In this document: positions 1 to 64,000 of the stretch, piece by piece | Position numbering within the stretch: the first letter of the stretch is position 1 | Layout of the letters: each line of letters opens with the position of its first letter | IMG/VR virus record: IMGVR_UViG_2822641076_000001 | Coordinates: 57,830-121,829 of that record | Reading direction: 5' to 3' (one strand) | Origin: a virus | Taxonomy: Duplodnaviria; Heunggongvirae; Uroviricota; Caudoviricetes | Length of the DNA stretch: 64,000 bases | Notes under the pieces: model-generated | Seen by the model: only the letters and a program-made list of their open reading frames with translations | Told to the model about the DNA's origin: nothing | Database searches by the model: none | Position numbers and translations under genes: made by a program

Positions 1-53
1 AAAAGAATTAATGGACAAGGAATACTAATTAAGTATTCTTTATCCATTCAAAA

Positions 54-73
54 TAAATGCAAAAAATAATGAA
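54..73 (+). promoter_or_regulatory. degenerate copy of the 21-bp phage motif (aaatgcaaaaaataatgaa)
   Basis: 16 of 19 positions match the AGTGTAAAAAATAATGAA core. A similar variant recurs at 1014-1036. Confidence 0.3.
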
Positions 74-157
74 AAATGTATTGAATGAAGTCTAATGTGA
101 TGATAGGATTATAGAGTCAATTAAGAATACAAAGAATGTTAATATAGAGGTGGAACA

Positions 158-760
158 ATGAAAGACAACATCATTCCTCTGTTCAAGATACAAGAAGAGG
201 AAATAAGTGAAGTAGAACAAGCACAGAAAGTAATGCAAGAAGAAGCAGTAAAGCATAAATGGGAAACTGAACCCGACTTCAAACTTATCCATGAAGGAAA
301 CGGATTCCACGTTTTTGTTTTCAGAAACATGCAAATGGGTAACTTAAATGGATATGTAGGTGTAGATAGAACACATCCTTGGTTCGCTGAGGCAATGGAT
401 GGTAAAGCATCTAACCTTAGAGTTCATGGCGGTATCACTTTTGCAAGTAAAGGTGGATGGCACGAACATTTCAAAAAGAAATACTGGTACTTCGGATTCG
501 ATACGGCTCACTTCATGGACTTAGTACCTGCAATGGATGCTATGAGAAGAAACGTAACGTTTGCATTTGATAGTTTCATGCAACACGGAGAGTACAGAGA
601 CATGGAATACGTAACGGATGAAGTTAATAGCTTACTAGTACAATTAGAAGCTATTAAAGAGCGAAATAAGGGCTATAAACATAATTTCGTGAGAGAATAT
701 CGTAAGTTGAGCCGAGAGAAGAAGCGAAAACAGAATCTACATTCTAGTTTTGCTAAATAA
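158..760 (+). CDS. hypothetical protein (200 aa)
   Basis: Long ORF with a GAGGTGG SD 7 nt upstream of the ATG. No recognisable catalytic motifs. Confidence 0.55.
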   Translation: MKDNIIPLFKIQEEEISEVEQAQKVMQEEAVKHKWETEPDFKLIHEGNGFHVFVFRNMQMGNLNGYVGVDRTHPWFAEAMDGKASNLRVHGGITFASKGGWHEHFKKKYWYFGFDTAHFMDLVPAMDAMRRNVTFAFDSFMQHGEYRDMEYVTDEVNSLLVQLEAIKERNKGYKHNFVREYRKLSREKKRKQNLHSSFAK

Positions 761-781
761 CTAAAACGGGAGGAATTTAAT

Positions 782-964
782 ATGGATTATATGAAAGCCG
801 ATGAATTAAACAAGAAATGGAAAGAGGAGAACCCTAATAAAGAGTGTCCGCATCCTAGCTTCCAAAAAGAAGTCTTATTCGGTACAAGTACTGGTGACAA
901 GATTTGTAATGAATGCTATGAGGTTTTCAGTCCTAATAGATTAGCCGAACTAAGAGGCAAGTAA
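782..964 (+). CDS. small Cys-containing hypothetical protein (60 aa)
   Basis: ORF with a GGGAGG SD. Contains CPHP...CNEC, possibly a zinc-binding pair. Confidence 0.45.
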   Translation: MDYMKADELNKKWKEENPNKECPHPSFQKEVLFGTSTGDKICNECYEVFSPNRLAELRGK

Positions 965-1013
965 GTTACTAGAGTATCTGATTAATTCAGATGCTCTTTT
1001 CTTTTATATCAAC

Positions 1014-1036
1014 AAATAAATGCAAAAAATATTGAA
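1014..1036 (+). promoter_or_regulatory. degenerate motif copy (aaataaatgcaaaaaatattgaa) placed about 8 bp upstream of a sigma-A -35 box
   Basis: Same variant as at 54-73. Sits in the UP-element position relative to the promoter at 1045-1073. Confidence 0.3.
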
Positions 1037-1044
1037 TAAGTACA

Positions 1045-1073
1045 TTGACAGTGGATTATATTACTGGTATACT
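1045..1073 (+). promoter_or_regulatory. sigma-A-type promoter TTGACA-17-TATACT (early promoter family CATTGACAGTG...TATACT)
   Basis: Perfect -35 box with 17-bp spacer and TATACT -10. An almost identical sequence recurs at 3629-3657 and 6411-6440. Confidence 0.6.
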
Positions 1074-1103
1074 AAGAGTATCCTAAAGAGAGGAGGTAAT
1101 AGA

Positions 1104-1253
1104 GTGACTAAAGTTGCTATAATACTAGGGATTATTGCTACTGCTCTTACGATTATCGAAAAGAGCATGACAATAATCGAAAAAGTAAAAAAGCCCAAAA
1201 TCAATGCTACCGACCGCCAAGACGAGAGCCAAGACGTTAATAAACGTCAGTGA
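1104..1253 (+). CDS. small membrane protein (49 aa, GTG start)
   Basis: AGAGGAGG SD 7 nt before the GTG, in frame with track ORF 1020..1253. The upstream part of that ORF contains the promoter, so the true start is probably here. One predicted TM helix. Confidence 0.5.
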   Translation: MTKVAIILGIIATALTIIEKSMTIIEKVKKPKINATDRQDESQDVNKRQ

Positions 1254-1263
1254 TTTTGAGCCG

Positions 1264-1290
1264 AGGGGAGTTTACCTCCCCTTGTTTATA
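1264..1290 (+). terminator. rho-independent terminator (aggggag/ctcccct stem followed by gtttat)
   Basis: 7-bp GC-rich stem, 5-nt loop and a short T-rich tail immediately after the stop at 1253. Confidence 0.5.
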
Positions 1291-1322
1291 CAAGTATAGC
1301 AACTTATCACTCAAGATACAAT

Positions 1323-1517
1323 ATGAAGACTTTCAAGAGGTATTCAGATGCATTGTTAACATCGTTTATTCTTTCTTACTTCTTGTTTTTCGAGAAGTTC
1401 TTTCAAGATGACTGGTTAAAAACAGTACTCAATATAGGATTAATTATTGTCTTGGTGCTAATCATCATAAATACTCTAATCAGCATTTATAAAGGAACAG
1501 GGAACTTTAAGCGATGA
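1323..1517 (+). CDS. small membrane protein (64 aa)
   Basis: ORF with two hydrophobic segments. Weak SD. Confidence 0.4.
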   Translation: MKTFKRYSDALLTSFILSYFLFFEKFFQDDWLKTVLNIGLIIVLVLIIINTLISIYKGTGNFKR

Positions 1518-1634
1518 GAGTTTTTAATTGGATGTCTCAGGGCATTTCCTGCTCTGAGGTATCCAAATTTCAATCAACCTGTTAAATAAAATGGGGATTT
1601 TAAATCATGGAAGTGGTTAAAAATGGTGAATCTA

Positions 1635-1680
1635 GTATTATATAATATTATATAATGTAATATAATTTTATATTATATAA
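1635..1680 (+). repeat. array of TATAAT-containing decamers with 10-bp periodicity (tattatataa x2, tgtaatataa, ttttatatta, tataa)
   Basis: TATAAT occurs at 1641, 1651 and 1661, exactly one helical turn apart. The array is internally palindromic (ttatataa) and abuts the -35 box of the promoter of the actin-like gene. Candidate centromere or operator. Confidence 0.5.
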
Positions 1681-1687
1681 AAATCTA

Positions 1688-1715
1688 TTGACTATGCACT
1701 CTAGTTTGATATAAT
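1688..1715 (+). promoter_or_regulatory. sigma-A-type promoter TTGACT-16-TATAAT driving the actin-like operon
   Basis: Consensus -35 and -10 boxes 40 bp upstream of the 1757 start. Confidence 0.6.
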
Positions 1716-1756
1716 TGGAGTTGTAGTTAACACATATACATAGGAGATGTTTAAAA

Positions 1757-2968
1757 ATGGTGAAAATGTTATTTAAGGTTTCAAACGACAATGGTAATAG
1801 TGAGCAAGCATTAAAAGTAAATGGTGAGTTATTCACTCAACCAAATATCTATTCTATCGACCGTCCAAAAACAGTAGTTGAAGGAGACCCTTCATTATTC
1901 ATTCCTGCTTTAATGGACAACTTATACGTAACAATCACATCAAGTGCAATTGACCGCAATGGAGATTACTTCATTGGGAAACGTGCTTACAACTCAGATT
2001 ACGCACATTCTTTAACAATCACGAAGAGTGAAAAACATACATCAGATTTACCTATCATCAATACACTGGGCTTCCTAGCAGGCTTAGCAGTTAAGCAACG
2101 ATATGAAGAGAAGCAAGCACTTCCTAAGAGTATTGAACTTAACGTAGACATGGTAACAGCTCTACCTATTAAAGAATACGACGCAACTACGGCAAAAGCC
2201 TTTGAAGAGCGTTTTATGAATAATACACACGAAGTAATGGTTCACGTTGGTACAACATTCGTAAAAGTATCAATCACTTTCGAATTTGTTTATGCATTAC
2301 AAGAGGGTGCATGTGCAAACTACGCACTTATTCTTGATAACAAAGGTGGATGGAGAAACGATGATATTTTCGAAGAGTTAAAATGGGAATATCAATTAGA
2401 AAGCTTCACAGGTGAAGATGTGTTCAATATGAAAATGACTTGTGGAACTGATATCGGAGAGGGAACAACTGACGTTGGAATCCTAAAAGGATATAAACAA
2501 ATTGATGATTTAAGTGGTGGAGATGATTTAGGAGTTGGCTATGCAATCACTAAAGCTCTTCCAGTATTCAAGAAGGCAATGAGATTCCCTGCTTTAACAC
2601 GACATGAATACATGGAAATCGTAAAAGATTCAGATGATGCATTCCATGTAGAAGCAGTTGCTACACTGAAAGACAATTCATCAGACCAAGCAACGCTAAT
2701 TCATAAATTTGTTGAGCAATTAGTTGTTCATGGAGCTAGAAAACAACCTCGATTAATCTCTGTATTCGGTGGTGGTTCTATCACGCTGAAAGACAAGCTA
2801 TATAGCCCACTTAAAGCAGTTGCAGATGATTGCCGTGGTAAAATCTTATGGATTCCTGAGAAGTATGCTACAACAATCAACGTAGAAGGTATGGATGTAT
2901 TCTTAAATGTATTACTTCCACAACTTAAAGAACAACACATGGCTAAGAAAGAGAAGCAGAAGGCGTAA
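1757..2968 (+). CDS. actin-like ATPase of the ParM/Alp family (403 aa)
   Basis: Phosphate-1 motif SNDNGNSEQALK (DxGxxxxK), phosphate-2 motif GTDIGEGTTDVGI (DxGxGTTD) and adenosine motif VFGGGS. Size and motif order match the actin/ParM fold. Confidence 0.7.
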   Translation: MVKMLFKVSNDNGNSEQALKVNGELFTQPNIYSIDRPKTVVEGDPSLFIPALMDNLYVTITSSAIDRNGDYFIGKRAYNSDYAHSLTITKSEKHTSDLPIINTLGFLAGLAVKQRYEEKQALPKSIELNVDMVTALPIKEYDATTAKAFEERFMNNTHEVMVHVGTTFVKVSITFEFVYALQEGACANYALILDNKGGWRNDDIFEELKWEYQLESFTGEDVFNMKMTCGTDIGEGTTDVGILKGYKQIDDLSGGDDLGVGYAITKALPVFKKAMRFPALTRHEYMEIVKDSDDAFHVEAVATLKDNSSDQATLIHKFVEQLVVHGARKQPRLISVFGGGSITLKDKLYSPLKAVADDCRGKILWIPEKYATTINVEGMDVFLNVLLPQLKEQHMAKKEKQKA

Positions 2969-3010
2969 ATTACGTCTTTTGCTTTTGACTAACAGGAGGG
3001 TATTACAATT

Positions 3011-3586
3011 ATGAGTGCAACTAAAAAGGATAAACAAGTCGGTTCAACTATCATCTATAAGTTCGGAGTAGACGACCAAAAATTCGTTGATTGGTACAAT
3101 AACCAAGATAACTTCTCAGATTCATTCCGATTTGTTTTAGATTATTTCATGCAAAAGTTCGGGGATATAGACGTTAAAAAACTTAAACTTATGATAGAGA
3201 TGGGAATGGTCGATTTGGACAATCCTACACCTGTGCAAATACCAACTCCTGTCGCAAAAACACAAGTAACACCAGTACAAACACAATCTGAACCTGCTCA
3301 AGAGGTTGTAGAAGAAATAGCCTCAACAATTGAAGCAAAGACTGTGGAAGTTACAGAACCACCTCAAGAGCCTGTACAAGAGCCTGTACAAGAGGTTGCA
3401 GAGGAAGTTACAGAAGTAGAAGAAGAGAAGGTTAGCAGTTTAGATGTGCCAAAAGTTATTAAAGAGAAGCGTCAAGATGCTCAACCTAAACGAATAATTG
3501 TAGAAGAAAAACCAGTTGAAGTGAAGAAAGAAGCACCAGTAAGTAAGCCTGCTGTAATGCCTTCACTTGGTGATTTGAATAGATAA
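3011..3586 (+). CDS. acidic repeat protein, candidate DNA-binding adaptor of the actin-like system (191 aa)
   Basis: Immediately downstream of the actin-like gene, with a GGAGGG SD. About 70 aa of N-terminal globular sequence, then PVQ/EPVQE acidic repeats. The adaptor role is inference from alp7A/alp7R-type operon organisation. Confidence 0.35.
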   Translation: MSATKKDKQVGSTIIYKFGVDDQKFVDWYNNQDNFSDSFRFVLDYFMQKFGDIDVKKLKLMIEMGMVDLDNPTPVQIPTPVAKTQVTPVQTQSEPAQEVVEEIASTIEAKTVEVTEPPQEPVQEPVQEVAEEVTEVEEEKVSSLDVPKVIKEKRQDAQPKRIIVEEKPVEVKKEAPVSKPAVMPSLGDLNR

Positions 3587-3588
3587 AG

Positions 3589-3618
3589 GGGAGATTATTA
3601 TAATCTCTCTTTTTTTAT
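3589..3618 (+). terminator. rho-independent terminator (gggagatta...taatctct, then 7 T)
   Basis: 8-bp stem followed by a run of seven T immediately after the stop codon. Confidence 0.7.
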
Positions 3619-3628
3619 CCATAATCCA

Positions 3629-3657
3629 TTGACAGTGGATTATGGGATTGCTATACT
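3629..3657 (+). promoter_or_regulatory. sigma-A-type promoter TTGACA-17-TATACT (second copy of the early promoter family)
   Basis: ccattgacagtggattat...tatact is nearly identical to the copy at 1045-1073. Confidence 0.6.
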
Positions 3658-3732
3658 ATGAAAGTGCTAGAGATACGATTTGACAGGTAAAATCAAATGG
3701 TTACAAATTTCATTATGATTCTACAAATCTTC

Positions 3733-3757
3733 TGTTGCACAAATGTAATAAATAATG
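3733..3757 (+). promoter_or_regulatory. degenerate motif copy (acaaatgtaataaataatgtaaa)
   Basis: Matches the 21-bp motif at about 17 of 21 positions. Lies upstream of a weak TTGATT-18-TTATAA promoter. Confidence 0.3.
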
Positions 3758-3826
3758 TAAACTTGATTCAAGGCTTATTTTTTAATTTATAATGTGAACG
3801 ATATGCACATTAGAGGTGGTGAGAAC

Positions 3827-4084
3827 ATGACACATGTAGCGAACAGCATCATGCAAATGAAGGAATTGAACGCTAATGAAAAGCTGATTCTATTAGCTTT
3901 ATGTGTAGAAGGTAATGGTACTAAAGTATCAGTGGCACAAGACATCATAGCTGAAAGGTGTTCATTGACTCGTCGCAGTGTTATTAAATTCATCCAATCA
4001 TTAGAGGACAAGGGGTTCTTAAAGGTTTCACGCTCTGAATATAAGCGTGAGGGAAACATATATGAGCTTCACGTAGCACTATGA
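3827..4084 (+). CDS. winged-helix DNA-binding protein (85 aa)
   Basis: GAGGTGGTGA SD, then ATG at 3827 (internal to track ORF 3794..4084). The pattern LILLALC...VSVAQDIIAERCSLTRRSVIKFIQSLEDKGFLK is typical of MarR/DnaD-like wHTH domains. Confidence 0.5.
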   Translation: MTHVANSIMQMKELNANEKLILLALCVEGNGTKVSVAQDIIAERCSLTRRSVIKFIQSLEDKGFLKVSRSEYKREGNIYELHVAL

Positions 4085-4331
4085 TTGATGTGAGGAGCAA
4101 AAAAGACCATGAAAAAACCCATTCTCAAAGTTGAAATGGCGACCAACCAAAACTTTATGAATGGGTATTGGAGAGAGTTGTTTCTACGAAGCATCCCAAA
4201 AATGGAGCTTCACTCAAATGAGTAGATACAACACTCGTTAGCATTAGATTTGTATGTTTATAATATCATAAACAATGGGATAAGTAAATATGAGTGAAGC
4301 TCCTAGACAGCACATTTAGGAGGAAACACAG

Positions 4332-5339
4332 ATGGAAAATAACAAAGATTTATATGCAGGATATAAAAACGAACGATATCTCCACTACAGAGAGGTTCAT
4401 ACAGGACAATTCACAACTCAAAATACTAGAAATGGCTCAAGACGTGTACCAATTAGAGAGCAACGTATTGTAGAGTTCGAAGAGATTAAAGCATTGAATC
4501 TTAACTCAATTGGTGAATGTGTTCCTACATTAGATGCAGAAGACTTCACTATGATTCAAAACTATCTGTTAGACTTTTGGGGAGCTGTATTAGGTGCAGA
4601 TTGCATTCAAGTGTATATCCATCTAAGACGTCATGCTTACGGCAAAAAAGACTTCTGCTTCCCTGACATAGACACTATTGCATTGAAGATGAAGAAGAGT
4701 AAGAACTTTGTAAAAGGATGTCTAAAGACTCTAGAAGAGCATAACTTCATTGTCATCTTTAACAGACGTGATACAAAGGATAACAATCGCTCTGTGAGTC
4801 CTCTATTCAAGATTAGAAGGTTTGTTCCTTTATTAACCAATGAACTTTATGAAGAATTGCCTGCTAAACTAAAAAAAGACCATGATACATATATGGAAGA
4901 TTATAAGGATATTGACATTGCGACTAATGAGCTAAAAAACAGTAAAGTAATCGAAGGGTTAATTGAAAACGCTGAGTTATTTAGAAGCAAATCTCAGATT
5001 CGTGAAGCCAAAGAAAAGATTGCAGAAGAAAATAAAGCAACATACATAAGAGAAAAAATTGCTCCTGAGTACATCGAAGCAGGAGAGCAGATTCTCACAT
5101 CTCTTCAAAGCAGAATTTCTAAACCATCATTCGATGTTTGGTTTAAGGATGCTGTACTTGCATTAGATTCAGAGAAAAAATCAGTCTACGTGTTATGCGC
5201 CCATGACTTTGCTAAAACACACGTTCAAGATAAGTTTAAGACAATTATCGCTGAAGAAGTTGGAAAGCAAATCGGATTCAACGTAGAAGATACAACATAC
5301 ATATTCAAAACACACGATGAATATATCGTAGAAATTTAA
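4332..5339 (+). CDS. putative replication initiator or replisome organiser (wHTH, DnaD-like N-terminal region; 335 aa)
   Basis: TAGGAGG SD. The central segment YIHLRRHAYGKKDFCFPDIDTIALKMKKSKNFVKGCLKTLEEHNFIVIF resembles the wHTH of DnaD/phage replisome-organiser N-domains. It lies directly upstream of the iteron and DnaA-box array. Confidence 0.4.
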   Translation: MENNKDLYAGYKNERYLHYREVHTGQFTTQNTRNGSRRVPIREQRIVEFEEIKALNLNSIGECVPTLDAEDFTMIQNYLLDFWGAVLGADCIQVYIHLRRHAYGKKDFCFPDIDTIALKMKKSKNFVKGCLKTLEEHNFIVIFNRRDTKDNNRSVSPLFKIRRFVPLLTNELYEELPAKLKKDHDTYMEDYKDIDIATNELKNSKVIEGLIENAELFRSKSQIREAKEKIAEENKATYIREKIAPEYIEAGEQILTSLQSRISKPSFDVWFKDAVLALDSEKKSVYVLCAHDFAKTHVQDKFKTIIAEEVGKQIGFNVEDTTYIFKTHDEYIVEI

Positions 5340-5367
5340 GCAAGGGGATTTTCCTCTTGCTTTTTTA
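5340..5367 (+). terminator. rho-independent terminator (gcaagggg/tcctcttgc, then 6 T)
   Basis: 8-bp stem with one G-U pair, loop attttt and a T-tract, right after the stop at 5339. Confidence 0.65.
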
Positions 5368-5394
5368 TTTTTTCAGAAAAATAATTCTTCCGCA

Positions 5395-5650
5395 TATCAC
5401 AGCATGATACACTGCCTATCACCACATGATACACGAAACGATTTCCGCCTATCACCGTGTGATACACTGCCTATCACAGTATGATAGGCGACGCATATCA
5501 CCACATGATAGGCGACTTATCCACAGATTTTTTAAAATTATCCACGTTTTTCGCCTATCAGGAGATGATACACGAAATTTCCGCCTATCACAGCATGATA
5601 GTACCCACCTATCACCACATGATACACGACCGCCTATCACACGGTGATAG
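5395..5650. repeat. iteron array: nine copies of the 16-bp palindrome TATCAC-N4-(G/A)TGATA
   Basis: Copies at 5395, 5417, 5450, 5472, 5496, 5555, 5586, 5610 and 5635, mostly preceded by gCC. Spacing between copies is irregular (22-59 bp). The repeats generate the spurious His/Arg-rich ORFs 5426..5702. Confidence 0.8.
5517..5546 (+). promoter_or_regulatory. two direct DnaA boxes (TTATCCACA at 5517-5525 and TTATCCACG at 5538-5546) flanking attttttaaaa
   Basis: The first is an exact match to the bacterial DnaA-box 9-mer and the second matches 8 of 9. They sit in the gap between iteron copies 5 and 6. Confidence 0.55.
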
Positions 5651-5794
5651 TATAATAAGACAATATTCTTTTAAAAAAACAAATCTTTTAAAAAGACCTT
5701 AATAATTAATTAATATATAGGCTTCGCCTGCATTTAAAAATCATCTTCAAATCATCCATTCAAAACCAATACATTGAATATACAATTACTCAGA

Positions 5795-5824
5795 TTGACC
5801 ATAGACTTTATTGATTGTTATAAT
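5795..5824 (+). promoter_or_regulatory. sigma-A-type promoter TTGACC-18-TATAAT
   Basis: Good -35 and -10 boxes 40 bp upstream of the 5866 start. Confidence 0.5.
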
Positions 5825-5865
5825 GTATTTAACAAATATTACATTACAGCAGGAGAATTAAATTA

Positions 5866-6201
5866 ATGAAGAGATACTTACACTTTATATTTATAGCAAT
5901 CGGAGTTATTTCATGCCTAATAATGATGAATGTTGGAAATGCCAATTTAAACGTAGCAGATGAGATGAAAGAATCTTATTATGAGTTAGAGTTCTATAAC
6001 GAAGTATATAAAGGAATAGCAAGGTCATATAGCTTATATGGATATACAATGATATTCTCAGGATTGCTTGTAGGAGCATTATTCTTGGCTCTAGGACTTA
6101 TTCTAAAGAAATTAAATGAAATTATAGCCTTTAAAAAAATGGACGCTCAAATAGCCTCTCAGACACCTCAAACAGAAACAGCATCTAACTCTCAAAAATA
6201 G
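5866..6201 (+). CDS. membrane protein (111 aa, 2 TM)
   Basis: AGGAG SD. Two hydrophobic helices and a polar C-terminal tail. Confidence 0.55.
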   Translation: MKRYLHFIFIAIGVISCLIMMNVGNANLNVADEMKESYYELEFYNEVYKGIARSYSLYGYTMIFSGLLVGALFLALGLILKKLNEIIAFKKMDAQIASQTPQTETASNSQK

Positions 6202-6243
6202 GTTAATATTTACTAATATATTTCATATGTAAAGGCAATTATT

Positions 6244-6273
6244 AAGACAGTATTACACTGTCTTATTTTTTTG
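6244..6273 (+). terminator. rho-independent terminator (aagacagt/actgtctt, then 7 T)
   Basis: Perfect 8-bp stem, 5-nt loop and seven T. Confidence 0.75.
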
Positions 6274-6410
6274 TTACTTTAAATTTTTATTACTTGAATG
6301 CGAAGGTCTCATGTGATATATATATCTAAGTCGGTAATATAAAAAATAATTAAAATCAAACATATAGTGTAAATAATAATAAATTAACATCAAAAACCGA
6401 CGATAATGCA

Positions 6411-6440
6411 TTGACAGTGTACATATTATAAATGTATACT
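6411..6440 (+). promoter_or_regulatory. sigma-A-type promoter TTGACA-18-TATACT (third copy of the cattgacagtg family)
   Basis: gcattgacagtgtacat...tatact. A motif variant (agtgtaaataataataaa) lies 25 bp upstream at 6364-6385. Confidence 0.55.
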
Positions 6441-6588
6441 ATTTATAGACGTAAAAACATAGGATGTTAAAGCAACACACACAATCTATATCGCTAAATT
6501 AACATCTATAATATATCTTGAATACACATTCAGTGTATAAATCTACTGTTAATATCTTGACAAATGGAAAAAATAAGGAAACTTGGTA

Positions 6589-6617
6589 TTGGCAATGGAT
6601 TTTAGATATGGTATAAT
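6589..6617 (+). promoter_or_regulatory. sigma-A promoter TTGGCA-17-TGgTATAAT with extended -10
   Basis: 5 of 6 match in the -35 box, 17-bp spacer, TGn extension and a perfect TATAAT. Confidence 0.65.
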
Positions 6618-6625
6618 TTAACTGT

Positions 6626-6637
6626 TGACTAGAGTCA
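6626..6637. promoter_or_regulatory. palindromic operator-like site TGACTAGAGTCA at the predicted transcription start
   Basis: Perfect 5-2-5 inverted repeat 9 bp downstream of the -10 box. Followed by a CA-rich tract (acacacacatacatacat). Confidence 0.35.
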
Positions 6638-6766
6638 GCGAACATACACACACACATACATACATAGACTACGAAGATAGTCAGCTTAGACCAACTCAAA
6701 CAGTTGAGTCACAAGCAAGATAAGGAACATAAAAGTTACAAAGCTATAAAGGAGAAGTGGTACGAA

Positions 6767-7771
6767 ATGGATGAGCTAAAGAATGGTGAAAATGTAAAAG
6801 ACTTATTTTTAACTAATTATAATAACGATACAACTAAATCATACTACAATAGAATCTTCACTAAAGCCGAAATAATGGAAGAAACTTTAAATAAAGATTT
6901 ATATGATTTTACACTAGAAGAAATTGAAGAGCTTTTAATTCAATTACGTGGAAGCGCACAAGCAACAGAAGTTTACGGTCGTGTTATTTCAGCGTATATG
7001 AAGTGGGCAGTAGAAAATAACTACAAACAAACTAAAAATCCTCTATTAGATGTTAGCGCTAAATGGTTTGAAAATATCAGTGAAAATGTAAAGAACTTAT
7101 ATATAACTAAAAAACAATTATTAAAAATCGAATCAGATTGTTATAACTATCAAGACTCAGCAATAATTAGGTTATTATTTGAAGGAATTTGTGGAGAAAA
7201 AGCTATTGAAATTAGAGAACTAAAAAAGTCAGACGTAGAACAGGCTTTAGAGTTTATGCAAGAAAAGGGTCTTAATAGTGATATAGAAGATACAAAAGTA
7301 CCTTTAAATATTGGCGGAGCTTTCACAGAAGTTGATGCTCGTACTATACTCATGTTAGAACAAGCTATGCAAGAGAAGAGATATTGGAAGAAAAACGGAG
7401 ATATGGAACAAAGAGAGAATATCCGTGCTGTTACTGAATTAGTTGATAATGAATATGTATTCCGTCCTTCTATAACAAGAACAGGAAGTTATCATCAAGC
7501 TATTAAAGAATCTGTTATTTATAGACGTGTTAATTTAATTGGTGAAGTTCTAGGATATCCTCAATTAAAAACTAAAAGTATAATAAAAAGTGGTCAATTA
7601 TATATGGCTAAGAAAATTATGGAAGAAAAAGGCGAGTACTACCTAAGCACAGAAGATTATAAAAATATAGCGATTAGATTTGATATTAATAATTTCTATC
7701 CAATGAAAAAATATTGTAATGTTAAAAACATAAAAGAATTATATGGTGACTTTTTAGGACAAGACAAGTAA
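6767..7771 (+). CDS. hypothetical protein (334 aa; the track frame starts at 6704 with TTG)
   Basis: First ATG with an AAGGAG SD (long 12-nt spacing) is at 6767. The TTG at 6704 has no SD. No confident domain call. Confidence 0.45.
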   Translation: MDELKNGENVKDLFLTNYNNDTTKSYYNRIFTKAEIMEETLNKDLYDFTLEEIEELLIQLRGSAQATEVYGRVISAYMKWAVENNYKQTKNPLLDVSAKWFENISENVKNLYITKKQLLKIESDCYNYQDSAIIRLLFEGICGEKAIEIRELKKSDVEQALEFMQEKGLNSDIEDTKVPLNIGGAFTEVDARTILMLEQAMQEKRYWKKNGDMEQRENIRAVTELVDNEYVFRPSITRTGSYHQAIKESVIYRRVNLIGEVLGYPQLKTKSIIKSGQLYMAKKIMEEKGEYYLSTEDYKNIAIRFDINNFYPMKKYCNVKNIKELYGDFLGQDK

Positions 7772-7786
7772 GGAGCGATTCGAATA

Positions 7787-8059
7787 ATGGGTTATAAAGT
7801 TGAACATAAACTCGAAGCAAGGATGAATAAAGATAAATTCAAAATGTATTTAGAAAGAAAAAATATGAATGCAAAGCAATTGTGGGAGAAAATTGTTGAT
7901 GAGTATGGCATTCATATCAAATACAGGGGATTCATTGCTCTAATTAATAAACAAAACCTGTGGAAGTTAACCTATGCATATGTAATCTGCGAAGCCTTAG
8001 AGATAGATATTAAAGATATCTTCGAATTAAAGCCGACAGCGGAGGAAGGTGAAGAATGA
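7787..8059 (+). CDS. putative HTH transcriptional regulator (XRE-like; 90 aa)
   Basis: Segment KNMNAKQLWEKIVDEYGIHIKYRGFIALIN resembles a Cro/C1-type HTH. Confidence 0.35.
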   Translation: MGYKVEHKLEARMNKDKFKMYLERKNMNAKQLWEKIVDEYGIHIKYRGFIALINKQNLWKLTYAYVICEALEIDIKDIFELKPTAEEGEE

Positions 8060-8091
8060 TGGAGCAACCATGTCGAACCGCTGTTATTGCT

Positions 8092-8128
8092 GAGACACCT
8101 TTAGCAAAAGTATAGCTAAAGGTGTCTC
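8092..8128. other. perfect 14-bp stem-loop (gagacacctttagc aaaagtata gctaaaggtgtctc) with no flanking T-tract
   Basis: Seen directly in the sequence, 33 bp after the stop at 8059. No U-run on either strand. Confidence 0.6.
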
Positions 8129-8460
8129 GTCTTACAACAGAAGTTATAAATAATGAAAAAGTATTTAACAAATGGATAAAATATGCATAAAATCGTTGCA
8201 AAATCCTTCATTGAATGTTAATATCATTAAGGTCTATATAAGGTTTTTAACAAATGTTGTTATATTTGGTTGATGTCGGACGTCGCTCATCTCAGTTTCA
8301 AAGGAACGGTGAATGCATCTATATGCCAAATTACATAATTTTGGCTGTTGGGTTACAGCCATGAAAATTGTTATACGTACATATTAGGTAATAATGTTTT
8401 ATTATTCGACTAATTAAACGTAGTGGTCAGAAAATTTAATAATGGAAGGAAGTCGATACA

Positions 8461-8850
8461 ATGCAGGATTTGAAAGAATTTTCGCTCATCTTAGGACTAA
8501 CTCACACAGAGGAGAAAGATTTTTCAGTCTTGTTTGATGACGAAGACGATATAAAATATTTCACCAGTGAAGTATTGGATATCGAAAAACAGAAATGGGA
8601 ACATCTCTTCGACATGCGAATGTATAAACTACGCAACGCAAGCATTTCTTTCGAGGATTTTGAAGTCCTCTATGGTGAAGACCCTCACATCTCTCTAGTA
8701 AAATTATTCCGATTTGACTTGAATGCAGATGATTTCGCTTTGTTCCAAAGTATTGTAAAGAAGAATAACTTATCTCCAAAGGATATCTTCTTATTACATA
8801 AGAAAGACGTTCATGCGAGAGCAATGAAATTGGCAAAAATGTTGCCGTAA
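8461..8850 (+). CDS. hypothetical protein (129 aa)
   Basis: ORF with a weak GGAAGG SD. Acidic protein. Confidence 0.45.
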   Translation: MQDLKEFSLILGLTHTEEKDFSVLFDDEDDIKYFTSEVLDIEKQKWEHLFDMRMYKLRNASISFEDFEVLYGEDPHISLVKLFRFDLNADDFALFQSIVKKNNLSPKDIFLLHKKDVHARAMKLAKMLP

Positions 8851-8972
8851 GATAAAAGCCAATTTGACAATGCTTACAAATGAATGATATAATGAATGCA
8901 GTTGTTAAGGAAAAGCCCTTTAAACGTAATAAATAATGAAAAGTTATTTATTGTGTGGAGGGCTTCTTTCAA

Positions 8973-9003
8973 CCTCTAATATAAATTAGAGGTTTTTGTT
9001 TTC
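8973..9003 (+). terminator. rho-independent terminator (cctctaat/attagagg, then tttttgtttt)
   Basis: 8-bp stem, 4-nt loop and a T-run. Separates the early block from the first canonical motif copy. Confidence 0.7.
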
Positions 9004-9006
9004 TTT

Positions 9007-9027
9007 ACAAGTGTAAAAAATAATGAA
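9007..9027 (+). promoter_or_regulatory. canonical 21-bp phage motif ACAAGTGTAAAAAATAATGAA (putative phage-specific promoter)
   Basis: Exact copy 9 bp upstream of the SD of the SSB-like gene. Confidence 0.5.
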
Positions 9028-9035
9028 TTTAAGGA

Positions 9036-10106
9036 GTGCAGTATATGGCGAAGAAGAAAGAAGAAGTAGTATTAGAACAAACTAAGAGTGCAATCAAATT
9101 ACAAGGGGTTGTATCTCGTATGGATAGCGACCATGCTTTCAAAGAAGGAGAAACAGGCTCAGGAAAGCCTTACAAGAGCTTACGTTTTACAGTAATCACA
9201 AAAGATGCTGAGGGCGAAAAGAATGAAGTACCTGTTGAATTATTCGGTATGGAGCAAGATGAAGTATACGCTTACAATATGAAGAAGAAAGAAGGAAAGC
9301 GCTTCCCATTTGAAAGCCGTGACAACTTACCTGACGGTTATCACTTATTCGGTGTTCGAGTTGGCTTACAACGTGACGAAGATGGAAAGGTTATTGCTGA
9401 AAATCTACATCCTTATGATGCAGTTGAAGAAATCTTCAATGAGCTTCAAGATGGAATGCACATCTACTTGAACGGTGAGATTGAAATCTCTGAGTACGAG
9501 AAAGATGGCGAGAAGAAAGAGCAAAAACGTTTTGTCATGAAATCTCTAGGATTACTAAAGAAAGACATTGATTTCGAGGCAGAAAATTTCGAAGAGACAG
9601 CAGTATTTGAGCAAGAAATGGTATTCGTGGACATGGAAGTTGACCGTGAAACGAAGAAGGCTAAGGTAATTGGTCGTACAATCGGATATGGCGGTAAGTT
9701 TGCTAATGGTTCATTCATCATTGATGGCAATGACAAGGACTTAGAAGGTCTTATCAAAGCGTTTAAGAAGCTTAAATTCGGTGCATTCATGAAAGTTTAC
9801 GGTAAAGTAGTAAACCGAGTGGAGTTCGTAGAGGCTGAGGAAACAGATGCAAAACCAGTAGATAAGAAGAACCCGTTTGCTACAGTAGGTAAAGAGAAGC
9901 ATAAATCTCTTGAGAAACGTACTTCACGAGAGTACACAAACGAACTTCAAATCGAAGGTGTAGAAGCTGAATCATTTGTTACTGCAAAATACAAAGAAGA
10001 AGACTTCGTTCTACCAGTAGAAGAAGAAAAAGCTGAGGAAGCTAACGATGACAATCCATTTGCTGACACTGGCGATGACAAAGAAGACGGAGACGACCTG
10101 TGGTAA
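9036..10106 (+). CDS. putative single-stranded DNA-binding protein with acidic C-terminal tail (356 aa)
   Basis: Two OB-fold-like segments and the C-terminal ...DDNPFADTGDDKEDGDDLW, reminiscent of SSB acidic tails. It precedes a RecA-fold ATPase, as in SSB-Sak4 modules. Confidence 0.35.
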   Translation: MQYMAKKKEEVVLEQTKSAIKLQGVVSRMDSDHAFKEGETGSGKPYKSLRFTVITKDAEGEKNEVPVELFGMEQDEVYAYNMKKKEGKRFPFESRDNLPDGYHLFGVRVGLQRDEDGKVIAENLHPYDAVEEIFNELQDGMHIYLNGEIEISEYEKDGEKKEQKRFVMKSLGLLKKDIDFEAENFEETAVFEQEMVFVDMEVDRETKKAKVIGRTIGYGGKFANGSFIIDGNDKDLEGLIKAFKKLKFGAFMKVYGKVVNRVEFVEAEETDAKPVDKKNPFATVGKEKHKSLEKRTSREYTNELQIEGVEAESFVTAKYKEEDFVLPVEEEKAEEANDDNPFADTGDDKEDGDDLW

Positions 10107-10123
10107 GCCGTTAACTTATACTT

Positions 10124-10144
10124 ACAAGTGTAAAAAATAATGAA
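10124..10144 (+). promoter_or_regulatory. canonical motif copy
   Basis: cttACAAGTGTAAAAAATAATGAA, followed by a 7-bp hairpin (10160-10184) and a second degenerate copy (10185-10206). Confidence 0.5.
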
Positions 10145-10222
10145 TTACATACGTGGAGGGGAGAAGTATGTCCTTTTCTTCTCCACAAATATAAAAAATA
10201 ATTGAAAAGAGAGCGTGATTGA

Positions 10223-11338
10223 ATGTCATTTTTACATGCATTAAACCCGAATAAAGTCAAAGCAGAATTAGAACAATATCTCATGTGTTTGTTTGCACCA
10301 AGTAAGTTTGGTAAAACAACATTTCTATATGATTTAGCTAAGAAGTATTACGGTGGAGATTTAAGTAAGATGTTACTACTTGGTACAGAAGTAGGTTATA
10401 AAGCTTTAAATGGAATCCATGCACTTCCAATCTCTGTTTTCGAGTATGTAGATGAAGTAGATGAAGATGAGGACGAAGAAACAAAAGAAGAGAAGACTGA
10501 CAATGATGCAAGGGGATTCGTTGAGGTTATTGATGAGTTAATTGAGAACCGTAAGACAATTCCGTACAAGCTAATTGTTATTGATACAATTACAGCTCTT
10601 GAGGACTTAGCGGAAAAGCATATCATCAAAAGACAGAAGATTAAGTCTACTGCGAAAATTGAGGATATTTCTGATATCGCATACGGTAAGGGCTACAACT
10701 TAGTTGCAGATGCAATTTATGAGCAAATCGACCGTTTAAAGAAAGCAGGATTCGGAGTATTCATCATCGGTCACAGTAAAACAAAGAAAGTCGAGCAACG
10801 TGATGGTTCTTCTTATGATTTAACTACACTTAACTGTTTAGGTAAAACATCAGACATTATCCTTCGTGAAAGTGACTTAATCATCTATGGTGACTTAGTA
10901 ACAACAGCTAAGAAAGGTATCGCTAAATCAGACCGTTACTTACGATTCCGTTCAGAAGGTAATGTAATCTGTGGTTCACGTTTCCGTCATATGCCTGACA
11001 AAATCAATAACAGCGTTGATGAGTTCTTAGAAGCATTTGAGAATGCAGTTCTAAAGGAATATGATAACGATGAAAAAGCTGTAGAGAAAGCAAAAGTTGA
11101 GCAACAAGCGGAGACTGAGCGCCAAGCTGAGAAGTTCGCTAAAACTCAAAAGGCTGAAATGACAGCAGAAGAAATGCACGCTTGGTTGAAAGAGAGCATT
11201 GGTACTTTGAAACCAGTTCAAAAGCGTAAATTAAAAGGAATCTTTGAGAAGACTCTAGGTACTACTGACTACACAAGTGTAGAAGATGTAGACGTATTAA
11301 AACAAGGTGTGGAAGCTGTTAAGGAATTAATCGGCTGA
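10223..11338 (+). CDS. RecA-fold ATPase, AAA_24/Sak4-like (371 aa)
   Basis: Walker A APSKFGKTTF and Walker B LIVIDTITALED. The size and motif layout fit phage Sak4-type recombination ATPases. Confidence 0.45.
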   Translation: MSFLHALNPNKVKAELEQYLMCLFAPSKFGKTTFLYDLAKKYYGGDLSKMLLLGTEVGYKALNGIHALPISVFEYVDEVDEDEDEETKEEKTDNDARGFVEVIDELIENRKTIPYKLIVIDTITALEDLAEKHIIKRQKIKSTAKIEDISDIAYGKGYNLVADAIYEQIDRLKKAGFGVFIIGHSKTKKVEQRDGSSYDLTTLNCLGKTSDIILRESDLIIYGDLVTTAKKGIAKSDRYLRFRSEGNVICGSRFRHMPDKINNSVDEFLEAFENAVLKEYDNDEKAVEKAKVEQQAETERQAEKFAKTQKAEMTAEEMHAWLKESIGTLKPVQKRKLKGIFEKTLGTTDYTSVEDVDVLKQGVEAVKELIG

Positions 11339-11340
11339 TA

Positions 11341-12150
11341 ATGCCCACCTTTAGCAAGAAAAAGCTCTTTATTATTTTAACTACTCTGCTAGCGGTTGTC
11401 GTAATTGGCACTGCTAGCAAACTTTCATATGATTATTATAATTCCACACAGCAACAGATTCAATCATATCAAGAGAAGTTAACTGAGAGTGATTCCAAAA
11501 TTCAAAAAATCGAGGGAGAACTATCGTCTTCAAAAGAGAAGGTTGAAGGGTTAGAGAAGGAAAAAACAGACTTAGACAACATGAAGAATGACTTAGAACA
11601 GCAAAAGTCTAACCTTGAAGAAGAAATCAAGCAAAGAGATGCTAAGATTTCTGAACTCGAATCGGACAAGCAAAAATTACAGGATAAAGTTAGCTCACTA
11701 GAAAAAGTGAGCTATACTCCTATTCAGAATAAATCCGAAGAGAAACCCAAAGAAGTAAAGAAACAAGAGCCTGCACAAGCTCCCGTAATGCAGTCAGCTC
11801 CAACACCTCAAAAAGAAGAGAGTGAGTCTAGTGGTAATTGGATGAATTTTGTTATCACAGCTTACACAAATCATCCGTCAGAGAACGGTGGGACATATGG
11901 TGGTAAAGTATTGACGAAAAGCGGTCACGACATCACGAATACGATTCATCACAATGGACAACGAATCATTGCTGTAGACCCATCTGTAATTCCGTTAGGT
12001 TCAACTGTAGAAATAGAAGGATATGGACGTTTCATTGCGATTGATACAGGCGGAGCTATTAAAGGGAATAGGATTGATATTCTAGTCGGTAGTGCAAGTG
12101 AAATGAACAGCATCGGTAAACGTGGTGCGAAGGTTCGTATTATTAAATAG
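11341..12150 (+). CDS. membrane-anchored coiled-coil protein with C-terminal 3D (MltA/YocH-like) domain (269 aa)
   Basis: N-terminal TM helix, a long heptad-rich region, and a C-terminal segment ITAYTNHPSENGGTYGGKV...IAVDPSVIPLGSTVEIEGYGRFIAIDTGGAIKGNRIDIL that is typical of the 3D domain. Confidence 0.55.
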   Translation: MPTFSKKKLFIILTTLLAVVVIGTASKLSYDYYNSTQQQIQSYQEKLTESDSKIQKIEGELSSSKEKVEGLEKEKTDLDNMKNDLEQQKSNLEEEIKQRDAKISELESDKQKLQDKVSSLEKVSYTPIQNKSEEKPKEVKKQEPAQAPVMQSAPTPQKEESESSGNWMNFVITAYTNHPSENGGTYGGKVLTKSGHDITNTIHHNGQRIIAVDPSVIPLGSTVEIEGYGRFIAIDTGGAIKGNRIDILVGSASEMNSIGKRGAKVRIIK

Positions 12151-12168
12151 AAGAAAAGGGGAATACAT

Positions 12169-12693
12169 ATGCTTATTATTTTGGAGGGGAATGAGCTAAA
12201 TTTTAAAACAACCATTGCTGAGAAGCTAGCTGAGAGGCTTAAATATGGCGTTGTTAAAGGGAACTCATTCTTAATTGCACAGCTTCCTGCTCAGGATTTA
12301 TTCCAGTATGTAAAAGGAATTGCTGACCACGCTGACAATCTAATTGTTGATAGATATTACATGTCAAATCTCGTATACACAGAGTTGTATGATGGCTACT
12401 CACGATTAGGTGAAAAGGAAGTTAAATACCTTGAAGAACAACTGAAAGAGAAGGCTCTAGTGGTTTACCTTCATGCAAGCCCCGAAACGCTTATTAAGCG
12501 AAAACAGGAGCGTGAAGAGAAGGAAATAGCGGACAATATGTTTGATACGATTAACAAAGGATTTGAGCGTATTATCGTAGGTTCTGAGTTAGATGTATTG
12601 AGTCTAAGCACGGAAGAGCTTACAAGTGATTTTATTGTAGATATCATTATCACAAATATTCGCCACAAAGAGGCGTACCAACTGAATAAATAA
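12169..12693 (+). CDS. thymidylate-kinase-like protein with degenerate P-loop (174 aa)
   Basis: ILEGNELNFKTT stands where TMK has IxxEGxDGxGKTT. The TMK DRY motif DRYYMSNLVY is present, but the P-loop glycines are missing. Confidence 0.4.
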   Translation: MLIILEGNELNFKTTIAEKLAERLKYGVVKGNSFLIAQLPAQDLFQYVKGIADHADNLIVDRYYMSNLVYTELYDGYSRLGEKEVKYLEEQLKEKALVVYLHASPETLIKRKQEREEKEIADNMFDTINKGFERIIVGSELDVLSLSTEELTSDFIVDIIITNIRHKEAYQLNK

Positions 12694-12703
12694 TAAGTAC
12701 CAA

Positions 12704-12744
12704 GGAGATAAGTGTAAAAAATAATGAACTTATCTCCTTTTTCT
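12704..12744 (+). terminator. rho-independent terminator whose 14-nt loop is the core of the phage motif (ggagataagt [gtaaaaaataatga] acttatctcc, then tttttc)
   Basis: Perfect 10-bp stem and a T-tract directly after the stop at 12693. The loop sequence is the motif core. Confidence 0.65.
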
Positions 12745-12756
12745 ATGCATTGGTAG

Positions 12757-12785
12757 TTGACATGCATTTTCCTATTTGATATGAT
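12757..12785 (+). promoter_or_regulatory. sigma-A promoter TTGACA-17-TATGAT upstream of the sigma-factor gene
   Basis: Perfect -35 box and a TATGAT -10 box. It is immediately followed by a canonical motif copy. Confidence 0.55.
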
Positions 12786-12806
12786 ACAAGTGTAAAAAAT
12801 AATGAA
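12786..12806 (+). promoter_or_regulatory. canonical motif copy abutting the sigma-A promoter
   Basis: ACAAGTGTAAAAAATAATGAA, 10 bp before the start of the sigma gene. Confidence 0.5.
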
Positions 12807-12815
12807 TAGAGGAAA

Positions 12816-13550
12816 ATGACAGTGCAAATAGATGAACTACAAGTTATAGAAGAACAAGATTTAACATTACCCGAAAATGGATATAAATTAGTAGCTGAAA
12901 CGATACATAAATATTTTACTTACTATCCTTATTACGAGAAGACACATGGATACACATTCGATGATTTAATGCAATTTGGAATCATTGGGTGGATGAAATC
13001 ATTAGATGCTCATGACGAATCAAAAGGTAAACTTTCAACAATAGCTGTTAGATATATTCGAACTGAAATCTATAATGCAGTGCGAAGTACATATAAAGGT
13101 GTTCGAGTGAGTTACGAGGTTACACGGATTGCGAAATATATGCGTAAGCATCGGGGGAAGAAAACCCTGCAAGAAGTTCAGAAGAAATTTGATGCGTCGG
13201 ATGAAGTTATGAAAAGAGCTTTGTCATTTATGGATATGACAGTGATGAGCCTTGAAATAAAAGTGGGCGAGAGCAATAGAGGAGAGAGTAGAAAGTTAAT
13301 TGACATGATTAGTGATGAGAACGCTCATCATGATATGGAATTAGCAGGTCTCAAAACAGGACTCTCCAAGCGATTAGCTGTCGTATCTGAAACTCAAAGA
13401 ACTTGCATCTTACTTCGGTTACAAGGGTACACCCCAACGGAGATTGGGAAGATGTTGGGAAAGAGTACTGCAACTGTATCAATGCAAATTCATCATGGTA
13501 CAACAAAAATTAATAAAGTGTTCAATCACTCGATTGAAAATGTCGCATAA
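12816..13550 (+). CDS. sigma-70 family sigma factor (244 aa)
   Basis: Region-2-like segment FGIIGWMKSLDAHDESKGKLSTIAVRYIRTEIYNAVRS, and a region-4 HTH in ETQRTCILLRLQGYTPTEIGKMLGKSTATVSMQIHHGTTKI. Confidence 0.75.
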   Translation: MTVQIDELQVIEEQDLTLPENGYKLVAETIHKYFTYYPYYEKTHGYTFDDLMQFGIIGWMKSLDAHDESKGKLSTIAVRYIRTEIYNAVRSTYKGVRVSYEVTRIAKYMRKHRGKKTLQEVQKKFDASDEVMKRALSFMDMTVMSLEIKVGESNRGESRKLIDMISDENAHHDMELAGLKTGLSKRLAVVSETQRTCILLRLQGYTPTEIGKMLGKSTATVSMQIHHGTTKINKVFNHSIENVA

Positions 13551-13563
13551 AGAGGTGAAATAA

Positions 13564-13752
13564 ATGCAAGTAAAAATAGAAATGGAGAACTGTGAACAGT
13601 GTCCCTTTGCTCAGGTATCGAAGGTGTACACACGAGATTCATGGGAGAACGTTAGAAAGGTGCATTGCACAAAACTAAATAAGGATGTACATGAATATCT
13701 AGATTGGTACGATAAATCACCAATTCCAAATGAGTGTCCTATCAAATGTTAG
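13564..13752 (+). CDS. small Cys-rich protein (62 aa)
   Basis: AGAGGTG SD. Contains CEQCPF...HC...ECPIKC, a putative zinc ribbon. Confidence 0.5.
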   Translation: MQVKIEMENCEQCPFAQVSKVYTRDSWENVRKVHCTKLNKDVHEYLDWYDKSPIPNECPIKC

Positions 13753-13937
13753 TCTCGTTAAAGAAGAGCGCTATGGAAGAGAAATTAAAGGATATAAATT
13801 TAGATATAGTCATCCTAGAGTCTGACCTAGCCAATGTGTGTCAGGATGATGTTGTAGAGTTTATAGAATCTAAATTAGCGACACTGTATCTAAAGAAGGC
13901 TGAACTAGAACTAAAATTAAGAACAGACACTAAATGA
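13734..13937 (+). CDS. hypothetical protein (67 aa, GTG start; internal ATGs are possible)
   Basis: Track ORF. The start is uncertain. Confidence 0.35.
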   Translation: MSYQMLVSLKKSAMEEKLKDINLDIVILESDLANVCQDDVVEFIESKLATLYLKKAELELKLRTDTK

Positions 13938-13949
13938 GGAGTGTTAAAA

Positions 13950-14132
13950 ATGAAATTAAAAGTAAATGATGAAGTTGTAATTATAGATGAGAATGGAAAC
14001 AAACTAGCAGAAGGAGTAATTGCGAATATTAATGATTTTCGTGAGCCTAGCATGAAATATGCAGTTGACGTTGATGGATATGAAGATGTGTTATTTTTCG
14101 GAGAATCGCAATTAACACCAATCAATAAATAA
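13950..14132 (+). CDS. hypothetical protein (60 aa)
   Basis: GAGGAG SD 10 nt before the ATG at 13950 (internal to track ORF 13941..14132). Confidence 0.45.
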   Translation: MKLKVNDEVVIIDENGNKLAEGVIANINDFREPSMKYAVDVDGYEDVLFFGESQLTPINK

Positions 14133-14160
14133 AATTACCCTTTATGAAGGAGAAATAACA

Positions 14161-14583
14161 TTGGAACAATTTAAGATTATAGATGAACATGACAAGGTTT
14201 TAGCTGTAGGTATTACGCTGAAATCAAACATCACATTGTTGGAGTGGACTAGCGCCATAAAGACATTATCATTCTATGACAATATCGAACAAGTAAAAGA
14301 ATTTGTTTGCAATAGAGATAAAGGTACAAAGTTAGTGCCATTAAAAGCAAAAGGCAAGGATAGATTGCGAGAATACTATCTGCAAAGAAATGAAGATTTC
14401 AGTGGAGTCAGTGGTACTGGAATTGTAGCGGAAGGTGTTGTTATGCCTAGTGGCAAGTGTATTCATGAGTGGTCACAGTCATATGTCGTCTCTCATAACA
14501 TTTATCCAAATGTGCAGTCAGTACAGCATATTCATGGTCATGAAGGTAGGACAATAGTTAAATTCGTTGGAGAGGAAGAATGA
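14161..14583 (+). CDS. hypothetical protein (140 aa, TTG start)
   Basis: GAAGGAG SD 8 nt before the TTG. Confidence 0.5.
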   Translation: MEQFKIIDEHDKVLAVGITLKSNITLLEWTSAIKTLSFYDNIEQVKEFVCNRDKGTKLVPLKAKGKDRLREYYLQRNEDFSGVSGTGIVAEGVVMPSGKCIHEWSQSYVVSHNIYPNVQSVQHIHGHEGRTIVKFVGEEE

Positions 14584-14587
14584 TTAT

Positions 14588-14743
14588 ATGGAACACTTTA
14601 TTAATCAATGGCACTGTGACGAAGAGGCTTGCAATAGGATTTTCTATACCGATTTAGAGGAGTCTCCTGAGAATTGTCCTTTCTGTCAGAGTTGCGATTT
14701 ATCAGACTCCAAAGTGTTGAAAGCAGAGACTCTAGTTAAATAA
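14588..14743 (+). CDS. small zinc-ribbon protein (51 aa; below the ORF-track cutoff)
   Basis: MEHFINQWHCDEEACN...ENCPFCQSCD has two CxxC pairs. The gene is tightly packed after 14583. Confidence 0.4.
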   Translation: MEHFINQWHCDEEACNRIFYTDLEESPENCPFCQSCDLSDSKVLKAETLVK

Positions 14744-14824
14744 AAGAGATATTTTACTTAATAAATCGGGAAAAATCAGATCCAAAAATAGCAGTAAATC
14801 AAAGGCTTTTGAGGGGTGTCCAAT

Positions 14825-14914
14825 ATGAATATTTTCGGTTTTATCAATTTTTCCTTATTAATCGTCCTTATCGTTTTGATAGTGAAATTATTCAAGGAGA
14901 ATCGAGATGCGTAA
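14825..14914 (+). CDS. tiny hydrophobic peptide (29 aa)
   Basis: GAGGGG SD. Sequence MNIFGFINFSLLIVLIVLIVKLFKENRDA. Confidence 0.35.
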   Translation: MNIFGFINFSLLIVLIVLIVKLFKENRDA

Positions 14915-15047
14915 GAAAGATATTCTATTTAAATTAAAGAAGGAAATCAAAAAGGCTGAGGAAAGACAGTTACCTAATGCCAAGAAGGATAGTGGGCATA
15001 TCAGAGGTTTAAAGAATGCTATCAGGATAATTCAAGAACATAAATAG
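14907..15047 (+). CDS. small basic protein (46 aa)
   Basis: AAGGAG SD 7 nt before the ATG. Overlaps the previous ORF. Confidence 0.4.
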   Translation: MRKKDILFKLKKEIKKAEERQLPNAKKDSGHIRGLKNAIRIIQEHK

Positions 15048-15060
15048 GAGAGATGGATAA

Positions 15061-15210
15061 GTGTTGATACCATATACTCTTGTAGCAATTATAGCAATCT
15101 CAGGCTCTTTATGGTTGGGTATGTTTGCACACCTTATGTACATTGCTTTCAAGGAAACGAAAGAAATGGAGTACAGAATCAGTCAATGGATAAATAAACA
15201 AGCGGAGTGA
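15061..15210 (+). CDS. small membrane protein (49 aa, GTG start)
   Basis: AGGAGAG SD. One TM helix. Confidence 0.35.
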   Translation: MLIPYTLVAIIAISGSLWLGMFAHLMYIAFKETKEMEYRISQWINKQAE

Positions 15211-15216
15211 TTGATA

Positions 15217-15384
15217 ATGTTTGAAAATTTAACAACAAGACAAACTTGGATGTTAATTAATGATAAACAGGCGATAGTACACACCTTTAGTAACTTTAAT
15301 CTATTGGAAATGCTTGAAATAAAAAAGGTTAAAGAATCAGAAAGAAAAGAAAAACTAGAATTATTTATGCGAGTGAAATTATGA
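15217..15384 (+). CDS. small protein (55 aa)
   Basis: ORF ending in an ATGA overlap with 15381. Confidence 0.35.
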   Translation: MFENLTTRQTWMLINDKQAIVHTFSNFNLLEMLEIKKVKESERKEKLELFMRVKL

Positions 15385-15587
15385 ATAGGGAATTGATAGT
15401 TGAGTATGCAGTAAAGATTTTAAATGAACATACAGAAGACATTAACTTCACTGTCAAAGACGCTGTATTTCAATCCCTAACAAAAAATATTCCGAACTAT
15501 AAAATCACAAGTGATAGAGAATTTTTCGAACTTGTAAATGAAGTATGTGCAAAATTTGTGGGTGACAAGGAGAAGAAAAGAACATGA
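15381..15587 (+). CDS. hypothetical protein (68 aa)
   Basis: Track ORF with an ATGA overlap on both sides. Confidence 0.5.
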   Translation: MNRELIVEYAVKILNEHTEDINFTVKDAVFQSLTKNIPNYKITSDREFFELVNEVCAKFVGDKEKKRT

Positions 15588-15883
15588 AACGATTATATGC
15601 AGAAGAGTTTTATACATCAACATCAGAAGATGCAGTAAATCGAATTAAATGGCTACGTGAAAAGCAAGAAGGATTAGATGAAGAAAAGGCTCTTCAACTA
15701 CAGAAGATTGTATATAATGCTATCCGCTTAGAGTTAGGGACTACGAAGTTGATTGGTGCTTTATTACATAAGGATGGAAATGAAATTGGCATTCCAGTGT
15801 ACAATGTAGAAGCTACAGGAGATAATGCATACACTCATCATTTTGATGAAGAACGTCAAGAGTTTTATATCGAAGTAGAATAA
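15584..15883 (+). CDS. hypothetical protein (99 aa)
   Basis: Track ORF with an ATGA overlap with 15381..15587. Confidence 0.5.
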   Translation: MKRLYAEEFYTSTSEDAVNRIKWLREKQEGLDEEKALQLQKIVYNAIRLELGTTKLIGALLHKDGNEIGIPVYNVEATGDNAYTHHFDEERQEFYIEVE

Positions 15884-15908
15884 CAAATAACATAACAAGG
15901 TGGACACT

Positions 15909-16067
15909 ATGACAATTAAAAATAACGAATCATACAAATGTAAAGAATGTGGGAAGGACTTCACGCTTGAAAATTTGGTGAAACATAGTTGCGTACCATT
16001 AAACGAAATGCCTTCATATGAAGATATAAAGGATGATATTAAAATAGAAACATACCGTAAGAAATAG
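15909..16067 (+). CDS. small C2H2-like zinc-finger protein (52 aa)
   Basis: YKCKECGKDFTLENLVKHSC matches the C-x2-C...H-x-C spacing of classical zinc fingers. SD GGTGGA. Confidence 0.4.
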   Translation: MTIKNNESYKCKECGKDFTLENLVKHSCVPLNEMPSYEDIKDDIKIETYRKK

Positions 16068-16075
16068 GTGAGAAT

Positions 16076-16486
16076 ATGGAAATCATAGCAAGCGTCAAGG
16101 TTAAGCTAAGTGAATATTCAAGAGGAAGCTGTGTAAGAGTAACAATACGTTTCATCAATCCATTAAAGAGACGATTCATACCTTTAGAGCTTAAACAAAC
16201 ACTTAGCGAGATATTCTATCCGTCTCTGCCTCCTAGTTTTATATTAGGAGAAGAAGAATTGTTATATGTAATAGGGAGAGAGTTTGGAGAAACCGAAACA
16301 AAGTTTTTTGATAGAGTTGCGGAATGTCTGAAAACAAAACATCTGAACAGGATTGTAGAAAATGAAATTCGTAATTATATGGGTGATTACATGGAGAAGC
16401 ATAAGCTAGAACTGATTATGAAAGAAATTAATCAAGGATGCAAGGTCGTCGTAACCATAAAAGATGAGAAGGAGAAAGTGTCCTAA
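16076..16486 (+). CDS. hypothetical protein (136 aa)
   Basis: AGGTGAG SD. No motifs. Confidence 0.5.
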   Translation: MEIIASVKVKLSEYSRGSCVRVTIRFINPLKRRFIPLELKQTLSEIFYPSLPPSFILGEEELLYVIGREFGETETKFFDRVAECLKTKHLNRIVENEIRNYMGDYMEKHKLELIMKEINQGCKVVVTIKDEKEKVS

Positions 16487-16833
16487 TGAATACAGTCAAA
16501 ATTAAAGTACGAATAAAGCGTATGAAGCTCGATTATGGTACTGAATGGCTTCGTATCAGAATGTGGTTCATCAACCCATTTGAATCCAATATATTTAAAA
16601 GAGTTACTATGTTAGAGACATCATTTAATAGCTATGATTACAGCAGTAATTTTGAGGAGAAAGCCATGATATATCTTAAAGAAAAGATGGTAAATTCGGT
16701 GAAAGTTAAGGTAATGGAGTACTTAAAGAAAAGTCACAAGCAGAACAACCTTGACGGTCTAATTTTAGATTTGAACCGAAGCTTAAAAATTGAAATCACT
16801 TCAAAGGAAATGAAGGAGTATATGGATGCTTAA
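16486..16833 (+). CDS. hypothetical protein (115 aa)
   Basis: ATGA overlap with the upstream gene. Confidence 0.5.
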   Translation: MNTVKIKVRIKRMKLDYGTEWLRIRMWFINPFESNIFKRVTMLETSFNSYDYSSNFEEKAMIYLKEKMVNSVKVKVMEYLKKSHKQNNLDGLILDLNRSLKIEITSKEMKEYMDA

Positions 16834-17089
16834 AACATACGAATATCATTCAAGTATAGATGATACCGTCATAGCAAAGGGGCTATGTCATTTTGAGAAT
16901 CAAGAACAAGCAGAAGAATATGCATTCCAATTAGCTTGCCTAGAGTATGCTGAGAAGGCGAGTGACGGGAAGTATCCTACGATATTTGACTTCTATAAGC
17001 AAGGATATACGCCTAGTGAAGCTATTGATAAATACTATGAGGAACAATTAAATCACATTAAATTTAATGTAAAATTGCTTTCCCTATAA
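16826..17089 (+). CDS. hypothetical protein (87 aa)
   Basis: Overlapping start. Acidic protein. Confidence 0.45.
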   Translation: MLKTYEYHSSIDDTVIAKGLCHFENQEQAEEYAFQLACLEYAEKASDGKYPTIFDFYKQGYTPSEAIDKYYEEQLNHIKFNVKLLSL

Positions 17090-17107
17090 GTGTAAAAAAT
17101 AATGTAA
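17086..17107 (+). promoter_or_regulatory. motif copy (ataAGTGTAAAAAATAATGtaa)
   Basis: Copy with one substitution, overlapping the stop of 16826..17089. Confidence 0.45.
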
Positions 17108-17171
17108 AATACATAAATCAGTGGATGTTTATTATGGTGAGATAGCATCCACTGCAAAGAGGAGGAATAGT

Positions 17172-17768
17172 ATGGCAAGACCGTTGATGTGTCAGATTTG
17201 TAAAGAAAAGTCACCGAGAGAAGAAATGGAAGTGGATGAAAAGATATCTCCAAAGTCGGGTAAGGTTTCCCGAAAGTACTACCACAAAGGAGAGTGTTGG
17301 GAGACGTTCCAAGAACAGAGAGCATTCACCGATAAGGAGAATGAAGAATGGGATTATCTTTGGAATGTATTCGAAGAGGTTTATGGATTCCCAGTACCAT
17401 CGAGATTCGTTCCATTCTTACAAGATTTACGAAACGGCACTATCCGAGTAGGAAAAGTGAGACGTCGTACTAAGCGTGGTTATCCATTCAAATTGATTGC
17501 TGAGACATACAAAGCTTGTGAATCAGATATTGAGTGGGCAAAGAAGACCAAGGATTTCAAAGGAACTCTACAAGAGTGTCAGTATGGATTAGCAATTGTT
17601 GCTAACAACATCGTAAAGGTGAGAAGCAAAGCCGAGCGTGAGAAACGACAAAGAAAAGCAATCCAAGAGCAAGTAAAAGAAGAAATGCAATCTGAGACCT
17701 TCTTTACGAGTGTTAAATACGATAAGAGCAAGCAAACGAAGAGAGTAGATATCTCAGATTTGTTGTAA
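17172..17768 (+). CDS. hypothetical Cys-containing protein (198 aa)
   Basis: AAGAGGAGG SD before the ATG at 17172 (internal to the track ORF from 17121). N-terminal CQICKEK...GECWE. Confidence 0.5.
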   Translation: MARPLMCQICKEKSPREEMEVDEKISPKSGKVSRKYYHKGECWETFQEQRAFTDKENEEWDYLWNVFEEVYGFPVPSRFVPFLQDLRNGTIRVGKVRRRTKRGYPFKLIAETYKACESDIEWAKKTKDFKGTLQECQYGLAIVANNIVKVRSKAEREKRQRKAIQEQVKEEMQSETFFTSVKYDKSKQTKRVDISDLL

Positions 17769-17789
17769 TTAGAAATGGAGTTGTAGCGA

Positions 17790-19334
17790 TTGACGAAAAA
17801 GAGTACCACAGAAGAAGTCATAAAAAAGTTGGCTAAAGAAGCCGAAATTTCCGAAGCTCTGTTGACGGGTTTGTTTTGGCAAAACCCCGAAGAGTATTAC
17901 AATTTATACAGCAAAGAAAAACTGAATCATTCCACATTCAGAAATCCACACTGGGGATTCTTTTTTGAGTTAGGAAGAACAATGTTCGATGCGGATATCC
18001 GTGTATTTGATGATATCGCAACTCAAAAAACATTGAATGATTTAAGTAAAAAGCACGTAAAACTCTACGATAGCTATGGTGGATTCGATACGATGAAACA
18101 GGTCATGGTAGAGGTAAAACAGCGTGCAGAGAACTTTGAAGCCTATTATGAGGAAGTTCAAAAGTACAACACAGTCAAAGAATTATACGACCTATTTGGT
18201 GAGAAAGTCGTTACTAAAGATGGGAACTACGACTACAAATTACTAGACAGTGAGACTATTTGGAATTACTGGGTAGACAAAGTTAGTAACGTACAAACCA
18301 CACAAGGTGAGAAGTTCGATGAATGTAGTTTATTAGAGGGAATGGATGAAGCAATTGATATTTGGGATAAGAATGTCGATGCAGGAATGCCTTTCTATCG
18401 TAGTCCACAATTAACAAAGATATTCAGTGGATTTGCACGAGGAACTACTTACATATTAGCTAACTATTCGGGTGGTGGTAAAACATCTTTCACTATCAGC
18501 AAAGTTATTATGTCTCATATTGAACAGAAAGAGAAACTACTTATCATTGCGAATGAGCAGGATGAAATGGAATGGAAGAAGATGCTACTCATTACGGCGA
18601 TGGGACAGAGTGGTAATATAATTGACCGTCAAAGGTTAAATGAGGGTGAATTTACAGCAGAAGAAAAGCAGAAACTTAAAAATGCTTCTGCATGGTTGAA
18701 GCAATTCACAGAGGGTGACGATAAGCTTATTACTCTTGTATTCTTAGAGAACTACACAACAAAAAATGTTGAACGTGTAATGCGTAGACATGCTCGAAGA
18801 GGGACGGGAAGTGTCATTGTCGATACGGCTAAGCCACCCGATGATGATATGTATTCTTCACGTTGGGAAAGTTTCTACGAATCTATCAAGAAGATGTATC
18901 AGCTTTCTCGTAAAAATGCAGGAGGATTAAATCTGAGATGTTGGATTAACGTACAGCTTGGAGATAACACGATTGGTCGCAGATACCTAGATGAAACGTG
19001 TCTTGGTGAATCTAAGAAAATTAAGAACGAAGCAGGTCAACTTTTATTGGCTCGTTGGGCTTATCAATCTGAGTACAGAGAAGGTAAGAATGAATTGCTG
19101 TGCTACCATTATGTAAAAGATGAAAATAATCCTTTCGCTAAAAATGGATGGGTAAAAGAAGAGTTCACCTTAGACCCTAAGAGGAAATATCAGATTCTAT
19201 TTGTTCCTAAGAACCGACGAGGGAAAGCAAATAACACAGGCTTGAATATGTTGGTATTTGAAGTCAATATGGCAACAAATACATGGATTGAAAGAGGGTT
19301 CACAATGGTAGAAGATGATAGAAACAGTAAGTAG
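17790..19334 (+). CDS. DnaB-family replicative DNA helicase (514 aa, TTG start)
   Basis: RecA-like core with Walker A YSGGGKTSF and Walker B LLIIANEQD. The N-terminal helical domain and 500-aa size fit a phage DnaB or T7 gp4-like helicase. Confidence 0.55.
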   Translation: MTKKSTTEEVIKKLAKEAEISEALLTGLFWQNPEEYYNLYSKEKLNHSTFRNPHWGFFFELGRTMFDADIRVFDDIATQKTLNDLSKKHVKLYDSYGGFDTMKQVMVEVKQRAENFEAYYEEVQKYNTVKELYDLFGEKVVTKDGNYDYKLLDSETIWNYWVDKVSNVQTTQGEKFDECSLLEGMDEAIDIWDKNVDAGMPFYRSPQLTKIFSGFARGTTYILANYSGGGKTSFTISKVIMSHIEQKEKLLIIANEQDEMEWKKMLLITAMGQSGNIIDRQRLNEGEFTAEEKQKLKNASAWLKQFTEGDDKLITLVFLENYTTKNVERVMRRHARRGTGSVIVDTAKPPDDDMYSSRWESFYESIKKMYQLSRKNAGGLNLRCWINVQLGDNTIGRRYLDETCLGESKKIKNEAGQLLLARWAYQSEYREGKNELLCYHYVKDENNPFAKNGWVKEEFTLDPKRKYQILFVPKNRRGKANNTGLNMLVFEVNMATNTWIERGFTMVEDDRNSK

Positions 19335-19349
19335 GAAGTTGGTATTGCG

Positions 19350-20408
19350 GTGTCTGATTTAAAGAAGATTAAACAATTTATCTTAGAAAAAGAAAAGATA
19401 GATTTCGTCCTTGAGGAGCTTGGATGTAGTCATATTGAATTACGAAACAACCGCTATGAGGCTCAATTACCTGATAAGTTTAATAGTAACAATAGGCGTA
19501 GTGTTCAAGTGCGTATCAATGACAATTTATCTGCTCATATACGCTCAAGAGGCATGACAGGAGATATCTATTCACTAGTATCCTACATCAAACACGACTG
19601 TAAAACAGAAGATGAGATGCAAAATGACCTCTACAGAGCAAAAGAATGGTTAGTCGATATTCTTGATTGTCATCACTTGTTGAGCAAAGACAAGAAAAAG
19701 AAGAAAGACTTGTTACATTGGTTGAAACCAATCAAGAAGAAACGTACAAGAGTCGTAGACTTAGCTGAGATAACGCCTAATGATGTATTGGATGAAGAAG
19801 AAACCTATAAATACTATGACATGTGTCCTGCTCAATGGTGGATAGATGAAGGGTTATCATGGGAAACACAATGTGAATTTGAGGTCGGATTCGATATCTT
19901 GAGTGAACGGATTGTGTTTGCTATCAGAGATGTAAGAGGAGAATTGGTTGGAGTCAAAGGAAGAACAGTCGTGAATGACTCAAGGAAATACCTTTATTTA
20001 CATCCATGTAATAAGAGTATTGAGCTGTTCAACCTGTATCGTGCAACACCAATAATCAAAGACATTAAGAGAGTTATCATCTTTGAATCTGAGAAGAGTG
20101 TAATGTTTGCTCATCAATATGGATACGGAGAGTGTATAGCAATCTGTGGTGATGAATTAAGTGATGTACAGGCTCAATTAATTAAGAATCTTGGTCACGA
20201 TGTACAAATAATCTTTGCGATGGATAAAGATAAGGATGCTGAATTTGTATACAGCCAAGCTGAGAAGATTACTAATCGTGAAATACATGCGATTTTTGAT
20301 GTAGAAGGCTTGCTAGAAGGAAAGGAAGCACCAGTAGATAAAGGACAAGAAGTCTTTGAGAAACTACTTGAAGAGAACTGTTTCTTTGTACGTGGAAGAG
20401 AGCTATAG
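19350..20408 (+). CDS. DNA primase (TOPRIM domain; 352 aa, GTG start)
   Basis: TOPRIM signature: Glu in RVIIFESEKS and the DxD motif in FAMDKDKDAE. Confidence 0.55.
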   Translation: MSDLKKIKQFILEKEKIDFVLEELGCSHIELRNNRYEAQLPDKFNSNNRRSVQVRINDNLSAHIRSRGMTGDIYSLVSYIKHDCKTEDEMQNDLYRAKEWLVDILDCHHLLSKDKKKKKDLLHWLKPIKKKRTRVVDLAEITPNDVLDEEETYKYYDMCPAQWWIDEGLSWETQCEFEVGFDILSERIVFAIRDVRGELVGVKGRTVVNDSRKYLYLHPCNKSIELFNLYRATPIIKDIKRVIIFESEKSVMFAHQYGYGECIAICGDELSDVQAQLIKNLGHDVQIIFAMDKDKDAEFVYSQAEKITNREIHAIFDVEGLLEGKEAPVDKGQEVFEKLLEENCFFVRGREL

Positions 20409-20425
20409 GCTCTAATAAATGCGTT

Positions 20426-20446
20426 ACAAGTATAAAAAATAATGAA
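20426..20446 (+). promoter_or_regulatory. motif copy (ACAAGTaTAAAAAATAATGAA) followed by a UUCG-tetraloop hairpin at 20449-20466
   Basis: One substitution. The hairpin gcgagc-ttcg-gctcgt lies between the motif and the SD of recJ. Confidence 0.45.
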
Positions 20447-20487
20447 TAGGCGAGCTTCGGCTCGTCTTTAAATAAGGAGAGTGTTTG

Positions 20488-22104
20488 ATGGATTGGATTA
20501 AAAGAAAACCAACTAAGAGAATCTTGAAAGCGGATTCACTTATGAAGAAGATAGCAAAGATAAGAGGTATTGAGAACATTGAGGAGTTTCTAAACCCACC
20601 AATAAATGTTTTGCATGACCCATATCTGCTGAACAACATTCGTGAAGTTGCTGAGCGAATTAAAGAGGCTGTATTAAAAGGAGAAAGAATTGCGGTCAGT
20701 GCTGACGTAGATGCCGATGGCGTAACATCCACTGCAATCCTCGTCGATTATCTTTCACAGTTCACAGACAATGTATACTACGTTTACCATCAACGTGCAG
20801 AAGGTCACGGTGTTGAGTATCAAGTAGATAAGATTGATGATGAGACAAAGCTAGTTGTCGTATTAGATTCATCTACAAACTCAGTACAAGGATGTAAACA
20901 GCTTGTAGAACGTGGTATGGACGTACTTGTCATTGACCACCATGATTTCGAAGTAGAAAATCCATATGCAACGATTGTAAATCCGCAAATGGATGATTAC
21001 CCAAACAAAGCAATCAGTGGTGCAGGAGTTACATATAAAGTAGTTCAAGTGCTTGATGATAGTTTTGGCACTGGAATGGTTGAAGATTACCTAGATTTAG
21101 TTGCAGTTGGTATTGTAGCCGATGTAATGAATCTATCTGTAATGGAAAATCGTCGATTAATTATGGATGGTATCACAAACATTCAAAATGAAGGACTTAA
21201 AGCTATCTTGGACAATGCCAATGTAAAATTTGATGAAGTATCATCTACTACTATTGGATTCAGCATTGCGCCTCTAATTAACGGTGTAGCTCGAATGGAT
21301 AAGATTGAATTAGCAATTGAACTTCTATTAGAGCGTGACCCATTAGAGTGCAAGAAGATTGTCAAACAGATGGTTAAGCTGAATGATGACCGTAAGAAGA
21401 AAGAAATCGAGCTTATGAAGATGTACGAAGAGCAAGTTAATCCAAATGACAAGATTATCATTGCGATTGGTAATGACCCGTCAAAATCATTTAATGGATT
21501 AGTAGCCAATAAGATTGCTCAGAAATATAAGCGACCTGCTATTGTAGCTCGTGATTTTGGAGATAAGATTGCAGGAAGTTTCCGAAGTATGGGAGATTTC
21601 AACATGAACAGCTACCTAAAACGAACTGGACTTGTAAAGAAATCTGTTGGTCATCCATTTGCAGGCGGTGTGGAAGTTGTAGCTGAGAATGTAGAAGAGC
21701 TACGAGAATACTTCAATGAACACATTAATATGGATATCTTCCTTGACGACATCGAATACGACTTAGAAATCAAAGGTCGAGATGTAACGATGGGATTCGT
21801 AGAGGAATTGCAAGAGATTAACCGTATTGCAGGTAATGGCTTCGAGAAAGTCAAAGTCCGAGTAACTGATTTGATGGTTGATGAGCGCAAAGTAATGGGC
21901 AAAAACAAAGACACAGTTAAGCTTGTTACCAACTGTTTAGATGCGATTCGATTCCGTGAGAACAGTGAGTATGCTAATGATGTAGATACGTTCGACAATA
22001 TTGAGATTGTTGGAGAGCTGAACATCAATGAGTTCTTCCACTGGGGATATCGTAAAAACATCGTTACGATTCAAGTAATCTTAGACGATTACCGACATAT
22101 GTAA
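20488..22104 (+). CDS. recJ: RecJ-like DHH/DHHA1 single-strand-specific exonuclease (538 aa)
   Basis: DHH motifs IAVSADVDADGVTS, VVLDSSTN and LVIDHHD, and DHHA1 motif GHPFAGGVEV. AAGGAGAG SD before the ATG at 20488. Confidence 0.75.
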   Translation: MDWIKRKPTKRILKADSLMKKIAKIRGIENIEEFLNPPINVLHDPYLLNNIREVAERIKEAVLKGERIAVSADVDADGVTSTAILVDYLSQFTDNVYYVYHQRAEGHGVEYQVDKIDDETKLVVVLDSSTNSVQGCKQLVERGMDVLVIDHHDFEVENPYATIVNPQMDDYPNKAISGAGVTYKVVQVLDDSFGTGMVEDYLDLVAVGIVADVMNLSVMENRRLIMDGITNIQNEGLKAILDNANVKFDEVSSTTIGFSIAPLINGVARMDKIELAIELLLERDPLECKKIVKQMVKLNDDRKKKEIELMKMYEEQVNPNDKIIIAIGNDPSKSFNGLVANKIAQKYKRPAIVARDFGDKIAGSFRSMGDFNMNSYLKRTGLVKKSVGHPFAGGVEVVAENVEELREYFNEHINMDIFLDDIEYDLEIKGRDVTMGFVEELQEINRIAGNGFEKVKVRVTDLMVDERKVMGKNKDTVKLVTNCLDAIRFRENSEYANDVDTFDNIEIVGELNINEFFHWGYRKNIVTIQVILDDYRHM

Positions 22105-22133
22105 GATTTGCCGAACAAGGGTTAACAGTAGGC

Positions 22134-22211
22134 GAGCTATAAACCTGTAACCCCGAAAGACCCACAGCCTCATATGAGGTGGTTGAAGCAGTTAGATAGC
22201 TCAGTTTTTTT
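22134..22211 (+). terminator. long structured element (gagctat...atagctc) enclosing a cctcatatgagg hairpin and ending in 7 T
   Basis: Inverted 7-mers about 55 nt apart, an inner palindrome at 22168-22179, and a T7 run at 22205-22211. Probable terminator of the replication operon. Confidence 0.4.
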
Positions 22212-22248
22212 GAAAAGGAAGGCGATTAAAATCGAGGGTTTAGTAGGT

Positions 22249-22464
22249 ATGAATGAATTGTTTTCTAAGATTGATAAGGTTCAAGAAGGTCAAGATTTAA
22301 CTTGCAGTTGTACAGAATGTTATTGGAATTTATATTTTCCTAATCGTTCTGACTCTAAAGTGTGTGTTTCTGAAAGTTTAGCTGATTTTAAAATGACACC
22401 CAGTTCAACAGAGTGTAGAGGCTATTGGAGTTATGAAGAGGCATGTGGTCATCCAAAGAGATAG
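22249..22464 (+). CDS. Cys-rich hypothetical protein (71 aa)
   Basis: The ATG at 22249 lies downstream of the terminator (the track ORF begins at 22174, inside it). Contains CSCTECYW...C. Confidence 0.4.
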   Translation: MNELFSKIDKVQEGQDLTCSCTECYWNLYFPNRSDSKVCVSESLADFKMTPSSTECRGYWSYEEACGHPKR

Positions 22465-22475
22465 GAGGGAATGCT

Positions 22476-22709
22476 TTGCATTGGAATAGTCATACAAACA
22501 TGTTTTGGTTTGGAGCAAATGGCAATGAATATATGGCATGGAAAGGCTCACATCAAATTTTTATTTATCCATGCGATAAGTACCCAAACCCTCCAAGTGG
22601 GGTAATTCAACATAATAAACGAATTGAAACATTAAAAGATTTTGAAGATGCACTGAATACAGGACATGAATTTGATTGTGTCTATGTTAAAAGTGGCATT
22701 CTTGAATAG
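22476..22709 (+). CDS. hypothetical protein (77 aa, TTG start; an ATG at 22500 is an alternative)
   Basis: AGGAGGG SD 6 nt before the TTG. The track ORF starts upstream at 22443. Confidence 0.35.
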   Translation: MHWNSHTNMFWFGANGNEYMAWKGSHQIFIYPCDKYPNPPSGVIQHNKRIETLKDFEDALNTGHEFDCVYVKSGILE

Positions 22710-22725
22710 AGAGGAGATTAATATT

Positions 22726-22929
22726 ATGAAAGAACAATTGAAAAATAACTTTACACATCACCCACCGAAAGAGGGACAAGTAGAGAAGTATGTAGATATT
22801 AGAAATGAAGCTTTACATTTTGCTAACTTAATTGATAGCTTATGTCCTAACAGCCGTGAGAAGTCATTAGCTATCACGAAGATTGAAGAAGCTGTATTTT
22901 GGGCTAACGCATCAATCGCACGTAATTAA
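22726..22929 (+). CDS. hypothetical protein (67 aa)
   Basis: GAGAGGAG SD before the ATG at 22726 (internal to track ORF 22666..22929). Confidence 0.45.
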   Translation: MKEQLKNNFTHHPPKEGQVEKYVDIRNEALHFANLIDSLCPNSREKSLAITKIEEAVFWANASIARN

Positions 22930-22947
22930 TAGAGAGGAGAAAGAGAT

Positions 22948-23262
22948 ATGTATCAATTTTTAACGTATGAAATCTTTGGAATGCAATGGTGGTTATTCCT
23001 GTTATGGATTGTCTATGTGATTTTCACATTAGTAAATGCATTTGGATTATATAGCAAGTACCATTACTACACGAAGCGACAACCGTTCCCAATGACAAAT
23101 GCAATTAGACAGACGTTCTTTGAGCGTGAATACTTTACTTTGTATGATTTACTTCGTACACCGCTTGTATTACCTGCAATTGTATTAGGTGTATTTGTAC
23201 TGTTCTTGCAAGGATGTTTGAAGAAGTTCTTGAAGGTAAAACTATTTAAGTTTAAGAGTTAG
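22948..23262 (+). CDS. membrane protein (104 aa, 3 TM)
   Basis: GAGGAGA SD. Three hydrophobic helices. Confidence 0.5.
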   Translation: MYQFLTYEIFGMQWWLFLLWIVYVIFTLVNAFGLYSKYHYYTKRQPFPMTNAIRQTFFEREYFTLYDLLRTPLVLPAIVLGVFVLFLQGCLKKFLKVKLFKFKS

Positions 23263-23274
23263 GAGAGGGAAAGA

Positions 23275-23490
23275 ATGCTTAGAACTAAGATTGTAACAGC
23301 TAATACAGATTTGCGATTAGAGAGCAACTTAAATGAAGTACTGGAAACATTAGGAGACAAAGTGGTCAAAGTAAGCTATCAAATGTCTTCTAATGGGAAA
23401 TTTAGTGCGATGGTCTTGTACAATCACACGATGACATACGGAGAGGCAATCAGGAAGATGGAGAGAGAGAATTTACTGTACGCTCATTAA
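23275..23490 (+). CDS. hypothetical protein (71 aa)
   Basis: AGGAGAGGG SD. Confidence 0.5.
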   Translation: MLRTKIVTANTDLRLESNLNEVLETLGDKVVKVSYQMSSNGKFSAMVLYNHTMTYGEAIRKMERENLLYAH

Positions 23491-23517
23491 TGTAAAAAAT
23501 AATTAATTTTAGGGTTT

Positions 23518-23540
23518 ACAAGTGTTTAAAATAATGATAA
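23518..23540 (+). promoter_or_regulatory. motif variant (ACAAGTGTttAAAATAATGAtaa); a second, weaker copy lies at 23487-23506
   Basis: Starts the roughly 500-bp noncoding region 23491-23985. Confidence 0.4.
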
Positions 23541-23730
23541 TATATATCTTGTAAGCAAAACAAATCAAAGCTTACACAGAACATAAGTTGAATTACTTTT
23601 TTATACTATTTCCTATTATTTTTTCGAGTTTGGGTTTTTAAAAGTTTGTCTCATGAAGTAAAGAAATTACTACCAACTAACTACAACACACACAACAAAA
23701 CACCTGCTAGTGGCGTTAGCAGATGAGGAA

Positions 23731-23760
23731 GAGGGCTTTGCGAAAGCGAAGCTCTTTTTC
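23731..23760 (+). terminator. terminator with GAAA tetraloop (gctttgc-gaaa-gcgaagc, then tcttttt)
   Basis: 7-bp stem extendable by G-U pairs, a GNRA loop and a T5 run. Confidence 0.55.
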
Positions 23761-23765
23761 GTTAT

Positions 23766-23794
23766 TTGACGTAATATTATATCAAAGGTATAAT
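23766..23794 (+). promoter_or_regulatory. sigma-A promoter TTGACG-17-TATAAT inside the noncoding region
   Basis: Near-consensus. The only thing downstream before the next terminator is about 65 nt of noncoding sequence. Confidence 0.55.
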
Positions 23795-23800
23795 AAGAAA

Positions 23801-23865
23801 TCATAGGCGTGTATTGCAAAATACACAGAAGAAGAACCTTCCAGTCGGAGGGTTCTTTTTTGTTT
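23801..23865 (+). ncRNA. candidate ~65-nt small RNA (promoter, then hairpin gtgtat-tgcaaa-atacac, then terminator)
   Basis: Bounded by the promoter at 23766-23794 and a strong terminator (gaaccttcc agtc ggagggttc, then T6) at 23834-23862. No ORF or SD. Confidence 0.35.
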
Positions 23866-23899
23866 AAAAGATGAGTTTTATACAAATATAATGTTTTAA

Positions 23900-23919
23900 T
23901 AAGTGTAAAAAATAATGAA
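23900..23919 (+). promoter_or_regulatory. motif copy (tAAGTGTAAAAAATAATGAA) 8 bp upstream of a sigma-A -35 box
   Basis: Motif and sigma-A promoter in tandem. Confidence 0.5.
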
Positions 23920-23927
23920 ATTTATTG

Positions 23928-23956
23928 TTGACTTATGCTCATATGTGAAATATAAT
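23928..23956 (+). promoter_or_regulatory. sigma-A promoter TTGACT-17-TATAAT
   Basis: Consensus boxes 30 bp upstream of the 23986 start. Confidence 0.6.
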
Positions 23957-23985
23957 GAACATATACCTTTTAGGAGGGAATAAAT

Positions 23986-24129
23986 ATGTGCTTAGTAATC
24001 GTAGGAATCATACTTACTATGGCTCTTCTACTTGGTATCTTAGGCATGTTCATCGGAAGTGGTTGGGGAGTTATTACTCTCACATTACTAGTCGTATGTG
24101 CATACTATGTATTCTTTAAAAAATACTGA
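23986..24129 (+). CDS. small membrane protein (47 aa)
   Basis: TAGGAGGG SD. Two TM segments. Below the ORF-track cutoff. Confidence 0.5.
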
Positions 24130-24152
24130 GGGATGAGTCATTGTCCTTCATT

Positions 24153-24173
24153 ACAAGTGTAAAAAATAATGAA
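24153..24173 (+). promoter_or_regulatory. canonical motif copy
   Basis: ttACAAGTGTAAAAAATAATGAA, 15 bp before the 24188 start. Confidence 0.5.
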
Positions 24174-24187
24174 ACGAGGGATAAACA

Positions 24188-24769
24188 ATGAACGTAACAA
24201 AACATTTCAAAAGACGATATGCTCAGCGTATCAAGAACATCAAAGGGAAAGAAGAAATCAGCTTATTCGTAACTACGAATCAAGACAAGATTTCCGAGGA
24301 CGCCAAAAAGATGATGGAACATGCCATCTTCATTTGGAAGGGACAGTTGGGTGAATCAAATATCACTCGAAATTTCTATATTAACGGTGACATCATTTTA
24401 GTAGCTGACACAGACAACACAGCGTTAGTTACATTATATAAAACGGATTACGGTTATCCTGACAAAACAAACCGCAAGATTGCAAAAGATTTACTTGAGA
24501 ATATTCAAGGTTTAAATGCAGAACTAGAAGTTGCTGAATTAGCAATGCAAGAGGAATTAAATAAGGTGGATATTGAGATTGATAGTTTAGATGTTCAATT
24601 GAAATCTTTAAAAGCTCAAGCAGAGTTAGTGGAAAGCCGAAAGAAAGCGAAAGTAAGTGAGCGCAAGTCATTATTCACTAAAACTCGTACTGTGAAGGAA
24701 GAGATTGAGAAGTTCGCCAAGATGCTATGCAACTCAATTGAGTACAAAGTTGACGTAAAAGAGATGTAA
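24188..24769 (+). CDS. hypothetical coiled-coil protein (193 aa)
   Basis: GAGGGA SD. The C-terminal half is heptad-rich. Confidence 0.5.
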   Translation: MNVTKHFKRRYAQRIKNIKGKEEISLFVTTNQDKISEDAKKMMEHAIFIWKGQLGESNITRNFYINGDIILVADTDNTALVTLYKTDYGYPDKTNRKIAKDLLENIQGLNAELEVAELAMQEELNKVDIEIDSLDVQLKSLKAQAELVESRKKAKVSERKSLFTKTRTVKEEIEKFAKMLCNSIEYKVDVKEM

Positions 24770-24773
24770 TTGG

Positions 24774-24998
24774 ATGTTTAAGTGGCTTAGATGGCTTAAA
24801 AGCTGTGAACACGATTGGAAGCGTCTCGATGAAGAAAGAGAATTAGTTTGGACAGGATACACTCACAAAAGTGAGATAAAGATTATATGCTTTTGTCCTA
24901 AGTGCAAAGACACTATGAAGGTGAGTACTAGGAAATGGATGCAGTATCTAAGAAAGCGTGAAATTATAGAGGAATATAAAAAACAGAATAAAGAATAG
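24774..24998 (+). CDS. small zinc-ribbon protein (74 aa)
   Basis: CEHDW...CFCPKC cysteine pairs. Confidence 0.45.
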   Translation: MFKWLRWLKSCEHDWKRLDEERELVWTGYTHKSEIKIICFCPKCKDTMKVSTRKWMQYLRKREIIEEYKKQNKE

Positions 24999-25008
24999 AG
25001 GTGTTCGA

Positions 25009-26145
25009 ATGCAGTTCACTTTAGCAGATTATAAGAAGTTTCAACTTGAAAAAGAAGAGGGCTACATTACTGAGAAACGACATCCTTGGTTTAAGAATCT
25101 AGTAATTCTCAATTACACGAACCGAGCAGTTGTTGACCGTCGATGGAACAACGAAACGATGATGGCACGAGGATTAATCCTTGATACGAATACATTAGAG
25201 GTAGTTGCTAAGCCGTTTCCAAAGTTCTTTAATATGGATGAGAATTTAGAGTATCAGCGTGATATTCCACGATGTGACTGTAATCCACCAACGCTAACCG
25301 TGAAGCAGGATGGTTCACTAGGTATCAGTTACATGATGGGTAATGCTTTATTTTGGGCTACTAGAGGTTCTTTTGAATCCAAACAGGCATTTATTGCGAA
25401 TGAGATTTGGGATAGAAAATATGCTACCAAAATCATTAAGGATGAAAAGCTCCGTGAAACGCTACGAGGAATCACTTTATTAGTTGAAATCATTGACCCT
25501 AAGACACGAATTGTCGTGGATTACGAAGGAATGTCTGACTTAATTCTTATTGGAGCTGTTGACATTCGAGGTAAGTTCCCGATTGATTTAACAATGGATT
25601 CGTTAAAAGCTATTGGTCAAATGTTAGATATGCCTGTGACCGAGCAAGTAGATTTAACAATAGATGAAGCAATCAAAATGAAGAGTGAAATTCCTGCTAA
25701 TGAAGAAGGTTGGGTATTGCAGTGGGATAATGGCAAGCGATTGAAAGTAAAGGGCGATGATTATATGGCTGTACACCGTGTAGCTTATGGATTATCACTC
25801 AAGCGAAAACTAGAGGCTTGGCACACTGGCAAAATGAAAGAATTAATCGAGCAAGTTCCCGAAGAGTTCCGTAAAGAAGTAGAAGCATTCCAAGATAATT
25901 GGGACGCACTTGCTATGACAATTACTGAAAACCTTCAATACATATTAGATGAGTGTCTTGCTAATGCAGAGACTCGTAAAGATTTTGCTACAAATGTAAA
26001 AAATAATGAATCTCTAGAGAAAAGATATCAATCTCTAATCTTCACTGGTTATGACACGAAGAAGATTAACATTGATGTAATCAAGATGTATATCTACAAA
26101 AACTACAGAGATTTCATCGAAGAGGGAGAAGAAGAAGATGCTTAA
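25009..26145 (+). CDS. ATP-dependent RNA ligase, T4 Rnl1 (RnlA)-like (378 aa)
   Basis: Motif I [10 protein letters not shown] aligns with T4 Rnl1 KEDGSLVSTY. Upstream ARGLILD...[15 protein letters not shown] matches [43 protein letters not shown] matches KGSIKSEQALMAN. Motif IV/V is [16 protein letters not shown]. Size matches Rnl1. Confidence 0.8.
   Translation: [378 protein letters not shown]
25990..26010 (+). promoter_or_regulatory. intragenic motif copy (ACAAaTGTAAAAAATAATGAA) inside the RNA ligase CDS, 128 bp before the kinase/HD gene
   Basis: The element is encoded within ...[13 protein letters not shown]... A possible internal promoter. Confidence 0.4.
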
Positions 26146-27142
26146 ATTCATGATGATGGTAGGCATCCCTGCAAGCGGAAAATCAACGTTCGCAGAGCTT
26201 CTAGCGGAACAAGATGACGCAATTCTACTTTCCTCTGACGTTGTTGGTAAAGAGTTACATGGTGAAGACAATGAACGCAATAACGAAGAGGTGTTTGCTC
26301 TAATGTTTGAGCGAACCGTAGAAGCTCTAATGCAAGGGAAGAGTGTTGTATATGATGCAACAAATATCAATCGTAACCGTAGAATCGGATTACTTCAACG
26401 ACTTAACCGTACTTTCAAAGCAACTGGTGCTATGAAGTTTGTATACTACATTAATACGGCTGTTGAGGTAGCTCTTTTAGATAATGGATTAAGAGGAAAA
26501 CCAGTACCACCTTTCGTGATTGAGCGCTCGTACAAGAGTTTAAATGTGCCAATCAAAGAGGAAGGTTGGGATGATGTATATATCATTCAGCGCCAAGAAG
26601 GTGTGTTTGATATTGAAGACCGCAAAGACATTATGAAGATTGTTCAAAGTGGCGGAACTCATGAGGAAATCATGACAGGTCTTATGGGGTATTTCCCTGA
26701 GTTCCTAGCCATGTATAACATGCCACAGGACTCGAAATATCATTCATTCTCTGTGAGTCGTCATGTATACCATGTATACAAATATGTCTTTGACAACTTT
26801 GATAATGGGAGTGAATATGACCGATTAGTGATGCTGTGGACTGCACTGCTTCATGATATCGGCAAACCATACTGTAAGAATTTTGAGAGCCGTGACGGTG
26901 AGGAAACACGCTATGCAAACTTCATCTCACATGAGAACGTAGGAGCGCAAATAGCTAGCTCAATTCTTGCTAAAGCAGTACATAATGATGATTTTATCCT
27001 TCAAGTTACTAAGCTGATTCAGTTCCATATGGTTCTGTTGAATGCAGGTGAAAAAGGAAAGAATCGACTAAGACGATTAGTTGGAGATAAAACATATGAG
27101 ATGCTAGAAATCTTGCGAGATGCAGATACTCTAGCACACTAA
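26138..27142 (+). CDS. polynucleotide 5'-kinase (P-loop) fused to an HD-domain phosphohydrolase (334 aa)
   Basis: N-terminal Walker A GIPASGKST (compare T4 Pnk GCPGSGKST). C-terminal HD signature WTALLHDIGKP with downstream His/Asp residues. Confidence 0.6.
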   Translation: MLKFMMMVGIPASGKSTFAELLAEQDDAILLSSDVVGKELHGEDNERNNEEVFALMFERTVEALMQGKSVVYDATNINRNRRIGLLQRLNRTFKATGAMKFVYYINTAVEVALLDNGLRGKPVPPFVIERSYKSLNVPIKEEGWDDVYIIQRQEGVFDIEDRKDIMKIVQSGGTHEEIMTGLMGYFPEFLAMYNMPQDSKYHSFSVSRHVYHVYKYVFDNFDNGSEYDRLVMLWTALLHDIGKPYCKNFESRDGEETRYANFISHENVGAQIASSILAKAVHNDDFILQVTKLIQFHMVLLNAGEKGKNRLRRLVGDKTYEMLEILRDADTLAH

Positions 27143-27154
27143 GGAGCGATTTAG

Positions 27155-27514
27155 ATGGGAAGTATTACATTTAACGGAAACACGTATTACGGTAATAGCA
27201 TCCACATCAGTAACGGAACAGTCATCATTGATGGTGTTGTTCAAGCTCAAGGACTAAAGGGACACTTAGACATTAAGGTTGAAGGAGATATCCGTGACTT
27301 AACAACGGATGCTCCAACAACTATTGATGGAAATGTATTAGGAAACCTACGAAGCAGAGGCTCTGTTACTTGTCGCAATGTACAGGGTTATGTAGATGCA
27401 GGCGGTAGCGTAACAGCTCATGACGTGGGTGGAGATATTGATGCAGGTGGCTCAGTTCGATGTGGTAGAGTCGGAGGTTCTATAGACGCAGGAGGAAGCG
27501 TCAGACACGGTTAG
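27155..27514 (+). CDS. bactofilin-like Gly-rich beta-helical repeat protein (119 aa)
   Basis: Repeats of x-G-x-V/I-x-G-x-I/V-D-A-G-G-S-V (GSVTAHDVGGDIDAGGSVRCGRVGGSIDAGGSVRHG) resemble the bactofilin/DUF583 fold. Confidence 0.4.
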   Translation: MGSITFNGNTYYGNSIHISNGTVIIDGVVQAQGLKGHLDIKVEGDIRDLTTDAPTTIDGNVLGNLRSRGSVTCRNVQGYVDAGGSVTAHDVGGDIDAGGSVRCGRVGGSIDAGGSVRHG

Positions 27515-27525
27515 GAGGAAAAACA

Positions 27526-27636
27526 ATGGGTTTTGTAATGGGATTCATTATAATCACAGGATGGTTAGCTGTTCTTGGATGTGGAATAGGTTATTTCATC
27601 CATTGGATGGAAACTAAGAATAGGAAGAGAAGATAA
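27526..27636 (+). CDS. tiny membrane peptide (36 aa), paralog of 27650..27778
   Basis: TAGGAGG SD. MGFVMGFIIITGWLAVLGCG... differs from the next ORF's MGFVGGFVVITGWLALIG... by only a few residues. Confidence 0.45.
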   Translation: MGFVMGFIIITGWLAVLGCGIGYFIHWMETKNRKRR

Positions 27637-27649
27637 CAGGAGGATTCAA

Positions 27650-27778
27650 ATGGGATTCGTAGGCGGATTTGTTGTAATCACAGGATGGCTAGCTCTCATT
27701 GGAACATCAGTGGTTTGTGCCATTAAATACTTTTGGGAATGGTGCGACGAGCGTTTTTTAGGAGAGTGTACTAAATGA
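27650..27778 (+). CDS. tiny membrane peptide (42 aa), paralog of 27526..27636
   Basis: CAGGAGG SD. Same N-terminal 18 aa pattern. Confidence 0.45.
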   Translation: MGFVGGFVVITGWLALIGTSVVCAIKYFWEWCDERFLGECTK

Positions 27779-27957
27779 AGTTTATCAAGTTTTTAAAAAG
27801 AAATCGCACTTTCATGATTGCTCTATGCGTTTGCAATTTCATGATAGGATTTGTAACGAGTTTTGATATGGTTTACTCCATTTTTTCAACTATATTTTCA
27901 ATGAGTTTTACATTAGCGGTTTTATATTTCATTGATAGAAAGGTTTTTGCGAAATGA
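27775..27957 (+). CDS. small membrane protein (60 aa)
   Basis: ATGA overlap. Two TM helices. Confidence 0.45.
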   Translation: MKFIKFLKRNRTFMIALCVCNFMIGFVTSFDMVYSIFSTIFSMSFTLAVLYFIDRKVFAK

Positions 27958-28151
27958 AGCTTATAAATTATATGGAGAAGAACATCTTCACTATCCTTGC
28001 AGTGGGCATCCTTAGCTTTGGCACAGGTTTAGCAGATAGCGGTGATGTACTTGCTTCAATTGCATCAACTTCTGTCTCATTAGGTGTAACAATACTAATT
28101 ATGTATGCAGTAGAGAATGCGGTTAAATCTTGGATGAGCAAGAAGCAATGA
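27954..28151 (+). CDS. small membrane protein (65 aa)
   Basis: ATGA overlap. Two TM helices. Confidence 0.45.
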   Translation: MKLINYMEKNIFTILAVGILSFGTGLADSGDVLASIASTSVSLGVTILIMYAVENAVKSWMSKKQ

Positions 28152-28291
28152 GGAAGATTGAACCAATGATAATAACCGAGGAGCAAGCAGAGTGGCTTCA
28201 ACGGTATTTAGAGAAGCCTTCTGATAGTCCTAGAGTGAAAGAAGTTAGAAAGAAACTAAAAAATTACTTGAAACAAAAAGAAGGTGAGTAA
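28148..28291 (+). CDS. small hydrophilic protein (47 aa)
   Basis: ATGA overlap. Basic/acidic helical peptide. Confidence 0.35.
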   Translation: MRKIEPMIITEEQAEWLQRYLEKPSDSPRVKEVRKKLKNYLKQKEGE

Positions 28292-29296
28292 GTGTTACTA
28301 CCAAAGAAAGTAACCTTCTATTGTAAATCTGAGAGTACAGATGGTGTTCTTCATGCGTTCCCTGTTGATTCAGAGGCGACTAATCATGATACAGCAGAGA
28401 AGTGGGCTACTGAGAATAAGTTTGATTACAATTATGAAACTCATAAACGAGAAAATGAGCGGACTATTCCACCGACTGTGTTCGAATTAGAAAACAAAGG
28501 TTTTGATAATGTTGTTATCACAGACCTCAAGCAACGTGGAAACGGTGGAAGAGCTTATCAAGTAGTTTTAGACCTTGGAGAACATAAGGTACGTGTAGAT
28601 TTACGTGAGAAGGCGTTAATGGATGTAATTAATAATGCAGGTATTCTAGCAGGTGGAAAACTTAGTGGGACTTTCTGCTTCATTAAAGATGGCGCACAGA
28701 CCAACCTTGTACGAGAAGGTTCGAAAGACCATCAAGAAGCTGTTAAAGATACTAATAAGAAGAAGACCTTCACAAAGAATATCAAGAAGAGTGACTTGAA
28801 GGTCGGCTATGAATATGAAACTTTAAGTGGAAGTAAAAGTGTTTTCTTAGGATTCGTATACACTGCTGACGTGGATATTCATACAGGAGAGTTATCTAAG
28901 CCGTACAAAGCCATGTTATTTGTGAGAAGTGGTCACAACTTCGAAGAGATGAGCAAAGATTTGAGAAGCGATGACAAAGATGCTCTAGCGAGGAAAGAAA
29001 ATCTGTATTTATGGGATTTTAAAATATCGAAAACTCATTCATTTAAAATCGAGAATGAGAGACGCATAGATATCGAGACAAGTGAAGTGCTAGAGAAGAT
29101 AAATGCTTTCGGTGAAGCTAAACGTCAAAGATATCTCAAGACGACATACTTTGGTGACGCTCTTGAAGGTCATAGATTAGGATGTCTCGTCGCTGACAAG
29201 AAAGACATGAATATAGATAATGATGGTCTGTCGGAAGTTGTTAAGGCACAACGAGATTACGAAGATAGACGCAGGCATTATTGGAGTAGATGGTAA
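28292..29296 (+). CDS. hypothetical protein (334 aa, GTG start)
   Basis: GAAGGTGAG SD. No recognisable motif. Confidence 0.5.
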   Translation: MLLPKKVTFYCKSESTDGVLHAFPVDSEATNHDTAEKWATENKFDYNYETHKRENERTIPPTVFELENKGFDNVVITDLKQRGNGGRAYQVVLDLGEHKVRVDLREKALMDVINNAGILAGGKLSGTFCFIKDGAQTNLVREGSKDHQEAVKDTNKKKTFTKNIKKSDLKVGYEYETLSGSKSVFLGFVYTADVDIHTGELSKPYKAMLFVRSGHNFEEMSKDLRSDDKDALARKENLYLWDFKISKTHSFKIENERRIDIETSEVLEKINAFGEAKRQRYLKTTYFGDALEGHRLGCLVADKKDMNIDNDGLSEVVKAQRDYEDRRRHYWSRW

Positions 29297-29481
29297 TGTT
29301 AAAAGAGGAAGAGTCTATTATAAATAAGACAGCAGAGATATGGAATGAGTTTACAGCATTAGAACAGACTCATCCGTCGGATGTAGATGACATGGCTAAA
29401 GCTATTCATCAGATTCAGCATATAATCTCTATTAGAATGGCTCGACGAACTCATCCAAATATCTTCGTAACTATTAAATAA
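29290..29481 (+). CDS. hypothetical protein (63 aa)
   Basis: Overlapping start with GGAG upstream. Confidence 0.45.
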   Translation: MVMLKEEESIINKTAEIWNEFTALEQTHPSDVDDMAKAIHQIQHIISIRMARRTHPNIFVTIK

Positions 29482-29511
29482 AAGGATGTTTTTATTTGAG
29501 GAGTGACAAAT

Positions 29512-29715
29512 ATGGAAAGACCATTATATTTGGAATCTCTAAGCATAAAATGCTTTAGACACGGAGCAGAGAATCCGAGGGTAATTGGGCTTGTAAACTT
29601 TACACCAAAAGGGTATGAAGAAAGACCGTGTTTCAAGGTAATGTATGATAGTGATGGATACATAGATTATATCCCGTATAGCGAAATTGCAGACAATGTT
29701 TGGAGATTGATTTAG
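29512..29715 (+). CDS. hypothetical protein (67 aa)
   Basis: GAGGAG SD 8 nt before the ATG at 29512 (the track starts at the GTG at 29503). Confidence 0.45.
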   Translation: MERPLYLESLSIKCFRHGAENPRVIGLVNFTPKGYEERPCFKVMYDSDGYIDYIPYSEIADNVWRLI

Positions 29716-29751
29716 TAAATCAGCACCTTTCTTGAAGGAGGTGAGTAAGAC

Positions 29752-30030
29752 GTGGAAAAGTTATTACTAGAATTATTGCCGATTATTGCAACAGTATTCT
29801 TATCAATCTGTTATATCCCTCAGATTGTTAAAAACTATAAGACTAAAGATGTTAGTAGCATCTCATTATGGTTTTGGGTATTGTTAAACATTGCATTAAC
29901 TCTTATGTTCACAAATGCATTTATGATTTATAACAAATTTGGAACATATGGCTATCTGATTACAGAGACGTTTAACTTAGGGCTAGCTATGATAGTACTT
30001 ATTCAAGTGTTGATTTATCGAAAGAAATAA
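29752..30030 (+). CDS. membrane protein (92 aa, GTG start)
   Basis: GAAGGAGGTG SD. Three TM helices. Confidence 0.5.
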   Translation: MEKLLLELLPIIATVFLSICYIPQIVKNYKTKDVSSISLWFWVLLNIALTLMFTNAFMIYNKFGTYGYLITETFNLGLAMIVLIQVLIYRKK

Positions 30031-30042
30031 ATCATTTTAATT

Positions 30043-30086
30043 ACAGGTGTAAAAAATATTTTAAATACAAGTGTGAAAAATAATTA
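30043..30086 (+). promoter_or_regulatory. two tandem motif variants (ACAgGTGTAAAAAATAttttaa and ACAAGTGTgAAAAATAATtaaa)
   Basis: Two copies 24 bp apart, immediately upstream of the sigma-A promoter at 30095. Confidence 0.45.
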
Positions 30087-30094
30087 AAAAGGTA

Positions 30095-30123
30095 TTGCTA
30101 AAGTCGTTTTTCTAGTGTACAAT
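30095..30123 (+). promoter_or_regulatory. sigma-A promoter TTGCTA-17-TACAAT
   Basis: aaaaaggtattgcta...tacaat, almost identical to the promoter at 41271-41299. Confidence 0.5.
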
Positions 30124-30230
30124 AACTATTGTAAGTGAGTTAAGACATGACAGACAAAGGTTACAAGTGAGAAAAATAATAACAACACAACTTACTTATA
30201 ACATTACGAACATAGGGATGGTATCACAAA

Positions 30231-31307
30231 ATGGAAAAACAAATTATAGAATCAGCAAAACAAAACATTATAAAAATAGTAGACTCTTTAGAAGTTTCAA
30301 ATATAGACCAAGTTTACAGTGATGTTGTGAAATACTTAGACTTTGCAAAGGCTTATAGCCAACTACCTCATATCATCAATGGGTTAAATGAAGTGAGTGA
30401 AGAAGCGAATGAGCCTAATCAATCAAATGTCGTTAATTTAAGTGGAGATACAATTCAGCTACATACGGAGAACAAAATTGAGGGTTACGAGTTTAAGAGA
30501 AACATCAAAGGTGGCTATTTAGATGGAACGGATATATATGTTCCCGAAAAGTTCATCAGAGAACTTGGACTACAGCATGGAGACATTGTTAAAGCCGATA
30601 AGATTGGTGAAAAGCGATATAAATATACTGTGTTAGATGATTGTGGTTGTGATAGTTTATCCGATGTAATTTCGATTAAGATGGCTGTCGTAGAATACGA
30701 CCCTTCAAGTAATCGCTATACAGCTAGTAAGGATTGGATGGATAATCCTATTATGATTAACGGTCATAAAGCAGAGATTATTATCTCAGACAATGACTTT
30801 AGAAACTTTAGCATCATGACAGGGGATATTATTGATATCAGCGTAGATAAAAATGACCTTGATTTCAGTCGTGTTGTTTGGAAACATGCAACAACGGATG
30901 AATACAATAGACAGTATACATCAAGTATTAAAAGAGAACCTAAGAAGCCTATCATAGAGAAGAAGAAGCATGAGCAATTCTTCGCAGGTAAAAAGATTGT
31001 TATGGTTGGATTTGATGTAGAGAAAGCTAGTTTCAGAGATGCAGTTGAAAGACATGGTGGACAATTTGAATGTCTTCACGGAATGGAAGATGAATCAAGA
31101 TTTGAGGCAACTATGAAGGATGCAGATGCAGTTGTGCTAATGCTGAGCTTCGTTAAACATAGAGCTACTATCTTAGCAAATCAACTATGTAAAGATAATG
31201 GTATTCCATGTGATTCTTTACACACCAAGGGTAAAAGTGGATTTGTAAGAATGGCAAAAGAACTAATAGATAAGAAAGCAAAAGAGGTACATGTTACCTT
31301 AAAATAA
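30231..31307 (+). CDS. hypothetical protein (358 aa)
   Basis: Long ORF. The C-terminal region (KKIVMVGFDVEKASFRDAVERHGG...) is possibly Rossmann-like, but no confident call. Confidence 0.5.
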   Translation: MEKQIIESAKQNIIKIVDSLEVSNIDQVYSDVVKYLDFAKAYSQLPHIINGLNEVSEEANEPNQSNVVNLSGDTIQLHTENKIEGYEFKRNIKGGYLDGTDIYVPEKFIRELGLQHGDIVKADKIGEKRYKYTVLDDCGCDSLSDVISIKMAVVEYDPSSNRYTASKDWMDNPIMINGHKAEIIISDNDFRNFSIMTGDIIDISVDKNDLDFSRVVWKHATTDEYNRQYTSSIKREPKKPIIEKKKHEQFFAGKKIVMVGFDVEKASFRDAVERHGGQFECLHGMEDESRFEATMKDADAVVLMLSFVKHRATILANQLCKDNGIPCDSLHTKGKSGFVRMAKELIDKKAKEVHVTLK

Positions 31308-31312
31308 TTATC

Positions 31313-31354
31313 ACAAGTGTAAATAATAATAAATAATGCAATAAATAATGAAAA
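31313..31354 (+). promoter_or_regulatory. expanded motif copy (ACAAGTGTAAATAATAATAAATAATGCAATAAATAATGAAAA)
   Basis: The motif with its AATAAT unit reiterated, followed by a 16-bp hairpin at 31361-31425 and another variant at 31423-31442. Confidence 0.4.
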
Positions 31355-31360
31355 CTTGTA

Positions 31361-31425
31361 GTGTTGGTGGTTAGAAGATGCTTTGCTTCTATCGTAAGGA
31401 AGGTGTCTTCTAATCACCAACCACA
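31361..31425. other. long hairpin: 18-nt arms (gtgttggtggttagaaga / tcttctaatcaccaaccaca) with a 27-nt loop containing aaggaaggtg
   Basis: 16 Watson-Crick pairs and one mismatch. No T-tract. Sits between two motif copies. Confidence 0.55.
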
Positions 31426-31461
31426 GGTGTTAAAAATAATGGTTTGAGGTAGGTGTTTAAA

Positions 31462-31614
31462 TTGCCTGTAGTTGCAGGTTTCATCTTAATTGGCGTTGCT
31501 CTTATATCTATTGCAATGGTTCTTGGAAAGTTAGGAATCTTAGACAAGATTGAGAAGACGTCAGGAAAAGCAAAGAACACATTAAAAAAAGAAGAGAAAA
31601 AGGAGAGTATTTAA
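31462..31614 (+). CDS. small membrane protein (50 aa, TTG start), candidate partner of the SPFH protein
   Basis: GGTAGGTG SD. One TM helix then a K/E-rich tail. Ends 2 nt before the SPFH gene. Confidence 0.35.
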   Translation: MPVVAGFILIGVALISIAMVLGKLGILDKIEKTSGKAKNTLKKEEKKESI

Positions 31615-31616
31615 CA

Positions 31617-32450
31617 ATGGCAATGAAAAAAGGTGCAGTAATTTTCTTAGCAGGTAGTATTTTTGTAGGCGGTATTGTGGGTATGTGTACAACTAAAATT
31701 TCGCAAGGTCAAGCAGGTGTTGTTTACAGTGCAAGCGGTGGAGTTAAAGGTGAAACATTATCTCAAGGTTGGCAAACAGTATCTCCATTTAGCCGAGTTA
31801 CAGAGTATCCGATTTCTACATCTACAGTTAACTACAAGGATTTAGCAATCGCTACGAAAGACGGTAAGCCGTTAACAATGGAGATTACATACGACTACTT
31901 CAATGATGTAGAGAAATTACCTCATATCTTCAACAAGTTCAAAGGTGCAAAGCCTGAGGCAATTGAAGATTCATGGTTAAAATCACGTCTAAAAGAGAGT
32001 GCTTTATCTGTAACATCTAAGTACACGATTCTAGAAGTATTCCAAAACCGTGAAAATATCCGTACTGAAATCCAAAAGAGATTCCAAGAGGATGTTAAGA
32101 AGCATGGATTCATTGTTGAGAATGTAACTTTAGGTAATCCAAAAGCTGACGGTCAAACTGAGCAAGCATTACAGAAAGTAATTGACCGACAACAAGAATT
32201 AGAAGCTTTAGAGATTGAGAAGAAGCAAGCTGTTGTTAAAGCTGAGAAGAAGATTGAAGAAGCAAAAGGTGAAGCTGAGTCTAAGCGTATTCAATCAGAA
32301 GCAGAAGCAAAAGCCAATGAAACTGTTAAGCAATCATTATCTCCTGAGATTGTGAACTACGAATCAATCAAGAAGTGGGATGGTAAATTACCAAGCGTTA
32401 CAGGCGGAGCAACACCAATGGTAACAATTCCTCAAGGTGAAAATAAGTAA
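31617..32450 (+). CDS. SPFH/band-7 (stomatin/HflC-like) membrane protein (277 aa)
   Basis: N-terminal TM helix AVIFLAGSIFVGGIVGMC followed by an SPFH core (QGQAGVVYS...GWQTVSPFSRVTEYPISTSTVNYKDLAIATKDGKPLTMEITYDY) and a C-terminal coiled coil. Confidence 0.6.
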   Translation: MAMKKGAVIFLAGSIFVGGIVGMCTTKISQGQAGVVYSASGGVKGETLSQGWQTVSPFSRVTEYPISTSTVNYKDLAIATKDGKPLTMEITYDYFNDVEKLPHIFNKFKGAKPEAIEDSWLKSRLKESALSVTSKYTILEVFQNRENIRTEIQKRFQEDVKKHGFIVENVTLGNPKADGQTEQALQKVIDRQQELEALEIEKKQAVVKAEKKIEEAKGEAESKRIQSEAEAKANETVKQSLSPEIVNYESIKKWDGKLPSVTGGATPMVTIPQGENK

Positions 32451-32512
32451 TTAACCTACTATGGAGCGGAATCTTCTGCTCCATAGTTTAATGAATAAAA
32501 AGGAGTGTTGAA

Positions 32513-33337
32513 ATGAAGAAGAAGTTAATCAGCGCAACTTTAGCAGGCTTAATTATTGGCGGTGGTATCAGTGGAGCTGTAGTTCATCAAGCTTTCCCAA
32601 AGGAAGTTGTGAAGACTGAGGTTAAAACTGAACAGGTTGGTTCATTGGCTAAGCAAAATGCTATGGCTACCCTATGGACTCAATCATCTGCTGAGGCAAA
32701 CGCATTGCGTTTACAAGCGTATAACGTTGCTAAAGAGCGTGTAGATGAAGCTGTGAAAAATGGAATCGTTCATAAGGCTGTAGTACTCGATATTGATGAA
32801 ACAATTATCAACAATATGGACTACATGGCGTGGGCTGTAAAGAATGAGAAGAAATTCCCTGACCAATGGTCTGAGTGGATTAAATCTGCTCAAGGTGAAG
32901 AGATTGCAGGAGCAGTTGATTTCATTAAACATGCACAAGCAAATGGTGTAGAAGTATTCTTAGTTTCTAACCGAGACAAGAGCGAGATGGAAGGTACTCT
33001 AGAGAATCTGAAAAAGATTGGTTTAGGAGATATCGACCGTGAGCATATCATGCTAAAAGACAAGAGCTCTAGTAAGCAAGAACGCATGGATATGGTAGAA
33101 GTCAATCACAATGTATTACTGTACATTGGAGACAATCTAGCTGACCATAGCGATGATTTTTACAAGAAGAATGTCTCAGAGCGTGCAGAAGCACTGAAAG
33201 CTCATAAGGATGACTTCGGTACTAAATATATCATTCTTCCAAACTCTGCATATGGCGAGTGGGAAGGAACTATCTATAATCATGATTACAGCAAAGACCA
33301 AAATAAAGCACGAATGGATGCTTTAAAAGGATTCTAA
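32513..33337 (+). CDS. secreted or membrane-anchored HAD-IIIB acid phosphatase, 5'-nucleotidase e(P4)/class-B family (274 aa)
   Basis: Signal/TM segment, then motif I VVLDIDETIINN (DxDET), motif III FLVSNRD and motif IV IGDNLADHSDDF. Confidence 0.6.
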   Translation: MKKKLISATLAGLIIGGGISGAVVHQAFPKEVVKTEVKTEQVGSLAKQNAMATLWTQSSAEANALRLQAYNVAKERVDEAVKNGIVHKAVVLDIDETIINNMDYMAWAVKNEKKFPDQWSEWIKSAQGEEIAGAVDFIKHAQANGVEVFLVSNRDKSEMEGTLENLKKIGLGDIDREHIMLKDKSSSKQERMDMVEVNHNVLLYIGDNLADHSDDFYKKNVSERAEALKAHKDDFGTKYIILPNSAYGEWEGTIYNHDYSKDQNKARMDALKGF

Positions 33338-33357
33338 CAAGTGTAAAAAATAATGAA
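33337..33357 (+). promoter_or_regulatory. canonical motif copy directly upstream of nrdI
   Basis: ACAAGTGTAAAAAATAATGAA ends 16 nt before the nrdI start. Head of the nucleotide-metabolism operon. Confidence 0.5.
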
Positions 33358-33372
33358 TTGGAGTTGGCTGAA

Positions 33373-33750
33373 TTGCTTATTGTGTATGACTCAAAGACGA
33401 AGAACGTTGAGAGATTTGTGCAAAAGCTAGACATGCCCAACACAAAGATTCATAGAGACTTAGTGGTTAGTGAGAAGTTCGTCCTGATTACATATACGAC
33501 GGGCTTCGGAGCTGTCCCTAAGTCTACTATTGATTTTTTGAGAAATAACCCCAAGCACGCTGAAAACATCGTAGGTGTTTGTGCTAGTGGCAACAAAAAT
33601 TGGGGCATGAGATTCGCTTTTAGTGCCGACAGAATCTCAGAGGAGTTTGAAGTAAATATATTGCACAAATTCGAGATGTCGGGGCTAGACAGCGACGTTG
33701 AAAAAGTTAAATCAGAGGTGAAGCGAATTTGGCAAAATATTACGAACTGA
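33373..33750 (+). CDS. nrdI: NrdI flavodoxin-like protein (125 aa, TTG start)
   Basis: MLIVYDSKTKNVERFVQKL... is typical of the NrdI N-terminus. GGAG SD 8 nt before the TTG at 33373 (the track starts at the TTG at 33358). The 3' end overlaps nrdE. Confidence 0.7.
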   Translation: MLIVYDSKTKNVERFVQKLDMPNTKIHRDLVVSEKFVLITYTTGFGAVPKSTIDFLRNNPKHAENIVGVCASGNKNWGMRFAFSADRISEEFEVNILHKFEMSGLDSDVEKVKSEVKRIWQNITN

Positions 33751-35837
33751 ATAATGAAGTAAAAATTGAGAAAGATGGAAGATTCCAATTCGAGAAAGAC
33801 TTGGAAGCAGTAAAGAGTTACTTTGTAGACCATGTTAACCAAAACATGCAATACTTCCATACTCTCAATGAACAATTAGAGTACATGTTTGGTGATAATT
33901 CAACCGAATCAATCTACTATGACAAGAAAATCTTTGACATGTATAAATTCGAAGAGGTAGAAGAAATCTTCAAATATGTATACGATAAGGAATTTAGATT
34001 TGCATCATTCATGTCGGCATTTAAATTCTACAACAATTACTCGTTGAAGACAGATGATGGTACACGATACCTAGAGCGATATGAAGACCGAGTAGCTGTA
34101 AATGCATTGTTCTTTGGTAAAGGTGATGTGGAGAAGGCTAAGAGGTTTGCAACTGTATTAATCCAACAAGATTATCAGCCTGCAACGCCCACGTTCTTGA
34201 ATGTAGGAAGATATCGTGGTGGTAAATATGTATCATGTTTCCTTTTAGATACACAGGATACAACAGAAAGTATCTTCTATGCTCTGCAATCAGCAGGTCA
34301 CTTGTCACGTATGGGTGGAGGAGTTGCAATCAACTTATCTAAATTACGTAGTGCAGGAGAAGATATTAGTGGAACTGAGAATGCCTCTAAGAGTGTTGTT
34401 GGCGTAGCTAAATTATTTGAAGGTGTATTCAATCAGTTCGACCAAAAAGGTCAACGTAAAGGTGCAGGAGCGGTTTACTTAAACATCTTCCATCCTGATA
34501 TTATCGAGTTCTTGTCTACGAAAAAGATTAATGCCGATGAGAATATTCGATTAAAAACACTTTCTCTTGGTCTTATTATTCCAAACAAGTTCTATGAGCT
34601 TGCTGAGAAGAATGAACCGTACTTTACATTCTATCCTAATAGTGTCCGTAAAGAGTATGGAATTTATTTAGATGACATGGACATGGATGAATGGTATGAG
34701 AAGTTGCTTAATAACCCACGAGTACGTAAGAAGCAAATGCTTCCTGCTCGTAAGATGCTTACAGATATCGCTAAAACTCAAATTGAGAGTGGTTATCCAT
34801 ACCTAATCAATATTGATAATGCGAATGAGCAACACACGCTTAAAGGGTTGGGAAAAGTCAAAATGTCTAATTTGTGTGTGGAAATTTTCCAACTGCAAAC
34901 TGAGTCTGATATCCAAGGATACAAGGGTGAAGATAAGTTTGGATACGATGTTAACTGTAATCTAGGTTCTATCAACATCGTAAATGTTATGGAAAATAAG
35001 AATATTAAAGAAGCTGTACGATTAGCAGTTAACGCTTTGACGACAGTATCTATTGAATCTGCAATTGATGAAGTACCAACTGTTAAGAAAGCAAATGAAG
35101 CACTTCATTCTGTTGGTCTTGGAGCTATGAACCTACATGGATATTTAGCTAAGAATAAAATCCTGTACAGTAGCGAATATGCACGAGACTTTGCGAACAC
35201 ATTCTTTATGATGATGCGTTTCTATGCATTAGAAGAGAGTAATGACATAGCTAAAGAACTGGGCGAAACATTTACAGGATTTGAGAAGAGTGAGTACGCA
35301 AACGGAAATGCTCTCAAGAAATACTTGGAAAAGAGTTTTGCTCCGAAGACTGAGAAAGTACAGAAATTGTTTGAGGGAATTTATATTCCAACTCAAGAGG
35401 ACTGGGCTGAATTAAATGAAAAGATTTTGAAGCACGGACTGTTTAATGCTTATAACATGGCAATCGCTCCGACTCAATCCATCTCATATGTTCAGAACGC
35501 TACTCAAAGTGTACTTCCTGTCATCGAACCAATCGAGACTCGTACATACGAAGATAGTACAACGCATTATCCAATGCCGTACATCTCAAATGAGAATTTC
35601 TTCTTCTACCAATCAGCATATGACGTTGATATGTATAAGCTGATTGACTTAATGGCGGTAATTCAAGGTCACGTTGACCAAGGAATTTCAACAACATTAT
35701 ATGTAGATGGAATGACAACGACGACACGAGATTTAGCTAGATACTTTATCTATGCACAGAAAAAAGGACTGAAATCTCTGTACTATACACGTACAAAGAA
35801 ATCAGATATCAGCGAATGTAGTTCATGTTCAGTTTAA
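33729..35837 (+). CDS. nrdE: ribonucleotide reductase class Ib large subunit (702 aa, TTG start)
   Basis: Active-site NLCVEI, C-terminal CSSCSV thiol pair and overall NrdE length. Continuous ORF with no intein or intron gap. Confidence 0.9.
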   Translation: MAKYYELNNEVKIEKDGRFQFEKDLEAVKSYFVDHVNQNMQYFHTLNEQLEYMFGDNSTESIYYDKKIFDMYKFEEVEEIFKYVYDKEFRFASFMSAFKFYNNYSLKTDDGTRYLERYEDRVAVNALFFGKGDVEKAKRFATVLIQQDYQPATPTFLNVGRYRGGKYVSCFLLDTQDTTESIFYALQSAGHLSRMGGGVAINLSKLRSAGEDISGTENASKSVVGVAKLFEGVFNQFDQKGQRKGAGAVYLNIFHPDIIEFLSTKKINADENIRLKTLSLGLIIPNKFYELAEKNEPYFTFYPNSVRKEYGIYLDDMDMDEWYEKLLNNPRVRKKQMLPARKMLTDIAKTQIESGYPYLINIDNANEQHTLKGLGKVKMSNLCVEIFQLQTESDIQGYKGEDKFGYDVNCNLGSINIVNVMENKNIKEAVRLAVNALTTVSIESAIDEVPTVKKANEALHSVGLGAMNLHGYLAKNKILYSSEYARDFANTFFMMMRFYALEESNDIAKELGETFTGFEKSEYANGNALKKYLEKSFAPKTEKVQKLFEGIYIPTQEDWAELNEKILKHGLFNAYNMAIAPTQSISYVQNATQSVLPVIEPIETRTYEDSTTHYPMPYISNENFFFYQSAYDVDMYKLIDLMAVIQGHVDQGISTTLYVDGMTTTTRDLARYFIYAQKKGLKSLYYTRTKKSDISECSSCSV

Positions 35838-35881
35838 CGGGTTTCCGTTAGGCTGAACTTATATTAAACAGAGGTGAATTT

Positions 35882-36856
35882 ATGCATAAAGCAGTTAACT
35901 GGAACATTGAAGAAGATAGTTTTACACAGATGTTTTGGCAACAAAACGTTGCTCAATTTTGGCTAGATACGGAAATTCCTATTTCCAATGATTCAAAGTC
36001 TTGGAGATTACTATCTCCCGAACAACAAGAGACTTATAAGAAAGTATTAGGTGGTTTAACACTACTAGATACCAAGCAATCTATCGCAGGGATGCCTAAG
36101 ATTTCTGAACATATTCCCGATTTACAGCGTAAAGCAGTTCTATCATTCATGGGAACTATGGAAGCAGTACATGCAAAATCTTATTCTACTATTTTTACAA
36201 CACTTATCAGTCCACAAGAAATCGACGAAGTGTTTGAGTGGGTAAACGAACATCCACGACTGCAACAAAAAGCAGACCGCATTGATAGTTTATATCAGAA
36301 TATCAATGATGAGTTAAGCCTTTATATGGCTATGGTAGCAAGTGTATTCCTAGAAAGTTACTTATTCTATAGTGGATTCTTCTATCCTCTGTATCTTGCA
36401 GGTCAAGGAAAGATGGTTGCTAGTGGTGAGATTATCAATCTAATTTTACGTGATGAAAGTATTCACGGGGTTTATGTTGGTCTTCTAGCTCAGGAAGTAT
36501 TCGAAGAGCTAACAGAAGAAGAGAAACAACATGCACACAATATGGTAATCGAGTTATTAGAAGAATTGATGGAAATTGAGTTCCGCTACACTGAGGAAAT
36601 CTATGCTCCAATTGGTTTAGACCACGAAGTAAAGAATTTCTTACAGTACAACGCTAATAAAGCGATGATGAATCTAGGTCTTGAGCCAATTTATGAAGAG
36701 AAGAAGATTAATCCTATCGTTGAGAATGGGTTGAAGACTGATACGAAGAACCATGATTTCTTCTCAACTAAAGGTAATGGCTATTTAAAAGCTATTTACG
36801 AAGATTTAAATGATGATGATTTCCACTTCCCACAATTGGAAGCTGAAAATAAATAA
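35882..36856 (+). CDS. nrdF: ribonucleotide reductase class Ib small subunit (324 aa)
   Basis: Di-metal ligand motifs EAVHAKSYS and DESIHG. Correct size. Confidence 0.9.
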   Translation: MHKAVNWNIEEDSFTQMFWQQNVAQFWLDTEIPISNDSKSWRLLSPEQQETYKKVLGGLTLLDTKQSIAGMPKISEHIPDLQRKAVLSFMGTMEAVHAKSYSTIFTTLISPQEIDEVFEWVNEHPRLQQKADRIDSLYQNINDELSLYMAMVASVFLESYLFYSGFFYPLYLAGQGKMVASGEIINLILRDESIHGVYVGLLAQEVFEELTEEEKQHAHNMVIELLEELMEIEFRYTEEIYAPIGLDHEVKNFLQYNANKAMMNLGLEPIYEEKKINPIVENGLKTDTKNHDFFSTKGNGYLKAIYEDLNDDDFHFPQLEAENK

Positions 36857-36879
36857 ACAAAACGAAAGGAAGTATAGCA

Positions 36880-37137
36880 ATGAAAGTAATTAAGTTTTAC
36901 CAAACACCATGTACACCATGTAACATGCTTGTTGACACTATGGGACGTTTAGGTGTGAAAGCAGATGAGGAGTACAACGTAAAAGAAGAAAAAGGTATGG
37001 AAATGGCAGGAGAGTTTGGAGTTGTAAAAACACCAGTACTAATTCTGTTAGATGATACTGGCGCAGAAGTACAGCGTTATCAAGGCGTAGGTCAATCAAA
37101 AGTGACTGAAATCTTTACAAAACGTGGATTGCTGTAA
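36880..37137 (+). CDS. nrdH: NrdH/glutaredoxin-like thioredoxin-fold protein (85 aa)
   Basis: CTPC redox motif near the N-terminus (KFYQTPCTPCNML). Positioned after nrdF. Confidence 0.55.
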   Translation: MKVIKFYQTPCTPCNMLVDTMGRLGVKADEEYNVKEEKGMEMAGEFGVVKTPVLILLDDTGAEVQRYQGVGQSKVTEIFTKRGLL

Positions 37138-37304
37138 GTAGTGATTGATGTACGAGAGAATGAAGAACTCAAGAAGTTGATAGAGAACAATCCTGACTGT
37201 GAGATTGTACCGTTCAGTGAAGATACAGTACTTATTCTTCCACGTCAAGAGAAGATGATAAAGGTTGTTTTTGAACCACCTGACATTAGCGATTGGAGGA
37301 TATT

Positions 37305-37493
37305 ATGATTAGCGAATTTGGTTTTAATTGGCGTGAAATTAGTGTTGATTACGTTAAGAAGTGTGTAGGCAAAGAGGATTTGATGTGTAAGCACGGCAAA
37401 GAGTTCTTTTTCATTGAAAAGACAGATGTTCCACCCGATTATATCAGATTCGACTTTCTAATCAGGGGTTCTTGGTTCATCCGAGTGCAGTAA
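37305..37493 (+). CDS. hypothetical protein (62 aa)
   Basis: GGAGG SD 7 nt before the ATG at 37305 (the track starts at the TTG at 37293). Confidence 0.4.
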   Translation: MISEFGFNWREISVDYVKKCVGKEDLMCKHGKEFFFIEKTDVPPDYIRFDFLIRGSWFIRVQ

Positions 37494-37524
37494 AATGACA
37501 ATTTTATTTAAGGGAGGGAGCATC

Positions 37525-37683
37525 ATGAACATCAAAAAAGAGCTTAAAAAGACTCTACAAGAGCTTGATGTTAGATTGCAAAACTATTGGTCACGAGAAG
37601 AACGTGCGATGCTGTATATTGCCAAAAGCAATACCTTAATGGCTCTACAAAAATACGAAACTAGCGAGGAGAAAGCAGAATGA
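37525..37683 (+). CDS. hypothetical protein (52 aa)
   Basis: GGAGGGAG SD before the ATG at 37525 (internal to track ORF 37495..37683). Confidence 0.4.
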   Translation: MNIKKELKKTLQELDVRLQNYWSREERAMLYIAKSNTLMALQKYETSEEKAE

Positions 37684-37985
37684 GCAAATACAGTTTAACT
37701 AAGAGACCTGCTGTTGAAGGGTTTAAAGTGACAATTGTCGCAGATTCAAATGATGCGGACTACATCACAACAATCAATACATACACAAAGAGTGAATTTG
37801 AAGATGGTATTATTGATGAACTAATTGATTTACAAGAAAACCATAGTGGTCACTATGAGCTTGAGAAATTCCATTATGACCACCTACAAATTCCATATGG
37901 TGACATGGACATCTGTCACACACTATCGAGTATTGATGTAGAGTACACGGACGCAGAAGGAAATGTGTGGGACGTAGTATTTTAA
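37680..37985 (+). CDS. hypothetical acidic protein (101 aa)
   Basis: ATGA overlap. GAGGAG SD. Confidence 0.5.
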   Translation: MSKYSLTKRPAVEGFKVTIVADSNDADYITTINTYTKSEFEDGIIDELIDLQENHSGHYELEKFHYDHLQIPYGDMDICHTLSSIDVEYTDAEGNVWDVVF

Positions 37986-37993
37986 AAAACACC

Positions 37994-38014
37994 ACAAGTG
38001 TAAAAAATAATGAA
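37994..38014 (+). promoter_or_regulatory. canonical motif copy followed by a cccctc-gtaat-gagggg hairpin (38020-38036)
   Basis: Same motif-then-hairpin-then-SD arrangement as at recJ. Confidence 0.5.
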
Positions 38015-38054
38015 TTTATCCCCTCGTAATGAGGGGAAGCGGAGGGAAAACACA

Positions 38055-38777
38055 ATGACAAAATTAAAGAAAAAGAAAAACTATTACAAAGCAGGCGAGT
38101 TAGTAACTCTAAAGGAAACTAAGGAGACTGTGAAAGTTAAAGATGTAAATCTTACTAGCTATGAAGCTACTGTTACATTCAAGGATGGCAAAGAGAAAGT
38201 TGTTAAGTTATGGGACATCCGTAAGTTGCCAATTCGCAAAGATTCTCACAAGGACACTGTGTTATTTGCACGAGTTCGTGAGGATGCAATTATCCCAACT
38301 AAGCGTGATGAAGATGCAGGATTTGATTTATATGCGAACCTAGAGACTGCACGAGTGGTTCAAGAAGGGGAAGAGCAAGTTCATGTACGTGAGCTATTGC
38401 TTCCAAAAGGTAGACCGACGTTAGTACCAACAGGTATTGCAACATCTATGCTTCCTAAGTACTACATGAATCTTAAACACGAACGTGGTTCTACTGGGAA
38501 AGTAGGCATGAACATTTTAAGTGGTGTCGTGGATAGTGGATACCGTGGAGAAATCTTCATCAATATCGTTCCTCTTTACAAGGATATCGTTCTTACATCT
38601 GCCGTAACAGAAGTTGAAGAGCATGAGAATATGATTCTTTACCCATACAACAAGGCTATTGCTCAAGCAACAATTGAGTATGTGCCACCAGTACGAGTGA
38701 AGGAAATTTCATTTGAAGAATTAAAAGCAATTCCGTCTGAACGTGGTGAAGGCAAGTTAGGTTCAAGCGGTAAATAA
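38055..38777 (+). CDS. dut: dUTPase with about 60 aa of N-terminal extension (240 aa)
   Basis: All five dUTPase motifs: AGFDLYA, ERGSTGKVG, GVVDSGYRGE, AIAQATIE and ERGEGKLGSSGK. GGAGGGAAAA SD before the ATG at 38055. Confidence 0.85.
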   Translation: MTKLKKKKNYYKAGELVTLKETKETVKVKDVNLTSYEATVTFKDGKEKVVKLWDIRKLPIRKDSHKDTVLFARVREDAIIPTKRDEDAGFDLYANLETARVVQEGEEQVHVRELLLPKGRPTLVPTGIATSMLPKYYMNLKHERGSTGKVGMNILSGVVDSGYRGEIFINIVPLYKDIVLTSAVTEVEEHENMILYPYNKAIAQATIEYVPPVRVKEISFEELKAIPSERGEGKLGSSGK

Positions 38778-38797
38778 AACTAGAGGAGCAATTACAT

Positions 38798-39253
38798 ATG
38801 GCATACGAAAATACAGGCGCAAAGAAGATTTATTTAGCATCACCTTTCTTCTGTGAGGAAGAAATTGAAAGAGTAGCATTCATGGAGAAGTTGTTACGTG
38901 AACAAGGATTCGATGTATTCTCTCCACGAGAAAATCAATTCGACCAGTACGAACTTTTCTCAAAAGAGTGGCGTGAAGCAGTTTACTTAAATGATATGAA
39001 ACACCTAATGGAAGCTGATATGGTAGTAGCTATTTATGATGGTGAAGGCGAAGGTTCTGACCAAGGAACAATCTTTGAAGTTGGAGCAGGTATCGTAGCA
39101 GGTAAATTTGTGATTGTATTCACAGAGAAGCATGATGGCATCAACTTAATGCTTACTGACTCTTGTCACGCATTCCTAAAAGGTCGTCAAGAAGCTCTAG
39201 ATTATGACTGGAAGAACCTACCGACTAACTACTGGCATGGCGGAGTTCGCTAA
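38798..39253 (+). CDS. nucleoside 2-deoxyribosyltransferase (151 aa)
   Basis: KIYLASPFF (NDT N-terminal motif) and the catalytic-Glu region DQGTIFEVGAG. Confidence 0.65.
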   Translation: MAYENTGAKKIYLASPFFCEEEIERVAFMEKLLREQGFDVFSPRENQFDQYELFSKEWREAVYLNDMKHLMEADMVVAIYDGEGEGSDQGTIFEVGAGIVAGKFVIVFTEKHDGINLMLTDSCHAFLKGRQEALDYDWKNLPTNYWHGGVR

Positions 39254-39321
39254 TTACTGTTAATTGCTGTGGGGCTTTATGCTCCACGGCTAATAAATAA
39301 CTAACATTAAGGAAGTGGGCG

Positions 39322-39993
39322 ATGGCTATTATCTGTGTAGGTGGAATGATTTCTTTAGGGAAATCTAGCATGGCTAAATTATTAGGTGAAACATTAGAAA
39401 GTGAAGTGTTCTACGAATCAGTAGACAACAACCCTGTATTGGAGCGATTCTATACAGCAAGCAAAGAGGAAGCAGAAGCAGAGCGCTTAACATTCCTATT
39501 ACAACTATGGTTCTTGAATACGAGATTTGATTCTATCAAGAAAGCCTTGATACATTCTCATAACGTATTAGACCGCAGTATCTATGAAGATATCTATTTC
39601 ATGAAGCGTAATCAGCAATATGGACGATTAATTGGAGAAAACCGCATTACTGATTTAGAGGAAACAATCTACATGGGACTCTTTGAGAACATGATGGAAG
39701 AGCTTGAGGAGTTACCAAAGAAATCTCCTGACCTTATGGTCTACCTAAAAGGAAGCTTTGAAACAGTATTATATAGAATCAAGCAACGTGGACGTGAGTT
39801 TGAATTAGATGAAAAGCTAATCGAGTACTACAGATTCCTATGGGAAGAATACGACGAGTGGGTAATGAAACACTACAAAGCTAGCGAAGTCTTAATCATT
39901 GATGTAGACAATCTAGATTATGTTCACAACGAAAAGGACAAAGAGTATGTAGTGAAGCTTGTAAAAGAGAAATTAGAAGAATTAGGTATCTAG
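39322..39993 (+). CDS. deoxynucleoside kinase (dAK/dGK family; 223 aa)
   Basis: P-loop ICVGGMISLGKSS, the DRS motif LDRSIYEDIYF, and the lid region RIKQRGRE. Confidence 0.7.
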   Translation: MAIICVGGMISLGKSSMAKLLGETLESEVFYESVDNNPVLERFYTASKEEAEAERLTFLLQLWFLNTRFDSIKKALIHSHNVLDRSIYEDIYFMKRNQQYGRLIGENRITDLEETIYMGLFENMMEELEELPKKSPDLMVYLKGSFETVLYRIKQRGREFELDEKLIEYYRFLWEEYDEWVMKHYKASEVLIIDVDNLDYVHNEKDKEYVVKLVKEKLEELGI

Positions 39994-40006
39994 GAGGAAA
40001 ATAGAA

Positions 40007-41197
40007 GTGCAGATTTTAATGTCAGTATTAGGTCTTATTGGTCTAATAGGATTAGCATTCTTGCTATCTGAAAATAAGAAGAAAATTAAGTGGCGAACAA
40101 TTGGAACGGCTTTAGCTATGCAATTCCTATTAGCCTACCTGCTAGTAACAAGTGCAGGTCAACAAGCAATGAAATGGTTATCGGATGGCTATACAAAAAT
40201 CTCAAGCTATGCAACAGATGGAATCATGTTTGTATTTGGCGGATTCTTTAATGAGCATACAACATTTGTATTTGCAATCAATGTATTGATGGTAATCGTA
40301 TTCTTTGGAGCGTTATTCGCTGTGTTATTCTATCTGAATGTCATTCAGTTCTTTGTTAAATATGTGGGCGGTGCATTATCTAAACTACTTGGTACTACAC
40401 GAGTAGAAACATTTAGTGCAGTTATGAATATCTTTGCCTCACAAAACGAAGTTCCGACATTCATTAAACCATATCTGAAACATCTGACGAAAGCAGAACT
40501 GTTCGCAGTAATGGTTGCAGGAACAGGCTCTATGGCAGGTTCAATCTTAATTGGATACAGCTTAATGGGTATCCCGTTAGAATGGTTGCTTGTAGCATGT
40601 TTCATGGTTACAGGTTCTAGTTTATTAGTGGCAAAACTAATTGTTCCCGAAACAGAGGAGAGCCAAACGAACGGCAAGATTGAGCTTGACCGTAAGCAAG
40701 GTTCAGCTAATATTTTTGAAGCAATTTCAAATGGTGCAATGAGCGGTATGCAAATTGCTTGTGCTACAGCTACAATGCTAATTGCTTTCGTAGCATTAAT
40801 TGCATTAGTAAATGGTATCTTAGGAAACTTTGGCGTATCACTTGAGCAGTTGCTTGGATACTTATTCTATCCACTTGCATTCCTAATGAATGTAAGCCAT
40901 GACCAAGTAATGACAGCAAGTCAATTATTAGGTCAGAAGTTCGCAACGAATGAGTTTATTGCTTATTCTGCAATGGCAAAAGAGATGTCACAGATGGATA
41001 CTCGTACAATTGCTATGTTAACTATTGGTATCGGTGGCTTCGCTAACTTCTCATCTATTGGTATTTTACTGGGAAGCATTGGTGTTCTTGTTCCTGAGAA
41101 ACGAGGTATTGTTGCTAAGTACGGACTTCGTGCGATTGTAGCAGGACTTTTAGCAAATTTAATCAGTGCAACTATCGTTGGTATTTGGTTGCTGTAA
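40007..41197 (+). CDS. nupC: concentrative nucleoside transporter, NupC family (396 aa, GTG start)
   Basis: At least nine predicted TM helices. CNT signature GQKFATNEFIAYSAMA (NEF[IV]AY). AGGAGG SD. Confidence 0.75.
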   Translation: MQILMSVLGLIGLIGLAFLLSENKKKIKWRTIGTALAMQFLLAYLLVTSAGQQAMKWLSDGYTKISSYATDGIMFVFGGFFNEHTTFVFAINVLMVIVFFGALFAVLFYLNVIQFFVKYVGGALSKLLGTTRVETFSAVMNIFASQNEVPTFIKPYLKHLTKAELFAVMVAGTGSMAGSILIGYSLMGIPLEWLLVACFMVTGSSLLVAKLIVPETEESQTNGKIELDRKQGSANIFEAISNGAMSGMQIACATATMLIAFVALIALVNGILGNFGVSLEQLLGYLFYPLAFLMNVSHDQVMTASQLLGQKFATNEFIAYSAMAKEMSQMDTRTIAMLTIGIGGFANFSSIGILLGSIGVLVPEKRGIVAKYGLRAIVAGLLANLISATIVGIWLL

Positions 41198-41201
41198 CAT
41201 G

Positions 41202-41235
41202 GAGAGAGGGGAGAAATCCTCTCTCTTTTTATTTG
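41202..41235 (+). terminator. rho-independent terminator (gagagagg/cctctctc, then ttttt a tttg)
   Basis: 8-bp stem and T-run directly after the nupC stop. End of the nucleotide operon. Confidence 0.7.
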
Positions 41236-41242
41236 TTTAAAT

Positions 41243-41264
41243 ACAGATGTAAAAAATAATAAAA
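41243..41264 (+). promoter_or_regulatory. motif variant (ACAgaTGTAAAAAATAATaaaa) 6 bp upstream of a sigma-A -35 box
   Basis: Tandem arrangement identical to 30067-30123. Confidence 0.45.
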
Positions 41265-41270
41265 AAGGTA

Positions 41271-41299
41271 TTGCAAGTGCATAAAATAGATGATACAAT
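41271..41299 (+). promoter_or_regulatory. sigma-A promoter TTGCAA-17-TACAAT
   Basis: aaaaaggtattgcaa...tacaat. Paralog of the promoter at 30095. Confidence 0.5.
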
Positions 41300-41332
41300 G
41301 TGTATACAAGGTTGAGGGAAGGAGTGAAATGG

Positions 41333-41863
41333 TTGAATCAAAAGCTCTTAAAGCTTTACAAGTATGGTTGGAGCTTGAGAGATATATCAGACGAGTTCGG
41401 TATTACCGAATCGGAGATTAAAGCAGAATTGTTACGTTACAAAAGTTCTAGTAGGGTTATCGGGAAGAAGTTAAGTGATGACTTCAAGATGTTCTTGATG
41501 GAGCGTTTTAACAACACGAATGAAACTTTATCGGCAATCGCAAAGTTGTTTGATATGTCGAACTCAACGATGACCAAGATTAATCGGGAATTTGGTACTG
41601 CTGAATCCAAGAAGGTCGAAGAGAATGAAGATGATGCATTCAAGCCGATTGACTGGGACAGTTGGGATACATGCCCGACATGTAAAGGTTCAAATGTAAA
41701 TCAACTAAACAACACATACATAGAAGAAGATATTGTGGAAGATAACAATATCTATAATTCCTATTGCCTTGACTGTCACACTGAGTGGTTATTGCATGAT
41801 GGAATAGTAAAACAAGTTGTTTGGGAATTGTTAGAGAGTGTAGAAGCTCTCGATGAAAATTAA
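41333..41863 (+). CDS. putative HTH plus C4 zinc-ribbon regulator (176 aa, TTG start)
   Basis: GAAGGAG SD 8 nt before the TTG at 41333. The track GTG at 41300 abuts the -10 box and cannot be the start. HTH-like SLRDISDEFGITESEIKAEL, and C-terminal CPTCKG...CLDCH. Confidence 0.4.
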   Translation: MNQKLLKLYKYGWSLRDISDEFGITESEIKAELLRYKSSSRVIGKKLSDDFKMFLMERFNNTNETLSAIAKLFDMSNSTMTKINREFGTAESKKVEENEDDAFKPIDWDSWDTCPTCKGSNVNQLNNTYIEEDIVEDNNIYNSYCLDCHTEWLLHDGIVKQVVWELLESVEALDEN

Positions 41864-41865
41864 TT

Positions 41866-41886
41866 ATAAGTGTTAAAAATAATGAA
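41866..41886 (+). promoter_or_regulatory. motif copy (AtAAGTGTtAAAAATAATGAA); a second copy lies at 41950-41970 (ACAgaTGTAAAAAATAAcGAA)
   Basis: Two copies in the 120-bp gap before 41984. Confidence 0.45.
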
Positions 41887-41983
41887 TATAAATACACTGA
41901 TTGTCGTTTTATAAATAGTACTCTTAACCAAAGAGTCATTTAAAACTCAACAGATGTAAAAAATAACGAAAGGGATGCTGTGA

Positions 41984-42307
41984 ATGTCACGTGCAACAAC
42001 TACAATGGAAACACGAAAATCTTCATACGATGAAATCAAAGAATCTTTGTCAGAACGTCAGAAAAATGTTTTCAACGAATTGACCAAATACAAAGACGGT
42101 GCAACAGCTAGTGAGTTAGCTATGAATATGTGGAAGAAAGATGTTATTAAAACACCTGACCGCAACAATGTCCATCCTCGTTTAAATGAATTGGTTGAGA
42201 AGGGTGTAGTTACTGTAGAAGGGAAACGTGAATGTTCTGTGACTGGTAAAACGGTTGCTATTTATACAGCTCCTAAGAATGGAGTGTTGGATGAAGGATT
42301 ACATTGA
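41984..42307 (+). CDS. winged-helix DNA-binding protein (107 aa)
   Basis: ATASELAMNMWKKDVIKTPDRNNVHPRLNELVEKGVV resembles a MarR/ArsR-type wHTH. Confidence 0.4.
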   Translation: MSRATTTMETRKSSYDEIKESLSERQKNVFNELTKYKDGATASELAMNMWKKDVIKTPDRNNVHPRLNELVEKGVVTVEGKRECSVTGKTVAIYTAPKNGVLDEGLH

Positions 42308-42770
42308 CGTATGGACTGACGGCTCATGTGACAACAAGAACAACGAGTTTGGTGGCGTTGGCATTGTCATGAATTATAAGAGCCATAATAGAGAAATTTC
42401 TAAAGCGTTTGGTGGAGGACAAACCAATAACACGATGGAAATGATGGCTGTCGTAGTAGCTCTAGAAAATATCGCAACAACAAACATTCCTATAAAAATC
42501 CACAGCGACAGCGCTTATGTTGTCAACTGCTTCTTGCAAAAGTGGTATGTGAACTGGCGTAAGAACGGTTGGAAAAACAGCAAAAAGAAAGCTGTCGAGA
42601 ACAAGGACATATGGGAACGGATGATTGAATTGGTTGAGAAGCAGAAAGATGTAGAGTTCGTAAAGGTTAAAGGACATATAGGTATTCCTCTGAACGAACG
42701 CTGTGACCAATTGGCGAAATCAGCAGTAAAGAAAGCGAGAGAAAAGAAATATGGCAAAGAAGCGAGTTAA
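42291..42770 (+). CDS. rnhA: ribonuclease HI (159 aa)
   Basis: DEDD residues in VWTDGSC, EMMAV, HSDS and HIGIPLNERCDQLA. The ATG at 42291 overlaps the upstream gene (the track ORF starts at 42255). Confidence 0.85.
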   Translation: MKDYIDVWTDGSCDNKNNEFGGVGIVMNYKSHNREISKAFGGGQTNNTMEMMAVVVALENIATTNIPIKIHSDSAYVVNCFLQKWYVNWRKNGWKNSKKKAVENKDIWERMIELVEKQKDVEFVKVKGHIGIPLNERCDQLAKSAVKKAREKKYGKEAS

Positions 42771-43164
42771 CAAACAAATAGAGAGCAAACCACCTTTAAA
42801 ACGACCAGTAGAAGATAACCTACTGACAGTTGCAGAAAATAAGATGATTGAAATGTTGGACAGCAAGAAATACAAAGAGGTGGATGAGTTCTACAAGTTT
42901 GAAGCTTCGTTTATAGATACACGAACAGGTACAGCAAGACCATCACATGCCAAGATGGATAAAACACGAACTGAGGTTGTGGAGATTAGTAGGATTGCGA
43001 GTAAAGGAGAATTTTATGGTTGTAAAATTTCATATACCGTATTGAAAAAACGTCATAAAGAACCAACAACCGTAACTATGCTAGTAGCATTCCGCACCGA
43101 AGACATGGAAGTGTTAGATGAACCTGTGAAAGAACCGATAGAAGAACAACTAAGCATGTTTTAA
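42751..43164 (+). CDS. hypothetical protein (137 aa)
   Basis: Track ORF overlapping the rnhA end. Basic N-terminus. Confidence 0.45.
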   Translation: MAKKRVNKQIESKPPLKRPVEDNLLTVAENKMIEMLDSKKYKEVDEFYKFEASFIDTRTGTARPSHAKMDKTRTEVVEISRIASKGEFYGCKISYTVLKKRHKEPTTVTMLVAFRTEDMEVLDEPVKEPIEEQLSMF

Positions 43165-43178
43165 AGGAGAAAGCAACG

Positions 43179-43559
43179 ATGAGTGAAGCAATTAAAATGA
43201 TTCCGATTGAGATAATGGCTCAAGGAGAACAAGAGGTTGAAGATTTCAAACGTATCTTTGGTGCATTTCTTTCAAAAGGGAAAGAGCGAGAAGGGCTTAT
43301 AGCTCAATTCAAGAGTAAGCAAATGTTTATCGTTAAGAAAATGTTTGACTACAACCAATTAAAGTCATTGAAAAAAGATACTACATTCGATATTTATATT
43401 CACGATTTCACTAAGGATTGTGACGTGAAAGATATTTGGACAATGCAGGAAACAATGAAATCTCTTATGGATACAAAGCTTGATATGAAGCGCTTAGAGA
43501 CAGAGATTAAAGAATTGCAAGACGAAATCATTAAGCGTGGTTGGATGCGTTATTGGTAG
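43179..43559 (+). CDS. hypothetical protein (126 aa)
   Basis: AAGGAGAAAG SD. Confidence 0.5.
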   Translation: MSEAIKMIPIEIMAQGEQEVEDFKRIFGAFLSKGKEREGLIAQFKSKQMFIVKKMFDYNQLKSLKKDTTFDIYIHDFTKDCDVKDIWTMQETMKSLMDTKLDMKRLETEIKELQDEIIKRGWMRYW

Positions 43560-43568
43560 GAGGTTTAC

Positions 43569-43748
43569 ATGCAAGCTTTAACATACGGAGCAATCATTAT
43601 GGGCTTCATGTTCACCTTCGGATTTGTTGACATAGCGTTAATAGTTAAGAAATCAAAATTTATTGACTTCCTAGTGGTGATGGTGTTCGCAATTATTTAT
43701 GCCATCATCATGATTGGATGTATCAAAGAATATTGGGTGTTGTATTGA
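43569..43748 (+). CDS. small membrane protein (59 aa)
   Basis: Strong AGGAGG SD 7 nt before the ATG. Two TM helices. Below the track cutoff. Confidence 0.5.
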   Translation: MQALTYGAIIMGFMFTFGFVDIALIVKKSKFIDFLVVMVFAIIYAIIMIGCIKEYWVLY

Positions 43749-43749
43749 T

Positions 43750-43908
43750 ATGGAGCAATTACAAGGATGTATATTCGGATTAATTATATTTATCTGTTCC
43801 TTCATTCTCATAGTTGGAATACTCATTGGTAAGTATGGATTTGTAGGTGTTATTTACGCATTAGCCATAACAGGATTCTTATGGTTAATTTCAAAAATCT
43901 TTATCTAG
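43750..43908 (+). CDS. small membrane protein (52 aa)
   Basis: The ATG at 43750 follows the previous stop (the track ORF starts at 43714, overlapping). Two TM helices. Confidence 0.4.
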   Translation: MEQLQGCIFGLIIFICSFILIVGILIGKYGFVGVIYALAITGFLWLISKIFI

Positions 43909-43921
43909 GATGGTGTAAACG

Positions 43922-44173
43922 ATGTGTTGTTTTGGAGCAGGTCATATCAGAACTCATAGAGCAAGTAAGACAGGCGAGAAATCTCTTTCTAAGATGCAAG
44001 GTGAGTTATGTGCTGAGATTAGTAAAACGATTGCTAGATTCTGTGAAGAGAATGGTGTTCATGCTCGTGAGGGCGCTAGCTACACTCACTGGGGCAAAGG
44101 TGATGAAGAAAAGATTAGTGTTAATGTCACATTGTCTACAAATGAATTTCAAGTAATGAAAATAGGAGAGTAA
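43922..44173 (+). CDS. hypothetical protein (83 aa; start uncertain, possibly the ATG at 43994)
   Basis: Preferred over the overlapping frame 43881..44156, whose product is low-complexity and basic. Confidence 0.3.
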   Translation: MCCFGAGHIRTHRASKTGEKSLSKMQGELCAEISKTIARFCEENGVHAREGASYTHWGKGDEEKISVNVTLSTNEFQVMKIGE

Positions 44174-44179
44174 TTCACT

Positions 44180-44368
44180 ATGAAATCTAGAGAACGTTTA
44201 GAGGTTGTAGGAAATTTTCAAAAGAAGACAACATGGTCTCATAGCAATGGATTTAAACAGAAATTATTCTTGAATGGTTTAGAGGTTGAGAACTACTTTA
44301 ACGGATTCGCAGGAAAAACGGTTAAGGTGACAGTCGAAGTCATAGATAGCCTTTCAAAGAATGATTGA
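44180..44368 (+). CDS. hypothetical protein (62 aa)
   Basis: TAGGAGAG SD. Confidence 0.45.
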   Translation: MKSRERLEVVGNFQKKTTWSHSNGFKQKLFLNGLEVENYFNGFAGKTVKVTVEVIDSLSKND

Positions 44369-44408
44369 AGAAAAGTACGATTTTATCCAACAAAGGAGCG
44401 AAACATCA

Positions 44409-45131
44409 ATGGTGAGTTTAATTGATTTAAGCAAGAAAGCACAGATAGTTTTAGAGAAAAAGGAAATCTTCGGTGAAAAGGCTCAAGTTGCAGTAGTCGA
44501 TGATATCTCTATTTCTATGGAAACACTCTACATGAACGGCACAATGCAAGAGCTAAACGATAGATTGCTAAGTATCGGTATGAATCTAGACGTCGATAAG
44601 AGCATTGATGTATTTGCGTTCGGTAAGCATTCACATGAGATTGGCACTGTAACAGAAGGGAATTATCAAGGGTTCATTAACAATGTTCTGCTACGAAAAG
44701 TGTCACTTGAAAGCTATACATACTACGCAGGAGTCATGGATAGAATCGTGAAGAAGTATGGTCAACCTGTGCAGAAACAAGGATTCCTTTCACGGCTAAT
44801 TGGAAGTAAACCTGCTGAAAAACCAACTGTGCCTACATTAGTATTCTTTGTAACAGACGGTGATAACTTTGACAAAGATGAAGCTGAAAAAATTATCCGT
44901 GAATCATCAAATCAAGCAATCTTTTGGCAGTTTATCGGAATTGGAAGAGCGAAATTTGAGTTCTTGGATAAGCTTAATAAAATGTCAGGAAGATTTCTAG
45001 ATAATGCAAACTTCTTCCACGTTAATGACTTACGTCAAATCAGTGATGAAGAGTTTATGAATAGAGTGCTAAATGAATTTCCACAGTGGATTAAAGAGGC
45101 ACGAAATAAAGGTGTGCTACAGGAGGGCTAA
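44409..45131 (+). CDS. von Willebrand factor A (vWA)-like protein (240 aa)
   Basis: MIDAS-like DxSxS in AVVDDISISMETL, plus a downstream TDGD motif. AAGGAG SD before the ATG at 44409 (the track starts at 44361). Confidence 0.4.
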   Translation: MVSLIDLSKKAQIVLEKKEIFGEKAQVAVVDDISISMETLYMNGTMQELNDRLLSIGMNLDVDKSIDVFAFGKHSHEIGTVTEGNYQGFINNVLLRKVSLESYTYYAGVMDRIVKKYGQPVQKQGFLSRLIGSKPAEKPTVPTLVFFVTDGDNFDKDEAEKIIRESSNQAIFWQFIGIGRAKFEFLDKLNKMSGRFLDNANFFHVNDLRQISDEEFMNRVLNEFPQWIKEARNKGVLQEG

Positions 45132-45133
45132 AA

Positions 45134-45349
45134 GTGAACGAGCTACTAGCTGAATACAAGCATCTTATTGATTTCAAAGATAAGATGCAGAAAAACAATT
45201 TCAAGTTTGTTGAGAAATATCTGAGTTATGAAAAGCGAAAGAATCGTGACGGATGGGAAGAGGGTTGCATTGCGTTTCTGAAAGGTGCAATTTCTGTCCA
45301 AAAGGAATTAATCAAGGTCATTCAACAGAACAGAGTGTTGTTCGGCTAA
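45134..45349 (+). CDS. hypothetical protein (71 aa, GTG start)
   Basis: AGGAGGG SD. Confidence 0.45.
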   Translation: MNELLAEYKHLIDFKDKMQKNNFKFVEKYLSYEKRKNRDGWEEGCIAFLKGAISVQKELIKVIQQNRVLFG

Positions 45350-45366
45350 AACGGGAGGTTGATGAT

Positions 45367-45543
45367 ATGAAGCAAGAGAAGTTTGATATATGCGTGGATG
45401 ACGATAAAGTGGAGATTTTAGATTGGATTCAATCACACTTCTACAATGGAAATTCACATAAACTTTTTGAAGCTACTGTCACATTACGTGAGGTTGATTA
45501 TGTGGAAGAAAACGATGATTTAAAGCGTGTGTACATTGATTAG
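45367..45543 (+). CDS. hypothetical protein (58 aa)
   Basis: GGAGG SD 9 nt before the ATG at 45367 (internal to track ORF 45253..45543). Confidence 0.4.
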   Translation: MKQEKFDICVDDDKVEILDWIQSHFYNGNSHKLFEATVTLREVDYVEENDDLKRVYID

Positions 45544-45566
45544 AAGTTAAACAGGAGGCTTAAACA

Positions 45567-45833
45567 ATGAACGTAGTAGTAGATGGTCAAACAAAGAGAA
45601 AAGTAGTAGCAGGAGATGTTATTGAATACGAACATACGAGTCACAGAAATCATGGATTCTATATGATTTGCGAGTCTAAGATGGACGGATTCTTCATTAT
45701 CAGTCTCACAGGTCAGAAGAGTAAATTGAAATTCTATGACTCTGCTGAGGAATTACTAGAGGCTCAAAGAGGTATCGCACGTATTTATCCAAAGAAAGAA
45801 TGGGAAATGCGTCTAACGAAACTTCCACAGTAA
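45567..45833 (+). CDS. hypothetical protein (88 aa)
   Basis: CAGGAGG SD. Confidence 0.5.
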   Translation: MNVVVDGQTKRKVVAGDVIEYEHTSHRNHGFYMICESKMDGFFIISLTGQKSKLKFYDSAEELLEAQRGIARIYPKKEWEMRLTKLPQ

Positions 45834-45879
45834 GTAAAACTTATCTCAAACAAAACAAACAACAAGGAGCGAATTAATC

Positions 45880-47937
45880 ATGACAAACTACCAACAAATT
45901 ATCAATAATCCTTTTGGAGCATACGACGACAGAAAAGATAAATATCCTGAGTTTGAAGACAGCTTGAAAGTATCTTTCGAGGAAGCAATTCATGGAGGAC
46001 AGAAGCTATTCACTACTAATGTAGAGGATTTATACGAAGTGTATTTAAACCATCTTCCACAGGAATCTCGTCAGAATTATAGCTGTAACGAGTGCCGACG
46101 ATTTATCAATCGCTTTGGCGGTCTAGTGACAATTGACGTAGAAGGCAATGCTCATTCTGTAATGTGGGATGTAGAAGCTGTACCACCATTCTTCAAGAAA
46201 GCAGTTCAAGCTATGCAGAATGCAGTATTAGATGCAAAAGTAACTGGCGTGTTCTTAACTGAGGAGCGACGATTAGGGACTCCAAAGACTGGGAAATGGA
46301 CTCATCTTTCCGTAGACCTTCCAAGTCATATGCAATTCCATGACATGCTGAAAACAGCAGGACAAGCTATGGCTCAGAAGCGTGAAGAGTACAACATGTT
46401 AATTAATGCACTATCAAGCTACACTCTTGAGAATGTTGAGCAAGCACTAGCATTAATTCAATCAGAAACACTATATCGTTCAGATAAAGTCTATGACACT
46501 GCTAGATGGTTCAAGAAGGTAATCGAGAAACGTGAAAGCCGTTTAACTTCTGAGCAAAAGCGAAATATCGTGTGGCAAGCTGTTGCGACTGCACCTACAG
46601 GATTTACTCATATCCGAAGCGGTATGCTTGGAACATTACTTGACGATATCCAAGATGGATTATCAGCACGAGTTATTTCGGCTCGATTCGCTGAAAAGAT
46701 GAACCCTGAGAATCACATGCGTTCACAATCTGCTCCAACTGCAAACGCAATTCTTGAAGCAGAAAAGATTGTTGCAAAGTTAGGTATTGAAAGTTCTCTA
46801 CAGAGACGATATGCAATGTTTGGAGAGTTACCACACTTCCTATGGAAGAACAAGGCAACGAAAGCAATTCAAACGACAGCAGTTGGTGGAGTGTTTGGTC
46901 ACTTGACACCACGAGGTAAAACGCAATCAAATGTAATGACATTGCCAACATCAGTGATGACATGGGAGAAATTCCAACGCACTGTGATGCCAACAGCCGA
47001 TAAGATGGAAGTCCTCGTGGACAATCCAAATCGTTTAATGGCATTAGTTACAGCAATGGATGCGACAGCTCCAAATATCTTACGATGGGATAACACATTT
47101 AGTTGGTACTATCACGGTGGTATCGACGGAGAAATGAAGCGTCGTGTAGAAGAAGCAGGCGGACGATATGAGAACAATGAAATCCGATGCTCACTATTAT
47201 GGGAAGGTTTAACTGACCTTGACTTGCATTGCATTACTCCATCGGGAGAGCATATCAAATACAATCATAAACGAGGTCGTTGTGGTGGTTATTTAGACCT
47301 AGATATGAATGGTTTAGATGAGAGCAGTGAGAAACCAGTTGAAAACCTGAGATGGTCTCAAAATGCACCTGAGGGTAGATACCGCATCTATGTTCACAAT
47401 TTCACTGAGAGAGTGAATCATCGTCAAGGTACTCCATTCAAATTAGAATTAGAGATTAACGGTCAAGTTTATCGTCATGAAGGAGAACCGTTAAAAGAGA
47501 AGCAAAGTGTCACAGTGTTTGAGTTTGATTATGTACGAGGACAACAACCAACTATCCGAGGAAACTCTCATTCTACTGAAAGTGCATGGTCTATTGGAAC
47601 AGGTGAATTTGTGAAAGTAAATGGTATCACGACTTCTCCTAACCTATGGGAAGAGAAGAAAGTTATCGGAGCAGGGACACATGTATTCTTCCTACTAGAT
47701 GGAATGAAGGATATGTCAGAAGGTAAAGGTCGAGGCTTCTTTAACGAGATGTTGAAATCTGATTTACGACAAATCCGTAAGACATTAGAAGCATTCACTG
47801 CTAACACTCCAATCGAGGGTGGCGATAAAGCTGACGCATGTGGAGTTGGTTATTCTAAAGACACTGAGTGGAACTTGACTGTGAAAGTAACTACAGGTAA
47901 TTCTACTCGAATCATCAAGATTGATAGATGGGATTGA
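45880..47937 (+). CDS. large hypothetical protein (685 aa)
   Basis: AAGGAG SD. No motif I can name. Follows the vWA gene. Confidence 0.55.
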   Translation: MTNYQQIINNPFGAYDDRKDKYPEFEDSLKVSFEEAIHGGQKLFTTNVEDLYEVYLNHLPQESRQNYSCNECRRFINRFGGLVTIDVEGNAHSVMWDVEAVPPFFKKAVQAMQNAVLDAKVTGVFLTEERRLGTPKTGKWTHLSVDLPSHMQFHDMLKTAGQAMAQKREEYNMLINALSSYTLENVEQALALIQSETLYRSDKVYDTARWFKKVIEKRESRLTSEQKRNIVWQAVATAPTGFTHIRSGMLGTLLDDIQDGLSARVISARFAEKMNPENHMRSQSAPTANAILEAEKIVAKLGIESSLQRRYAMFGELPHFLWKNKATKAIQTTAVGGVFGHLTPRGKTQSNVMTLPTSVMTWEKFQRTVMPTADKMEVLVDNPNRLMALVTAMDATAPNILRWDNTFSWYYHGGIDGEMKRRVEEAGGRYENNEIRCSLLWEGLTDLDLHCITPSGEHIKYNHKRGRCGGYLDLDMNGLDESSEKPVENLRWSQNAPEGRYRIYVHNFTERVNHRQGTPFKLELEINGQVYRHEGEPLKEKQSVTVFEFDYVRGQQPTIRGNSHSTESAWSIGTGEFVKVNGITTSPNLWEEKKVIGAGTHVFFLLDGMKDMSEGKGRGFFNEMLKSDLRQIRKTLEAFTANTPIEGGDKADACGVGYSKDTEWNLTVKVTTGNSTRIIKIDRWD

Positions 47938-48010
47938 TGATATAAAGTTAAAGGCTTTGTGTTCCTGCTTATCAGAGTGGGAACACAGTCCTTAATAATG
48001 AGGTGAAAAA

Positions 48011-48289
48011 GTGAAGATTGTACAGTTAAAAGAAGCAATTCAAATTTTTGGTAATTTCAAATTAAGCGAAATTATTAAAATGCAAGACAGACCTTATGAA
48101 TGTCCAAAGTGCAAAGGAGAGGGTAGTTTACAGGCTAAATACGATGCTTATCCAAAGGGTCTTCCTGATAGCGGTTGGGCGCAGGATATAAAAACCAAAA
48201 TTGTAGAATGCGAGATTTGTCAAGGTCATGGATATACAAAGAAACAAATGAGACCAATAGTTAAAACTGAAATACTAGGGTATGAGTAA
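48011..48289 (+). CDS. small zinc-finger protein with DnaJ-type CxxCxGxG repeats (92 aa, GTG start)
   Basis: CPKCKGEGS and CEICQGHGY, each matching CxxCxGxG. Confidence 0.45.
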   Translation: MKIVQLKEAIQIFGNFKLSEIIKMQDRPYECPKCKGEGSLQAKYDAYPKGLPDSGWAQDIKTKIVECEICQGHGYTKKQMRPIVKTEILGYE

Positions 48290-48292
48290 GTT

Positions 48293-48457
48293 ATGTTGTT
48301 ACTTTGGAAAAAATGCGACTTGTGTACTAAGTATTTTAGTAAGAGAGACATGATTCACAACATAAGAATTGGAATGCATTACCCTTGGTCATTTTGCCAA
48401 AAGTGCAATAAAGAGTTTTTCGAGGAGTGGTACGATGCAATGGGGCAATACAAATAA
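48293..48457 (+). CDS. small zinc-ribbon protein (54 aa)
   Basis: CDLC...CQKC. Overlaps the next ORF by 23 nt. Below the track cutoff. Confidence 0.3.
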   Translation: MLLLWKKCDLCTKYFSKRDMIHNIRIGMHYPWSFCQKCNKEFFEEWYDAMGQYK

Positions 48458-48620
48458 ACCAAAATATCTCAGTTTCGTATTTGGAAGGGAATGGGATAAA
48501 GAAGATTTCAAGTTTTTCTCATTCAGAAAAACTCCTCTAGGTTGGGCAATGAATATTTGGCGGTTTGCAATTGACTATGATAATTATGCAAATGTGAAGC
48601 CACGTCGATATAGAGGATGA
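48435..48620 (+). CDS. hypothetical protein (61 aa)
   Basis: GAGGAG SD 7 nt before the ATG at 48435 (internal to track ORF 48369..48620). Confidence 0.4.
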   Translation: MQWGNTNKPKYLSFVFGREWDKEDFKFFSFRKTPLGWAMNIWRFAIDYDNYANVKPRRYRG

Positions 48621-48628
48621 TTATTGAC

Positions 48629-48850
48629 ATGACAGTAAAAATAGAAGAGATTATGAAGAAAATTAATTATGAACTTGAGAAGTTAAGGGTATCTCATTAC
48701 CGTGCAGTAGAGCCTAGTCCACATTTGAGTGAAGAATCAGGCTTGAGTGTATGTTTGACGGTTTTAAGACATCATAAAAATCAGGTGATAATTGAAATGG
48801 AGAAACTAGAGGATGATTTGATAGAGAGAATTAATCGAATATCTAAATAA
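48629..48850 (+). CDS. hypothetical protein (73 aa; alternative start 48617)
   Basis: Track ORF. Two candidate ATGs. Confidence 0.4.
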   Translation: MTVKIEEIMKKINYELEKLRVSHYRAVEPSPHLSEESGLSVCLTVLRHHKNQVIIEMEKLEDDLIERINRISK

Positions 48851-48875
48851 AATCATTCTTTGATTTAAGGAGAAT

Positions 48876-49121
48876 ATGAAGATGAAAGCTTATTTTGTAC
48901 GATTTGACACAGCAGGAACGTCAGGGTTTGCAGAAGTGTTACTTGTAAACGATGAGAAAGATTTAGAGACAGCTTTAGAAGCGAAGTCGTCAAAGGACTT
49001 TAAAGCGACATGTAGTTATTCAAAAATCACTTATAAGAAAGAGATTCCTCTTAGCCGAGTGAAGATTCAAGACTTGTCTGTTGTTGAGTTTCTTCAAATA
49101 CAGAATATGACAAATGAATAA
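48876..49121 (+). CDS. hypothetical protein (81 aa)
   Basis: AAGGAGAA SD. Confidence 0.5.
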   Translation: MKMKAYFVRFDTAGTSGFAEVLLVNDEKDLETALEAKSSKDFKATCSYSKITYKKEIPLSRVKIQDLSVVEFLQIQNMTNE

Positions 49122-49287
49122 AGCAATGTTGAAGGAAGCAATATACCAAGAATATCAACGCTGTTATAGTCATCTGTGCGAAAAGCTAGGTAAAGAAAGA
49201 GTTGATACAGTATTTGCATTATTTGATGAAGCACTAGAAGAAGCTTTAAAACACCAGTTTGATAATTTTGCAAAACATAAAGAGTGA
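49114..49287 (+). CDS. small protein (57 aa)
   Basis: Overlapping start. Below the track cutoff. Confidence 0.35.
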   Translation: MNKAMLKEAIYQEYQRCYSHLCEKLGKERVDTVFALFDEALEEALKHQFDNFAKHKE

Positions 49288-49321
49288 ATAGAAAGATGAT
49301 TTGATTTAAGGAGCGAAACGA

Positions 49322-49606
49322 ATGACGAAAAGAGTATTTTTATTAGTCAGTGGTGATGGAGATTTTGATGCTATGAATTTTGAAAAGAAATTCGATAAGC
49401 AAGAAGTCTATGAAAACATGCTGAAAGATGGTGTGACAAGAACGGTTGTCTTTAATGAAGAAGAGTGGGGCGTTGATAACATATATGTATCTATTCATGA
49501 GTTTGATGTAATAGATTCAGAGTTTATCGGATTCATGGTAACGGAGTTCCTAGATTACGATTATCTAAAAGCAAAGAACTTCTATGAAGTTGAAGTAAGG
49601 AGTTAA
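49322..49606 (+). CDS. hypothetical protein (94 aa)
   Basis: AAGGAG SD. Confidence 0.5.
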   Translation: MTKRVFLLVSGDGDFDAMNFEKKFDKQEVYENMLKDGVTRTVVFNEEEWGVDNIYVSIHEFDVIDSEFIGFMVTEFLDYDYLKAKNFYEVEVRS

Positions 49607-49610
49607 TAGA

Positions 49611-49802
49611 ATGAAAGTTATCGGCACAGCTACAGTTAGATTTTGTGTTGAAATTGATGCAGAAGATATCTCAACTAATTCAATGAGTATAGCGGAGTCG
49701 GACGAGCTTATTGCAGAAGCCGTATTTTTAAAGTATGGACTCCACGTAAATTTAAATAGAGATATAACCGTTGAAAAAGTAGTGAGAGGAAATGAAGATT
49801 AG
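49611..49802 (+). CDS. hypothetical protein (63 aa)
   Basis: AAGGAG SD. Confidence 0.5.
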   Translation: MKVIGTATVRFCVEIDAEDISTNSMSIAESDELIAEAVFLKYGLHVNLNRDITVEKVVRGNED

Positions 49803-50026
49803 TGTTTTATGAAGAGCAGTTAATGATTGAAAAAGTAATTAATTCTTTTGCCAAGGTAGATAAAGTTAAGGGTGAAAGATGTCAGATTAAAGTTAGTAAT
49901 TTTGAAAGTATGAAGGATGATTTCGACTACGGATTTCTCGTTGTCGGTTTACATAGAGAGGGATATATCGTCAGCCTACTAAGGGAAGGCGGAGAGCTGG
50001 CATTAACAGTAACTTTAATAGCATAG
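49802..50026 (+). CDS. hypothetical protein (74 aa, GTG start)
   Basis: GAGGAAA SD. Confidence 0.4.
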   Translation: MFYEEQLMIEKVINSFAKVDKVKGERCQIKVSNFESMKDDFDYGFLVVGLHREGYIVSLLREGGELALTVTLIA

Positions 50027-50037
50027 GAGGATTAACA

Positions 50038-50268
50038 ATGGTTTGGATTGCATTAATTATGGTTGTATTACTTTTAGCGCTTATTGCAATGGCATCATCA
50101 GTATCAAGTGGCTCATCAAGTAAAAAACGTCGAAATGGTTCAAGTGGTGGAAGCAGTTATCACGATAATTCTTCATTCTTTGCTTTTAGCGATGGAGATG
50201 GTGGAGGTTCAACTTGTGGAGACGGTGGAAGTTTCTCAGGTGGCGGAGGCTCAGCCTCTTGTGACTAA
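50038..50268 (+). CDS. membrane-anchored Gly/Ser-rich protein (76 aa)
   Basis: TAGGAGG SD. One TM helix, then SSGSSSKKRRNGSSGGSS...GDGGGSTCGDGGSFSGGGGSASCD. Confidence 0.5.
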   Translation: MVWIALIMVVLLLALIAMASSVSSGSSSKKRRNGSSGGSSYHDNSSFFAFSDGDGGGSTCGDGGSFSGGGGSASCD

Positions 50269-50287
50269 GCGAAAGGCTTTGATATAG

Positions 50288-50434
50288 ATGTTAGTATTTG
50301 GGATTATTATGTTATGTTTATCCGTGCTGTTTGCACTTTATTATATATGGGATAAATCTACTGGGAAGGATTTCTTTATCCTAGAGATTATCTGTGAAAT
50401 TATTGTAGCTATTTTGGAAGGGATGATAGGGTGA
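50288..50434 (+). CDS. small membrane protein (48 aa)
   Basis: Below the track cutoff. Two hydrophobic segments. Confidence 0.35.
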   Translation: MLVFGIIMLCLSVLFALYYIWDKSTGKDFFILEIICEIIVAILEGMIG

Positions 50435-50766
50435 TGTATGATAAGCTTCTTATTACTGTAATCACAGATGGCGAAGAAGAACATCAAAAGTATTTTAAGT
50501 TACTCACTCATCTGTTAAAAGGTAAAATTCTCAAGATGAAATACATCAGTCGAGCATGTTCGGCATTGATTGAAGGAGAAGATTTTATCATTAGATTCGT
50601 CAAGAAAGATGGTAGTATCCGTGGTATGAGACATCATTTTGTTTTTAATATGACTCAAGATAAAGAATTTGACGATTTATGTGTAAAACCACAATCACAT
50701 ATTTATAGTTATTTAAAAGACGACCCGAAATGGTCAAAACTATTCGGAGGCGAAAAGGATGAATAA
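50431..50766 (+). CDS. hypothetical protein (111 aa; GTG at 50431 or ATG at 50434)
   Basis: GGAAGGG SD. Confidence 0.5.
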   Translation: MMYDKLLITVITDGEEEHQKYFKLLTHLLKGKILKMKYISRACSALIEGEDFIIRFVKKDGSIRGMRHHFVFNMTQDKEFDDLCVKPQSHIYSYLKDDPKWSKLFGGEKDE

Positions 50767-51019
50767 AAGACAGAAGAAAAAGCAAGCAAAAAAGCAAGAG
50801 ATGAAAGCGTACAAAGAGTTTGTGGGAAATTTAGGTGACAATCAAGGGGTTATCACAGGCAATGATTCAGACAGCCTTCATCATTACTACCCAATGGATA
50901 CAATCGTAAATGTTAGTGGTAAAGATAAGACAGGGAATTACGAATGTGTGAGTGTAGATGATGGACTTCTACAGTTTGTGAATCCAAGTGATATCACACT
51001 AAAAAGCCAAATGGGGTGA
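50759..51019 (+). CDS. hypothetical protein (86 aa)
   Basis: GGAGG SD. Basic N-terminus. Confidence 0.5.
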   Translation: MNKRQKKKQAKKQEMKAYKEFVGNLGDNQGVITGNDSDSLHHYYPMDTIVNVSGKDKTGNYECVSVDDGLLQFVNPSDITLKSQMG

Positions 51020-51023
51020 GTAA

Positions 51024-51443
51024 ATGATTTACCAACATTATAAAGGTGGCTATTACAATGTACTGCAAAAGCCCGTAAGTGTCCGTGAAACATATCTAGG
51101 AGAACAATTCGGGAGAGAGCAAGTTTTCGTTGCTAAGCACACTGAGACAGAAGAAGAGATTCCCGTTTATCTAACCAAATGGTCAGAAGGATACGGACTA
51201 AATTTCTACTCAGTAGACAAGCAGTATGTCATGGAAAAGCCGTTGATTCTATATGAAGGTATCAAAGGTGAAAAATGGTTACGACCATTAAGCATGTTCC
51301 TTGAGCATGTGGAATTTGAAGGCAGATATGTTGAAAGATTTAAAAGGCTTAAAGATGAAGAAGTCTATGACATCATCCGAGAGCTTCAAAAAAATAATAC
51401 AAGTATAAAAAATAATGAAAATGAGAACGTAGAAAATGACTAA
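51024..51443 (+). CDS. hypothetical protein (139 aa)
   Basis: Track ORF. Its 3' end encodes a motif copy at 51399-51419. Confidence 0.5.
   Translation: MIYQHYKGGYYNVLQKPVSVRETYLGEQFGREQVFVAKHTETEEEIPVYLTKWSEGYGLNFYSVDKQYVMEKPLILYEGIKGEKWLRPLSMFLEHVEFEGRYVERFKRLKDEEVYDIIRELQKNNTSIKNNENENVEND
51399..51419 (+). promoter_or_regulatory. intragenic motif copy (ACAAGTaTAAAAAATAATGAA) inside the 3' end of 51024..51443
   Basis: Encodes ...NNTSIKNNENE... 17 bp before the 51436 start. Confidence 0.4.
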
Positions 51444-51618
51444 ACCAACAGTGTTTCTGTTTGGAATTTTAATAGGGATGGCATTAACAATTGCTATCCC
51501 AGTTCTCATCATCGGAGGTTCACCAGTGTTAGGTTTCGCATGTGTAATTGCACTTGTTGGTTCTATTATAGTTCCAATATTGATGTCTAGCACAGCCAAT
51601 AGTAGCAGGAGGGGTTAA
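51436..51618 (+). CDS. small membrane protein (60 aa)
   Basis: Two TM helices. Confidence 0.45.
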   Translation: MTKPTVFLFGILIGMALTIAIPVLIIGGSPVLGFACVIALVGSIIVPILMSSTANSSRRG

Positions 51619-52920
51619 ATGGAAAATGTAATTGAAATTCTAGAGCGAATCAAAGCGGACTCTAGTAGAACTGTTAAGGAAACAATCTTGAAGCAACATA
51701 AGGATAATGAGGAGTTACGATATGTATTGGACTTCCTTTACAATCCATATGTTATTACAGGATTAAGCAAAAAGAAGGTTAATAAGAAGTTAAGCACAGA
51801 ACGATTTCTAGAGTTGCCTACTGAGCATAAATTTGAAAATGGATTAGATGTACTTGAATATTTAAAAGCTCACAATAGCGGTCGTGATAGCGACATTGCT
51901 GTAGTTCAATATTTCTTAGGTACATTAATGATTCCAAGTGAAATTGTATTCTTCAAGGAGCTGTTCACGAAGTCATTCAAGAGCGGTATCACTGCAAAGA
52001 CTATTAATAAAGCATTTGGAGAGAAATTCATTCCTGAGTTCAATGTACAGCTAGCTAAAGCTTACTCAGATGAGGCACGCAAGTTAACTGGTGAATTTGC
52101 TGTTACAGAGAAATTAGATGGAAACCGAGTGGTATGTGTTAAGGAGAATGGAACGATTAAATTCTTCACACGACAAGGGCAACCAGTACTAGATTTAGTT
52201 GAAATTACAGCAGAGATTGCACTGCTACCCGAAGGTTTTGTGTATGATGGAGAACTACTTCTTAAAAATGAAGAGGGATTATCAAGCGATGACCTATTCC
52301 GAGCTACGCAAAAGGTTGTTAGAAAAGACGGAGAGAAACTTGGTTTAACGTTCCATATCTTTGATATCTTAACAGCAGGTGAGTTCCATGAGGGACGTTC
52401 AAAGGTAATTTACAAGAAGCGTCGTAAGAAACTAATGGAAATCTTCAAATCTACATTTGTGCAGTTTAAGCATCTAGAACTAGTTCCACTGCTTTATGTT
52501 GGCTCAGATAAAGAGATGATTGCTCATTACCTCGACCAAATGATTGCAGAAAACAAAGAAGGTGTCATGGTAAACCGAGTAGATGGAGTTTACGAATGTA
52601 AGCGTACAAGTAATCTATTGAAAGTTAAGAAGATGCACACAGTTGACCTTACAATTCTTCGTATAGAAGAAGGAGATGGTAAGAACAAGGGTAAGCTAGG
52701 TGCAATGGTTGTTGATTATAAAGGATTTGAAGTCGGTGTAGGCTCAGGATTTACAGATGCAGAGCGAGTAGATTTTTGGTTCAATCAAGAAGACTATATC
52801 GGGAAAATTGCAGAGGTTCAGTTCTTTGAGGAGAGTACAAATCAGGATGGTGGAATTTCATTACGATTCCCAGTGTTCCGCACGATTCGTACAGACAAAG
52901 ACGAGCCAAGTTATATTTGA
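51619..52920 (+). CDS. ATP-dependent DNA ligase (433 aa)
   Basis: Motif I TEKLDGNRV (KxDG), motif III FVYDGELL, and motifs IV/V EGVMVNRVDGVYECKRTSNLLKVKK. A C-terminal OB-like region follows. Confidence 0.85.
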   Translation: MENVIEILERIKADSSRTVKETILKQHKDNEELRYVLDFLYNPYVITGLSKKKVNKKLSTERFLELPTEHKFENGLDVLEYLKAHNSGRDSDIAVVQYFLGTLMIPSEIVFFKELFTKSFKSGITAKTINKAFGEKFIPEFNVQLAKAYSDEARKLTGEFAVTEKLDGNRVVCVKENGTIKFFTRQGQPVLDLVEITAEIALLPEGFVYDGELLLKNEEGLSSDDLFRATQKVVRKDGEKLGLTFHIFDILTAGEFHEGRSKVIYKKRRKKLMEIFKSTFVQFKHLELVPLLYVGSDKEMIAHYLDQMIAENKEGVMVNRVDGVYECKRTSNLLKVKKMHTVDLTILRIEEGDGKNKGKLGAMVVDYKGFEVGVGSGFTDAERVDFWFNQEDYIGKIAEVQFFEESTNQDGGISLRFPVFRTIRTDKDEPSYI

Positions 52921-52941
52921 ACAAGTGTAAAAAATAATGAA
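52921..52941 (+). promoter_or_regulatory. canonical motif copy starting right after the ligase stop codon
   Basis: Exact 21-mer. Confidence 0.5.
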
Positions 52942-52959
52942 TTAAGGGAGAGGGAAACA

Positions 52960-53298
52960 ATGCGAGTATTAGAACCACAAACACAACAAGAAGAGTCATT
53001 TCCACGAATTGAACTAGGAGACATGTTAGTAACAAACAAAGACACATATCTTTGTATTGAGACAACAGGACTTTTCCGCTTTCATTCTATGTCAGGAAAG
53101 GGCGCTTATAACGGTGCTTACAAGTCATTAGAGAATTTAACACAGTCTGTCAAAGTAAATATTCTTCGTGGAGCGCAGAAGCTTTACCGTGCAAGCGAAT
53201 ATGATATGCAACTTATTCCACGACCAAAGCAATTCAATGGAGTGGTTGGAGTAGTAACAGTGAAGCAAGTACAAGAAGCAGGCGATTTGTGGGATTAA
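52960..53298 (+). CDS. hypothetical protein (112 aa)
   Basis: AAGGGAGAGGG SD. Confidence 0.5.
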   Translation: MRVLEPQTQQEESFPRIELGDMLVTNKDTYLCIETTGLFRFHSMSGKGAYNGAYKSLENLTQSVKVNILRGAQKLYRASEYDMQLIPRPKQFNGVVGVVTVKQVQEAGDLWD

Positions 53299-53329
53299 TT
53301 CTCACAAATCAATTACAGGAGGGGAAACA

Positions 53330-53569
53330 ATGACATACACATTAGTAAACTTTAAATCAAATAACAACTCAAGCAATTGGCAACAAGATTATATTGGACA
53401 GAAATTCACTGTACAAGGAGCAGAAATTGGACTATATGGAGTCTTTGCATTGGTGGATGGTAGCGGATATCTTCGTACTTCTATGGTTGTGGACGTAGCA
53501 AGAAATCAAGAAGGTGGAATGATTGTGGCTACACGTAATTCTACATATGAATTTGAGGCTGTGAAGTAA
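53330..53569 (+). CDS. hypothetical protein (79 aa)
   Basis: CAGGAGGGG SD. Confidence 0.5.
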   Translation: MTYTLVNFKSNNNSSNWQQDYIGQKFTVQGAEIGLYGVFALVDGSGYLRTSMVVDVARNQEGGMIVATRNSTYEFEAVK

Positions 53570-53862
53570 TGAAATTCTTATTAGAAGACTTGCAAGATAC
53601 AGTTCTAAGTGGATGGAGTCATGGTGCGAGTGATTTATATGAAATTGAATCACCTAAATGGACTCAAGGTGAACACGATAGCCATCAAGAGCGAACAGTA
53701 ATCTTTATGCATGGTGGTAAGCATTATGCATGTAAAGGAAAGCGTATTGAGCGTTCTTACGGATGGGAAGAGCAATATGTAACCGATTCAGATGGATACA
53801 TTGAATGTGAGGAAGTAGAGAAAGTTGAAGTAGTATCTCATATATGGAAGGCTGTGAAATAA
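53569..53862 (+). CDS. hypothetical protein (97 aa)
   Basis: Overlapping start. Confidence 0.45.
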   Translation: MKFLLEDLQDTVLSGWSHGASDLYEIESPKWTQGEHDSHQERTVIFMHGGKHYACKGKRIERSYGWEEQYVTDSDGYIECEEVEKVEVVSHIWKAVK

Positions 53863-54227
53863 TGGTTAGAAAAGGCGAAGAGTTAATCCATGCTGTATTC
53901 GGTCGTGCCGTATTTGAAGGAGAATTTGGTGGAGATATTCAATCTCTTCTTGAGTGTCACGAGGATGTCGAATATCACCAAGAAACGGATTCGGTTGACG
54001 AATGGTATGAACACGGTCGCTATGTAATCGAGTATAAAGGACGAAAGTTTGAAATGGATTACCGTGACCATACATCGGACAATGTTTGTGATTTTACGCT
54101 AAACGTTGACTCATTCCGTGAGAAGGAAGCAGATGATACAGAGCTTCTAGAACATGCTTTAAGATTATTAGATATGACAAAAGAGGAAATTAAAGTTTCA
54201 CTATTTAATCGAACGATTTCAGAGTGA
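53862..54227 (+). CDS. hypothetical acidic protein (121 aa; the track starts at 53844)
   Basis: The ATG at 53862 gives a TAATG overlap with the previous stop. Confidence 0.4.
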   Translation: MVRKGEELIHAVFGRAVFEGEFGGDIQSLLECHEDVEYHQETDSVDEWYEHGRYVIEYKGRKFEMDYRDHTSDNVCDFTLNVDSFREKEADDTELLEHALRLLDMTKEEIKVSLFNRTISE

Positions 54228-54234
54228 TAGTTTG

Positions 54235-54262
54235 AAGGCAGTGATTAATTTTACTGCCTTTT
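54235..54262 (+). terminator. terminator-like hairpin (aaggcagt/actgcctt) with a short T-tail
   Basis: 8-bp stem and 10-nt loop. The tail is only ttt(t)a. Confidence 0.45.
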
Positions 54263-54291
54263 AGCATGATTAATAATGAATCAAACACTTT

Positions 54292-54314
54292 ACAAGTGTA
54301 ATAAATAATGATAA
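54292..54314 (+). promoter_or_regulatory. motif variant (ACAAGTGTAAtAAATAATGAtaa)
   Basis: 22 bp before the thymidine kinase start. Confidence 0.45.
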
Positions 54315-54335
54315 TATAATGAGGAGAGATTTAGA

Positions 54336-54917
54336 ATGGCTGAATTGCAGTATATTCACACAACAATGAACGGTCGAAAATCAGCAGAGCTTATCATGCG
54401 AGTTTTCAGCTTACAAGGACAACAGAAAGAGGTTCTTGTATTCAAGCCAAAGTTAGATACACGAGATGGAGATGCAGTTAAATCACGAGCATTGGACACT
54501 GAAATTCCTGCAACATTAGTTGGTGGAGAAGAAAAAGGCAAGATGTTTGAATTAGCGAAGAAGCATCGTCCGCTTTACATCTTTGTTGATGAAGCTCAGT
54601 TCTTAACAACAGAGCAAGTACTAGAATTAGTAAGCATTGTTGATGAATTGAAGATTGATGTGTACAGTTATGGACTGCTAGTTGATTTCAGAGGAGTTCT
54701 ATTTGAAGGCTCTAAAGCATTAATTGAGAATGCTGATACAATCTCCGATATGCCTAACGTGTGCATCTATTGTACAAATAAAGCAATCCGCAACATGCGA
54801 TTACTTAATAGTAGACCAGTGTTCCACGGAGAAGTGGTTCAAGTCGGTTTCGAAGAGAGTTATCGTAGCATTTGTCGTGAATGCTATAACTCTTTCCAAG
54901 CTACCTCTCAAATGTAA
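54336..54917 (+). CDS. tdk: thymidine kinase with atypical P-loop and C-terminal zinc ribbon (193 aa)
   Basis: TK framework: LVFKPKLDTRDG, FVDEAQFL, GLLVDFRG and CxxC...CRECYNSF. The P-loop reads TTMNGRKSAELI where TK has GPMFSGKSTELI. Confidence 0.65.
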   Translation: MAELQYIHTTMNGRKSAELIMRVFSLQGQQKEVLVFKPKLDTRDGDAVKSRALDTEIPATLVGGEEKGKMFELAKKHRPLYIFVDEAQFLTTEQVLELVSIVDELKIDVYSYGLLVDFRGVLFEGSKALIENADTISDMPNVCIYCTNKAIRNMRLLNSRPVFHGEVVQVGFEESYRSICRECYNSFQATSQM

Positions 54918-54928
54918 AAAATAATGAA
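54909..54928 (+). promoter_or_regulatory. motif copy whose TAA (54915-54917) is the stop codon of the thymidine kinase gene
   Basis: caaATGTAAAAAATAATGAA. Confidence 0.45.
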
Positions 54929-54945
54929 ACTAGAGGTGTTTAAAA

Positions 54946-55143
54946 ATGTTAAAGTTTCAAAAAGGTGATAAGGTAAATTTAATCGGTGATACTTTTAAGA
55001 TTCCTTATGAAATTGAAAGTATCACGATTAAAGGCGAGGCAACATTTTATTTGAAATCTACTCAAAAGCATTCATTTGCTAACGGGCTATTTGATTATAT
55101 TAGGATTACTGCTTTATCGGGAGAGATTAGTCACGCCTCTTAA
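54946..55143 (+). CDS. hypothetical protein (65 aa)
   Basis: AGAGGTG SD. Confidence 0.5.
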   Translation: MLKFQKGDKVNLIGDTFKIPYEIESITIKGEATFYLKSTQKHSFANGLFDYIRITALSGEISHAS

Positions 55144-55174
55144 TCACCTACACAAGTAGGAGAGGTTAACAGCA

Positions 55175-55378
55175 ATGATTACAAAGCAACAATATGAGGA
55201 ATTACGTGGTTTAAAAGGATATTCAATTAAGAATATTCTTAAAGACCCAAATATAAATATTAGCAAAGAAGAATTACGATACTTGAGATGCATGTGGTAT
55301 GGAGATTTAAGCAGAGACCCGTTCTTTGTTCCGTATTACATGCGACAGGTCGTTAGTTACGTTGCTAAACAAGTGTAA
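55175..55378 (+). CDS. hypothetical protein (67 aa)
   Basis: AGGAGAGG SD. Its stop codon lies inside the next motif copy. Confidence 0.5.
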   Translation: MITKQQYEELRGLKGYSIKNILKDPNINISKEELRYLRCMWYGDLSRDPFFVPYYMRQVVSYVAKQV

Positions 55379-55389
55379 AAAATAATGAA
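55369..55389 (+). promoter_or_regulatory. canonical motif copy ending 3 nt before the GTG/ATG start of the DNA polymerase gene
   Basis: Exact 21-mer. Contains the TAA stop of 55175..55378. Confidence 0.5.
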
Positions 55390-55392
55390 AGA

Positions 55393-58300
55393 GTGATGCT
55401 AGTGAGACTTGTGGAACATAGAAATGTCCTTACAAATTTCGATATTAGATATGAGAACTGGCACAAACACACTCACTACAGCAACATCTTTACGGTTGAT
55501 TGTATTATCAAGCCCGAAGATATTGCTAAGCGTGCAGTGGAGCTAGGACACAAAACACTATCTACTGTTGAACATGGATATGCAGGAAATATTTTTGAGT
55601 ACTATGATGTAGCTAAGAAATACGGATTAAAATACATCTTTGGAATCGAGTTCTATTACGTTAAGAACCGCTTCGAGAAAGATAAAACGAATACCCATCT
55701 ATTAGTTATGGCTCGTAATGAACGAGGTATGAAGCAGTTGATAAGTATTATGTCAGAAGCAAATAAGACAGGCTATTACTACAAGCCACGTATTGATGAG
55801 GAGTTATTATTCTCATTGAATCCGAAAGATGTAGTTGTCACGTCAACATGTGTGGCGAGTCCAGTTAATAAGTACGACAGTGAATATGCTGACTGTTTCA
55901 TTTGCAAATGTCATAAGTACTTCGGTGATAATTTCTATCTGGAGATTCAACCTCACGTTCACCCAGTACAGAAAGCATATAACCAAAAGATTCTAGCATT
56001 CCACGAGAAATATAATATCCCATTAGTTCATGCTAATGATACACATTATATCTATCCCGAAGATGCTCAGTATCGTGATTTACTCCTACAGGGTAAAGGA
56101 ATCTTCTATGATGATGAAGATGGATTCATTTTAGATTATCCAAGCTCAGAGACGTTGTATGAGCGTTATGATGCACAAGGTGTATTCACACAGGAACAAG
56201 TCACACAAGCATTGCAGAATACATGTATTGTAGATGACTTTGAAGAGATTGTACTGAATAAGGACATTAAGATGCCTACGATTTACCCTCACTTATCACA
56301 TAAGGAGAAGGTAAATAAGCTCAAGAAGATTGTTCAGAAAGAGTGGAATAAGGATAAGCAACACATCCCAGTTAGTCGTCATGCAGAATACATTGAAGCG
56401 ATTAAGTTTGAGATGGATATCATTGAAACTACGAAAATGGAAGATTACTTCCTACTGAACTATAAAGGAATCAAACGAGCAAAAGAAAAAGGTGGAGTCT
56501 TAACACGTACAGGTCGTGGTTCTGCTCCAAGTTTCTACATAAATAAGTTGCTTGGATTCACAGAGATTGATAGAGTGGATGCCCCTGTTACATTGTATCC
56601 AACACGATTCATGTCTAAATCACGTATTCTTGAGACGAAATCTTTGCCCGATGTGGATTTCAATACTGCTGACGCAACACCATTCGCAGAGGCATGTAGA
56701 GAATTTCTTGGAGAAGATAATGTTTATTACATGACTGCATTCGGAACAATGAAGCGTCCATCTGCATTCCGTAACTTATGTCGTTCAAGAGGAATGAAAA
56801 TGAGTGAATACAACGATGTAGCGAAGAATCTTGAGGACTACGAGAATCATCCACAATGGAGGAGCTTAATTGAAGAAGCTAACCGATTCGTTGGAGTAAT
56901 TGACTCTGTATCACCTCATCCATGTGCATTCTTGTTACTAGATAAGCCAATTTCAGAAGAGGTTGGAGTTATCAAAGTTGGAGATGAGATGTGTGCAGTC
57001 ATAGATTCATACACGTCAGATGTATGGAAATTTCTTAAAAATGATTTTCTTGTAGTTACGGTTTGGCGGATTATTGCAGAAACATTTGAATTAATTGGTG
57101 CGCCAATTCCCGATATCCGTGAACTAACTAAATTAGTAGAAAATAACCCCAAAGTATGGGAGTTATATGAGCAAGGATTAACCGCCACACTGAACCAAGC
57201 AGGAACAGATAGTGGAACACCTCAAGTTAAGCGATATATGCCGAAGAGTATCCGAGAATTATCTGCATGGGTATCAGCGATTCGACCATCGTTTGCATCT
57301 ATGAAAGATGTGTTCTTAAATCGACAGCCGTTCTCATATGGGATACCTGCTTTTGATGAAATCCTTAAAGAGAGTGATAACTTTGTACTCTATCAGGAGA
57401 ACATCATGTCAGCACTGGTATTCGCAGGCTTTAGTGAGGACGTCACCTATGGACTCCTAAAAGCCATTTCCAAGAAGGTAGAAGGCGTAATTGAGCCTAT
57501 CCATGACAAGTTCATCAATGGATTCGTTGAGAAAACAGGTAGCCATGAACAAGCTCTAAAGGTGTGGAAAATCATTGAGGATGCAGTTGGATATGGATTT
57601 AATGCATCACATGCCTTATCAGTAGCACTAGACTCAATCTATGGAGCTTACTTGAAAGCAGAATATCCGCTTGAATATTACACGGTTGTACTGAATCTAT
57701 ATCAAGATAATACAGAGATGACAGCTAAGATTATGAAAGAGCTTGACTGTTTTGGAATCAAGGTTGCACCGATTCATTTCGGTAAGTCTTTAAGTTCTTA
57801 TTCACCTGATAAGGATACGAACACAATCTATAAAGGATTAAAATCTATTAAATACTTGAATGAGCGAGTTGCAAATGAATTATATGACATCGCTCACCAA
57901 GAAGATACAAAGACTATTCTAGTAGGCGATGAGGTATTAACAGTTGATGAGCCAATTCTAAAGCTATTCATCGACATCATGGAGAGAACATCTGTTAACT
58001 CAAAACAGCTCAACATCCTGATTCGATTGAACTTCTTTAGTGATTATGGAACACCTGAAGAGTTATTAAAGATTGCGGAATTAATCCATAAAGGAAAGAA
58101 CCGATACAGCAAGACTCACAAGGCTAATACGAAGATGAAACGTATTGGATTGCTAACCGAAGAGATTCAAATCATTAAATCTCAAGAGTTACCACCTTTA
58201 GATTTATTCGAACAGATTAGTTTTGAGAAAGAGTACTTAGGATACTCAACATTTAAGAAGCCGAATGTGAAGCCTTCATTCTATGTTGTAGTAGAGGTTA

Positions 58301-58542
58301 ATACGAAATACACACCAGTTATTACTTTATACCAAGTGAAAACTGGACAAGAAGTACCTATGAAGATGAAGAAGGTTCACTACTTCGATTCTATGGGTAA
58401 TCCTGCTCTAGAAGTAGGAGATACTATTAAACTTTTAGACACAGAGATGCGTCAGAAGAGCCGTAAAGTAGATGGCAAATGGGTGAAGATTGATGAGTAC
58501 GACTCATACATCACTCACTGTAAGAAACTTGTAAGGGATTAA
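55393..58542 (+). CDS. dnaE: DNA polymerase III alpha subunit (DnaE-like, PHP + polymerase core; 1049 aa)
   Basis: N-terminal PHP motifs (HTHYSNIFTVDC, STVEHGYAG). Polymerase-core signatures LPDVDFNTAD and YGFNASHALSVAL (compare DnaE PDxDxDF and YGFNKSHA). The size fits. Confidence 0.85.
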   Translation: MMLVRLVEHRNVLTNFDIRYENWHKHTHYSNIFTVDCIIKPEDIAKRAVELGHKTLSTVEHGYAGNIFEYYDVAKKYGLKYIFGIEFYYVKNRFEKDKTNTHLLVMARNERGMKQLISIMSEANKTGYYYKPRIDEELLFSLNPKDVVVTSTCVASPVNKYDSEYADCFICKCHKYFGDNFYLEIQPHVHPVQKAYNQKILAFHEKYNIPLVHANDTHYIYPEDAQYRDLLLQGKGIFYDDEDGFILDYPSSETLYERYDAQGVFTQEQVTQALQNTCIVDDFEEIVLNKDIKMPTIYPHLSHKEKVNKLKKIVQKEWNKDKQHIPVSRHAEYIEAIKFEMDIIETTKMEDYFLLNYKGIKRAKEKGGVLTRTGRGSAPSFYINKLLGFTEIDRVDAPVTLYPTRFMSKSRILETKSLPDVDFNTADATPFAEACREFLGEDNVYYMTAFGTMKRPSAFRNLCRSRGMKMSEYNDVAKNLEDYENHPQWRSLIEEANRFVGVIDSVSPHPCAFLLLDKPISEEVGVIKVGDEMCAVIDSYTSDVWKFLKNDFLVVTVWRIIAETFELIGAPIPDIRELTKLVENNPKVWELYEQGLTATLNQAGTDSGTPQVKRYMPKSIRELSAWVSAIRPSFASMKDVFLNRQPFSYGIPAFDEILKESDNFVLYQENIMSALVFAGFSEDVTYGLLKAISKKVEGVIEPIHDKFINGFVEKTGSHEQALKVWKIIEDAVGYGFNASHALSVALDSIYGAYLKAEYPLEYYTVVLNLYQDNTEMTAKIMKELDCFGIKVAPIHFGKSLSSYSPDKDTNTIYKGLKSIKYLNERVANELYDIAHQEDTKTILVGDEVLTVDEPILKLFIDIMERTSVNSKQLNILIRLNFFSDYGTPEELLKIAELIHKGKNRYSKTHKANTKMKRIGLLTEEIQIIKSQELPPLDLFEQISFEKEYLGYSTFKKPNVKPSFYVVVEVNTKYTPVITLYQVKTGQEVPMKMKKVHYFDSMGNPALEVGDTIKLLDTEMRQKSRKVDGKWVKIDEYDSYITHCKKLVRD

Positions 58543-58558
58543 TCTAATTCCTTACAAG
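58528..58558 (+). other. 9-bp inverted repeat (cttgtaagg ... ccttacaag) spanning the polymerase stop and the 5' edge of the next motif copy
   Basis: Perfect stem with a 13-nt loop. Confidence 0.4.
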
Positions 58559-58574
58559 TGTAAAAAATAATGAA
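58554..58574 (+). promoter_or_regulatory. canonical motif copy
   Basis: Exact 21-mer, 17 bp before the 58592 start. Confidence 0.5.
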
Positions 58575-58591
58575 TTGAAAGGAAGAGATTT

Positions 58592-59026
58592 ATGGGAGTA
58601 GATTATTATGTTTGTAAGAGTTGCGAGGACACATTCTCTGATTGCGGATACTTTGTAAGTTGTATTTGCGGATATCGTTGGTGTTGTGACGAATGTGCAG
58701 AGAATGATGGAGTTGTAGCCGAGTTTGATGAGAAGACTGGGGAGAAGCTTGATGAAAGTGAGACTTGTAAATTCTGTAGAAATGAAGATTTCACTGACTG
58801 GGAACTGTTCAAGTTTGCACGAGCATTACTAGGCAAGAGTCGTGAGGAGGTAGTCGAGCTTTATAAAGAGATGGGTAAAACTGAGCCTAAGACAGTAACC
58901 ATCTCAAAAGGAGAATATGAAGGATTACTAGAGAGCCAACACTTCTTAAATTGTCTAGAAGCAATGGGAGTAGACAATTGGGGCGGTTATGGTGATGCTT
59001 GCGAGATGTCTGAAAGGGAGGAATAA
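58592..59026 (+). CDS. Cys-rich hypothetical protein (144 aa)
   Basis: GGAAGAG SD. Many CxxC pairs (CKSCED...CICGYRWCCDECAEND...CKFC). Confidence 0.5.
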   Translation: MGVDYYVCKSCEDTFSDCGYFVSCICGYRWCCDECAENDGVVAEFDEKTGEKLDESETCKFCRNEDFTDWELFKFARALLGKSREEVVELYKEMGKTEPKTVTISKGEYEGLLESQHFLNCLEAMGVDNWGGYGDACEMSEREE

Positions 59027-59029
59027 GTA

Positions 59030-59329
59030 ATGAGTGAGACTCATAACTTAGAAGATTATAAGAATGATATCCTTCTCTTTGCTAAAGAGTTATGTGGTGC
59101 AGAAGTGAAAGGTTATCAGAAAGATATTTTACGAGGATTCATGATTAATAAAGCAAGTGAGAGTAAGAGCCTTGTATTATTCCCTAATTTAAAAGCCCCT
59201 AATAAACGGTATGAGGATGTTCTATGCATCATTGTATTCTATGGATATTTTATGAAATGCTATGATGAGTATGTGAAGGATATGAATCTATTTAAAAAAC
59301 AAGTAGAAGATGAGTTATATAAACTCTAA
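59030..59329 (+). CDS. hypothetical protein (99 aa)
   Basis: GGGAGGAA SD. Confidence 0.5.
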   Translation: MSETHNLEDYKNDILLFAKELCGAEVKGYQKDILRGFMINKASESKSLVLFPNLKAPNKRYEDVLCIIVFYGYFMKCYDEYVKDMNLFKKQVEDELYKL

Positions 59330-59525
59330 TCATTACGATGACTACAAGACAGATACGCCCGATAATGCATTGAGGCGTTTTTGTCGTTGTGCTTCATGCG
59401 ATGAAGACATCAGTTATGGTGAGTACTGCATCCTCGTGTTGGACGAGGCATACGTGCATGAGGACTGTCTCATGGATTATTTAAAAGGGGAATTTTATTT
59501 AAGATATCTATATGCAGGAGAGTGA
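59310..59525 (+). CDS. Cys-rich hypothetical protein (71 aa)
   Basis: Track ORF overlapping the previous gene. CRCASCDED...CILV...HEDC. Confidence 0.4.
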   Translation: MSYINSNHYDDYKTDTPDNALRRFCRCASCDEDISYGEYCILVLDEAYVHEDCLMDYLKGEFYLRYLYAGE

Positions 59526-59560
59526 GATAAGCCTAGTGTTTATCTCACTTTTTTTGTTTT
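59521..59560 (+). terminator. rho-independent terminator (agtgagataa/ttatctcact, then ttttttg)
   Basis: Perfect 10-bp stem, 9-nt loop and T6. The 5' arm overlaps the stop codon. Confidence 0.8.
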
Positions 59561-59580
59561 AAAAACTTTCAACTAAAGCA

Positions 59581-59613
59581 TTGACAGTTGATACAAGTGT
59601 AATATATAATGAA
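59581..59613 (+). promoter_or_regulatory. composite element: sigma-A -35 box TTGACA (59581-59586) 18 bp from TATAAT (59605-59610), the -10 lying inside a motif variant ACAAGTGTAAtAtATAATGAA (59593-59613)
   Basis: The motif's AATAAT is replaced by a perfect TATAAT with a proper -35 box upstream. Confidence 0.45.
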
Positions 59614-59666
59614 TATATCAGATGAGGGAAGGGGAGCGAAATGCTTAATTCTCTCAGAAGATGTTG

Positions 59667-59689
59667 ACAAGTGTAAAAATTAATGATAA
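59667..59689 (+). promoter_or_regulatory. motif variant (ACAAGTGTAAAAAtTAATGAtaa) preceded by TTGACA
   Basis: Second of three copies in the 200-bp gap 59560-59755. Confidence 0.4.
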
Positions 59690-59730
59690 TATAAAGGAGT
59701 TCACAAGCGAGTGGACTTTGAAATTTACTT

Positions 59731-59752
59731 ACAAGTGTAAAAAATAATAAAA
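59731..59752 (+). promoter_or_regulatory. motif copy (ACAAGTGTAAAAAATAATaaaa)
   Basis: Third copy, 3 bp before the SD of the 59755 gene. Confidence 0.45.
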
Positions 59753-59754
59753 GG

Positions 59755-60042
59755 ATGTATGAAATGGCGACCAACCATAAGGATAAAGACCAACCTTTTA
59801 GAATCACCGTCACTGGTGGAGATAAGCTTGAGTGTGTTAAACGTGTTATTGAGCTAGAAGGAAGAGGATATGAATGCATTAGACCAATCTTCGAAGTAGC
59901 CAATAGCGGTAAGATATACAGTTTTAAAGAAGATGGACTCAAACCAACTAGACTCAAGATGAGGAGCGGAGAAGGTGCGATGTTCAATCAAAAATGGATT
60001 GCAGTGATGCAAAAAGTTGAAGAGGTAAGTGAGGCAAGCTAA
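59755..60042 (+). CDS. hypothetical protein (95 aa; alternative ATG at 59764)
   Basis: AAAGGA SD. Confidence 0.5.
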   Translation: MYEMATNHKDKDQPFRITVTGGDKLECVKRVIELEGRGYECIRPIFEVANSGKIYSFKEDGLKPTRLKMRSGEGAMFNQKWIAVMQKVEEVSEAS

Positions 60043-60185
60043 TGACTGAATGTGATGATTTGAAGCGGAAATTAATAGAAGCTCTAGAGAGTTTAGACAC
60101 AAATAACCCGTTTCACCAAATGACAATCGGTTCACTAGCAGATGCTTTTAAATTATATGGATTGATAGATAGAAAGGATGACTAA
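60042..60185 (+). CDS. small protein (47 aa)
   Basis: TAATG overlap. Below the track cutoff. Confidence 0.35.
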   Translation: MTECDDLKRKLIEALESLDTNNPFHQMTIGSLADAFKLYGLIDRKDD

Positions 60186-60624
60186 CACAATGGATGCATT
60201 AAGTATTTGCAATGAGACAGTAAATCATCAAGTAGCAACTGAGGTTCTTGGATGGGAATTTAATTCAGAAGAAGGTTGTTATTATGAGGTTACATGTGGA
60301 GCTAAGTCACGAGTTATGGAAAAGCATGACTGGAATCCTATGATGAATATGAGTCAAGCTTGGAAAGTTATCGAGCGCCTTACAGCAAACGGCTTTGATT
60401 ACAGTATGGCTAGTGTCACAGAGGAAATGGCTGAGTTTCTTGAACTCGAAATGGCACAAGTAGGAGATACAATCTGTCGCATATACAAAGACACGAACTC
60501 CTTCTTTGTCACTGATTTGCAGGAAATCATAGCAAAGACTCCAATGGAATCCATTTGTGTAATGGGAATCAAATTAGCAAAAGGAGAGTCTTCTTGTGAA
60601 ACCATATGTAGACAAGGCTCTTGA
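60178..60624 (+). CDS. hypothetical protein (148 aa; alternative ATG at 60190)
   Basis: Track ORF. Confidence 0.45.
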   Translation: MTNTMDALSICNETVNHQVATEVLGWEFNSEEGCYYEVTCGAKSRVMEKHDWNPMMNMSQAWKVIERLTANGFDYSMASVTEEMAEFLELEMAQVGDTICRIYKDTNSFFVTDLQEIIAKTPMESICVMGIKLAKGESSCETICRQGS

Positions 60625-60826
60625 AATATTAGAGAACAAATTACAGGTAATCGAATACTCTCTTATTAGAGTCGAAACTGTGTATAATGCGTTTAAGGAT
60701 AACGAAGAAATTGAGAAGCAGGATTTTGAAGAAATTGAAAGACGCTATTTGTCTCTCAAGAACTCAAAAGGTGATTTACAAAATGCTCTTCGAATCTTAT
60801 ATGAGCAAGGAGTAACAAGGGTTTAA
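60596..60826 (+). CDS. hypothetical protein (76 aa, GTG start)
   Basis: AAGGAG SD 9 nt before the GTG. Confidence 0.45.
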   Translation: MKPYVDKALEILENKLQVIEYSLIRVETVYNAFKDNEEIEKQDFEEIERRYLSLKNSKGDLQNALRILYEQGVTRV

Positions 60827-60835
60827 TTTTTTACA

Positions 60836-60856
60836 ACAAGTGTAAAAAATAATGAA
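60836..60856 (+). promoter_or_regulatory. canonical motif copy upstream of the Prs-like gene
   Basis: Exact 21-mer abutting the SD (GAAGGAGAGGG). Confidence 0.5.
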
Positions 60857-60870
60857 GGAGAGGGAATGAA

Positions 60871-61680
60871 ATGATTAAGATTAATGGTGCAAGACTTGAT
60901 TTCTCAGAGTTTCCAAATGGTGAAACTAAAGTGGATGCAAAACTTATTAAAGCCAATGCTCATCCTACTAAGAATACCATCATGTTCAAATATGAAACAG
61001 ATGGAGATTTAATCAAATTAATGTTTGTTAAGAACTACCTAGACAATATGGGCTTAGATGCAGAATTGAAGATTATGTACATGCCTTACAGTCGTATGGA
61101 CAGAGTTGAAGGTGTTTCTGCATTTACTCTAAAGGATGTTGCAAACTTCATTAACAAGATGAAATTCAAGAAGGTCTATGTTTATGAAGCTCATTCAGAT
61201 GTAACACCTGCTCTATTAGACCGATGCGAGGTCATTGATTACTCTGAGCAAATTTTAGAGGATGTAATTGAAATCGTTGGGTTTGATGAGAAAAGAGATT
61301 ATGTTTTCTTCCCCGATGCAGGTGCATCTAAACGTTACAAGTCCGCTAAAAAGTATCGCCACCTTGTAGGTCACAAACAACGTGATTTCGATAGCGGAAA
61401 TATCGAAAGTCTTGAAGTGATGGGTGAAGTTGATGGCGCAGGATTCACAGCAATTATTGTGGACGACCTTTGCTCATTTGGTGGCACATTCTTTCGAAGC
61501 GCTACAGAGTTAAAGAAATTAGGAGCTTCTAGAATCTATCTAGTAGTCACTCACTGTGAAAACTCTATTTACAAAGGTGAGTTATTAAAGACTGATTTGA
61601 TTGATGGAATTTTTACAACTGACAGCATCTTGAATGAAGAAGAGTATGACGACAGATTGTGGGTGCGTCCATTACTATGA
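60871..61680 (+). CDS. prs: ribose-phosphate pyrophosphokinase (PRPP synthetase) family protein (269 aa)
   Basis: PRPP/PRTase-binding loop AIIVDDLCSFGGTF (VDDxxxTGGT type). N-terminal Prs-like fold (FSEFPNGETKVD..., KIMYMPYSRMDR resembling PYfgYaRQDR). Somewhat shorter than canonical Prs. Confidence 0.65.
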   Translation: MIKINGARLDFSEFPNGETKVDAKLIKANAHPTKNTIMFKYETDGDLIKLMFVKNYLDNMGLDAELKIMYMPYSRMDRVEGVSAFTLKDVANFINKMKFKKVYVYEAHSDVTPALLDRCEVIDYSEQILEDVIEIVGFDEKRDYVFFPDAGASKRYKSAKKYRHLVGHKQRDFDSGNIESLEVMGEVDGAGFTAIIVDDLCSFGGTFFRSATELKKLGASRIYLVVTHCENSIYKGELLKTDLIDGIFTTDSILNEEEYDDRLWVRPLL

Positions 61681-62159
61681 TTGAAATTGTAGAAGGCAAC
61701 TTATTAGATGCAACAGAGGATGCTATCGTACAGCAAGTGAATTGCCAAGGTGTGATGGGGAGTGGATTAGCTAAGCAGATTAGAGCTAAACATCCCGAAG
61801 TATACAAAATGTATCAAGCACATTGTGATGGTAAGAATCCACAGGCATTACTGGGAGATATTCAAGCTATATATCTTCGAGACGAAAACAGCAAACCTCA
61901 AGATGAGTATGAGTTCGTTGTGAATATCTTTGGTCAATTAAACTATGGACGAGAAAATGTTTTATATACAAATTATGATGCATTGCGTAAAGGCTTAGTG
62001 ACGCTCAGAGATGATGCTAGCGAATTAGGAGTATCAATTGCTATTCCATATAATCTAGGATGCGGTCTAGCTAACGGTGACTGGGATAATGTTGTTTATC
62101 CAATGATTCAAGAGATTTTCAAAGATTATGGTGTAACAATCTATAAATATAAAGGTTAA
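61677..62159 (+). CDS. macro-domain (ADP-ribose-binding) protein (160 aa)
   Basis: MIEIVEGNLLDATEDAIVQQVNCQGVMGSGLAKQI matches the macro-domain N-terminal consensus (G-D-I-T...IVNAAN...GGGV). ATGA overlap with the Prs-like gene. Confidence 0.7.
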   Translation: MIEIVEGNLLDATEDAIVQQVNCQGVMGSGLAKQIRAKHPEVYKMYQAHCDGKNPQALLGDIQAIYLRDENSKPQDEYEFVVNIFGQLNYGRENVLYTNYDALRKGLVTLRDDASELGVSIAIPYNLGCGLANGDWDNVVYPMIQEIFKDYGVTIYKYKG

Positions 62160-62174
62160 AAGGGGCTAATAATT

Positions 62175-63923
62175 ATGACAGACTTTATTCATTCAACTGA
62201 AATGGAAAACTTTCTTCCACCAACTTTACTGTGCGATTTCTACAAACTATCTCATCGCCCACAGTATCCGAAAGGTACAGAGGTAATCTATTCAACTATG
62301 ACACCACGTTCAAACAAACATATGCCTACGATTGATAAGGTAGTAGTATTTGAGATTCAATCATTCATCAAGGAGTTCTTAATTGGTTACTTTAACAAAT
62401 ACTTCTTTGCACGTAAGAAAGAAGTTGTCTTAGCAGAGTACGCACGAGTTATCAAATTCTGCTTAGGTGAAGAGAATCCTGACACAACTCATATTGCTGA
62501 GCTTCATGATTTAGGATATTTACCAGTACGAATCAAAGCTTTAAAAGAAGGTACGCTAGCACCAATGAAAGTTCCAGTGATGACTATCGAAAATACGATG
62601 CCAAAGTTCTTTTGGATTACTAATTACTTAGAAACATTACTTAGCACTGAGATTTGGCAAGGGATGACTTCTGCTTCAATTGCGTTGCAGTACCGTAAGA
62701 TTTTAAATGAGTACGCTATGAAGACAACTGGAAGCACTGACGGTGTTGTATTCCAAGGACACGATTTCTCAATGCGTGGAATGAGTTCTCTGCAATCAGC
62801 ACAGAAAAGTGGAGCAGGTCACCTATTATCATTCGTAGGAACGGATACTGTCCCTGCAATCTTATACTTAGAGCAGTTCTACAATGCAAACATCGAGAAA
62901 GAGCTTGTAGGAACGAGTATTCCTGCTACAGAGCATTCGGTAATGTGTGCGAATGGTCAAAATGAGTATGAAGTATTCAAGCGTATGATTACAGAGGTTT
63001 ACCCAAAAGGCTTTGTATCTATTGTTTCTGACACATGGGACTTTTGGAACATTGTCGGTGAGATTATTCCACGACTGAAAGAAGTAATTGAAAACCGTGA
63101 TGGTAAAGTTGTTATCCGTCCTGACAGTGGTATTCCTGAGGATATTCTTTGTGGCACTCATATCCCTGACCTTACAGGATTGAAATATGTAGATAACTTA
63201 GAAGATGCTAAAGAGTACTTCTATGAATATCTAATGGAAGAATTACGTGAAGATACTCCGCATGGTGAACATGGAGATACTGAAACGTCAGGGCAATTTA
63301 AGTTTGAAGGCAAATACTATGAATTAGACATCGAAGTTGAGTATGACCGTCATGACAAGCGATTCTACTACATTTGTGACGACAGAGTAAAACGTTTTGA
63401 AGAGTTCACTCCAAGTGTTGCAGATTTAGGATTAATTGAGGCACTTTGGAACATTTTCGGTGGAACTATCACAGAGCAAGGATACAAAGTATTAGCACCT
63501 TGTATCGGAGCAATTTATGGAGATGCAATCACATTAGAGCGTTGTAAAACAATTTGTCATCGTCTTGCAGAAAAAGGTTTCGCATCTACTAACGTAGTGT
63601 TCGGTATTGGTTCATACACATACCAGTTCAACACACGAGATACGTTCGGATTTGCTATGAAAGCTACATATGCAGTGATTAATGGCGAAGAAAAATTAAT
63701 CTACAAAGACCCGAAAACAGATGATGGTACGAAAAAATCTCAAAAAGGTCGAGTAGTAGTAATTGAAGAAGATGGCGAACTGAAATTAATTGATGGATTA
63801 AATAAAGAAGAGCAAGTAAGTTACTTTGGCAAAGACCAATTAGAGCAAGTATTCTTCAATGGTCAACTGCACCGTGACGAAAGCCTACAAGAGATTCGTG
63901 AACGAGTTGCAATGAACTTTTAA
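62175..63923 (+). CDS. nadV: nicotinamide phosphoribosyltransferase (Nampt/NadV family) (582 aa)
   Basis: Nampt signature GHDFSMRGMSS (DFGxRG type). The size and N-terminal FLPPTLLCDFYKLSH fit Nampt. Confidence 0.7.
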   Translation: MTDFIHSTEMENFLPPTLLCDFYKLSHRPQYPKGTEVIYSTMTPRSNKHMPTIDKVVVFEIQSFIKEFLIGYFNKYFFARKKEVVLAEYARVIKFCLGEENPDTTHIAELHDLGYLPVRIKALKEGTLAPMKVPVMTIENTMPKFFWITNYLETLLSTEIWQGMTSASIALQYRKILNEYAMKTTGSTDGVVFQGHDFSMRGMSSLQSAQKSGAGHLLSFVGTDTVPAILYLEQFYNANIEKELVGTSIPATEHSVMCANGQNEYEVFKRMITEVYPKGFVSIVSDTWDFWNIVGEIIPRLKEVIENRDGKVVIRPDSGIPEDILCGTHIPDLTGLKYVDNLEDAKEYFYEYLMEELREDTPHGEHGDTETSGQFKFEGKYYELDIEVEYDRHDKRFYYICDDRVKRFEEFTPSVADLGLIEALWNIFGGTITEQGYKVLAPCIGAIYGDAITLERCKTICHRLAEKGFASTNVVFGIGSYTYQFNTRDTFGFAMKATYAVINGEEKLIYKDPKTDDGTKKSQKGRVVVIEEDGELKLIDGLNKEEQVSYFGKDQLEQVFFNGQLHRDESLQEIRERVAMNF

Positions 63924-63932
63924 TTTTTAATA

Positions 63933-63953
63933 ACAAGTGTAAAAAATAATGAA
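63933..63953 (+). promoter_or_regulatory. canonical motif copy after the nadV stop
   Basis: Exact 21-mer at the window's 3' edge. Confidence 0.5.
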
Positions 63954-64000
63954 TTTACAGAGGTGTCCAAGTGATGCTTCTGTAAATAATAACAGAATGG

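Follow-up and report, generated by a model that had tools for sequence, protein, structure and literature searches.

General features of the locus

Judged by its gene content, the window (the whole 64 kb stretch of DNA that was analysed) is assigned to an SPβ-like prophage of the Bacillus cereus group, which is probably plasmid-borne. It codes for homologues of YorF, YorH, DnaB, primase, RecJ and Pol III alpha, and contains MrpR domains. The first 8.9 kb form a maintenance/lysogeny module closed by an intrinsic terminator; a previous reading of the sequence alone (the sequence-only reading) had placed this terminator at 8973-9003, and it is real (hairpin 8971-8994 followed by a T-run).

The module includes a gene at 6767-7771 (its longest ORF begins at 6704) for a full-length homologue of the SroF/MrpR-type master repressors. 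In BLASTP comparisons, the protein is 31% identical to YopR/MrpR of SPβ (E 4e-27) and 27% identical to SroF of phi3T (E 4e-24). It also matches the PDB entries 8a0a, 8bjv and 9rd5 and the family phrog_5830 (E 3e-72), and its orthologues in relatives carry the Pfam domains MrpR_N_CB and MrpR_C_cat. Beyond the terminator lies the sigma-70-family gene recognized by the sequence-only reading, which indeed encodes regions 2 and 4; its homologues are found only in close relatives from the B. cereus group.

A repeated 21-bp element

The 21-bp element ACAAGTGTAAAAAATAATGAA (the box) is present in 11 exact copies in the window, in 31 copies with at most three mismatches and in 43 with at most five, while the chance expectation at three mismatches is 0.00 (100 shuffles). 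The sequence-only reading had reported more than 30 copies, in agreement with these counts. All of its coordinates were recovered with small corrections (20426 has one mismatch, not none; 23900 and 54909 were off by one base), although near-exact copies at 12708, 25990 and 51399 were missing from its list.

All 43 boxes are on the plus strand. Coding sequence makes up about 85% of the window; 41 of the boxes lie between genes or at their boundaries. In about 14 cases the box ends 9-18 nt before a start codon. The box is non-palindromic, AT-rich and some 21-24 bp long, with every position informative and sharp edges: the information content is 1.0-2.0 bits at each of positions 1-21 and at most 0.6 bits in the flanks. 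The information content of the flanks revealed no conserved -35 or -10 outside the element, which upholds the previous observation for the -35. The exact 21-mer has only five matches in 185 579 species-representative genomes, all single-copy, in unrelated organisms and consistent with chance; the multi-copy element is thus specific to this phage lineage. These results support its description as a phage-specific cis element at gene starts, and one that controls transcription.

Table 1. Boxes and associated features of the window. Mismatches (mm) are relative to the 21-bp element.
Feature	Position	Strand	Context
Box, 3 mm	53-73	+	TTGAAT 7 nt downstream
Box, 4 mm	1016-1036	+	8 nt upstream of σA promoter TTGACA-17-TATACT
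Box, 3 mm	3739-3759	+	upstream of small HTH_36 gene
Box, 5 mm	6363-6383	+	upstream of P6411, ahead of repressor gene
Box, 3 mm	6560-6580	+	8 nt upstream of repressor-gene σA promoter TTGGCA-17-TATAAT
SroF/MrpR-type master repressor gene (homologue)	6767-7771	+	tyrosine-recombinase-like fold
Box, 5 mm	8137-8157	+	7 nt upstream of TTAACA-17-TAAAAT, ahead of gene for 129-aa acidic protein
Box, 5 mm	8876-8896	+	supplies spacer and -10 of 12/12 σA promoter 8864-8893
Box, 5 mm	8920-8940	+	between P8864 and terminator
Intrinsic terminator	8971-9003	+	closes maintenance/lysogeny module
Exact box	9007-9027	+	after terminator hairpin; ends 17 nt before YorF-like gene start; no σA promoter
Exact box	10124-10144	+	upstream of AAA_24 (YorG-like) gene; hairpin and weaker box 10185 downstream
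Box, 4 mm	10185-10205	+	start codon (10223) 17 nt past end
Box, 1 mm	12708-12728	+	28 nt upstream of -35 of sigma gene's σA promoter
Exact box	12786-12806	+	directly after -10 (TATGAT, 12780-12785) of σA promoter P12757
Sigma-70-family gene (group-3-like)	12816-13550	+	regions 2 and 4; flanked by boxes
Box, 2 mm	17086-17106	+	upstream of YorH-like gene
Box, 1 mm (exact in relatives)	20426-20446	+	upstream of RecJ-like gene; hairpin in 38-nt gap
Box, 4 mm	23486-23506	+	TTTACA 8 nt downstream
Box, 3 mm	23518-23538	+	TTTACA overlaps box start, 17-nt spacer, TAATAT
Box, 1 mm	23899-23919	+	8 nt upstream of -35 of σA promoter TTGACT-17-TATAAT
Exact box	24153-24173	+	start codon 14 nt past end
Box, 1 mm	25990-26010	+	within coding sequence 25009-26145; next gene 127 nt on
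Box, 4 mm	30043-30063	+	tandem with box 30067
Box, 2 mm	30067-30087	+	7 nt upstream of TTGCTA-17-TACAAT
Box, 4 mm	30163-30183	+	
Box, 2 mm	31313-31333	+	
Box, 4 mm	31423-31443	+	adjoins ribosome-binding site
Exact box	33337-33357	+	start overlapped by upstream stop codon; adjoins next ribosome-binding site
Exact box	37994-38014	+	40-nt leader contains hairpin
Box, 3 mm	41243-41263	+	after terminator 41199-41232; 7 nt upstream of TTGCAA-17-TACAAT
Box, 2 mm	41866-41886	+	
Box, 3 mm	41950-41970	+	start codon 13 nt past end
Box, 1 mm	51399-51419	+	inside 3' end of coding sequence 51024-51443; next start codon 16 nt away
Exact box	52921-52941	+	directly after upstream stop codon; next start codon 18 nt past end
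Box, 2 mm	54292-54312	+	TTTACA overlaps box start, 17-nt spacer, TAATAT; putative σA-like promoter built on box
Box, 2 mm	54908-54928	+	start codon 17 nt past end
Exact box	55369-55389	+	contains upstream gene's TAA stop; adjoins Pol III alpha (YorL-like) gene start
Exact box	58554-58574	+	start codon 17 nt past end
Box, 2 mm	59593-59613	+	TTGACA 6 nt upstream; box's own TATAAT as -10
Box, 2 mm	59667-59687	+	TTGACA overlaps box start, 17-nt spacer, TAATAT
Box, 1 mm	59731-59751	+	start codon 12 nt past end
Exact box	60836-60856	+	Shine-Dalgarno GGAGAGGG from next base; start codon 14 nt away
Exact box	63933-63953	+	window edge

Distribution of exact and degenerate boxes

Exact boxes start just past the terminator, and all 11 are on lytic genes. 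As the sequence-only reading had observed, there are none in the first 8.9 kb, where the copies have three to five mismatches; the promoters P1688, P3629 and P5795 of this region have no box. The same reading had proposed a temporal class boundary near 9 kb. Box strength does change there, but a division into early and middle genes fits less well, and the boundary reads better as the limit between the maintenance/lysogeny module and repressed lytic genes. This distribution of exact and degenerate copies fits the logic of a repressor. The genes at 9036-12693 (yorF-like to thymidylate kinase) follow the terminator and have only boxes ahead of them; their transcription must either read through from P8864 or begin at a box, a point against an operator function.

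Relationship of the boxes to host promoters

Boxes stand in fixed registers to the hexamers of host σA promoters. Box 23518 is predicted to provide a σA-like promoter with its -35 and spacer, and box 59593 to provide a 12/12 σA promoter with its spacer and -10. Nine nucleotides lie between box 12786-12806, which spans the expected start-site region, and the start codon of the sigma gene. The exact boxes lack a recognizable σA promoter and are the copies found beside ribosome-binding sites.

Alternatively, each box might double as the core of a weak host σA promoter, with AATAAT (positions 13-18) as the -10, that overlaps a repressor site; in that case, the boxes adjoining ribosome-binding sites would serve as internal promoters open to repression and not as roadblocks. 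TTGACA or TTGACT lies 6 nt upstream of boxes 8876 and 59593, and of boxes 9032 and 14040 in another SroF-bearing locus, L023; at all four, positions 13-18 (TATAAT/TAAAAT) form the -10 of promoters matching at 11-12/12. Furthermore, SPBRE promoters of SPβ work without phage factors (PMC10516654). For several exact boxes, a marginal -35-like hexamer is correctly spaced (9/12), but in DNA as AT-rich as this, 9/12 matches are no more frequent than chance predicts (76 found versus 77 expected), and most exact boxes have neither a -35 nor a TG extension. A start about 7 nt past AATAAT would also cut into the Shine-Dalgarno wherever 9-14 nt separate the end of the box from the start codon. We regard this explanation as unlikely.

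Seven or eight boxes end 7-8 nt before a -35, which places their A-tract at about -57 to -44. This half of the box could contact the alpha C-terminal domain of RNA polymerase or a phage activator and so boost σA promoters. An activator-binding, UP-like element had been the fallback of the sequence-only reading, and protein binding beside σA promoters is indeed close to the evidence. A UP or activator role, however, explains neither the invariant ACAAGTGT half, nor the boxes without a downstream promoter, nor those over a -10 or start site (12786, 8876 and 59593), and appears highly improbable.

The close proximity of about 14 boxes to a Shine-Dalgarno, all in the sense orientation, might instead point to a transcribed A-rich element acting in RNA, as a translational enhancer, a processing site or the site of a translational regulator. 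Many boxes, however, are positioned ahead of or within σA promoter elements in fixed registers, and the corresponding transcripts would omit them. Inspection of the primary sequence of the box revealed no inverted repeat suggestive of RNA structure, and the homologous boxes of SPβ and phi3T are DNA operators. There is very little likelihood of such a role.

The sigma factor as a candidate reader of the box

Conserved motifs before many co-oriented genes and absent from the first-expressed module are typical of phage promoters that depend on a phage-encoded polymerase or sigma factor, such as the T7 class promoters, the SPO1 gp28 middle promoters and the T4 late promoters (TATAAATA), and the box resembles them in both respects. 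Sigma-dependent phage promoters are bipartite or consist of a short -10 alone, and group-3-like sigma factors with regions 2 and 4 use bipartite promoters that extend over 25-30 bp. It is the single-subunit polymerases that have continuous promoters of about 20 bp, and no such polymerase was found in the window.

The main claim of the sequence-only reading was that the 21-mer is a compact promoter used by host core polymerase with the 12816-13550 sigma factor to drive middle (replication) genes. The sigma gene is present, and a σA promoter plus an exact box ahead of it would suit positive autoregulation. The box contains -10-like hexamers (AAAAAT, AATAAT), and only an exact box separates the strong terminator at 8971 from the next genes. 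Exact boxes without σA -35/-10 pairs, directly before genes and all co-oriented, fit a dedicated promoter more obviously than a roadblock, a role for which no report concerning SroF was found in the literature.

This claim is nevertheless unsupported. Conservation is continuous over the 21 positions, with no spacer and no -35 at 16-18 bp, a misfit for a group-3-like sigma factor. Several boxes end 9-14 nt before start codons: a start site downstream of the box leaves no room for a Shine-Dalgarno, and keeping the Shine-Dalgarno puts the start site inside the box or at its last base. Unlike the phage promoters cited above, the boxes are fused in fixed registers to host σA hexamers. Boxes of the same type are present in phi3T, SPβ, L023 and other SroF-bearing lineages without a sigma homologue, and those of SPβ and phi3T are bound experimentally by the repressor (PMC10516654; bioRxiv 10.1101/2025.11.27.690993). 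A promoter of this kind is thus improbable, and the sigma factor is unlikely to read the boxes. Since its gene is flanked by boxes, it is probably itself a repressed lytic gene.

Boxes in relatives and other SroF-bearing phages

In close relatives, the repressor is 97-98% identical, the sigma factor 88-90%, and the box is unchanged. A B. cereus relative carries 16 further boxes in a divergently transcribed region, each facing along the gene it precedes; four of them are fused in fixed register to TTGACA-18-TATAAT promoters. Many of 50 SroF-bearing IMG/VR loci have a lineage-specific repeated box (including SPβ-, phi3T-, L055-L058- and L023-type). This family-wide association of SroF with a box is observed directly, as are the element, its contexts and the repressor homologue. 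The sigma gene is found among the 50 loci only in the same B. cereus contig, and the syntenic locus L026 lacks a sigma homologue. On the coding strand, the boxes of the window (ACAAGTGTAAAAAATAATGAA), L023 (ACAAATGnAATATAAAATGAA; SroF 38% identical), phi3T (ATTAAGAATAAAAATAAAATTACTA) and SPβ (ACAAATACAAAWAATATGTATA) resemble one another; in AT-rich sequence, part of the likeness between box families may be fortuitous. From these comparisons, the box family is judged to follow the repressor, not the sigma factor, across phages.

The boxes recognized by SroF/MrpR-type repressors are long (24-26 bp), non-palindromic and AT-rich (PMC10516654; bioRxiv 10.1101/2025.11.27.690993). SroF of phi3T binds DNA as a monomer and reads 24 of the 26 bp of the non-palindromic CAGTAATTTTATTTTTATTCTTAATG; its boxes occur throughout the genome, and boxes vary from phage to phage (bioRxiv 10.1101/2025.11.27.690993). 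In SPβ, binding of MrpR to the repeated SPBRE at lytic-gene starts was demonstrated by ChAP-seq and EMSA, the ChAP-seq peaks match SPBRE positions, and the SPBRE-bearing promoters PaimR and PyosX are repressed by MrpR (PMC10516654).

Our scan of phi3T identified 25 boxes, all 25 co-oriented with the local genes, about nine adjoining a Shine-Dalgarno and about eight a -35. The window and phi3T thus share a long non-palindromic AT-rich box with all positions informative and many copies in the lytic region, always co-oriented with the downstream gene and adjoining either a Shine-Dalgarno or a σA -35. They also share homologous recombinase-fold repressors and the coding-strand core AAGnnTAAAAA(A)TAA. 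They differ in box sequence and in the strongly conserved part (21 bp versus 26), and their repressors are only 27% identical. Unlike phi3T, the window has its exact copies beside ribosome-binding sites, carries a sigma gene, belongs to a B. cereus group host and looks plasmid-borne.

In SPβ, the SPBRE occurs in the same contexts as in the window: in the -35/spacer/-10 of σA promoters (yonP, yosX, yorZ, yorE and yorM), upstream of a -35 (aimR and yonX) and adjoining a Shine-Dalgarno (yopV, yopM and yonX), the last three being ChAP-seq peaks (PMC10516654). In both phages, a copy is found ahead of the replication block, and one also ahead of the repressor operon. SPβ, in which MrpR is 31% identical to the window's repressor, has only about 10-14 copies, with a conserved core ...AAAWAATATGTATA that includes a real -10. 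The box density of the window (43 in 64 kb) exceeds that of SPβ (about 14 per genome) and phi3T (25 per genome, in 128 kb), which counts against an operator function.

A probable repressor operator

On balance, we consider it likely that the 21-mer serves as operator box for the SroF/MrpR-type master repressor encoded at 6767-7771, as the counterpart of SPBRE of SPβ and Phi3TRE of phi3T. From the analogy with these phages, we infer that the 6767-7771 protein is the one that binds the boxes. The system would represent a fresh example of an already known kind of switch.

By analogy with phi3T, one repressor monomer would clamp each asymmetric box in the lysogen, reading nearly all of its base pairs. 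Host RNA polymerase would be occluded where boxes lie 7-8 bp upstream of a σA -35 or overlap the -35, spacer or -10, and likewise at the box that begins where the -10 of the sigma gene's promoter ends. The exact boxes wedged between the stop codon of one gene and the ribosome-binding site of the next in the long replication operons may act as high-affinity roadblocks or, alternatively, may silence weak internal starts. The maintenance/lysogeny module would have to stay on, in keeping with its degenerate boxes, of which those at 6363 and 6560 before the repressor gene are possible autoregulation sites. Once the prophage is induced, an antirepressor would remove the repressor, freeing all boxes at the same time. 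As a point against this model, the boxes of phi3T that adjoin promoters appear, from a reading of the phi3T box table and not a computed average, to be nearer to the crystallized box.

Number and shape of the boxes

The 21-bp element ACAAGTGTAAAAAATAATGAA, here called the box, was counted by mismatch search in the window and in 100 shuffled versions of it. There are 31 copies with at most three mismatches, against 0.00 expected, in line with the sequence-only reading, which had put their number above 30. The positions listed in that reading all hold: two are off by one base, 20426 carries one mismatch, and 12708, 25990 and 51399 had been overlooked. Eleven copies are exact and 43 have five mismatches or fewer. 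All are on the + strand, and they are spread over distant regions of the window (53 to 63953), which is about 85 per cent coding; 41 of the 43 boxes are intergenic or at gene boundaries. Two near-exact boxes, at 25990-26010 and 51399-51419, fall within coding sequence and are read in the frame of the upstream gene; the protein sequence is therefore constrained there to preserve the box.

The exact 21-mer is found in a single IMG/VR contig, where it occurs 11 times. Its only five matches among 185,579 species-representative genomes are single copies in unrelated organisms, as chance would produce.

The information profile of the 25 best copies reaches 1.0-2.0 bits at each of positions 1-21. The flanks stay at or below 0.6 bits, with only a weak preference for T, and dyad symmetry is absent, so that the box is non-palindromic. 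No second conserved block is present up- or downstream in this profile, which bears out the earlier remark that no -35 hexamer is conserved beside the element. The coordinates of the boxes and of associated features are collected in the table.

Table. Box contexts and other features of the window, and box types of related loci.
Feature	Position or locus	Strand	Sequence
Box 7-8 nt 5' of a -35	1016, 6560, 8137, 23899, 30067, 41243	+	
-35 overlapping box start, 17-nt spacer, then TAATAT	23518, 54292, 59667	+	
Box forming spacer and -10 of a 12/12 promoter	8876, 59593	+	
Box directly after -10 of sigma gene promoter	12786	+	
Box end 9-18 nt before start codon, σA promoter absent nearby	about 14 boxes	+	
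G+C-rich hairpin between box 20426 and ribosome-binding site	20447-20484		GCGAGCttcgGCTCGT
G+C-rich hairpin between box 37994 and ribosome-binding site	38015-38054		CCCCTCgtaatGAGGGG
Strong σA promoters in the first 8.9 kb	1045, 1688, 3629, 5795, 6411, 6589, 8864		
403-aa protein, weak matches to actin-like families ALP_N and MreB-like_C	1757-2968		
191-aa Pro/Glu/Val-rich protein	3011-3586		
HTH_36/DnaA_N initiator-like gene	4332-5339		
Iteron array, about nine units with inverted repeats	5390-5660		GCCTATCAC(N3-4)ATGATACAC-like
Homolog of SroF/MrpR	6767-7771		
Cro/C1-type HTH gene	7787-8059		
LexA-box-like site, left half perfect	8074-8087		CGAACCGCTGTTAT
129-aa protein, acidic N-terminal half	8461-8850		
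Terminator	8971-8994		
Sigma-70-family gene	12816-13550		
Lineage-specific box	L055-L058		TTAAGAAATAAAATATAATAAA
phi3T-type box	L043-L050		
SPβ-type box	L030, L033, L039, L040, L071		

A repressor homolog in an SPβ-like prophage

No close phage or plasmid relative of the window was found, the best INPHARED match having about 80 per cent identity over 400 bp to Bacillus phages. Three close homologs of the window sigma protein come from Bacillus cereus and B. bombysepticus, on contigs about 153 kb long that encode the Pfam families YorF, Phage_SPbeta_YorH, DnaB_C, primase, RecJ and MrpR_N_CB/MrpR_C_cat. In the window itself, the Pfam scan identifies AAA_24, DnaB, primase, RecJ, Pol III alpha, and Sigma70 regions 2 and 4. 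On the basis of this SPβ-like content of the window and its relatives, we consider the window to be SPβ-like prophage DNA from the B. cereus group.

The protein encoded at 6767-7771 is homologous over its full length to the repressors of two B. subtilis phages, with 31 per cent identity to YopR/MrpR of SPβ (BLASTP, E 4e-27) and 27 per cent to SroF of phi3T (E 4e-24). In the PDB it matches best the MrpR/YopR structures 8a0a, 8bjv and 8bj6, followed by 9rd5, for which the label gives only a CB-domain protein. Its orthologs in the relatives carry the Pfam domains MrpR_N_CB and MrpR_C_cat, the CB and CAT parts of a tyrosine-recombinase fold. Among the three close relatives, identity is 97-98 per cent for the repressor and 88-90 per cent for the sigma factor, and the box is unchanged (window compared with the IMG/VR loci L011 and L015). 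The better conservation of the repressor beside an unchanged box is a weak but consistent indication that the repressor reads the box. Box positions are also kept in relatives of 92-94 per cent identity, a divergence too small to gauge selection.

The 403-aa and 191-aa proteins encoded in succession near the start of the window look like a ParM/ParR-type segregation module. The iteron array, immediately 3' of the initiator-like gene, is probably a plasmid-type replication origin or partition site. Together with the size of the relative contigs (about 153 kb), the actin-like protein, the DnaA_N/HTH_36 initiator and the iterons suggest that the prophage is maintained as a plasmid.

Repeated boxes occur with the repressor

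In SPβ, MrpR is bound at ten sites detected by ChAP-seq, which coincide with SPBRE, the SPβ repeated element known for a long time, and it represses the SPBRE-bearing promoters PaimR and PyosX (Kohm et al., PMC10516654). The structure of phi3T SroF has been solved on the box CAGTAATTTTATTTTTATTCTTAATG: the protein clamps the DNA as a monomer and reads it base by base, 24 of 26 bp being recognized; its sites are spread across distant parts of the genome, and the boxes differ among phages (2025 preprint, 10.1101/2025.11.27.690993). The window element is long, asymmetric, AT-rich, informative throughout and scattered, as expected for the footprint of a clamp-type monomeric repressor.

We extracted 25 boxes from the phi3T genome at no more than 6 mismatches in 26 (coding-strand form ATTAAGAATAAAAATAAAATTACTA). 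Every one of the 25 points in the direction of the genes around it, even the two that are flipped on the leftward yonP/yonO side. About nine directly abut a Shine-Dalgarno sequence (e.g. ...AAAATTAAAA/AGGAGaattttgATG) and about eight abut a -35 (e.g. ...TTACTA/TTTACA-17-TATAAT). The SPβ boxes at yopV, yopM and yonX likewise abut a Shine-Dalgarno and correspond to ChAP-seq peaks, and the contexts in the two phages form the same set as those in the window. The core AAGnnTAAAAA(A)TAA (coding strand) is common to the window and phi3T boxes, although the AT-rich composition lowers the weight of any resemblance between the window box and those of other lineages.

An IMG/VR scan with an alignment of SroF proteins yielded 50 loci. 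Many of them contain a lineage-specific repeated box, as revealed by simple repeat discovery, and these boxes are on the strand of the repressor gene wherever both strands were scanned. The closest non-trivial relative of the window's repressor belongs to L023 (38 per cent identity). Repeated about 18 times, always on the + strand, the box of this locus (ACAAATGnAATATAAAATGAA) is also the one most similar to that of the window. A more distant lineage (L065-L068, loci with partial homology to the SroF N-terminus) has a very dense 30-bp element, ATTAATAGATAACAAGATTTGTTTTTAAAT, with 10-20 repeats per 20 kb.

The window sigma factor has a different distribution. Among the SroF loci (10 kb either side of sroF) and the full SPβ and phi3T genomes, tblastn gives a match solely on the same B. 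cereus contig. In the locus L026, the order is SroF, YorF, AAA_24, YorH, DnaB, primase and RecJ, and sigma is absent in between. Since repeated boxes occur without sigma in many of these SroF loci, the repeated-box phenomenon tracks the repressor, not sigma. The repeat of L026 itself was dropped as evidence: the Shine-Dalgarno sequence is part of it, and its identity as a repressor box is not clear.

We regard it as likely that the element represents operator boxes of the SroF/MrpR kind, through which the protein encoded at 6767-7771 would bind and repress. The predicted operator ttACAAGTGTAAAAAATAATGAAt and the map of 43 sites constitute a directly testable prediction. The recently described monomeric-repressor system would thereby reach beyond B. 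subtilis phages, to a probably plasmid-borne SPβ-like prophage of about 150 kb in the B. cereus group. For annotation, long, conserved and co-oriented intergenic repeats in SPβ-like phages should be read as repressor boxes, not as promoters of a phage polymerase or sigma factor. As to a YonO-type RNA polymerase, the relative contig is absent from the best 80 of 210 matches of a scan for related loci, and tblastn found none in the sampled pieces of this contig, about 53 kb of which lie outside the sample.

The sigma factor as proposed reader of the box

The initial proposal was that the 21-mer is the promoter class of the phage sigma factor. This protein contains Sigma70_r2 and Sigma70_r4, is group-3-like, and has its best matches to SigB/F/G models, far below the cut-offs. 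In its favour are the sigma-70-family gene in the phage, the fact that the exact boxes are the promoter-less ones, and the genes 9036-12693, which lie behind a terminator and have solely boxes upstream. Group-3-like sigma factors, however, read bipartite promoters spanning 25-30 bp, and the conservation of the box is continuous over 21 bp, with no spacer or partner element, a pattern of neither bipartite nor short -10-only design. Moreover, several exact or near-exact boxes end 9-14 nt before the start codon (12786, 55369, 59731, 60836 and 24153), which would put any start site at or inside the last bases of the box, and related boxes exist in L023-L071, phi3T and SPβ, where no sigma homolog is found (within 10 kb of sroF in the IMG/VR loci). 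Recognition by this factor thus appears very improbable. What stands of the promoter proposal is that the element is a phage-specific site of transcription control, probably one not read by sigma.

Promoters of known Bacillus alternative sigma factors were rejected on comparison with the consensuses of SigH (RnnGAAT), SigB, SigF/G and SigK: neither a -35 nor a spacing recurs consistently, and the start they predict would fall inside the Shine-Dalgarno sequence. No second motif that could serve as the sigma promoter was found in the intergenic DNA of the window, and the sigma regulon may be located in the late region outside it. The sigma gene stands between two boxes and seems to have been inserted, specifically in this lineage, into the conserved yorG-yorH block.

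We also considered that the box has been co-opted, in this B. cereus-group lineage, as the recognition element of an acquired SigF/G-like sigma factor. The 21 bp would then be contested between repressor and sigma holoenzyme, and the exact boxes beside ribosome-binding sites would be sigma-dependent middle promoters, each silenced individually in the lysogen. We give this scenario very little credence; if true, the shared box would be a one-site lysogeny-to-middle switch, which is not known from SPβ or phi3T.

Box contexts and σA promoters

A host σA promoter was rejected as a general explanation, because nothing is conserved 16-18 bp upstream of the boxes and there is no in-register TG extension; 9/12 σA matches occur in the window at the chance rate. 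A narrower possibility is that positions 13-18 (AATAAT) constitute a weak σA -10 covered by the repressor. TTGACA or TTGACT is indeed found 6 nt 5' of the box at 8876 and 59593, and at sites 9032 and 14040 of L023, but most exact boxes have no -35, and we consider this possibility rather unlikely. The 7-8 boxes that end 7-8 nt 5' of a -35 are placed like a UP element, their A/T-rich tract falling at about -40 to -60 relative to the σA start; the 30 or more that have no downstream promoter or overlap the core promoter are not. The succession of terminator and box was discarded as a test of whether a promoter is needed: there is one clear case (8971 then 9007), and since σA promoters come after the remaining strong terminators, the test does not discriminate.

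As operators of the SroF/MrpR kind, boxes overlapping or flanking σA promoters could act by occlusion. Those beside ribosome-binding sites might, more speculatively, be roadblocks or silence weak internal starts. In L151, a divergently transcribed region of the B. cereus relative, there are 16 further boxes, each facing the same way as its downstream gene. Four of the 16 are joined to strong σA promoters, always in the same register (box...ATGAT/TGACA-18-TATAAT), an arrangement that suits occlusion of the -35 and not an independent promoter.

The density of exact boxes beside ribosome-binding sites is unusually high and, like the lineage-specific sigma gene, merits follow-up. Many exact boxes stand, promoter-less, after the stop codon of one gene and just ahead of the following ribosome-binding site, where a clamp-like repressor might also block transcription inside operons, a role not known from the model phages.

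The 9-kb boundary

As first noticed, canonical boxes are missing from the first 8.9 kb; those present have 3-5 mismatches. Here lie the genes for segregation, replication initiation and the repressor, functions required by a plasmid prophage in the lysogen, along with several strong σA promoters. From 9007 onward, the genes for replication and nucleotide metabolism carry exact boxes. The boundary had been interpreted as one between temporal classes; the pattern fits a repressor whose sites are weak at lysogenic genes and strong at lytic ones, and does so no less well than it fits an early/middle division. Boxes 6363 and 6560 precede the promoters of the repressor gene and could mediate its autoregulation, for which the SPBRE of yopM in SPβ provides a parallel.

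The promoter at 8864 (TTGACA-18-TATAAT, 12/12) is the strongest σA promoter of the window. A terminator follows about 80 nt on, with no ORF between, and two degenerate boxes (8876 and 8920) lie inside 8864-9003. This segment could specify a small RNA or a regulated leader ahead of the replication genes.

Other features

The Cro/C1-type HTH gene is directly 3' of the repressor gene, and the LexA-box-like site separates it from the gene for the 129-aa protein, upstream of which are a degenerate box and a σA promoter. From its position, this protein is a candidate Sar-type antirepressor; a BLASTP search for Sar homologs gave no significant match, the protein showing no significant similarity to YopT or phi3T_99.

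The hairpins that follow boxes 20426 and 37994 could be leader structures or pause sites. In L151, the segment 5178-8830 (about 105.5-109.2 kb of IMGVR_UViG_2541047117_000001) contains five short-gene cassettes, each with a box, then TTGACA, then a conserved near-palindrome, GTTATCATTTATAATAAC, overlapping the -10. The near-palindrome has the look of an additional operator, serving a different regulator and superimposed on the repressor box. Finally, the Pfam families Acb5 and Acb2_Tad1_hairpin are found on the relatives' orthologs of the window genes 14161-14583 and 22666-22929, and these two, which belong to the genes presumably controlled by boxes, are candidates for encoding an anti-CBASS/anti-Thoeris sponge or nuclease.

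Follow-up and report, generated by a model that had tools for sequence, protein, structure and literature searches.

Does an overlapping gene pair in a Bacillus phage encode RNA break repair, and what would such repair be for? We addressed this question in a 64,000-nt stretch of DNA (the window) from a ~150-kb Bacillus cereus-group phage, probably a large, temperate, plasmid-like one, in which a sequence-only reading had proposed a T4 Rnl1-like RNA ligase followed by a polynucleotide kinase fused to an HD domain (here Pnk-HD). Both open reading frames were found on the plus strand where they had been placed, at 25009-26145 (378 aa) and 26138-27142 (334 aa), confirming the pair. The two genes overlap by 8 nt (ATGCTTAA), and a Shine-Dalgarno sequence for Pnk-HD, GAGGGAG, lies within the ligase gene's 3' end. 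Comparison of positions 24000-28000 with GenBank phages and PLSDB plasmids by megablast gave zero DNA-level matches; therefore, the identification was made at the protein level. The three profiles proposed as a check, RNA_lig_T4_1, AAA_33 and HD, were all matched by the predicted pair. The family calls of the sequence-only reading are backed by profile matches, active-site residues, structure models and linkage of the genes. The exchange of HD for HAD that it pointed out had been proposed before, and its implication of a host defense and its plain label "Pnk-type" call for correction.

The features of the ligase gene are as follows.

25009..26145, plus strand: coding sequence of the Rnl1-family ATP-dependent RNA ligase (Pfam PF09511, PHROG 562, PDB 2c5u, AF2/Foldseek)
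25303..25314, plus strand: ligase motif I, K99-Q-D101-G102 (KQDG), with adenylylation lysine Lys99, aligned to K99-E-D-G of T4

The ligase matched Pfam PF09511 (RNA_lig_T4_1) with an E value of 2.9e-19 and a score of 70.3 bits (cutoff 28.3), and PHROG 562 at 5.6e-64 over residues 14-373 of 378; T4 Rnl1 (PDB 2c5u) was aligned by HMMER with residues 52-373 (E=9e-17). Covalent nucleotidyltransferase motifs I, III, IV and V are present. Residues R54, K72, E160, E233, G234, K246 and K248 correspond to T4 R54, K75, E159, E227, G228, K240 and K242, and these, like K99, D101 and G102, were invariant across 55 homologues. At the positions of the Rnl1-specific essential residues of T4 (R54, K75, F77 and K119), the ligase has R54, K72, F74 and Arg119, the last a conservative change. 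The AF2 model (pLDDT 93.9) comprises a nucleotidyltransferase domain (residues 1-~255) and an all-helical C-terminal domain (~285-377, with helices spanning 285-377). Such a domain confers tRNA specificity in T4 Rnl1, with which the ligase shares all catalytic residues as well as the C-terminal helical domain. The top Foldseek match of the model was T4 Rnl1 itself (2c5u; 6.9e-20, 393 columns, full length), followed by the fungal tRNA ligase Trl1. Profiles, catalytic residues, predicted structure and linkage thus support the T4 Rnl1-like call. NCBIfam TIGR02308, the T4 RnlA equivalog, has a cutoff of 242.25 bits, and the ligase scored 82; judged by its sequence, the protein is in the Rnl1 family, yet is no close equivalog of T4 RnlA. 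Its dN/dS against a sister lineage at 88% was 0.09. T4 gp63-like tail-fiber attachment, which appears in a PHROG label, was considered as a primary role and rejected, being unsupported in a siphophage replication module.

The second gene encodes the putative end-healing enzyme, which comprises the following features.

26138..27142, plus strand: Pnk-HD coding sequence (AAA_33, HD; AF2 pLDDT 92.7, pTM 0.91)
26138..26602, plus strand: predicted 5'-OH polynucleotide kinase domain, aa 1-155 (AAA_33, Foldseek, T4 Pnkp alignment)
26246..26248, plus strand: Gly37 codon, at the position of the acceptor-phosphate Arg38 of T4 Pnkp, with Lys38 next (T4 Pnkp alignment)
26660..27139, plus strand: HD (HDIG-type) phosphohydrolase domain, aa 175-334 (Pfam HD, NCBIfam HDIG, CCA enzyme HD region)

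Profiles, catalytic residues, predicted structures and linkage support the fusion of a Pnk P-loop kinase with an HD domain. AAA_33 matched residues 5-96 (E=8.5e-16), the NCBIfam model of the bacterial Pnkp kinase part also matched, and PHROG 505 matched in the kinase part alone (positions 1-147). The elements expected of the kinase in HD-type polynucleotide kinase-phosphatases, namely GxxxxGK(S/T), a general-base Asp and a lid Arg, were found as the P-loop G9-x4-G14-K15-S16 (26162-26188), Asp34 and Arg119, together with Asp73; G9, G14, K15, D34, D73 and R119 were invariant across 55 homologues. By alignment, D34 is T4 Pnkp D35 and R119 is T4 Pnkp R126. The leading Foldseek matches of the kinase domain were Clostridium thermocellum Pnk (TM 0.75, rmsd 2.3), mammalian PNKP, PSTK, T4 Pnk and the fungal Trl1 kinase.

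One active-site position departs from this pattern. The essential kinase residues of T4 Pnkp are K15, S16, D35, R38, D85 and R126 (PMC2831316); Pnk-HD keeps K15, S16, D34, D73 and R119 but has Gly37 in place of R38, in an alignment for which the T4 Pnkp sequence was checked against PDB 1ly1. The acceptor-phosphate Arg is kept in 53 of 55 family members, and the Gly37-Lys38 pair is common to all close relatives (L002, L011, L008, L009 and L010). Arg38 is essential in T4 Pnkp and is missing from mammalian PNKP (PMC2831316). Because the T4 Arg38 equivalent is missing, the 5'-kinase activity may be weakened or its acceptor requirements altered. The P-loop fold and family assignment stand, but the domain is not simply Pnk-type. 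Purifying selection acts on the kinase domain despite Gly37: dN/dS was 0.13 for the whole of Pnk-HD, 0.17 for the kinase domain and 0.10 for the HD domain. The natural Arg-to-Gly variant offers a ready structure-function test case.

In the C-terminal half, Pfam HD matched residues 202-332 (E=5.4e-8) and NCBIfam HDIG matched at 5.6e-9, both above cutoff. The H...HD...D metal-binding set of HD-type polynucleotide kinase-phosphatases is present, with ligands H209, H239-D240 (26852-26857), H265, H297 and D330, all invariant across 55 homologues. No HAD/DxDxT domain, as found at the C terminus of T4-type Pnkp, was matched in Pnk-HD by Pfam or NCBIfam. The replacement of a HAD phosphatase by an HD domain is therefore real here, but it was already known from RM378, Runella and Tsamsa/Thrax. 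The closest non-PNK relatives of the HD domain are class II CCA-adding tRNA nucleotidyltransferases such as Escherichia coli Cca: the CCA enzyme HD region (TIGR02692) matched at 1.1e-14 and PDB 3wfp, a CCA-family tRNA enzyme, at 5e-5. In contrast to the CCA enzymes, the HD domain here is fused to a kinase and has no nucleotidyltransferase head domain. The HD domain of E. coli Cca, studied by Yakunin et al. in 2004, whose work is cited in PMC2190708, is reportedly a 2',3'-cyclic phosphodiesterase, 2'-nucleotidase and phosphatase.

The gene pair itself is no novelty, having been annotated before in relatives of this phage. Tsamsa/Thrax-like Bacillus siphophages (Joanripponvirinae) carry the same pair with its order unchanged, the genes either abutting or overlapping, and with the same Pnk-then-HD architecture, at 43-48% amino acid identity; the Tsamsa counterparts are gp174 (RNA ligase) and gp175, and the Thrax paper annotated a PNK and an RNA ligase and invoked the T4/PrrC analogy (PMC9703825). 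The window differs from these phages in that it has no DNA-level similarity to them, has Gly37 where they have Arg, and has a promoter-like motif within the ligase gene that is confined to its own lineage. A kinase-plus-HD subfamily of PNKP was proposed some 20 years ago, and an HD-borne 3'-phosphatase has been demonstrated for the PNK of Rhodothermus phage RM378 (PMC1997131). The kinase and HD domains of that enzyme are homologous to those of Pnk-HD, and RM378 also has an Rnl1-family ligase. The RM378 PNK family, phrog_6931, was the best match for both halves of Pnk-HD (1.4e-22 and 3.5e-14), and pairwise BLAST against RM378 PNK gave 2e-6 for each half at 26-32% identity. Although both halves match this family best, their order is reversed relative to the HD-N/kinase-C arrangement of the characterized HD-Pnk enzymes (RM378, Runella and Deinococcus radiodurans): RM378 PNK has HD at 35-94 and kinase at 189-325, compared with kinase at 1-155 and HD at 175-334 here, and our kinase half matched phrog_6931 positions 186-338 and our HD half positions 23-153. 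No biochemical characterization of the kinase-then-HD order was found in the literature searched. In RM378, ~6.5 kb separates the ligase gene from the PNK gene and the two lie on opposite strands, whereas those of the window overlap.

A parallel in gene arrangement is the bacterial operon of Runella slithyformis, in which an upstream open reading frame for an ATP-dependent ligase is overlapped at its 3' end by that of HD-Pnk, a characterized 2',3'-phosphoesterase and P-loop 5'-OH kinase (PMC6097658). The Runella protein differs in being HD(N)-Pnk(C), its partner ligase is not Rnl1-type and sealed none of the substrates tested, and Tpt1 and MTase-HIT are encoded in the operon as well. Phage T4 Pnkp and Rnl1 follow the same logic as the window pair, in which a kinase for the 5' end, a phosphoesterase for the 3' end and an Rnl1 ligase are combined, and the kinase-first domain order is shared. 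They differ in that T4 heals 3' ends with a HAD/DxDxT domain, compared with a metal-dependent HD domain beside a kinase without the Arg38 equivalent here, and in that the window genes are adjacent and overlapping. The pair leaves current understanding unchanged, and its local twists (domain order, Gly37 and the intragenic motif) are modest; through it, a further large Bacillus phage joins those with RNA heal-and-seal enzymes.

The kinase-then-HD arrangement occurs widely, with 371 homologues at E<=1e-5. An Rnl1 homologue lay within 6 kb of Pnk-HD in 27 of 37 viral loci, or 27 of the 33 in which upstream sequence was present, so that healing and sealing enzymes are encoded together in these testable loci, as they are in the overlapping reading frames of the window. 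The linkage held as far as 28% Pnk-HD identity, and no partner other than Rnl1 persisted to that distance.

The surroundings of the pair bear on how it may be expressed.

23727..24172, plus strand: upstream control region with terminator, sigma-A-like promoters and motif copies
23727-23760, plus strand: intrinsic terminator of this region
23766-23794 and 23928-23956, plus strand: two predicted sigma-A-like promoters of this region, from a scan unenriched over shuffles
23904-23918 and 24158-24172, plus strand: motif copies of this region
24188..24998, plus strand: two tightly packed genes of 193 aa (phrog_17222) and 74 aa (zinc-ribbon-like)
25990..26010, plus strand: intragenic copy of a recurrent 21-nt promoter-like motif, ACAAaTGTAAAAAATAATGAA, with exact 15-mer core, inside the ligase coding sequence
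27155..27514, plus strand: downstream gene of 119 aa (phrog_3163) with weak FapA beta-solenoid similarity, starting 12 nt after Pnk-HD

The 193-aa and 74-aa genes are probably cotranscribed with the cassette; they are missing beside the pair in Tsamsa and showed no recurrence across loci. The promoter-like motif occurs 26 times in the window with at most one mismatch, always on the plus strand, against a chance expectation of 0.05, and the other copies are almost all intergenic. The copy at 25990, which the sequence-only reading had proposed as an independent promoter for the kinase gene, is real: it contains the exact 15-mer TGTAAAAAATAATGA at 25995-26009 and precedes the Pnk-HD start codon by 129 nt. 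It is exact in sister lineages L011 (95%), L008 (88%) and L009, and it sits in a 62-nt difference-free run against L008, the longest of a ligase gene in which just 11% of 22-nt windows are difference-free in that comparison. This conservation supports the copy as a candidate promoter, which may allow Pnk-HD and the downstream genes to be transcribed without the ligase. A sigma-70 consensus scan showed no enrichment over shuffles and no plus-strand site near 25990. An internal sigma-A promoter near 25990 was accordingly rejected; any internal promoter would be the phage-specific motif instead. The phage has a sigma factor gene of its own at 12816-13550.

Together, the family assignments, the intact active-site residues, the predicted folds, purifying selection and linkage of the genes suggest that the pair is a two-gene RNA break-repair (heal-and-seal) module, and that its role is probably counter-defense against tRNA or other RNA cleavage. 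We infer the enzyme activities, the tRNA substrate and the identity of the opposing nuclease as follows. The N-terminal P-loop domain of Pnk-HD would phosphorylate the 5'-OH end, and the C-terminal HD domain, a metal-dependent phosphoesterase by prediction, would yield a 3'-OH by opening and removing the 2',3'-cyclic or 3'-phosphate. The ligase would then self-adenylylate at Lys99, move AMP onto the 5'-phosphate and seal the break, and translational coupling through the 8-nt overlap would keep both enzymes coexpressed. By analogy with T4 Pnkp and Rnl1 acting against PrrC, the cassette would probably undo cuts that the host or competing elements make in tRNA or other RNA. Counter-defense is the precedent for phage Rnl1 and PNK (PMC9703825, PMC7824862), and genomes of the B. 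cereus group have predicted PrrC and RloC systems (PMC11811056). Lesions made by RloC are expected to be refractory to repair of this kind (PMC3458546). The pair favors the view that, in the B. cereus group, RNA-cleaving defenses such as PrrC-like nucleases do exert selective pressure. The stronger statement that its presence implies a tRNA-targeting host defense goes too far, and we would soften it to a suggestion. The 64,000-nt window holds no further RNA-repair genes beyond the pair, including a fill-in nucleotidyltransferase. Specifically, RlaP or CCA nucleotidyltransferase, RtcB, 2H and Hen1 were absent from the window, and none recurred across loci.

The same enzymology would serve housekeeping RNA processing, for example repair of collateral damage by phage RNases or RNA maturation or splicing. 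With ParM-like actin, an MrpR recombinase and a DnaA_N/HTH protein among its products, and with identical proteins present in isolate assemblies, the element seems to be temperate or plasmid-like, and long residence could favor general RNA maintenance. We nevertheless consider this explanation unlikely, as a tRNA scan found no tRNA genes in the window, no Rfam RNAs were detected there at gathering thresholds, the literature precedent is counter-defense, and anti-defense genes are near: 2 kb upstream of the cassette is an Acb2/Tad1-type sponge gene, and a gp5.9-like RecBCD-inhibitor domain is also encoded in the window. Slightly harder to sustain is a role in DNA or dual DNA/RNA end processing during phage replication or repair, in which Pnk-HD would serve the ATP-dependent DNA ligase and Rnl1 would act separately. 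The cassette does lie within an arm devoted to replication and nucleotide metabolism (helicase, primase, RecJ, RNR, DNA ligase and DNA polymerase). Characterized HD-Pnk enzymes work on DNA ends too: Runella HD-Pnk has been described as a DNA/RNA end-healing enzyme, and the D. radiodurans enzyme phosphorylates DNA. Mammalian PNKP, which phosphorylates DNA ends, likewise lacks the Arg38 equivalent. Of 37 related loci, 21 have a DNA ligase within 6 kb of Pnk-HD, at 1-2 kb downstream in many Tsamsa-like relatives, and in L012 and L021, two loci whose flanks are complete, Pnk-HD and DNA ligase occur without Rnl1. In the window, however, the DNA ligase (51619-52920) is 24.5 kb from the pair while Rnl1 overlaps Pnk-HD, and the DNA-ligase linkage is limited to Tsamsa-like synteny, unlike the far-reaching Rnl1 linkage. 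The HD domain is of the CCA tRNA-enzyme type, and the sequence neighbors of the kinase include the tRNA kinase PSTK and RNA-repair Pnkp.

We are more doubtful still that the kinase-first, HD-second proteins of Bacillales phages form a functionally distinct healing class, with a Gly37-retuned kinase in this B. cereus-group sub-clade, separate expression of Pnk-HD from the conserved intragenic motif and an HD domain that also acts alone. Such a kinase would have a different substrate, for example long structured RNA or DNA ends as for mammalian PNKP, and the lone HD domain might strip 2',3'-cyclic phosphates from RNA or from signaling molecules as an anti-defense activity. Least probable by far is that Pnk-HD is a signal-degrading anti-defense protein with a degenerate kinase, its HD domain acting on cyclic-nucleotide or cyclic-oligoadenylate signals or on 2',3'-cyclic nucleotides. 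Part of the literature on HD-family enzymes places cyclic-dinucleotide phosphodiesterases among them, and Gly37 at a key kinase Arg position, the nearby Acb2/Tad1-like sponge and a possible own promoter would suit such a function. Against this, the Arg is kept in nearly all of the family, the kinase omega is low, and the P-loop, Asp34 and Arg119 are intact; the Rnl1 linkage is tight and widespread, and the HD domain is nearest to tRNA-enzyme HD domains and RM378 PNK. Counter-defense by RNA break repair remains the reading that we prefer.

Another reading frame of the window, at 32513-33337, matched the phosphatase part of Pnkp PHROGs and was considered as a separate T4-like 3'-phosphatase. This candidate was rejected, as the frame encodes a Pfam class B acid phosphatase (HAD IIIB, 4e-42) beside NrdI/RNR; a role in nucleotide metabolism is more likely. 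Pnk-HD, for which NCBI has just the name "AAA family ATPase / HD domain-containing protein", now gains a correct and specific annotation.

The RNA-repair cassette comprises two overlapping genes, in exact agreement with the coordinates and strand given by the sequence-only reading:

25009-26145, + strand: ORF1, Rnl1-type RNA ligase, 378 aa (open reading frame and profile matches)
26138-27142, + strand: ORF2, Pnk-HD, 334 aa (open reading frame and profile matches)

The overlap is 8 nt (ATGCTTAA), and the ribosome-binding site of ORF2, GAGGGAG, lies within the ligase gene's 3' end. Profile searches matched all three proposed families, RNA_lig_T4_1, HD and AAA_33, and at the level of sequence the earlier observation is confirmed far beyond chance. 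The acidic C-terminal tail of the ligase (EEGEEEDA; 26110-26145) is the Shine-Dalgarno region of ORF2 read in frame. In L008 (7955-8015), a viral locus of the 88% (sister) lineage, the ligase reading frame ends at a stop codon 8 codons earlier, and both the tail and the gene overlap are lost.

The alignment with T4 Rnl1 around KxDG, previously made by eye, was upheld by matches of ORF1 to Pfam RNA_lig_T4_1 (E=2.9e-19; 70.3 bits, cutoff 28.3), to PHROG 562 from end to end (5.6e-64) and, over residues 52-373, to T4 Rnl1 in the PDB (2c5u, 9e-17). Alignment with the T4 enzyme and with a 55-sequence family showed that all residues reportedly essential in T4 Rnl1, as listed from mutagenesis papers of the Shuman laboratory, are present, K119 being replaced conservatively by R119.

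Residues reportedly essential in T4 Rnl1 and their counterparts in the window ligase.
T4 R54: R54
T4 K75, F77: K72, F74
T4 K99-x-D101-G102 (motif I): K99-Q-D101-G102 (25303-25314)
T4 K119: R119 (conservative)
T4 E159: E160
T4 E227-G228: E233-G234
T4 K240, K242: K246, K248

The AlphaFold model of the ligase was confident (pLDDT 93.9), and of all PDB entries it matched T4 Rnl1 best, from one end to the other and with the all-helical C-terminal domain included (E=6.9e-20, 393 aligned columns); fungal tRNA ligase Trl1 was second. The moderate TM-score against T4 Rnl1 (0.58) and the large rmsd suggest that the modelled inter-domain orientation differs from that of the T4 enzyme. The ligase scored below threshold against the NCBI equivalog model of T4 RnlA (82 bits, cutoff 242) and so, judged by sequence, is a divergent member of the Rnl1 family and not a close T4 orthologue.

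ORF2 had been read as a Pnk-type kinase fused to HD rather than HAD, and the profile matches bear this out. Residues 5-96 matched AAA_33 and residues 202-332 matched HD; NCBIfam recognized the kinase part of bacterial Pnkp, HDIG and the HD region of CCA tRNA nucleotidyltransferase (1.1e-14). No HAD domain was found in ORF2 by Pfam and NCBIfam searches. In a confident predicted model (pLDDT 92.7, pTM 0.91), the best structural matches of the N-terminal domain are bona fide polynucleotide or tRNA kinases, namely those of C. thermocellum (Pnk; TM 0.75, rmsd 2.3 Å), mammals (PNKP), archaea (PSTK), T4 (Pnk) and fungi (Trl1 kinase). The HD set is complete (H209, H239-D240 at 26852-26857, H265, H297 and D330) and, together with a D198-S-x2-H202 motif, is invariant across 55/55 homologues. 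Outside the PNKs, this domain is closest to the HD domains found in CCA-family tRNA enzymes.

Invariants of the kinase-domain family include P-loop G9/G14/K15, Asp34, Asp73 and Arg119, and pairwise alignment with T4 Pnkp (a reference identical to the PDB 1ly1 sequence) equates D34 with D35 and R119 with R126. The position of T4 Arg38, occupied by Arg in 53 of 55 family members, is Gly37 in the window protein, followed by Lys38, and Gly is fixed there in every close relative (L002, L011 of the 95% lineage, and L008, L009 and L010 of the 88% lineage). Relative to the 88% lineage (dS ~0.5), dN/dS was 0.09 (ligase), 0.10 (HD domain) and 0.17 (kinase domain), the last value indicating, at the sequence level, that the kinase domain is still maintained by selection. 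Mammalian PNKP has no residue equivalent to Arg38 and is still an active polynucleotide kinase, requiring longer acceptors (PMC2831316). Gly37 may possibly reflect a change in acceptor recognition rather than decay.

A PNKP subfamily [quoted passage not shown] is already in the literature, the Rhodothermus phage RM378 enzyme having demonstrated 3'-phosphatase activity (PMC1997131). HD-Pnk of Runella slithyformis is a characterized 2',3'-phosphoesterase and 5'-kinase, encoded by an ORF that overlaps a ligase ORF upstream of it (PMC6097658), and a comparative-genomics review notes that HD-like phosphatases replace HAD in some phage RNA-repair systems (PMC7824862). RM378 p110, which bears the annotation "probable poly A polymerase", carries its HD domain at 35-94 and the kinase at 189-325 and defines PHROG 6931 (3.9e-127). 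When the two halves of the window Pnk-HD were scanned separately against PHROG, both matched this family best, in swapped order: the kinase half matched positions 186-338 (1.4e-22; T4-type Pnkp weaker, 1.5e-15) and the HD half positions 23-153 (3.5e-14; tRNA nucleotidyltransferase much weaker, 3e-4). Pairwise BLAST of RM378 against each half gave 2e-6. By these matches, the window enzyme is a domain-order permutation of the RM378/Runella type, kinase-then-HD instead of HD-Pnk, and shares its kinase-first order with T4 Pnkp. The nearest named phages by protein similarity are Tsamsa/Thrax/Izhevsk/FADO-like Bacillus siphophages (160-170 kb, 43-48% identity). Tsamsa gp174 and gp175 lie in the same order as the window pair, with a 4-nt overlap, and in the Thrax/Tsamsa paper the orthologous pair is labelled PNK and RNA ligase, with T4/PrrC cited as precedent (PMC9703825). 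The finding is genuine and was rightly identified, but it is ordinary: one more phage RNA-repair module, of a kind already known, annotated and partly characterized. Its local peculiarities are three and small: the domain order permuted relative to characterized HD-Pnk, Gly in place of T4 Arg38 and a promoter-like motif conserved within the ligase gene.

RNA healing and sealing is the best-supported mechanism for the cassette. The kinase domain would phosphorylate 5'-OH ends, the HD domain would remove 2',3'-cyclic or 3'-phosphates, and Rnl1 would seal the break via a Lys99-AMP intermediate. Among 37 IMG/VR loci encoding a Pnk-HD relative (28-95% identity), an Rnl1 homologue lay within 6 kb in 27, or in 27 of 33 informative loci once four of the ten lacking Rnl1, with Pnk-HD at a contig edge, were left out. 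Clustering of all neighbouring ORFs identified Rnl1 as the only partner persisting into distant Pnk-HD relatives. A minor rival is a role for Pnk-HD at DNA ends, since a DNA ligase lies nearby in 21 of the 37 loci and two Tsamsa-like loci (L012 and L021) combine Pnk-HD with DNA ligase and lack Rnl1 within 6 kb, so that the healing enzyme can persist without the RNA ligase. However, DNA-ligase proximity occurs only within Tsamsa-like synteny, and in the window the DNA ligase is 24.5 kb from the cassette, whereas Rnl1 overlaps Pnk-HD.

For RNA repair by this pair, we infer a likely counter-defence role from the T4 precedent, the PrrC and RloC systems predicted in B. cereus-group genomes (PMC11811056) and other anti-defence genes in the window:

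22726-22929, + strand: Acb2/Tad1 hairpin protein, 67 aa (Pfam PF24729, E=1e-22)
58592-59026, + strand: T7 gp5.9-like protein, 144 aa (C-terminal match to the gp5.9 RecBCD-inhibitor domain, PF25708, 1.1e-18)

The former, encoded 2 kb upstream of the RNA-repair pair, is likely a cyclic-nucleotide sponge (anti-CBASS/anti-Thoeris); the latter is encoded directly 3' of the DNA polymerase gene.

Expression signals precede five tightly packed genes (24188-27514; gaps 4, 10, -8 and 12 nt), and a 21-nt strand-specific motif, ACAAGTGTAAAAAATAATGAA, recurs window-wide:

23727-23760: strong terminator upstream of the cassette
23766-23794 and 23928-23956: two near-consensus sigma-A promoters downstream of the terminator
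9012, 10129, 12713, 12791, 23904, 24158, 25995, 33342, + strand: motif copies, examples
37999, 52926, 54913, 55374, 58559, 60841, 63938, + strand: motif copies, further examples
12816-13550, + strand: sigma-70-family factor gene (regions 2 and 4)

At up to 1 mismatch to the 15-mer core there are 26 copies, all on the + strand (0.05 expected), and at up to 3 mismatches 48, with none on the - strand. Almost all of them lie between genes, 5-100 nt upstream of a start codon. Information content drops sharply beyond the 21 nt, with no fixed -35 element. The motif probably acts as a promoter or regulatory site specific to the phage, and the sigma-70-family factor, whose gene is preceded by two exact copies (12713 and 12791), is a candidate for reading it. 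The sequence-only reading had noted a copy inside the ligase gene that might independently drive the kinase gene. That copy (25990-26010, 129 nt before the Pnk-HD start) is exact, is kept exactly in the 95% and 88% lineages, and falls in a 62-nt stretch without differences from the 88% lineage, the longest such stretch in the ligase gene, of whose 22-nt windows only 11% are free of differences. This conservation fits a functional internal promoter but is not proof of one. Some motif copies directly abut a ribosome-binding site; others precede a sigma-A -35 box by ~9 nt (58, 1021, 6565, 23904, 30072 and 41248).

Every long ORF of the window lies on the + strand, and its GC skew is positive over the whole length. 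Besides the sigma-70-family transcription gene, it encodes replication proteins (DnaB helicase, primase, RecJ, DNA ligase and a PolIII-alpha-like polymerase), nucleotide-metabolism proteins (RNR with NrdI, dUTPase, dTMP kinase, thymidine kinase, and PRPP synthetase with NAMPT) and the following:

1757-2968, + strand: ParM-like actin (weak match)
4332-5339, + strand: HTH and DnaA_N protein
6704-7771, + strand: MrpR-type tyrosine recombinase
30231-31307, + strand: protein of 358 aa with a Rho-type RNA-binding domain (2.1e-7) and DUF2325 (5.7e-14), without a match in the PHROG search
32513-33337, + strand: HAD subfamily IIIB (class B acid phosphatase) protein (Pfam 4e-42)

The first three are genes for maintenance and multimer resolution in the style of plasmids. 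Searches of GenBank and PLSDB yielded no nearly identical phage or plasmid. A protein identical to ORF2 is listed by NCBI under the name "AAA family ATPase [Bacillus cereus group]", its contig being 153.6 kb long, and is also encoded on a 152.6-kb JGI contig whose cassette differs by 5 nt from that of the window. The plasmid-style genes, and the occurrence of identical proteins in B. cereus-group isolates on contigs of ~153 kb, suggest a prophage kept outside the chromosome in the manner of a plasmid. The HAD protein weakly matches the phosphatase part of Pnkp PHROGs and is more likely a nucleotidase, since it adjoins NrdI/RNR. An unusual auxiliary metabolism set on the + strand comprises a NupC-type Na+/nucleoside transporter (40007-41197), a nucleoside 2-deoxyribosyltransferase (38798-39253), a vWA-TerF-like protein (44361-45131) and the PRPP synthetase and NAMPT pair (60871-63923), which constitutes NAD salvage.
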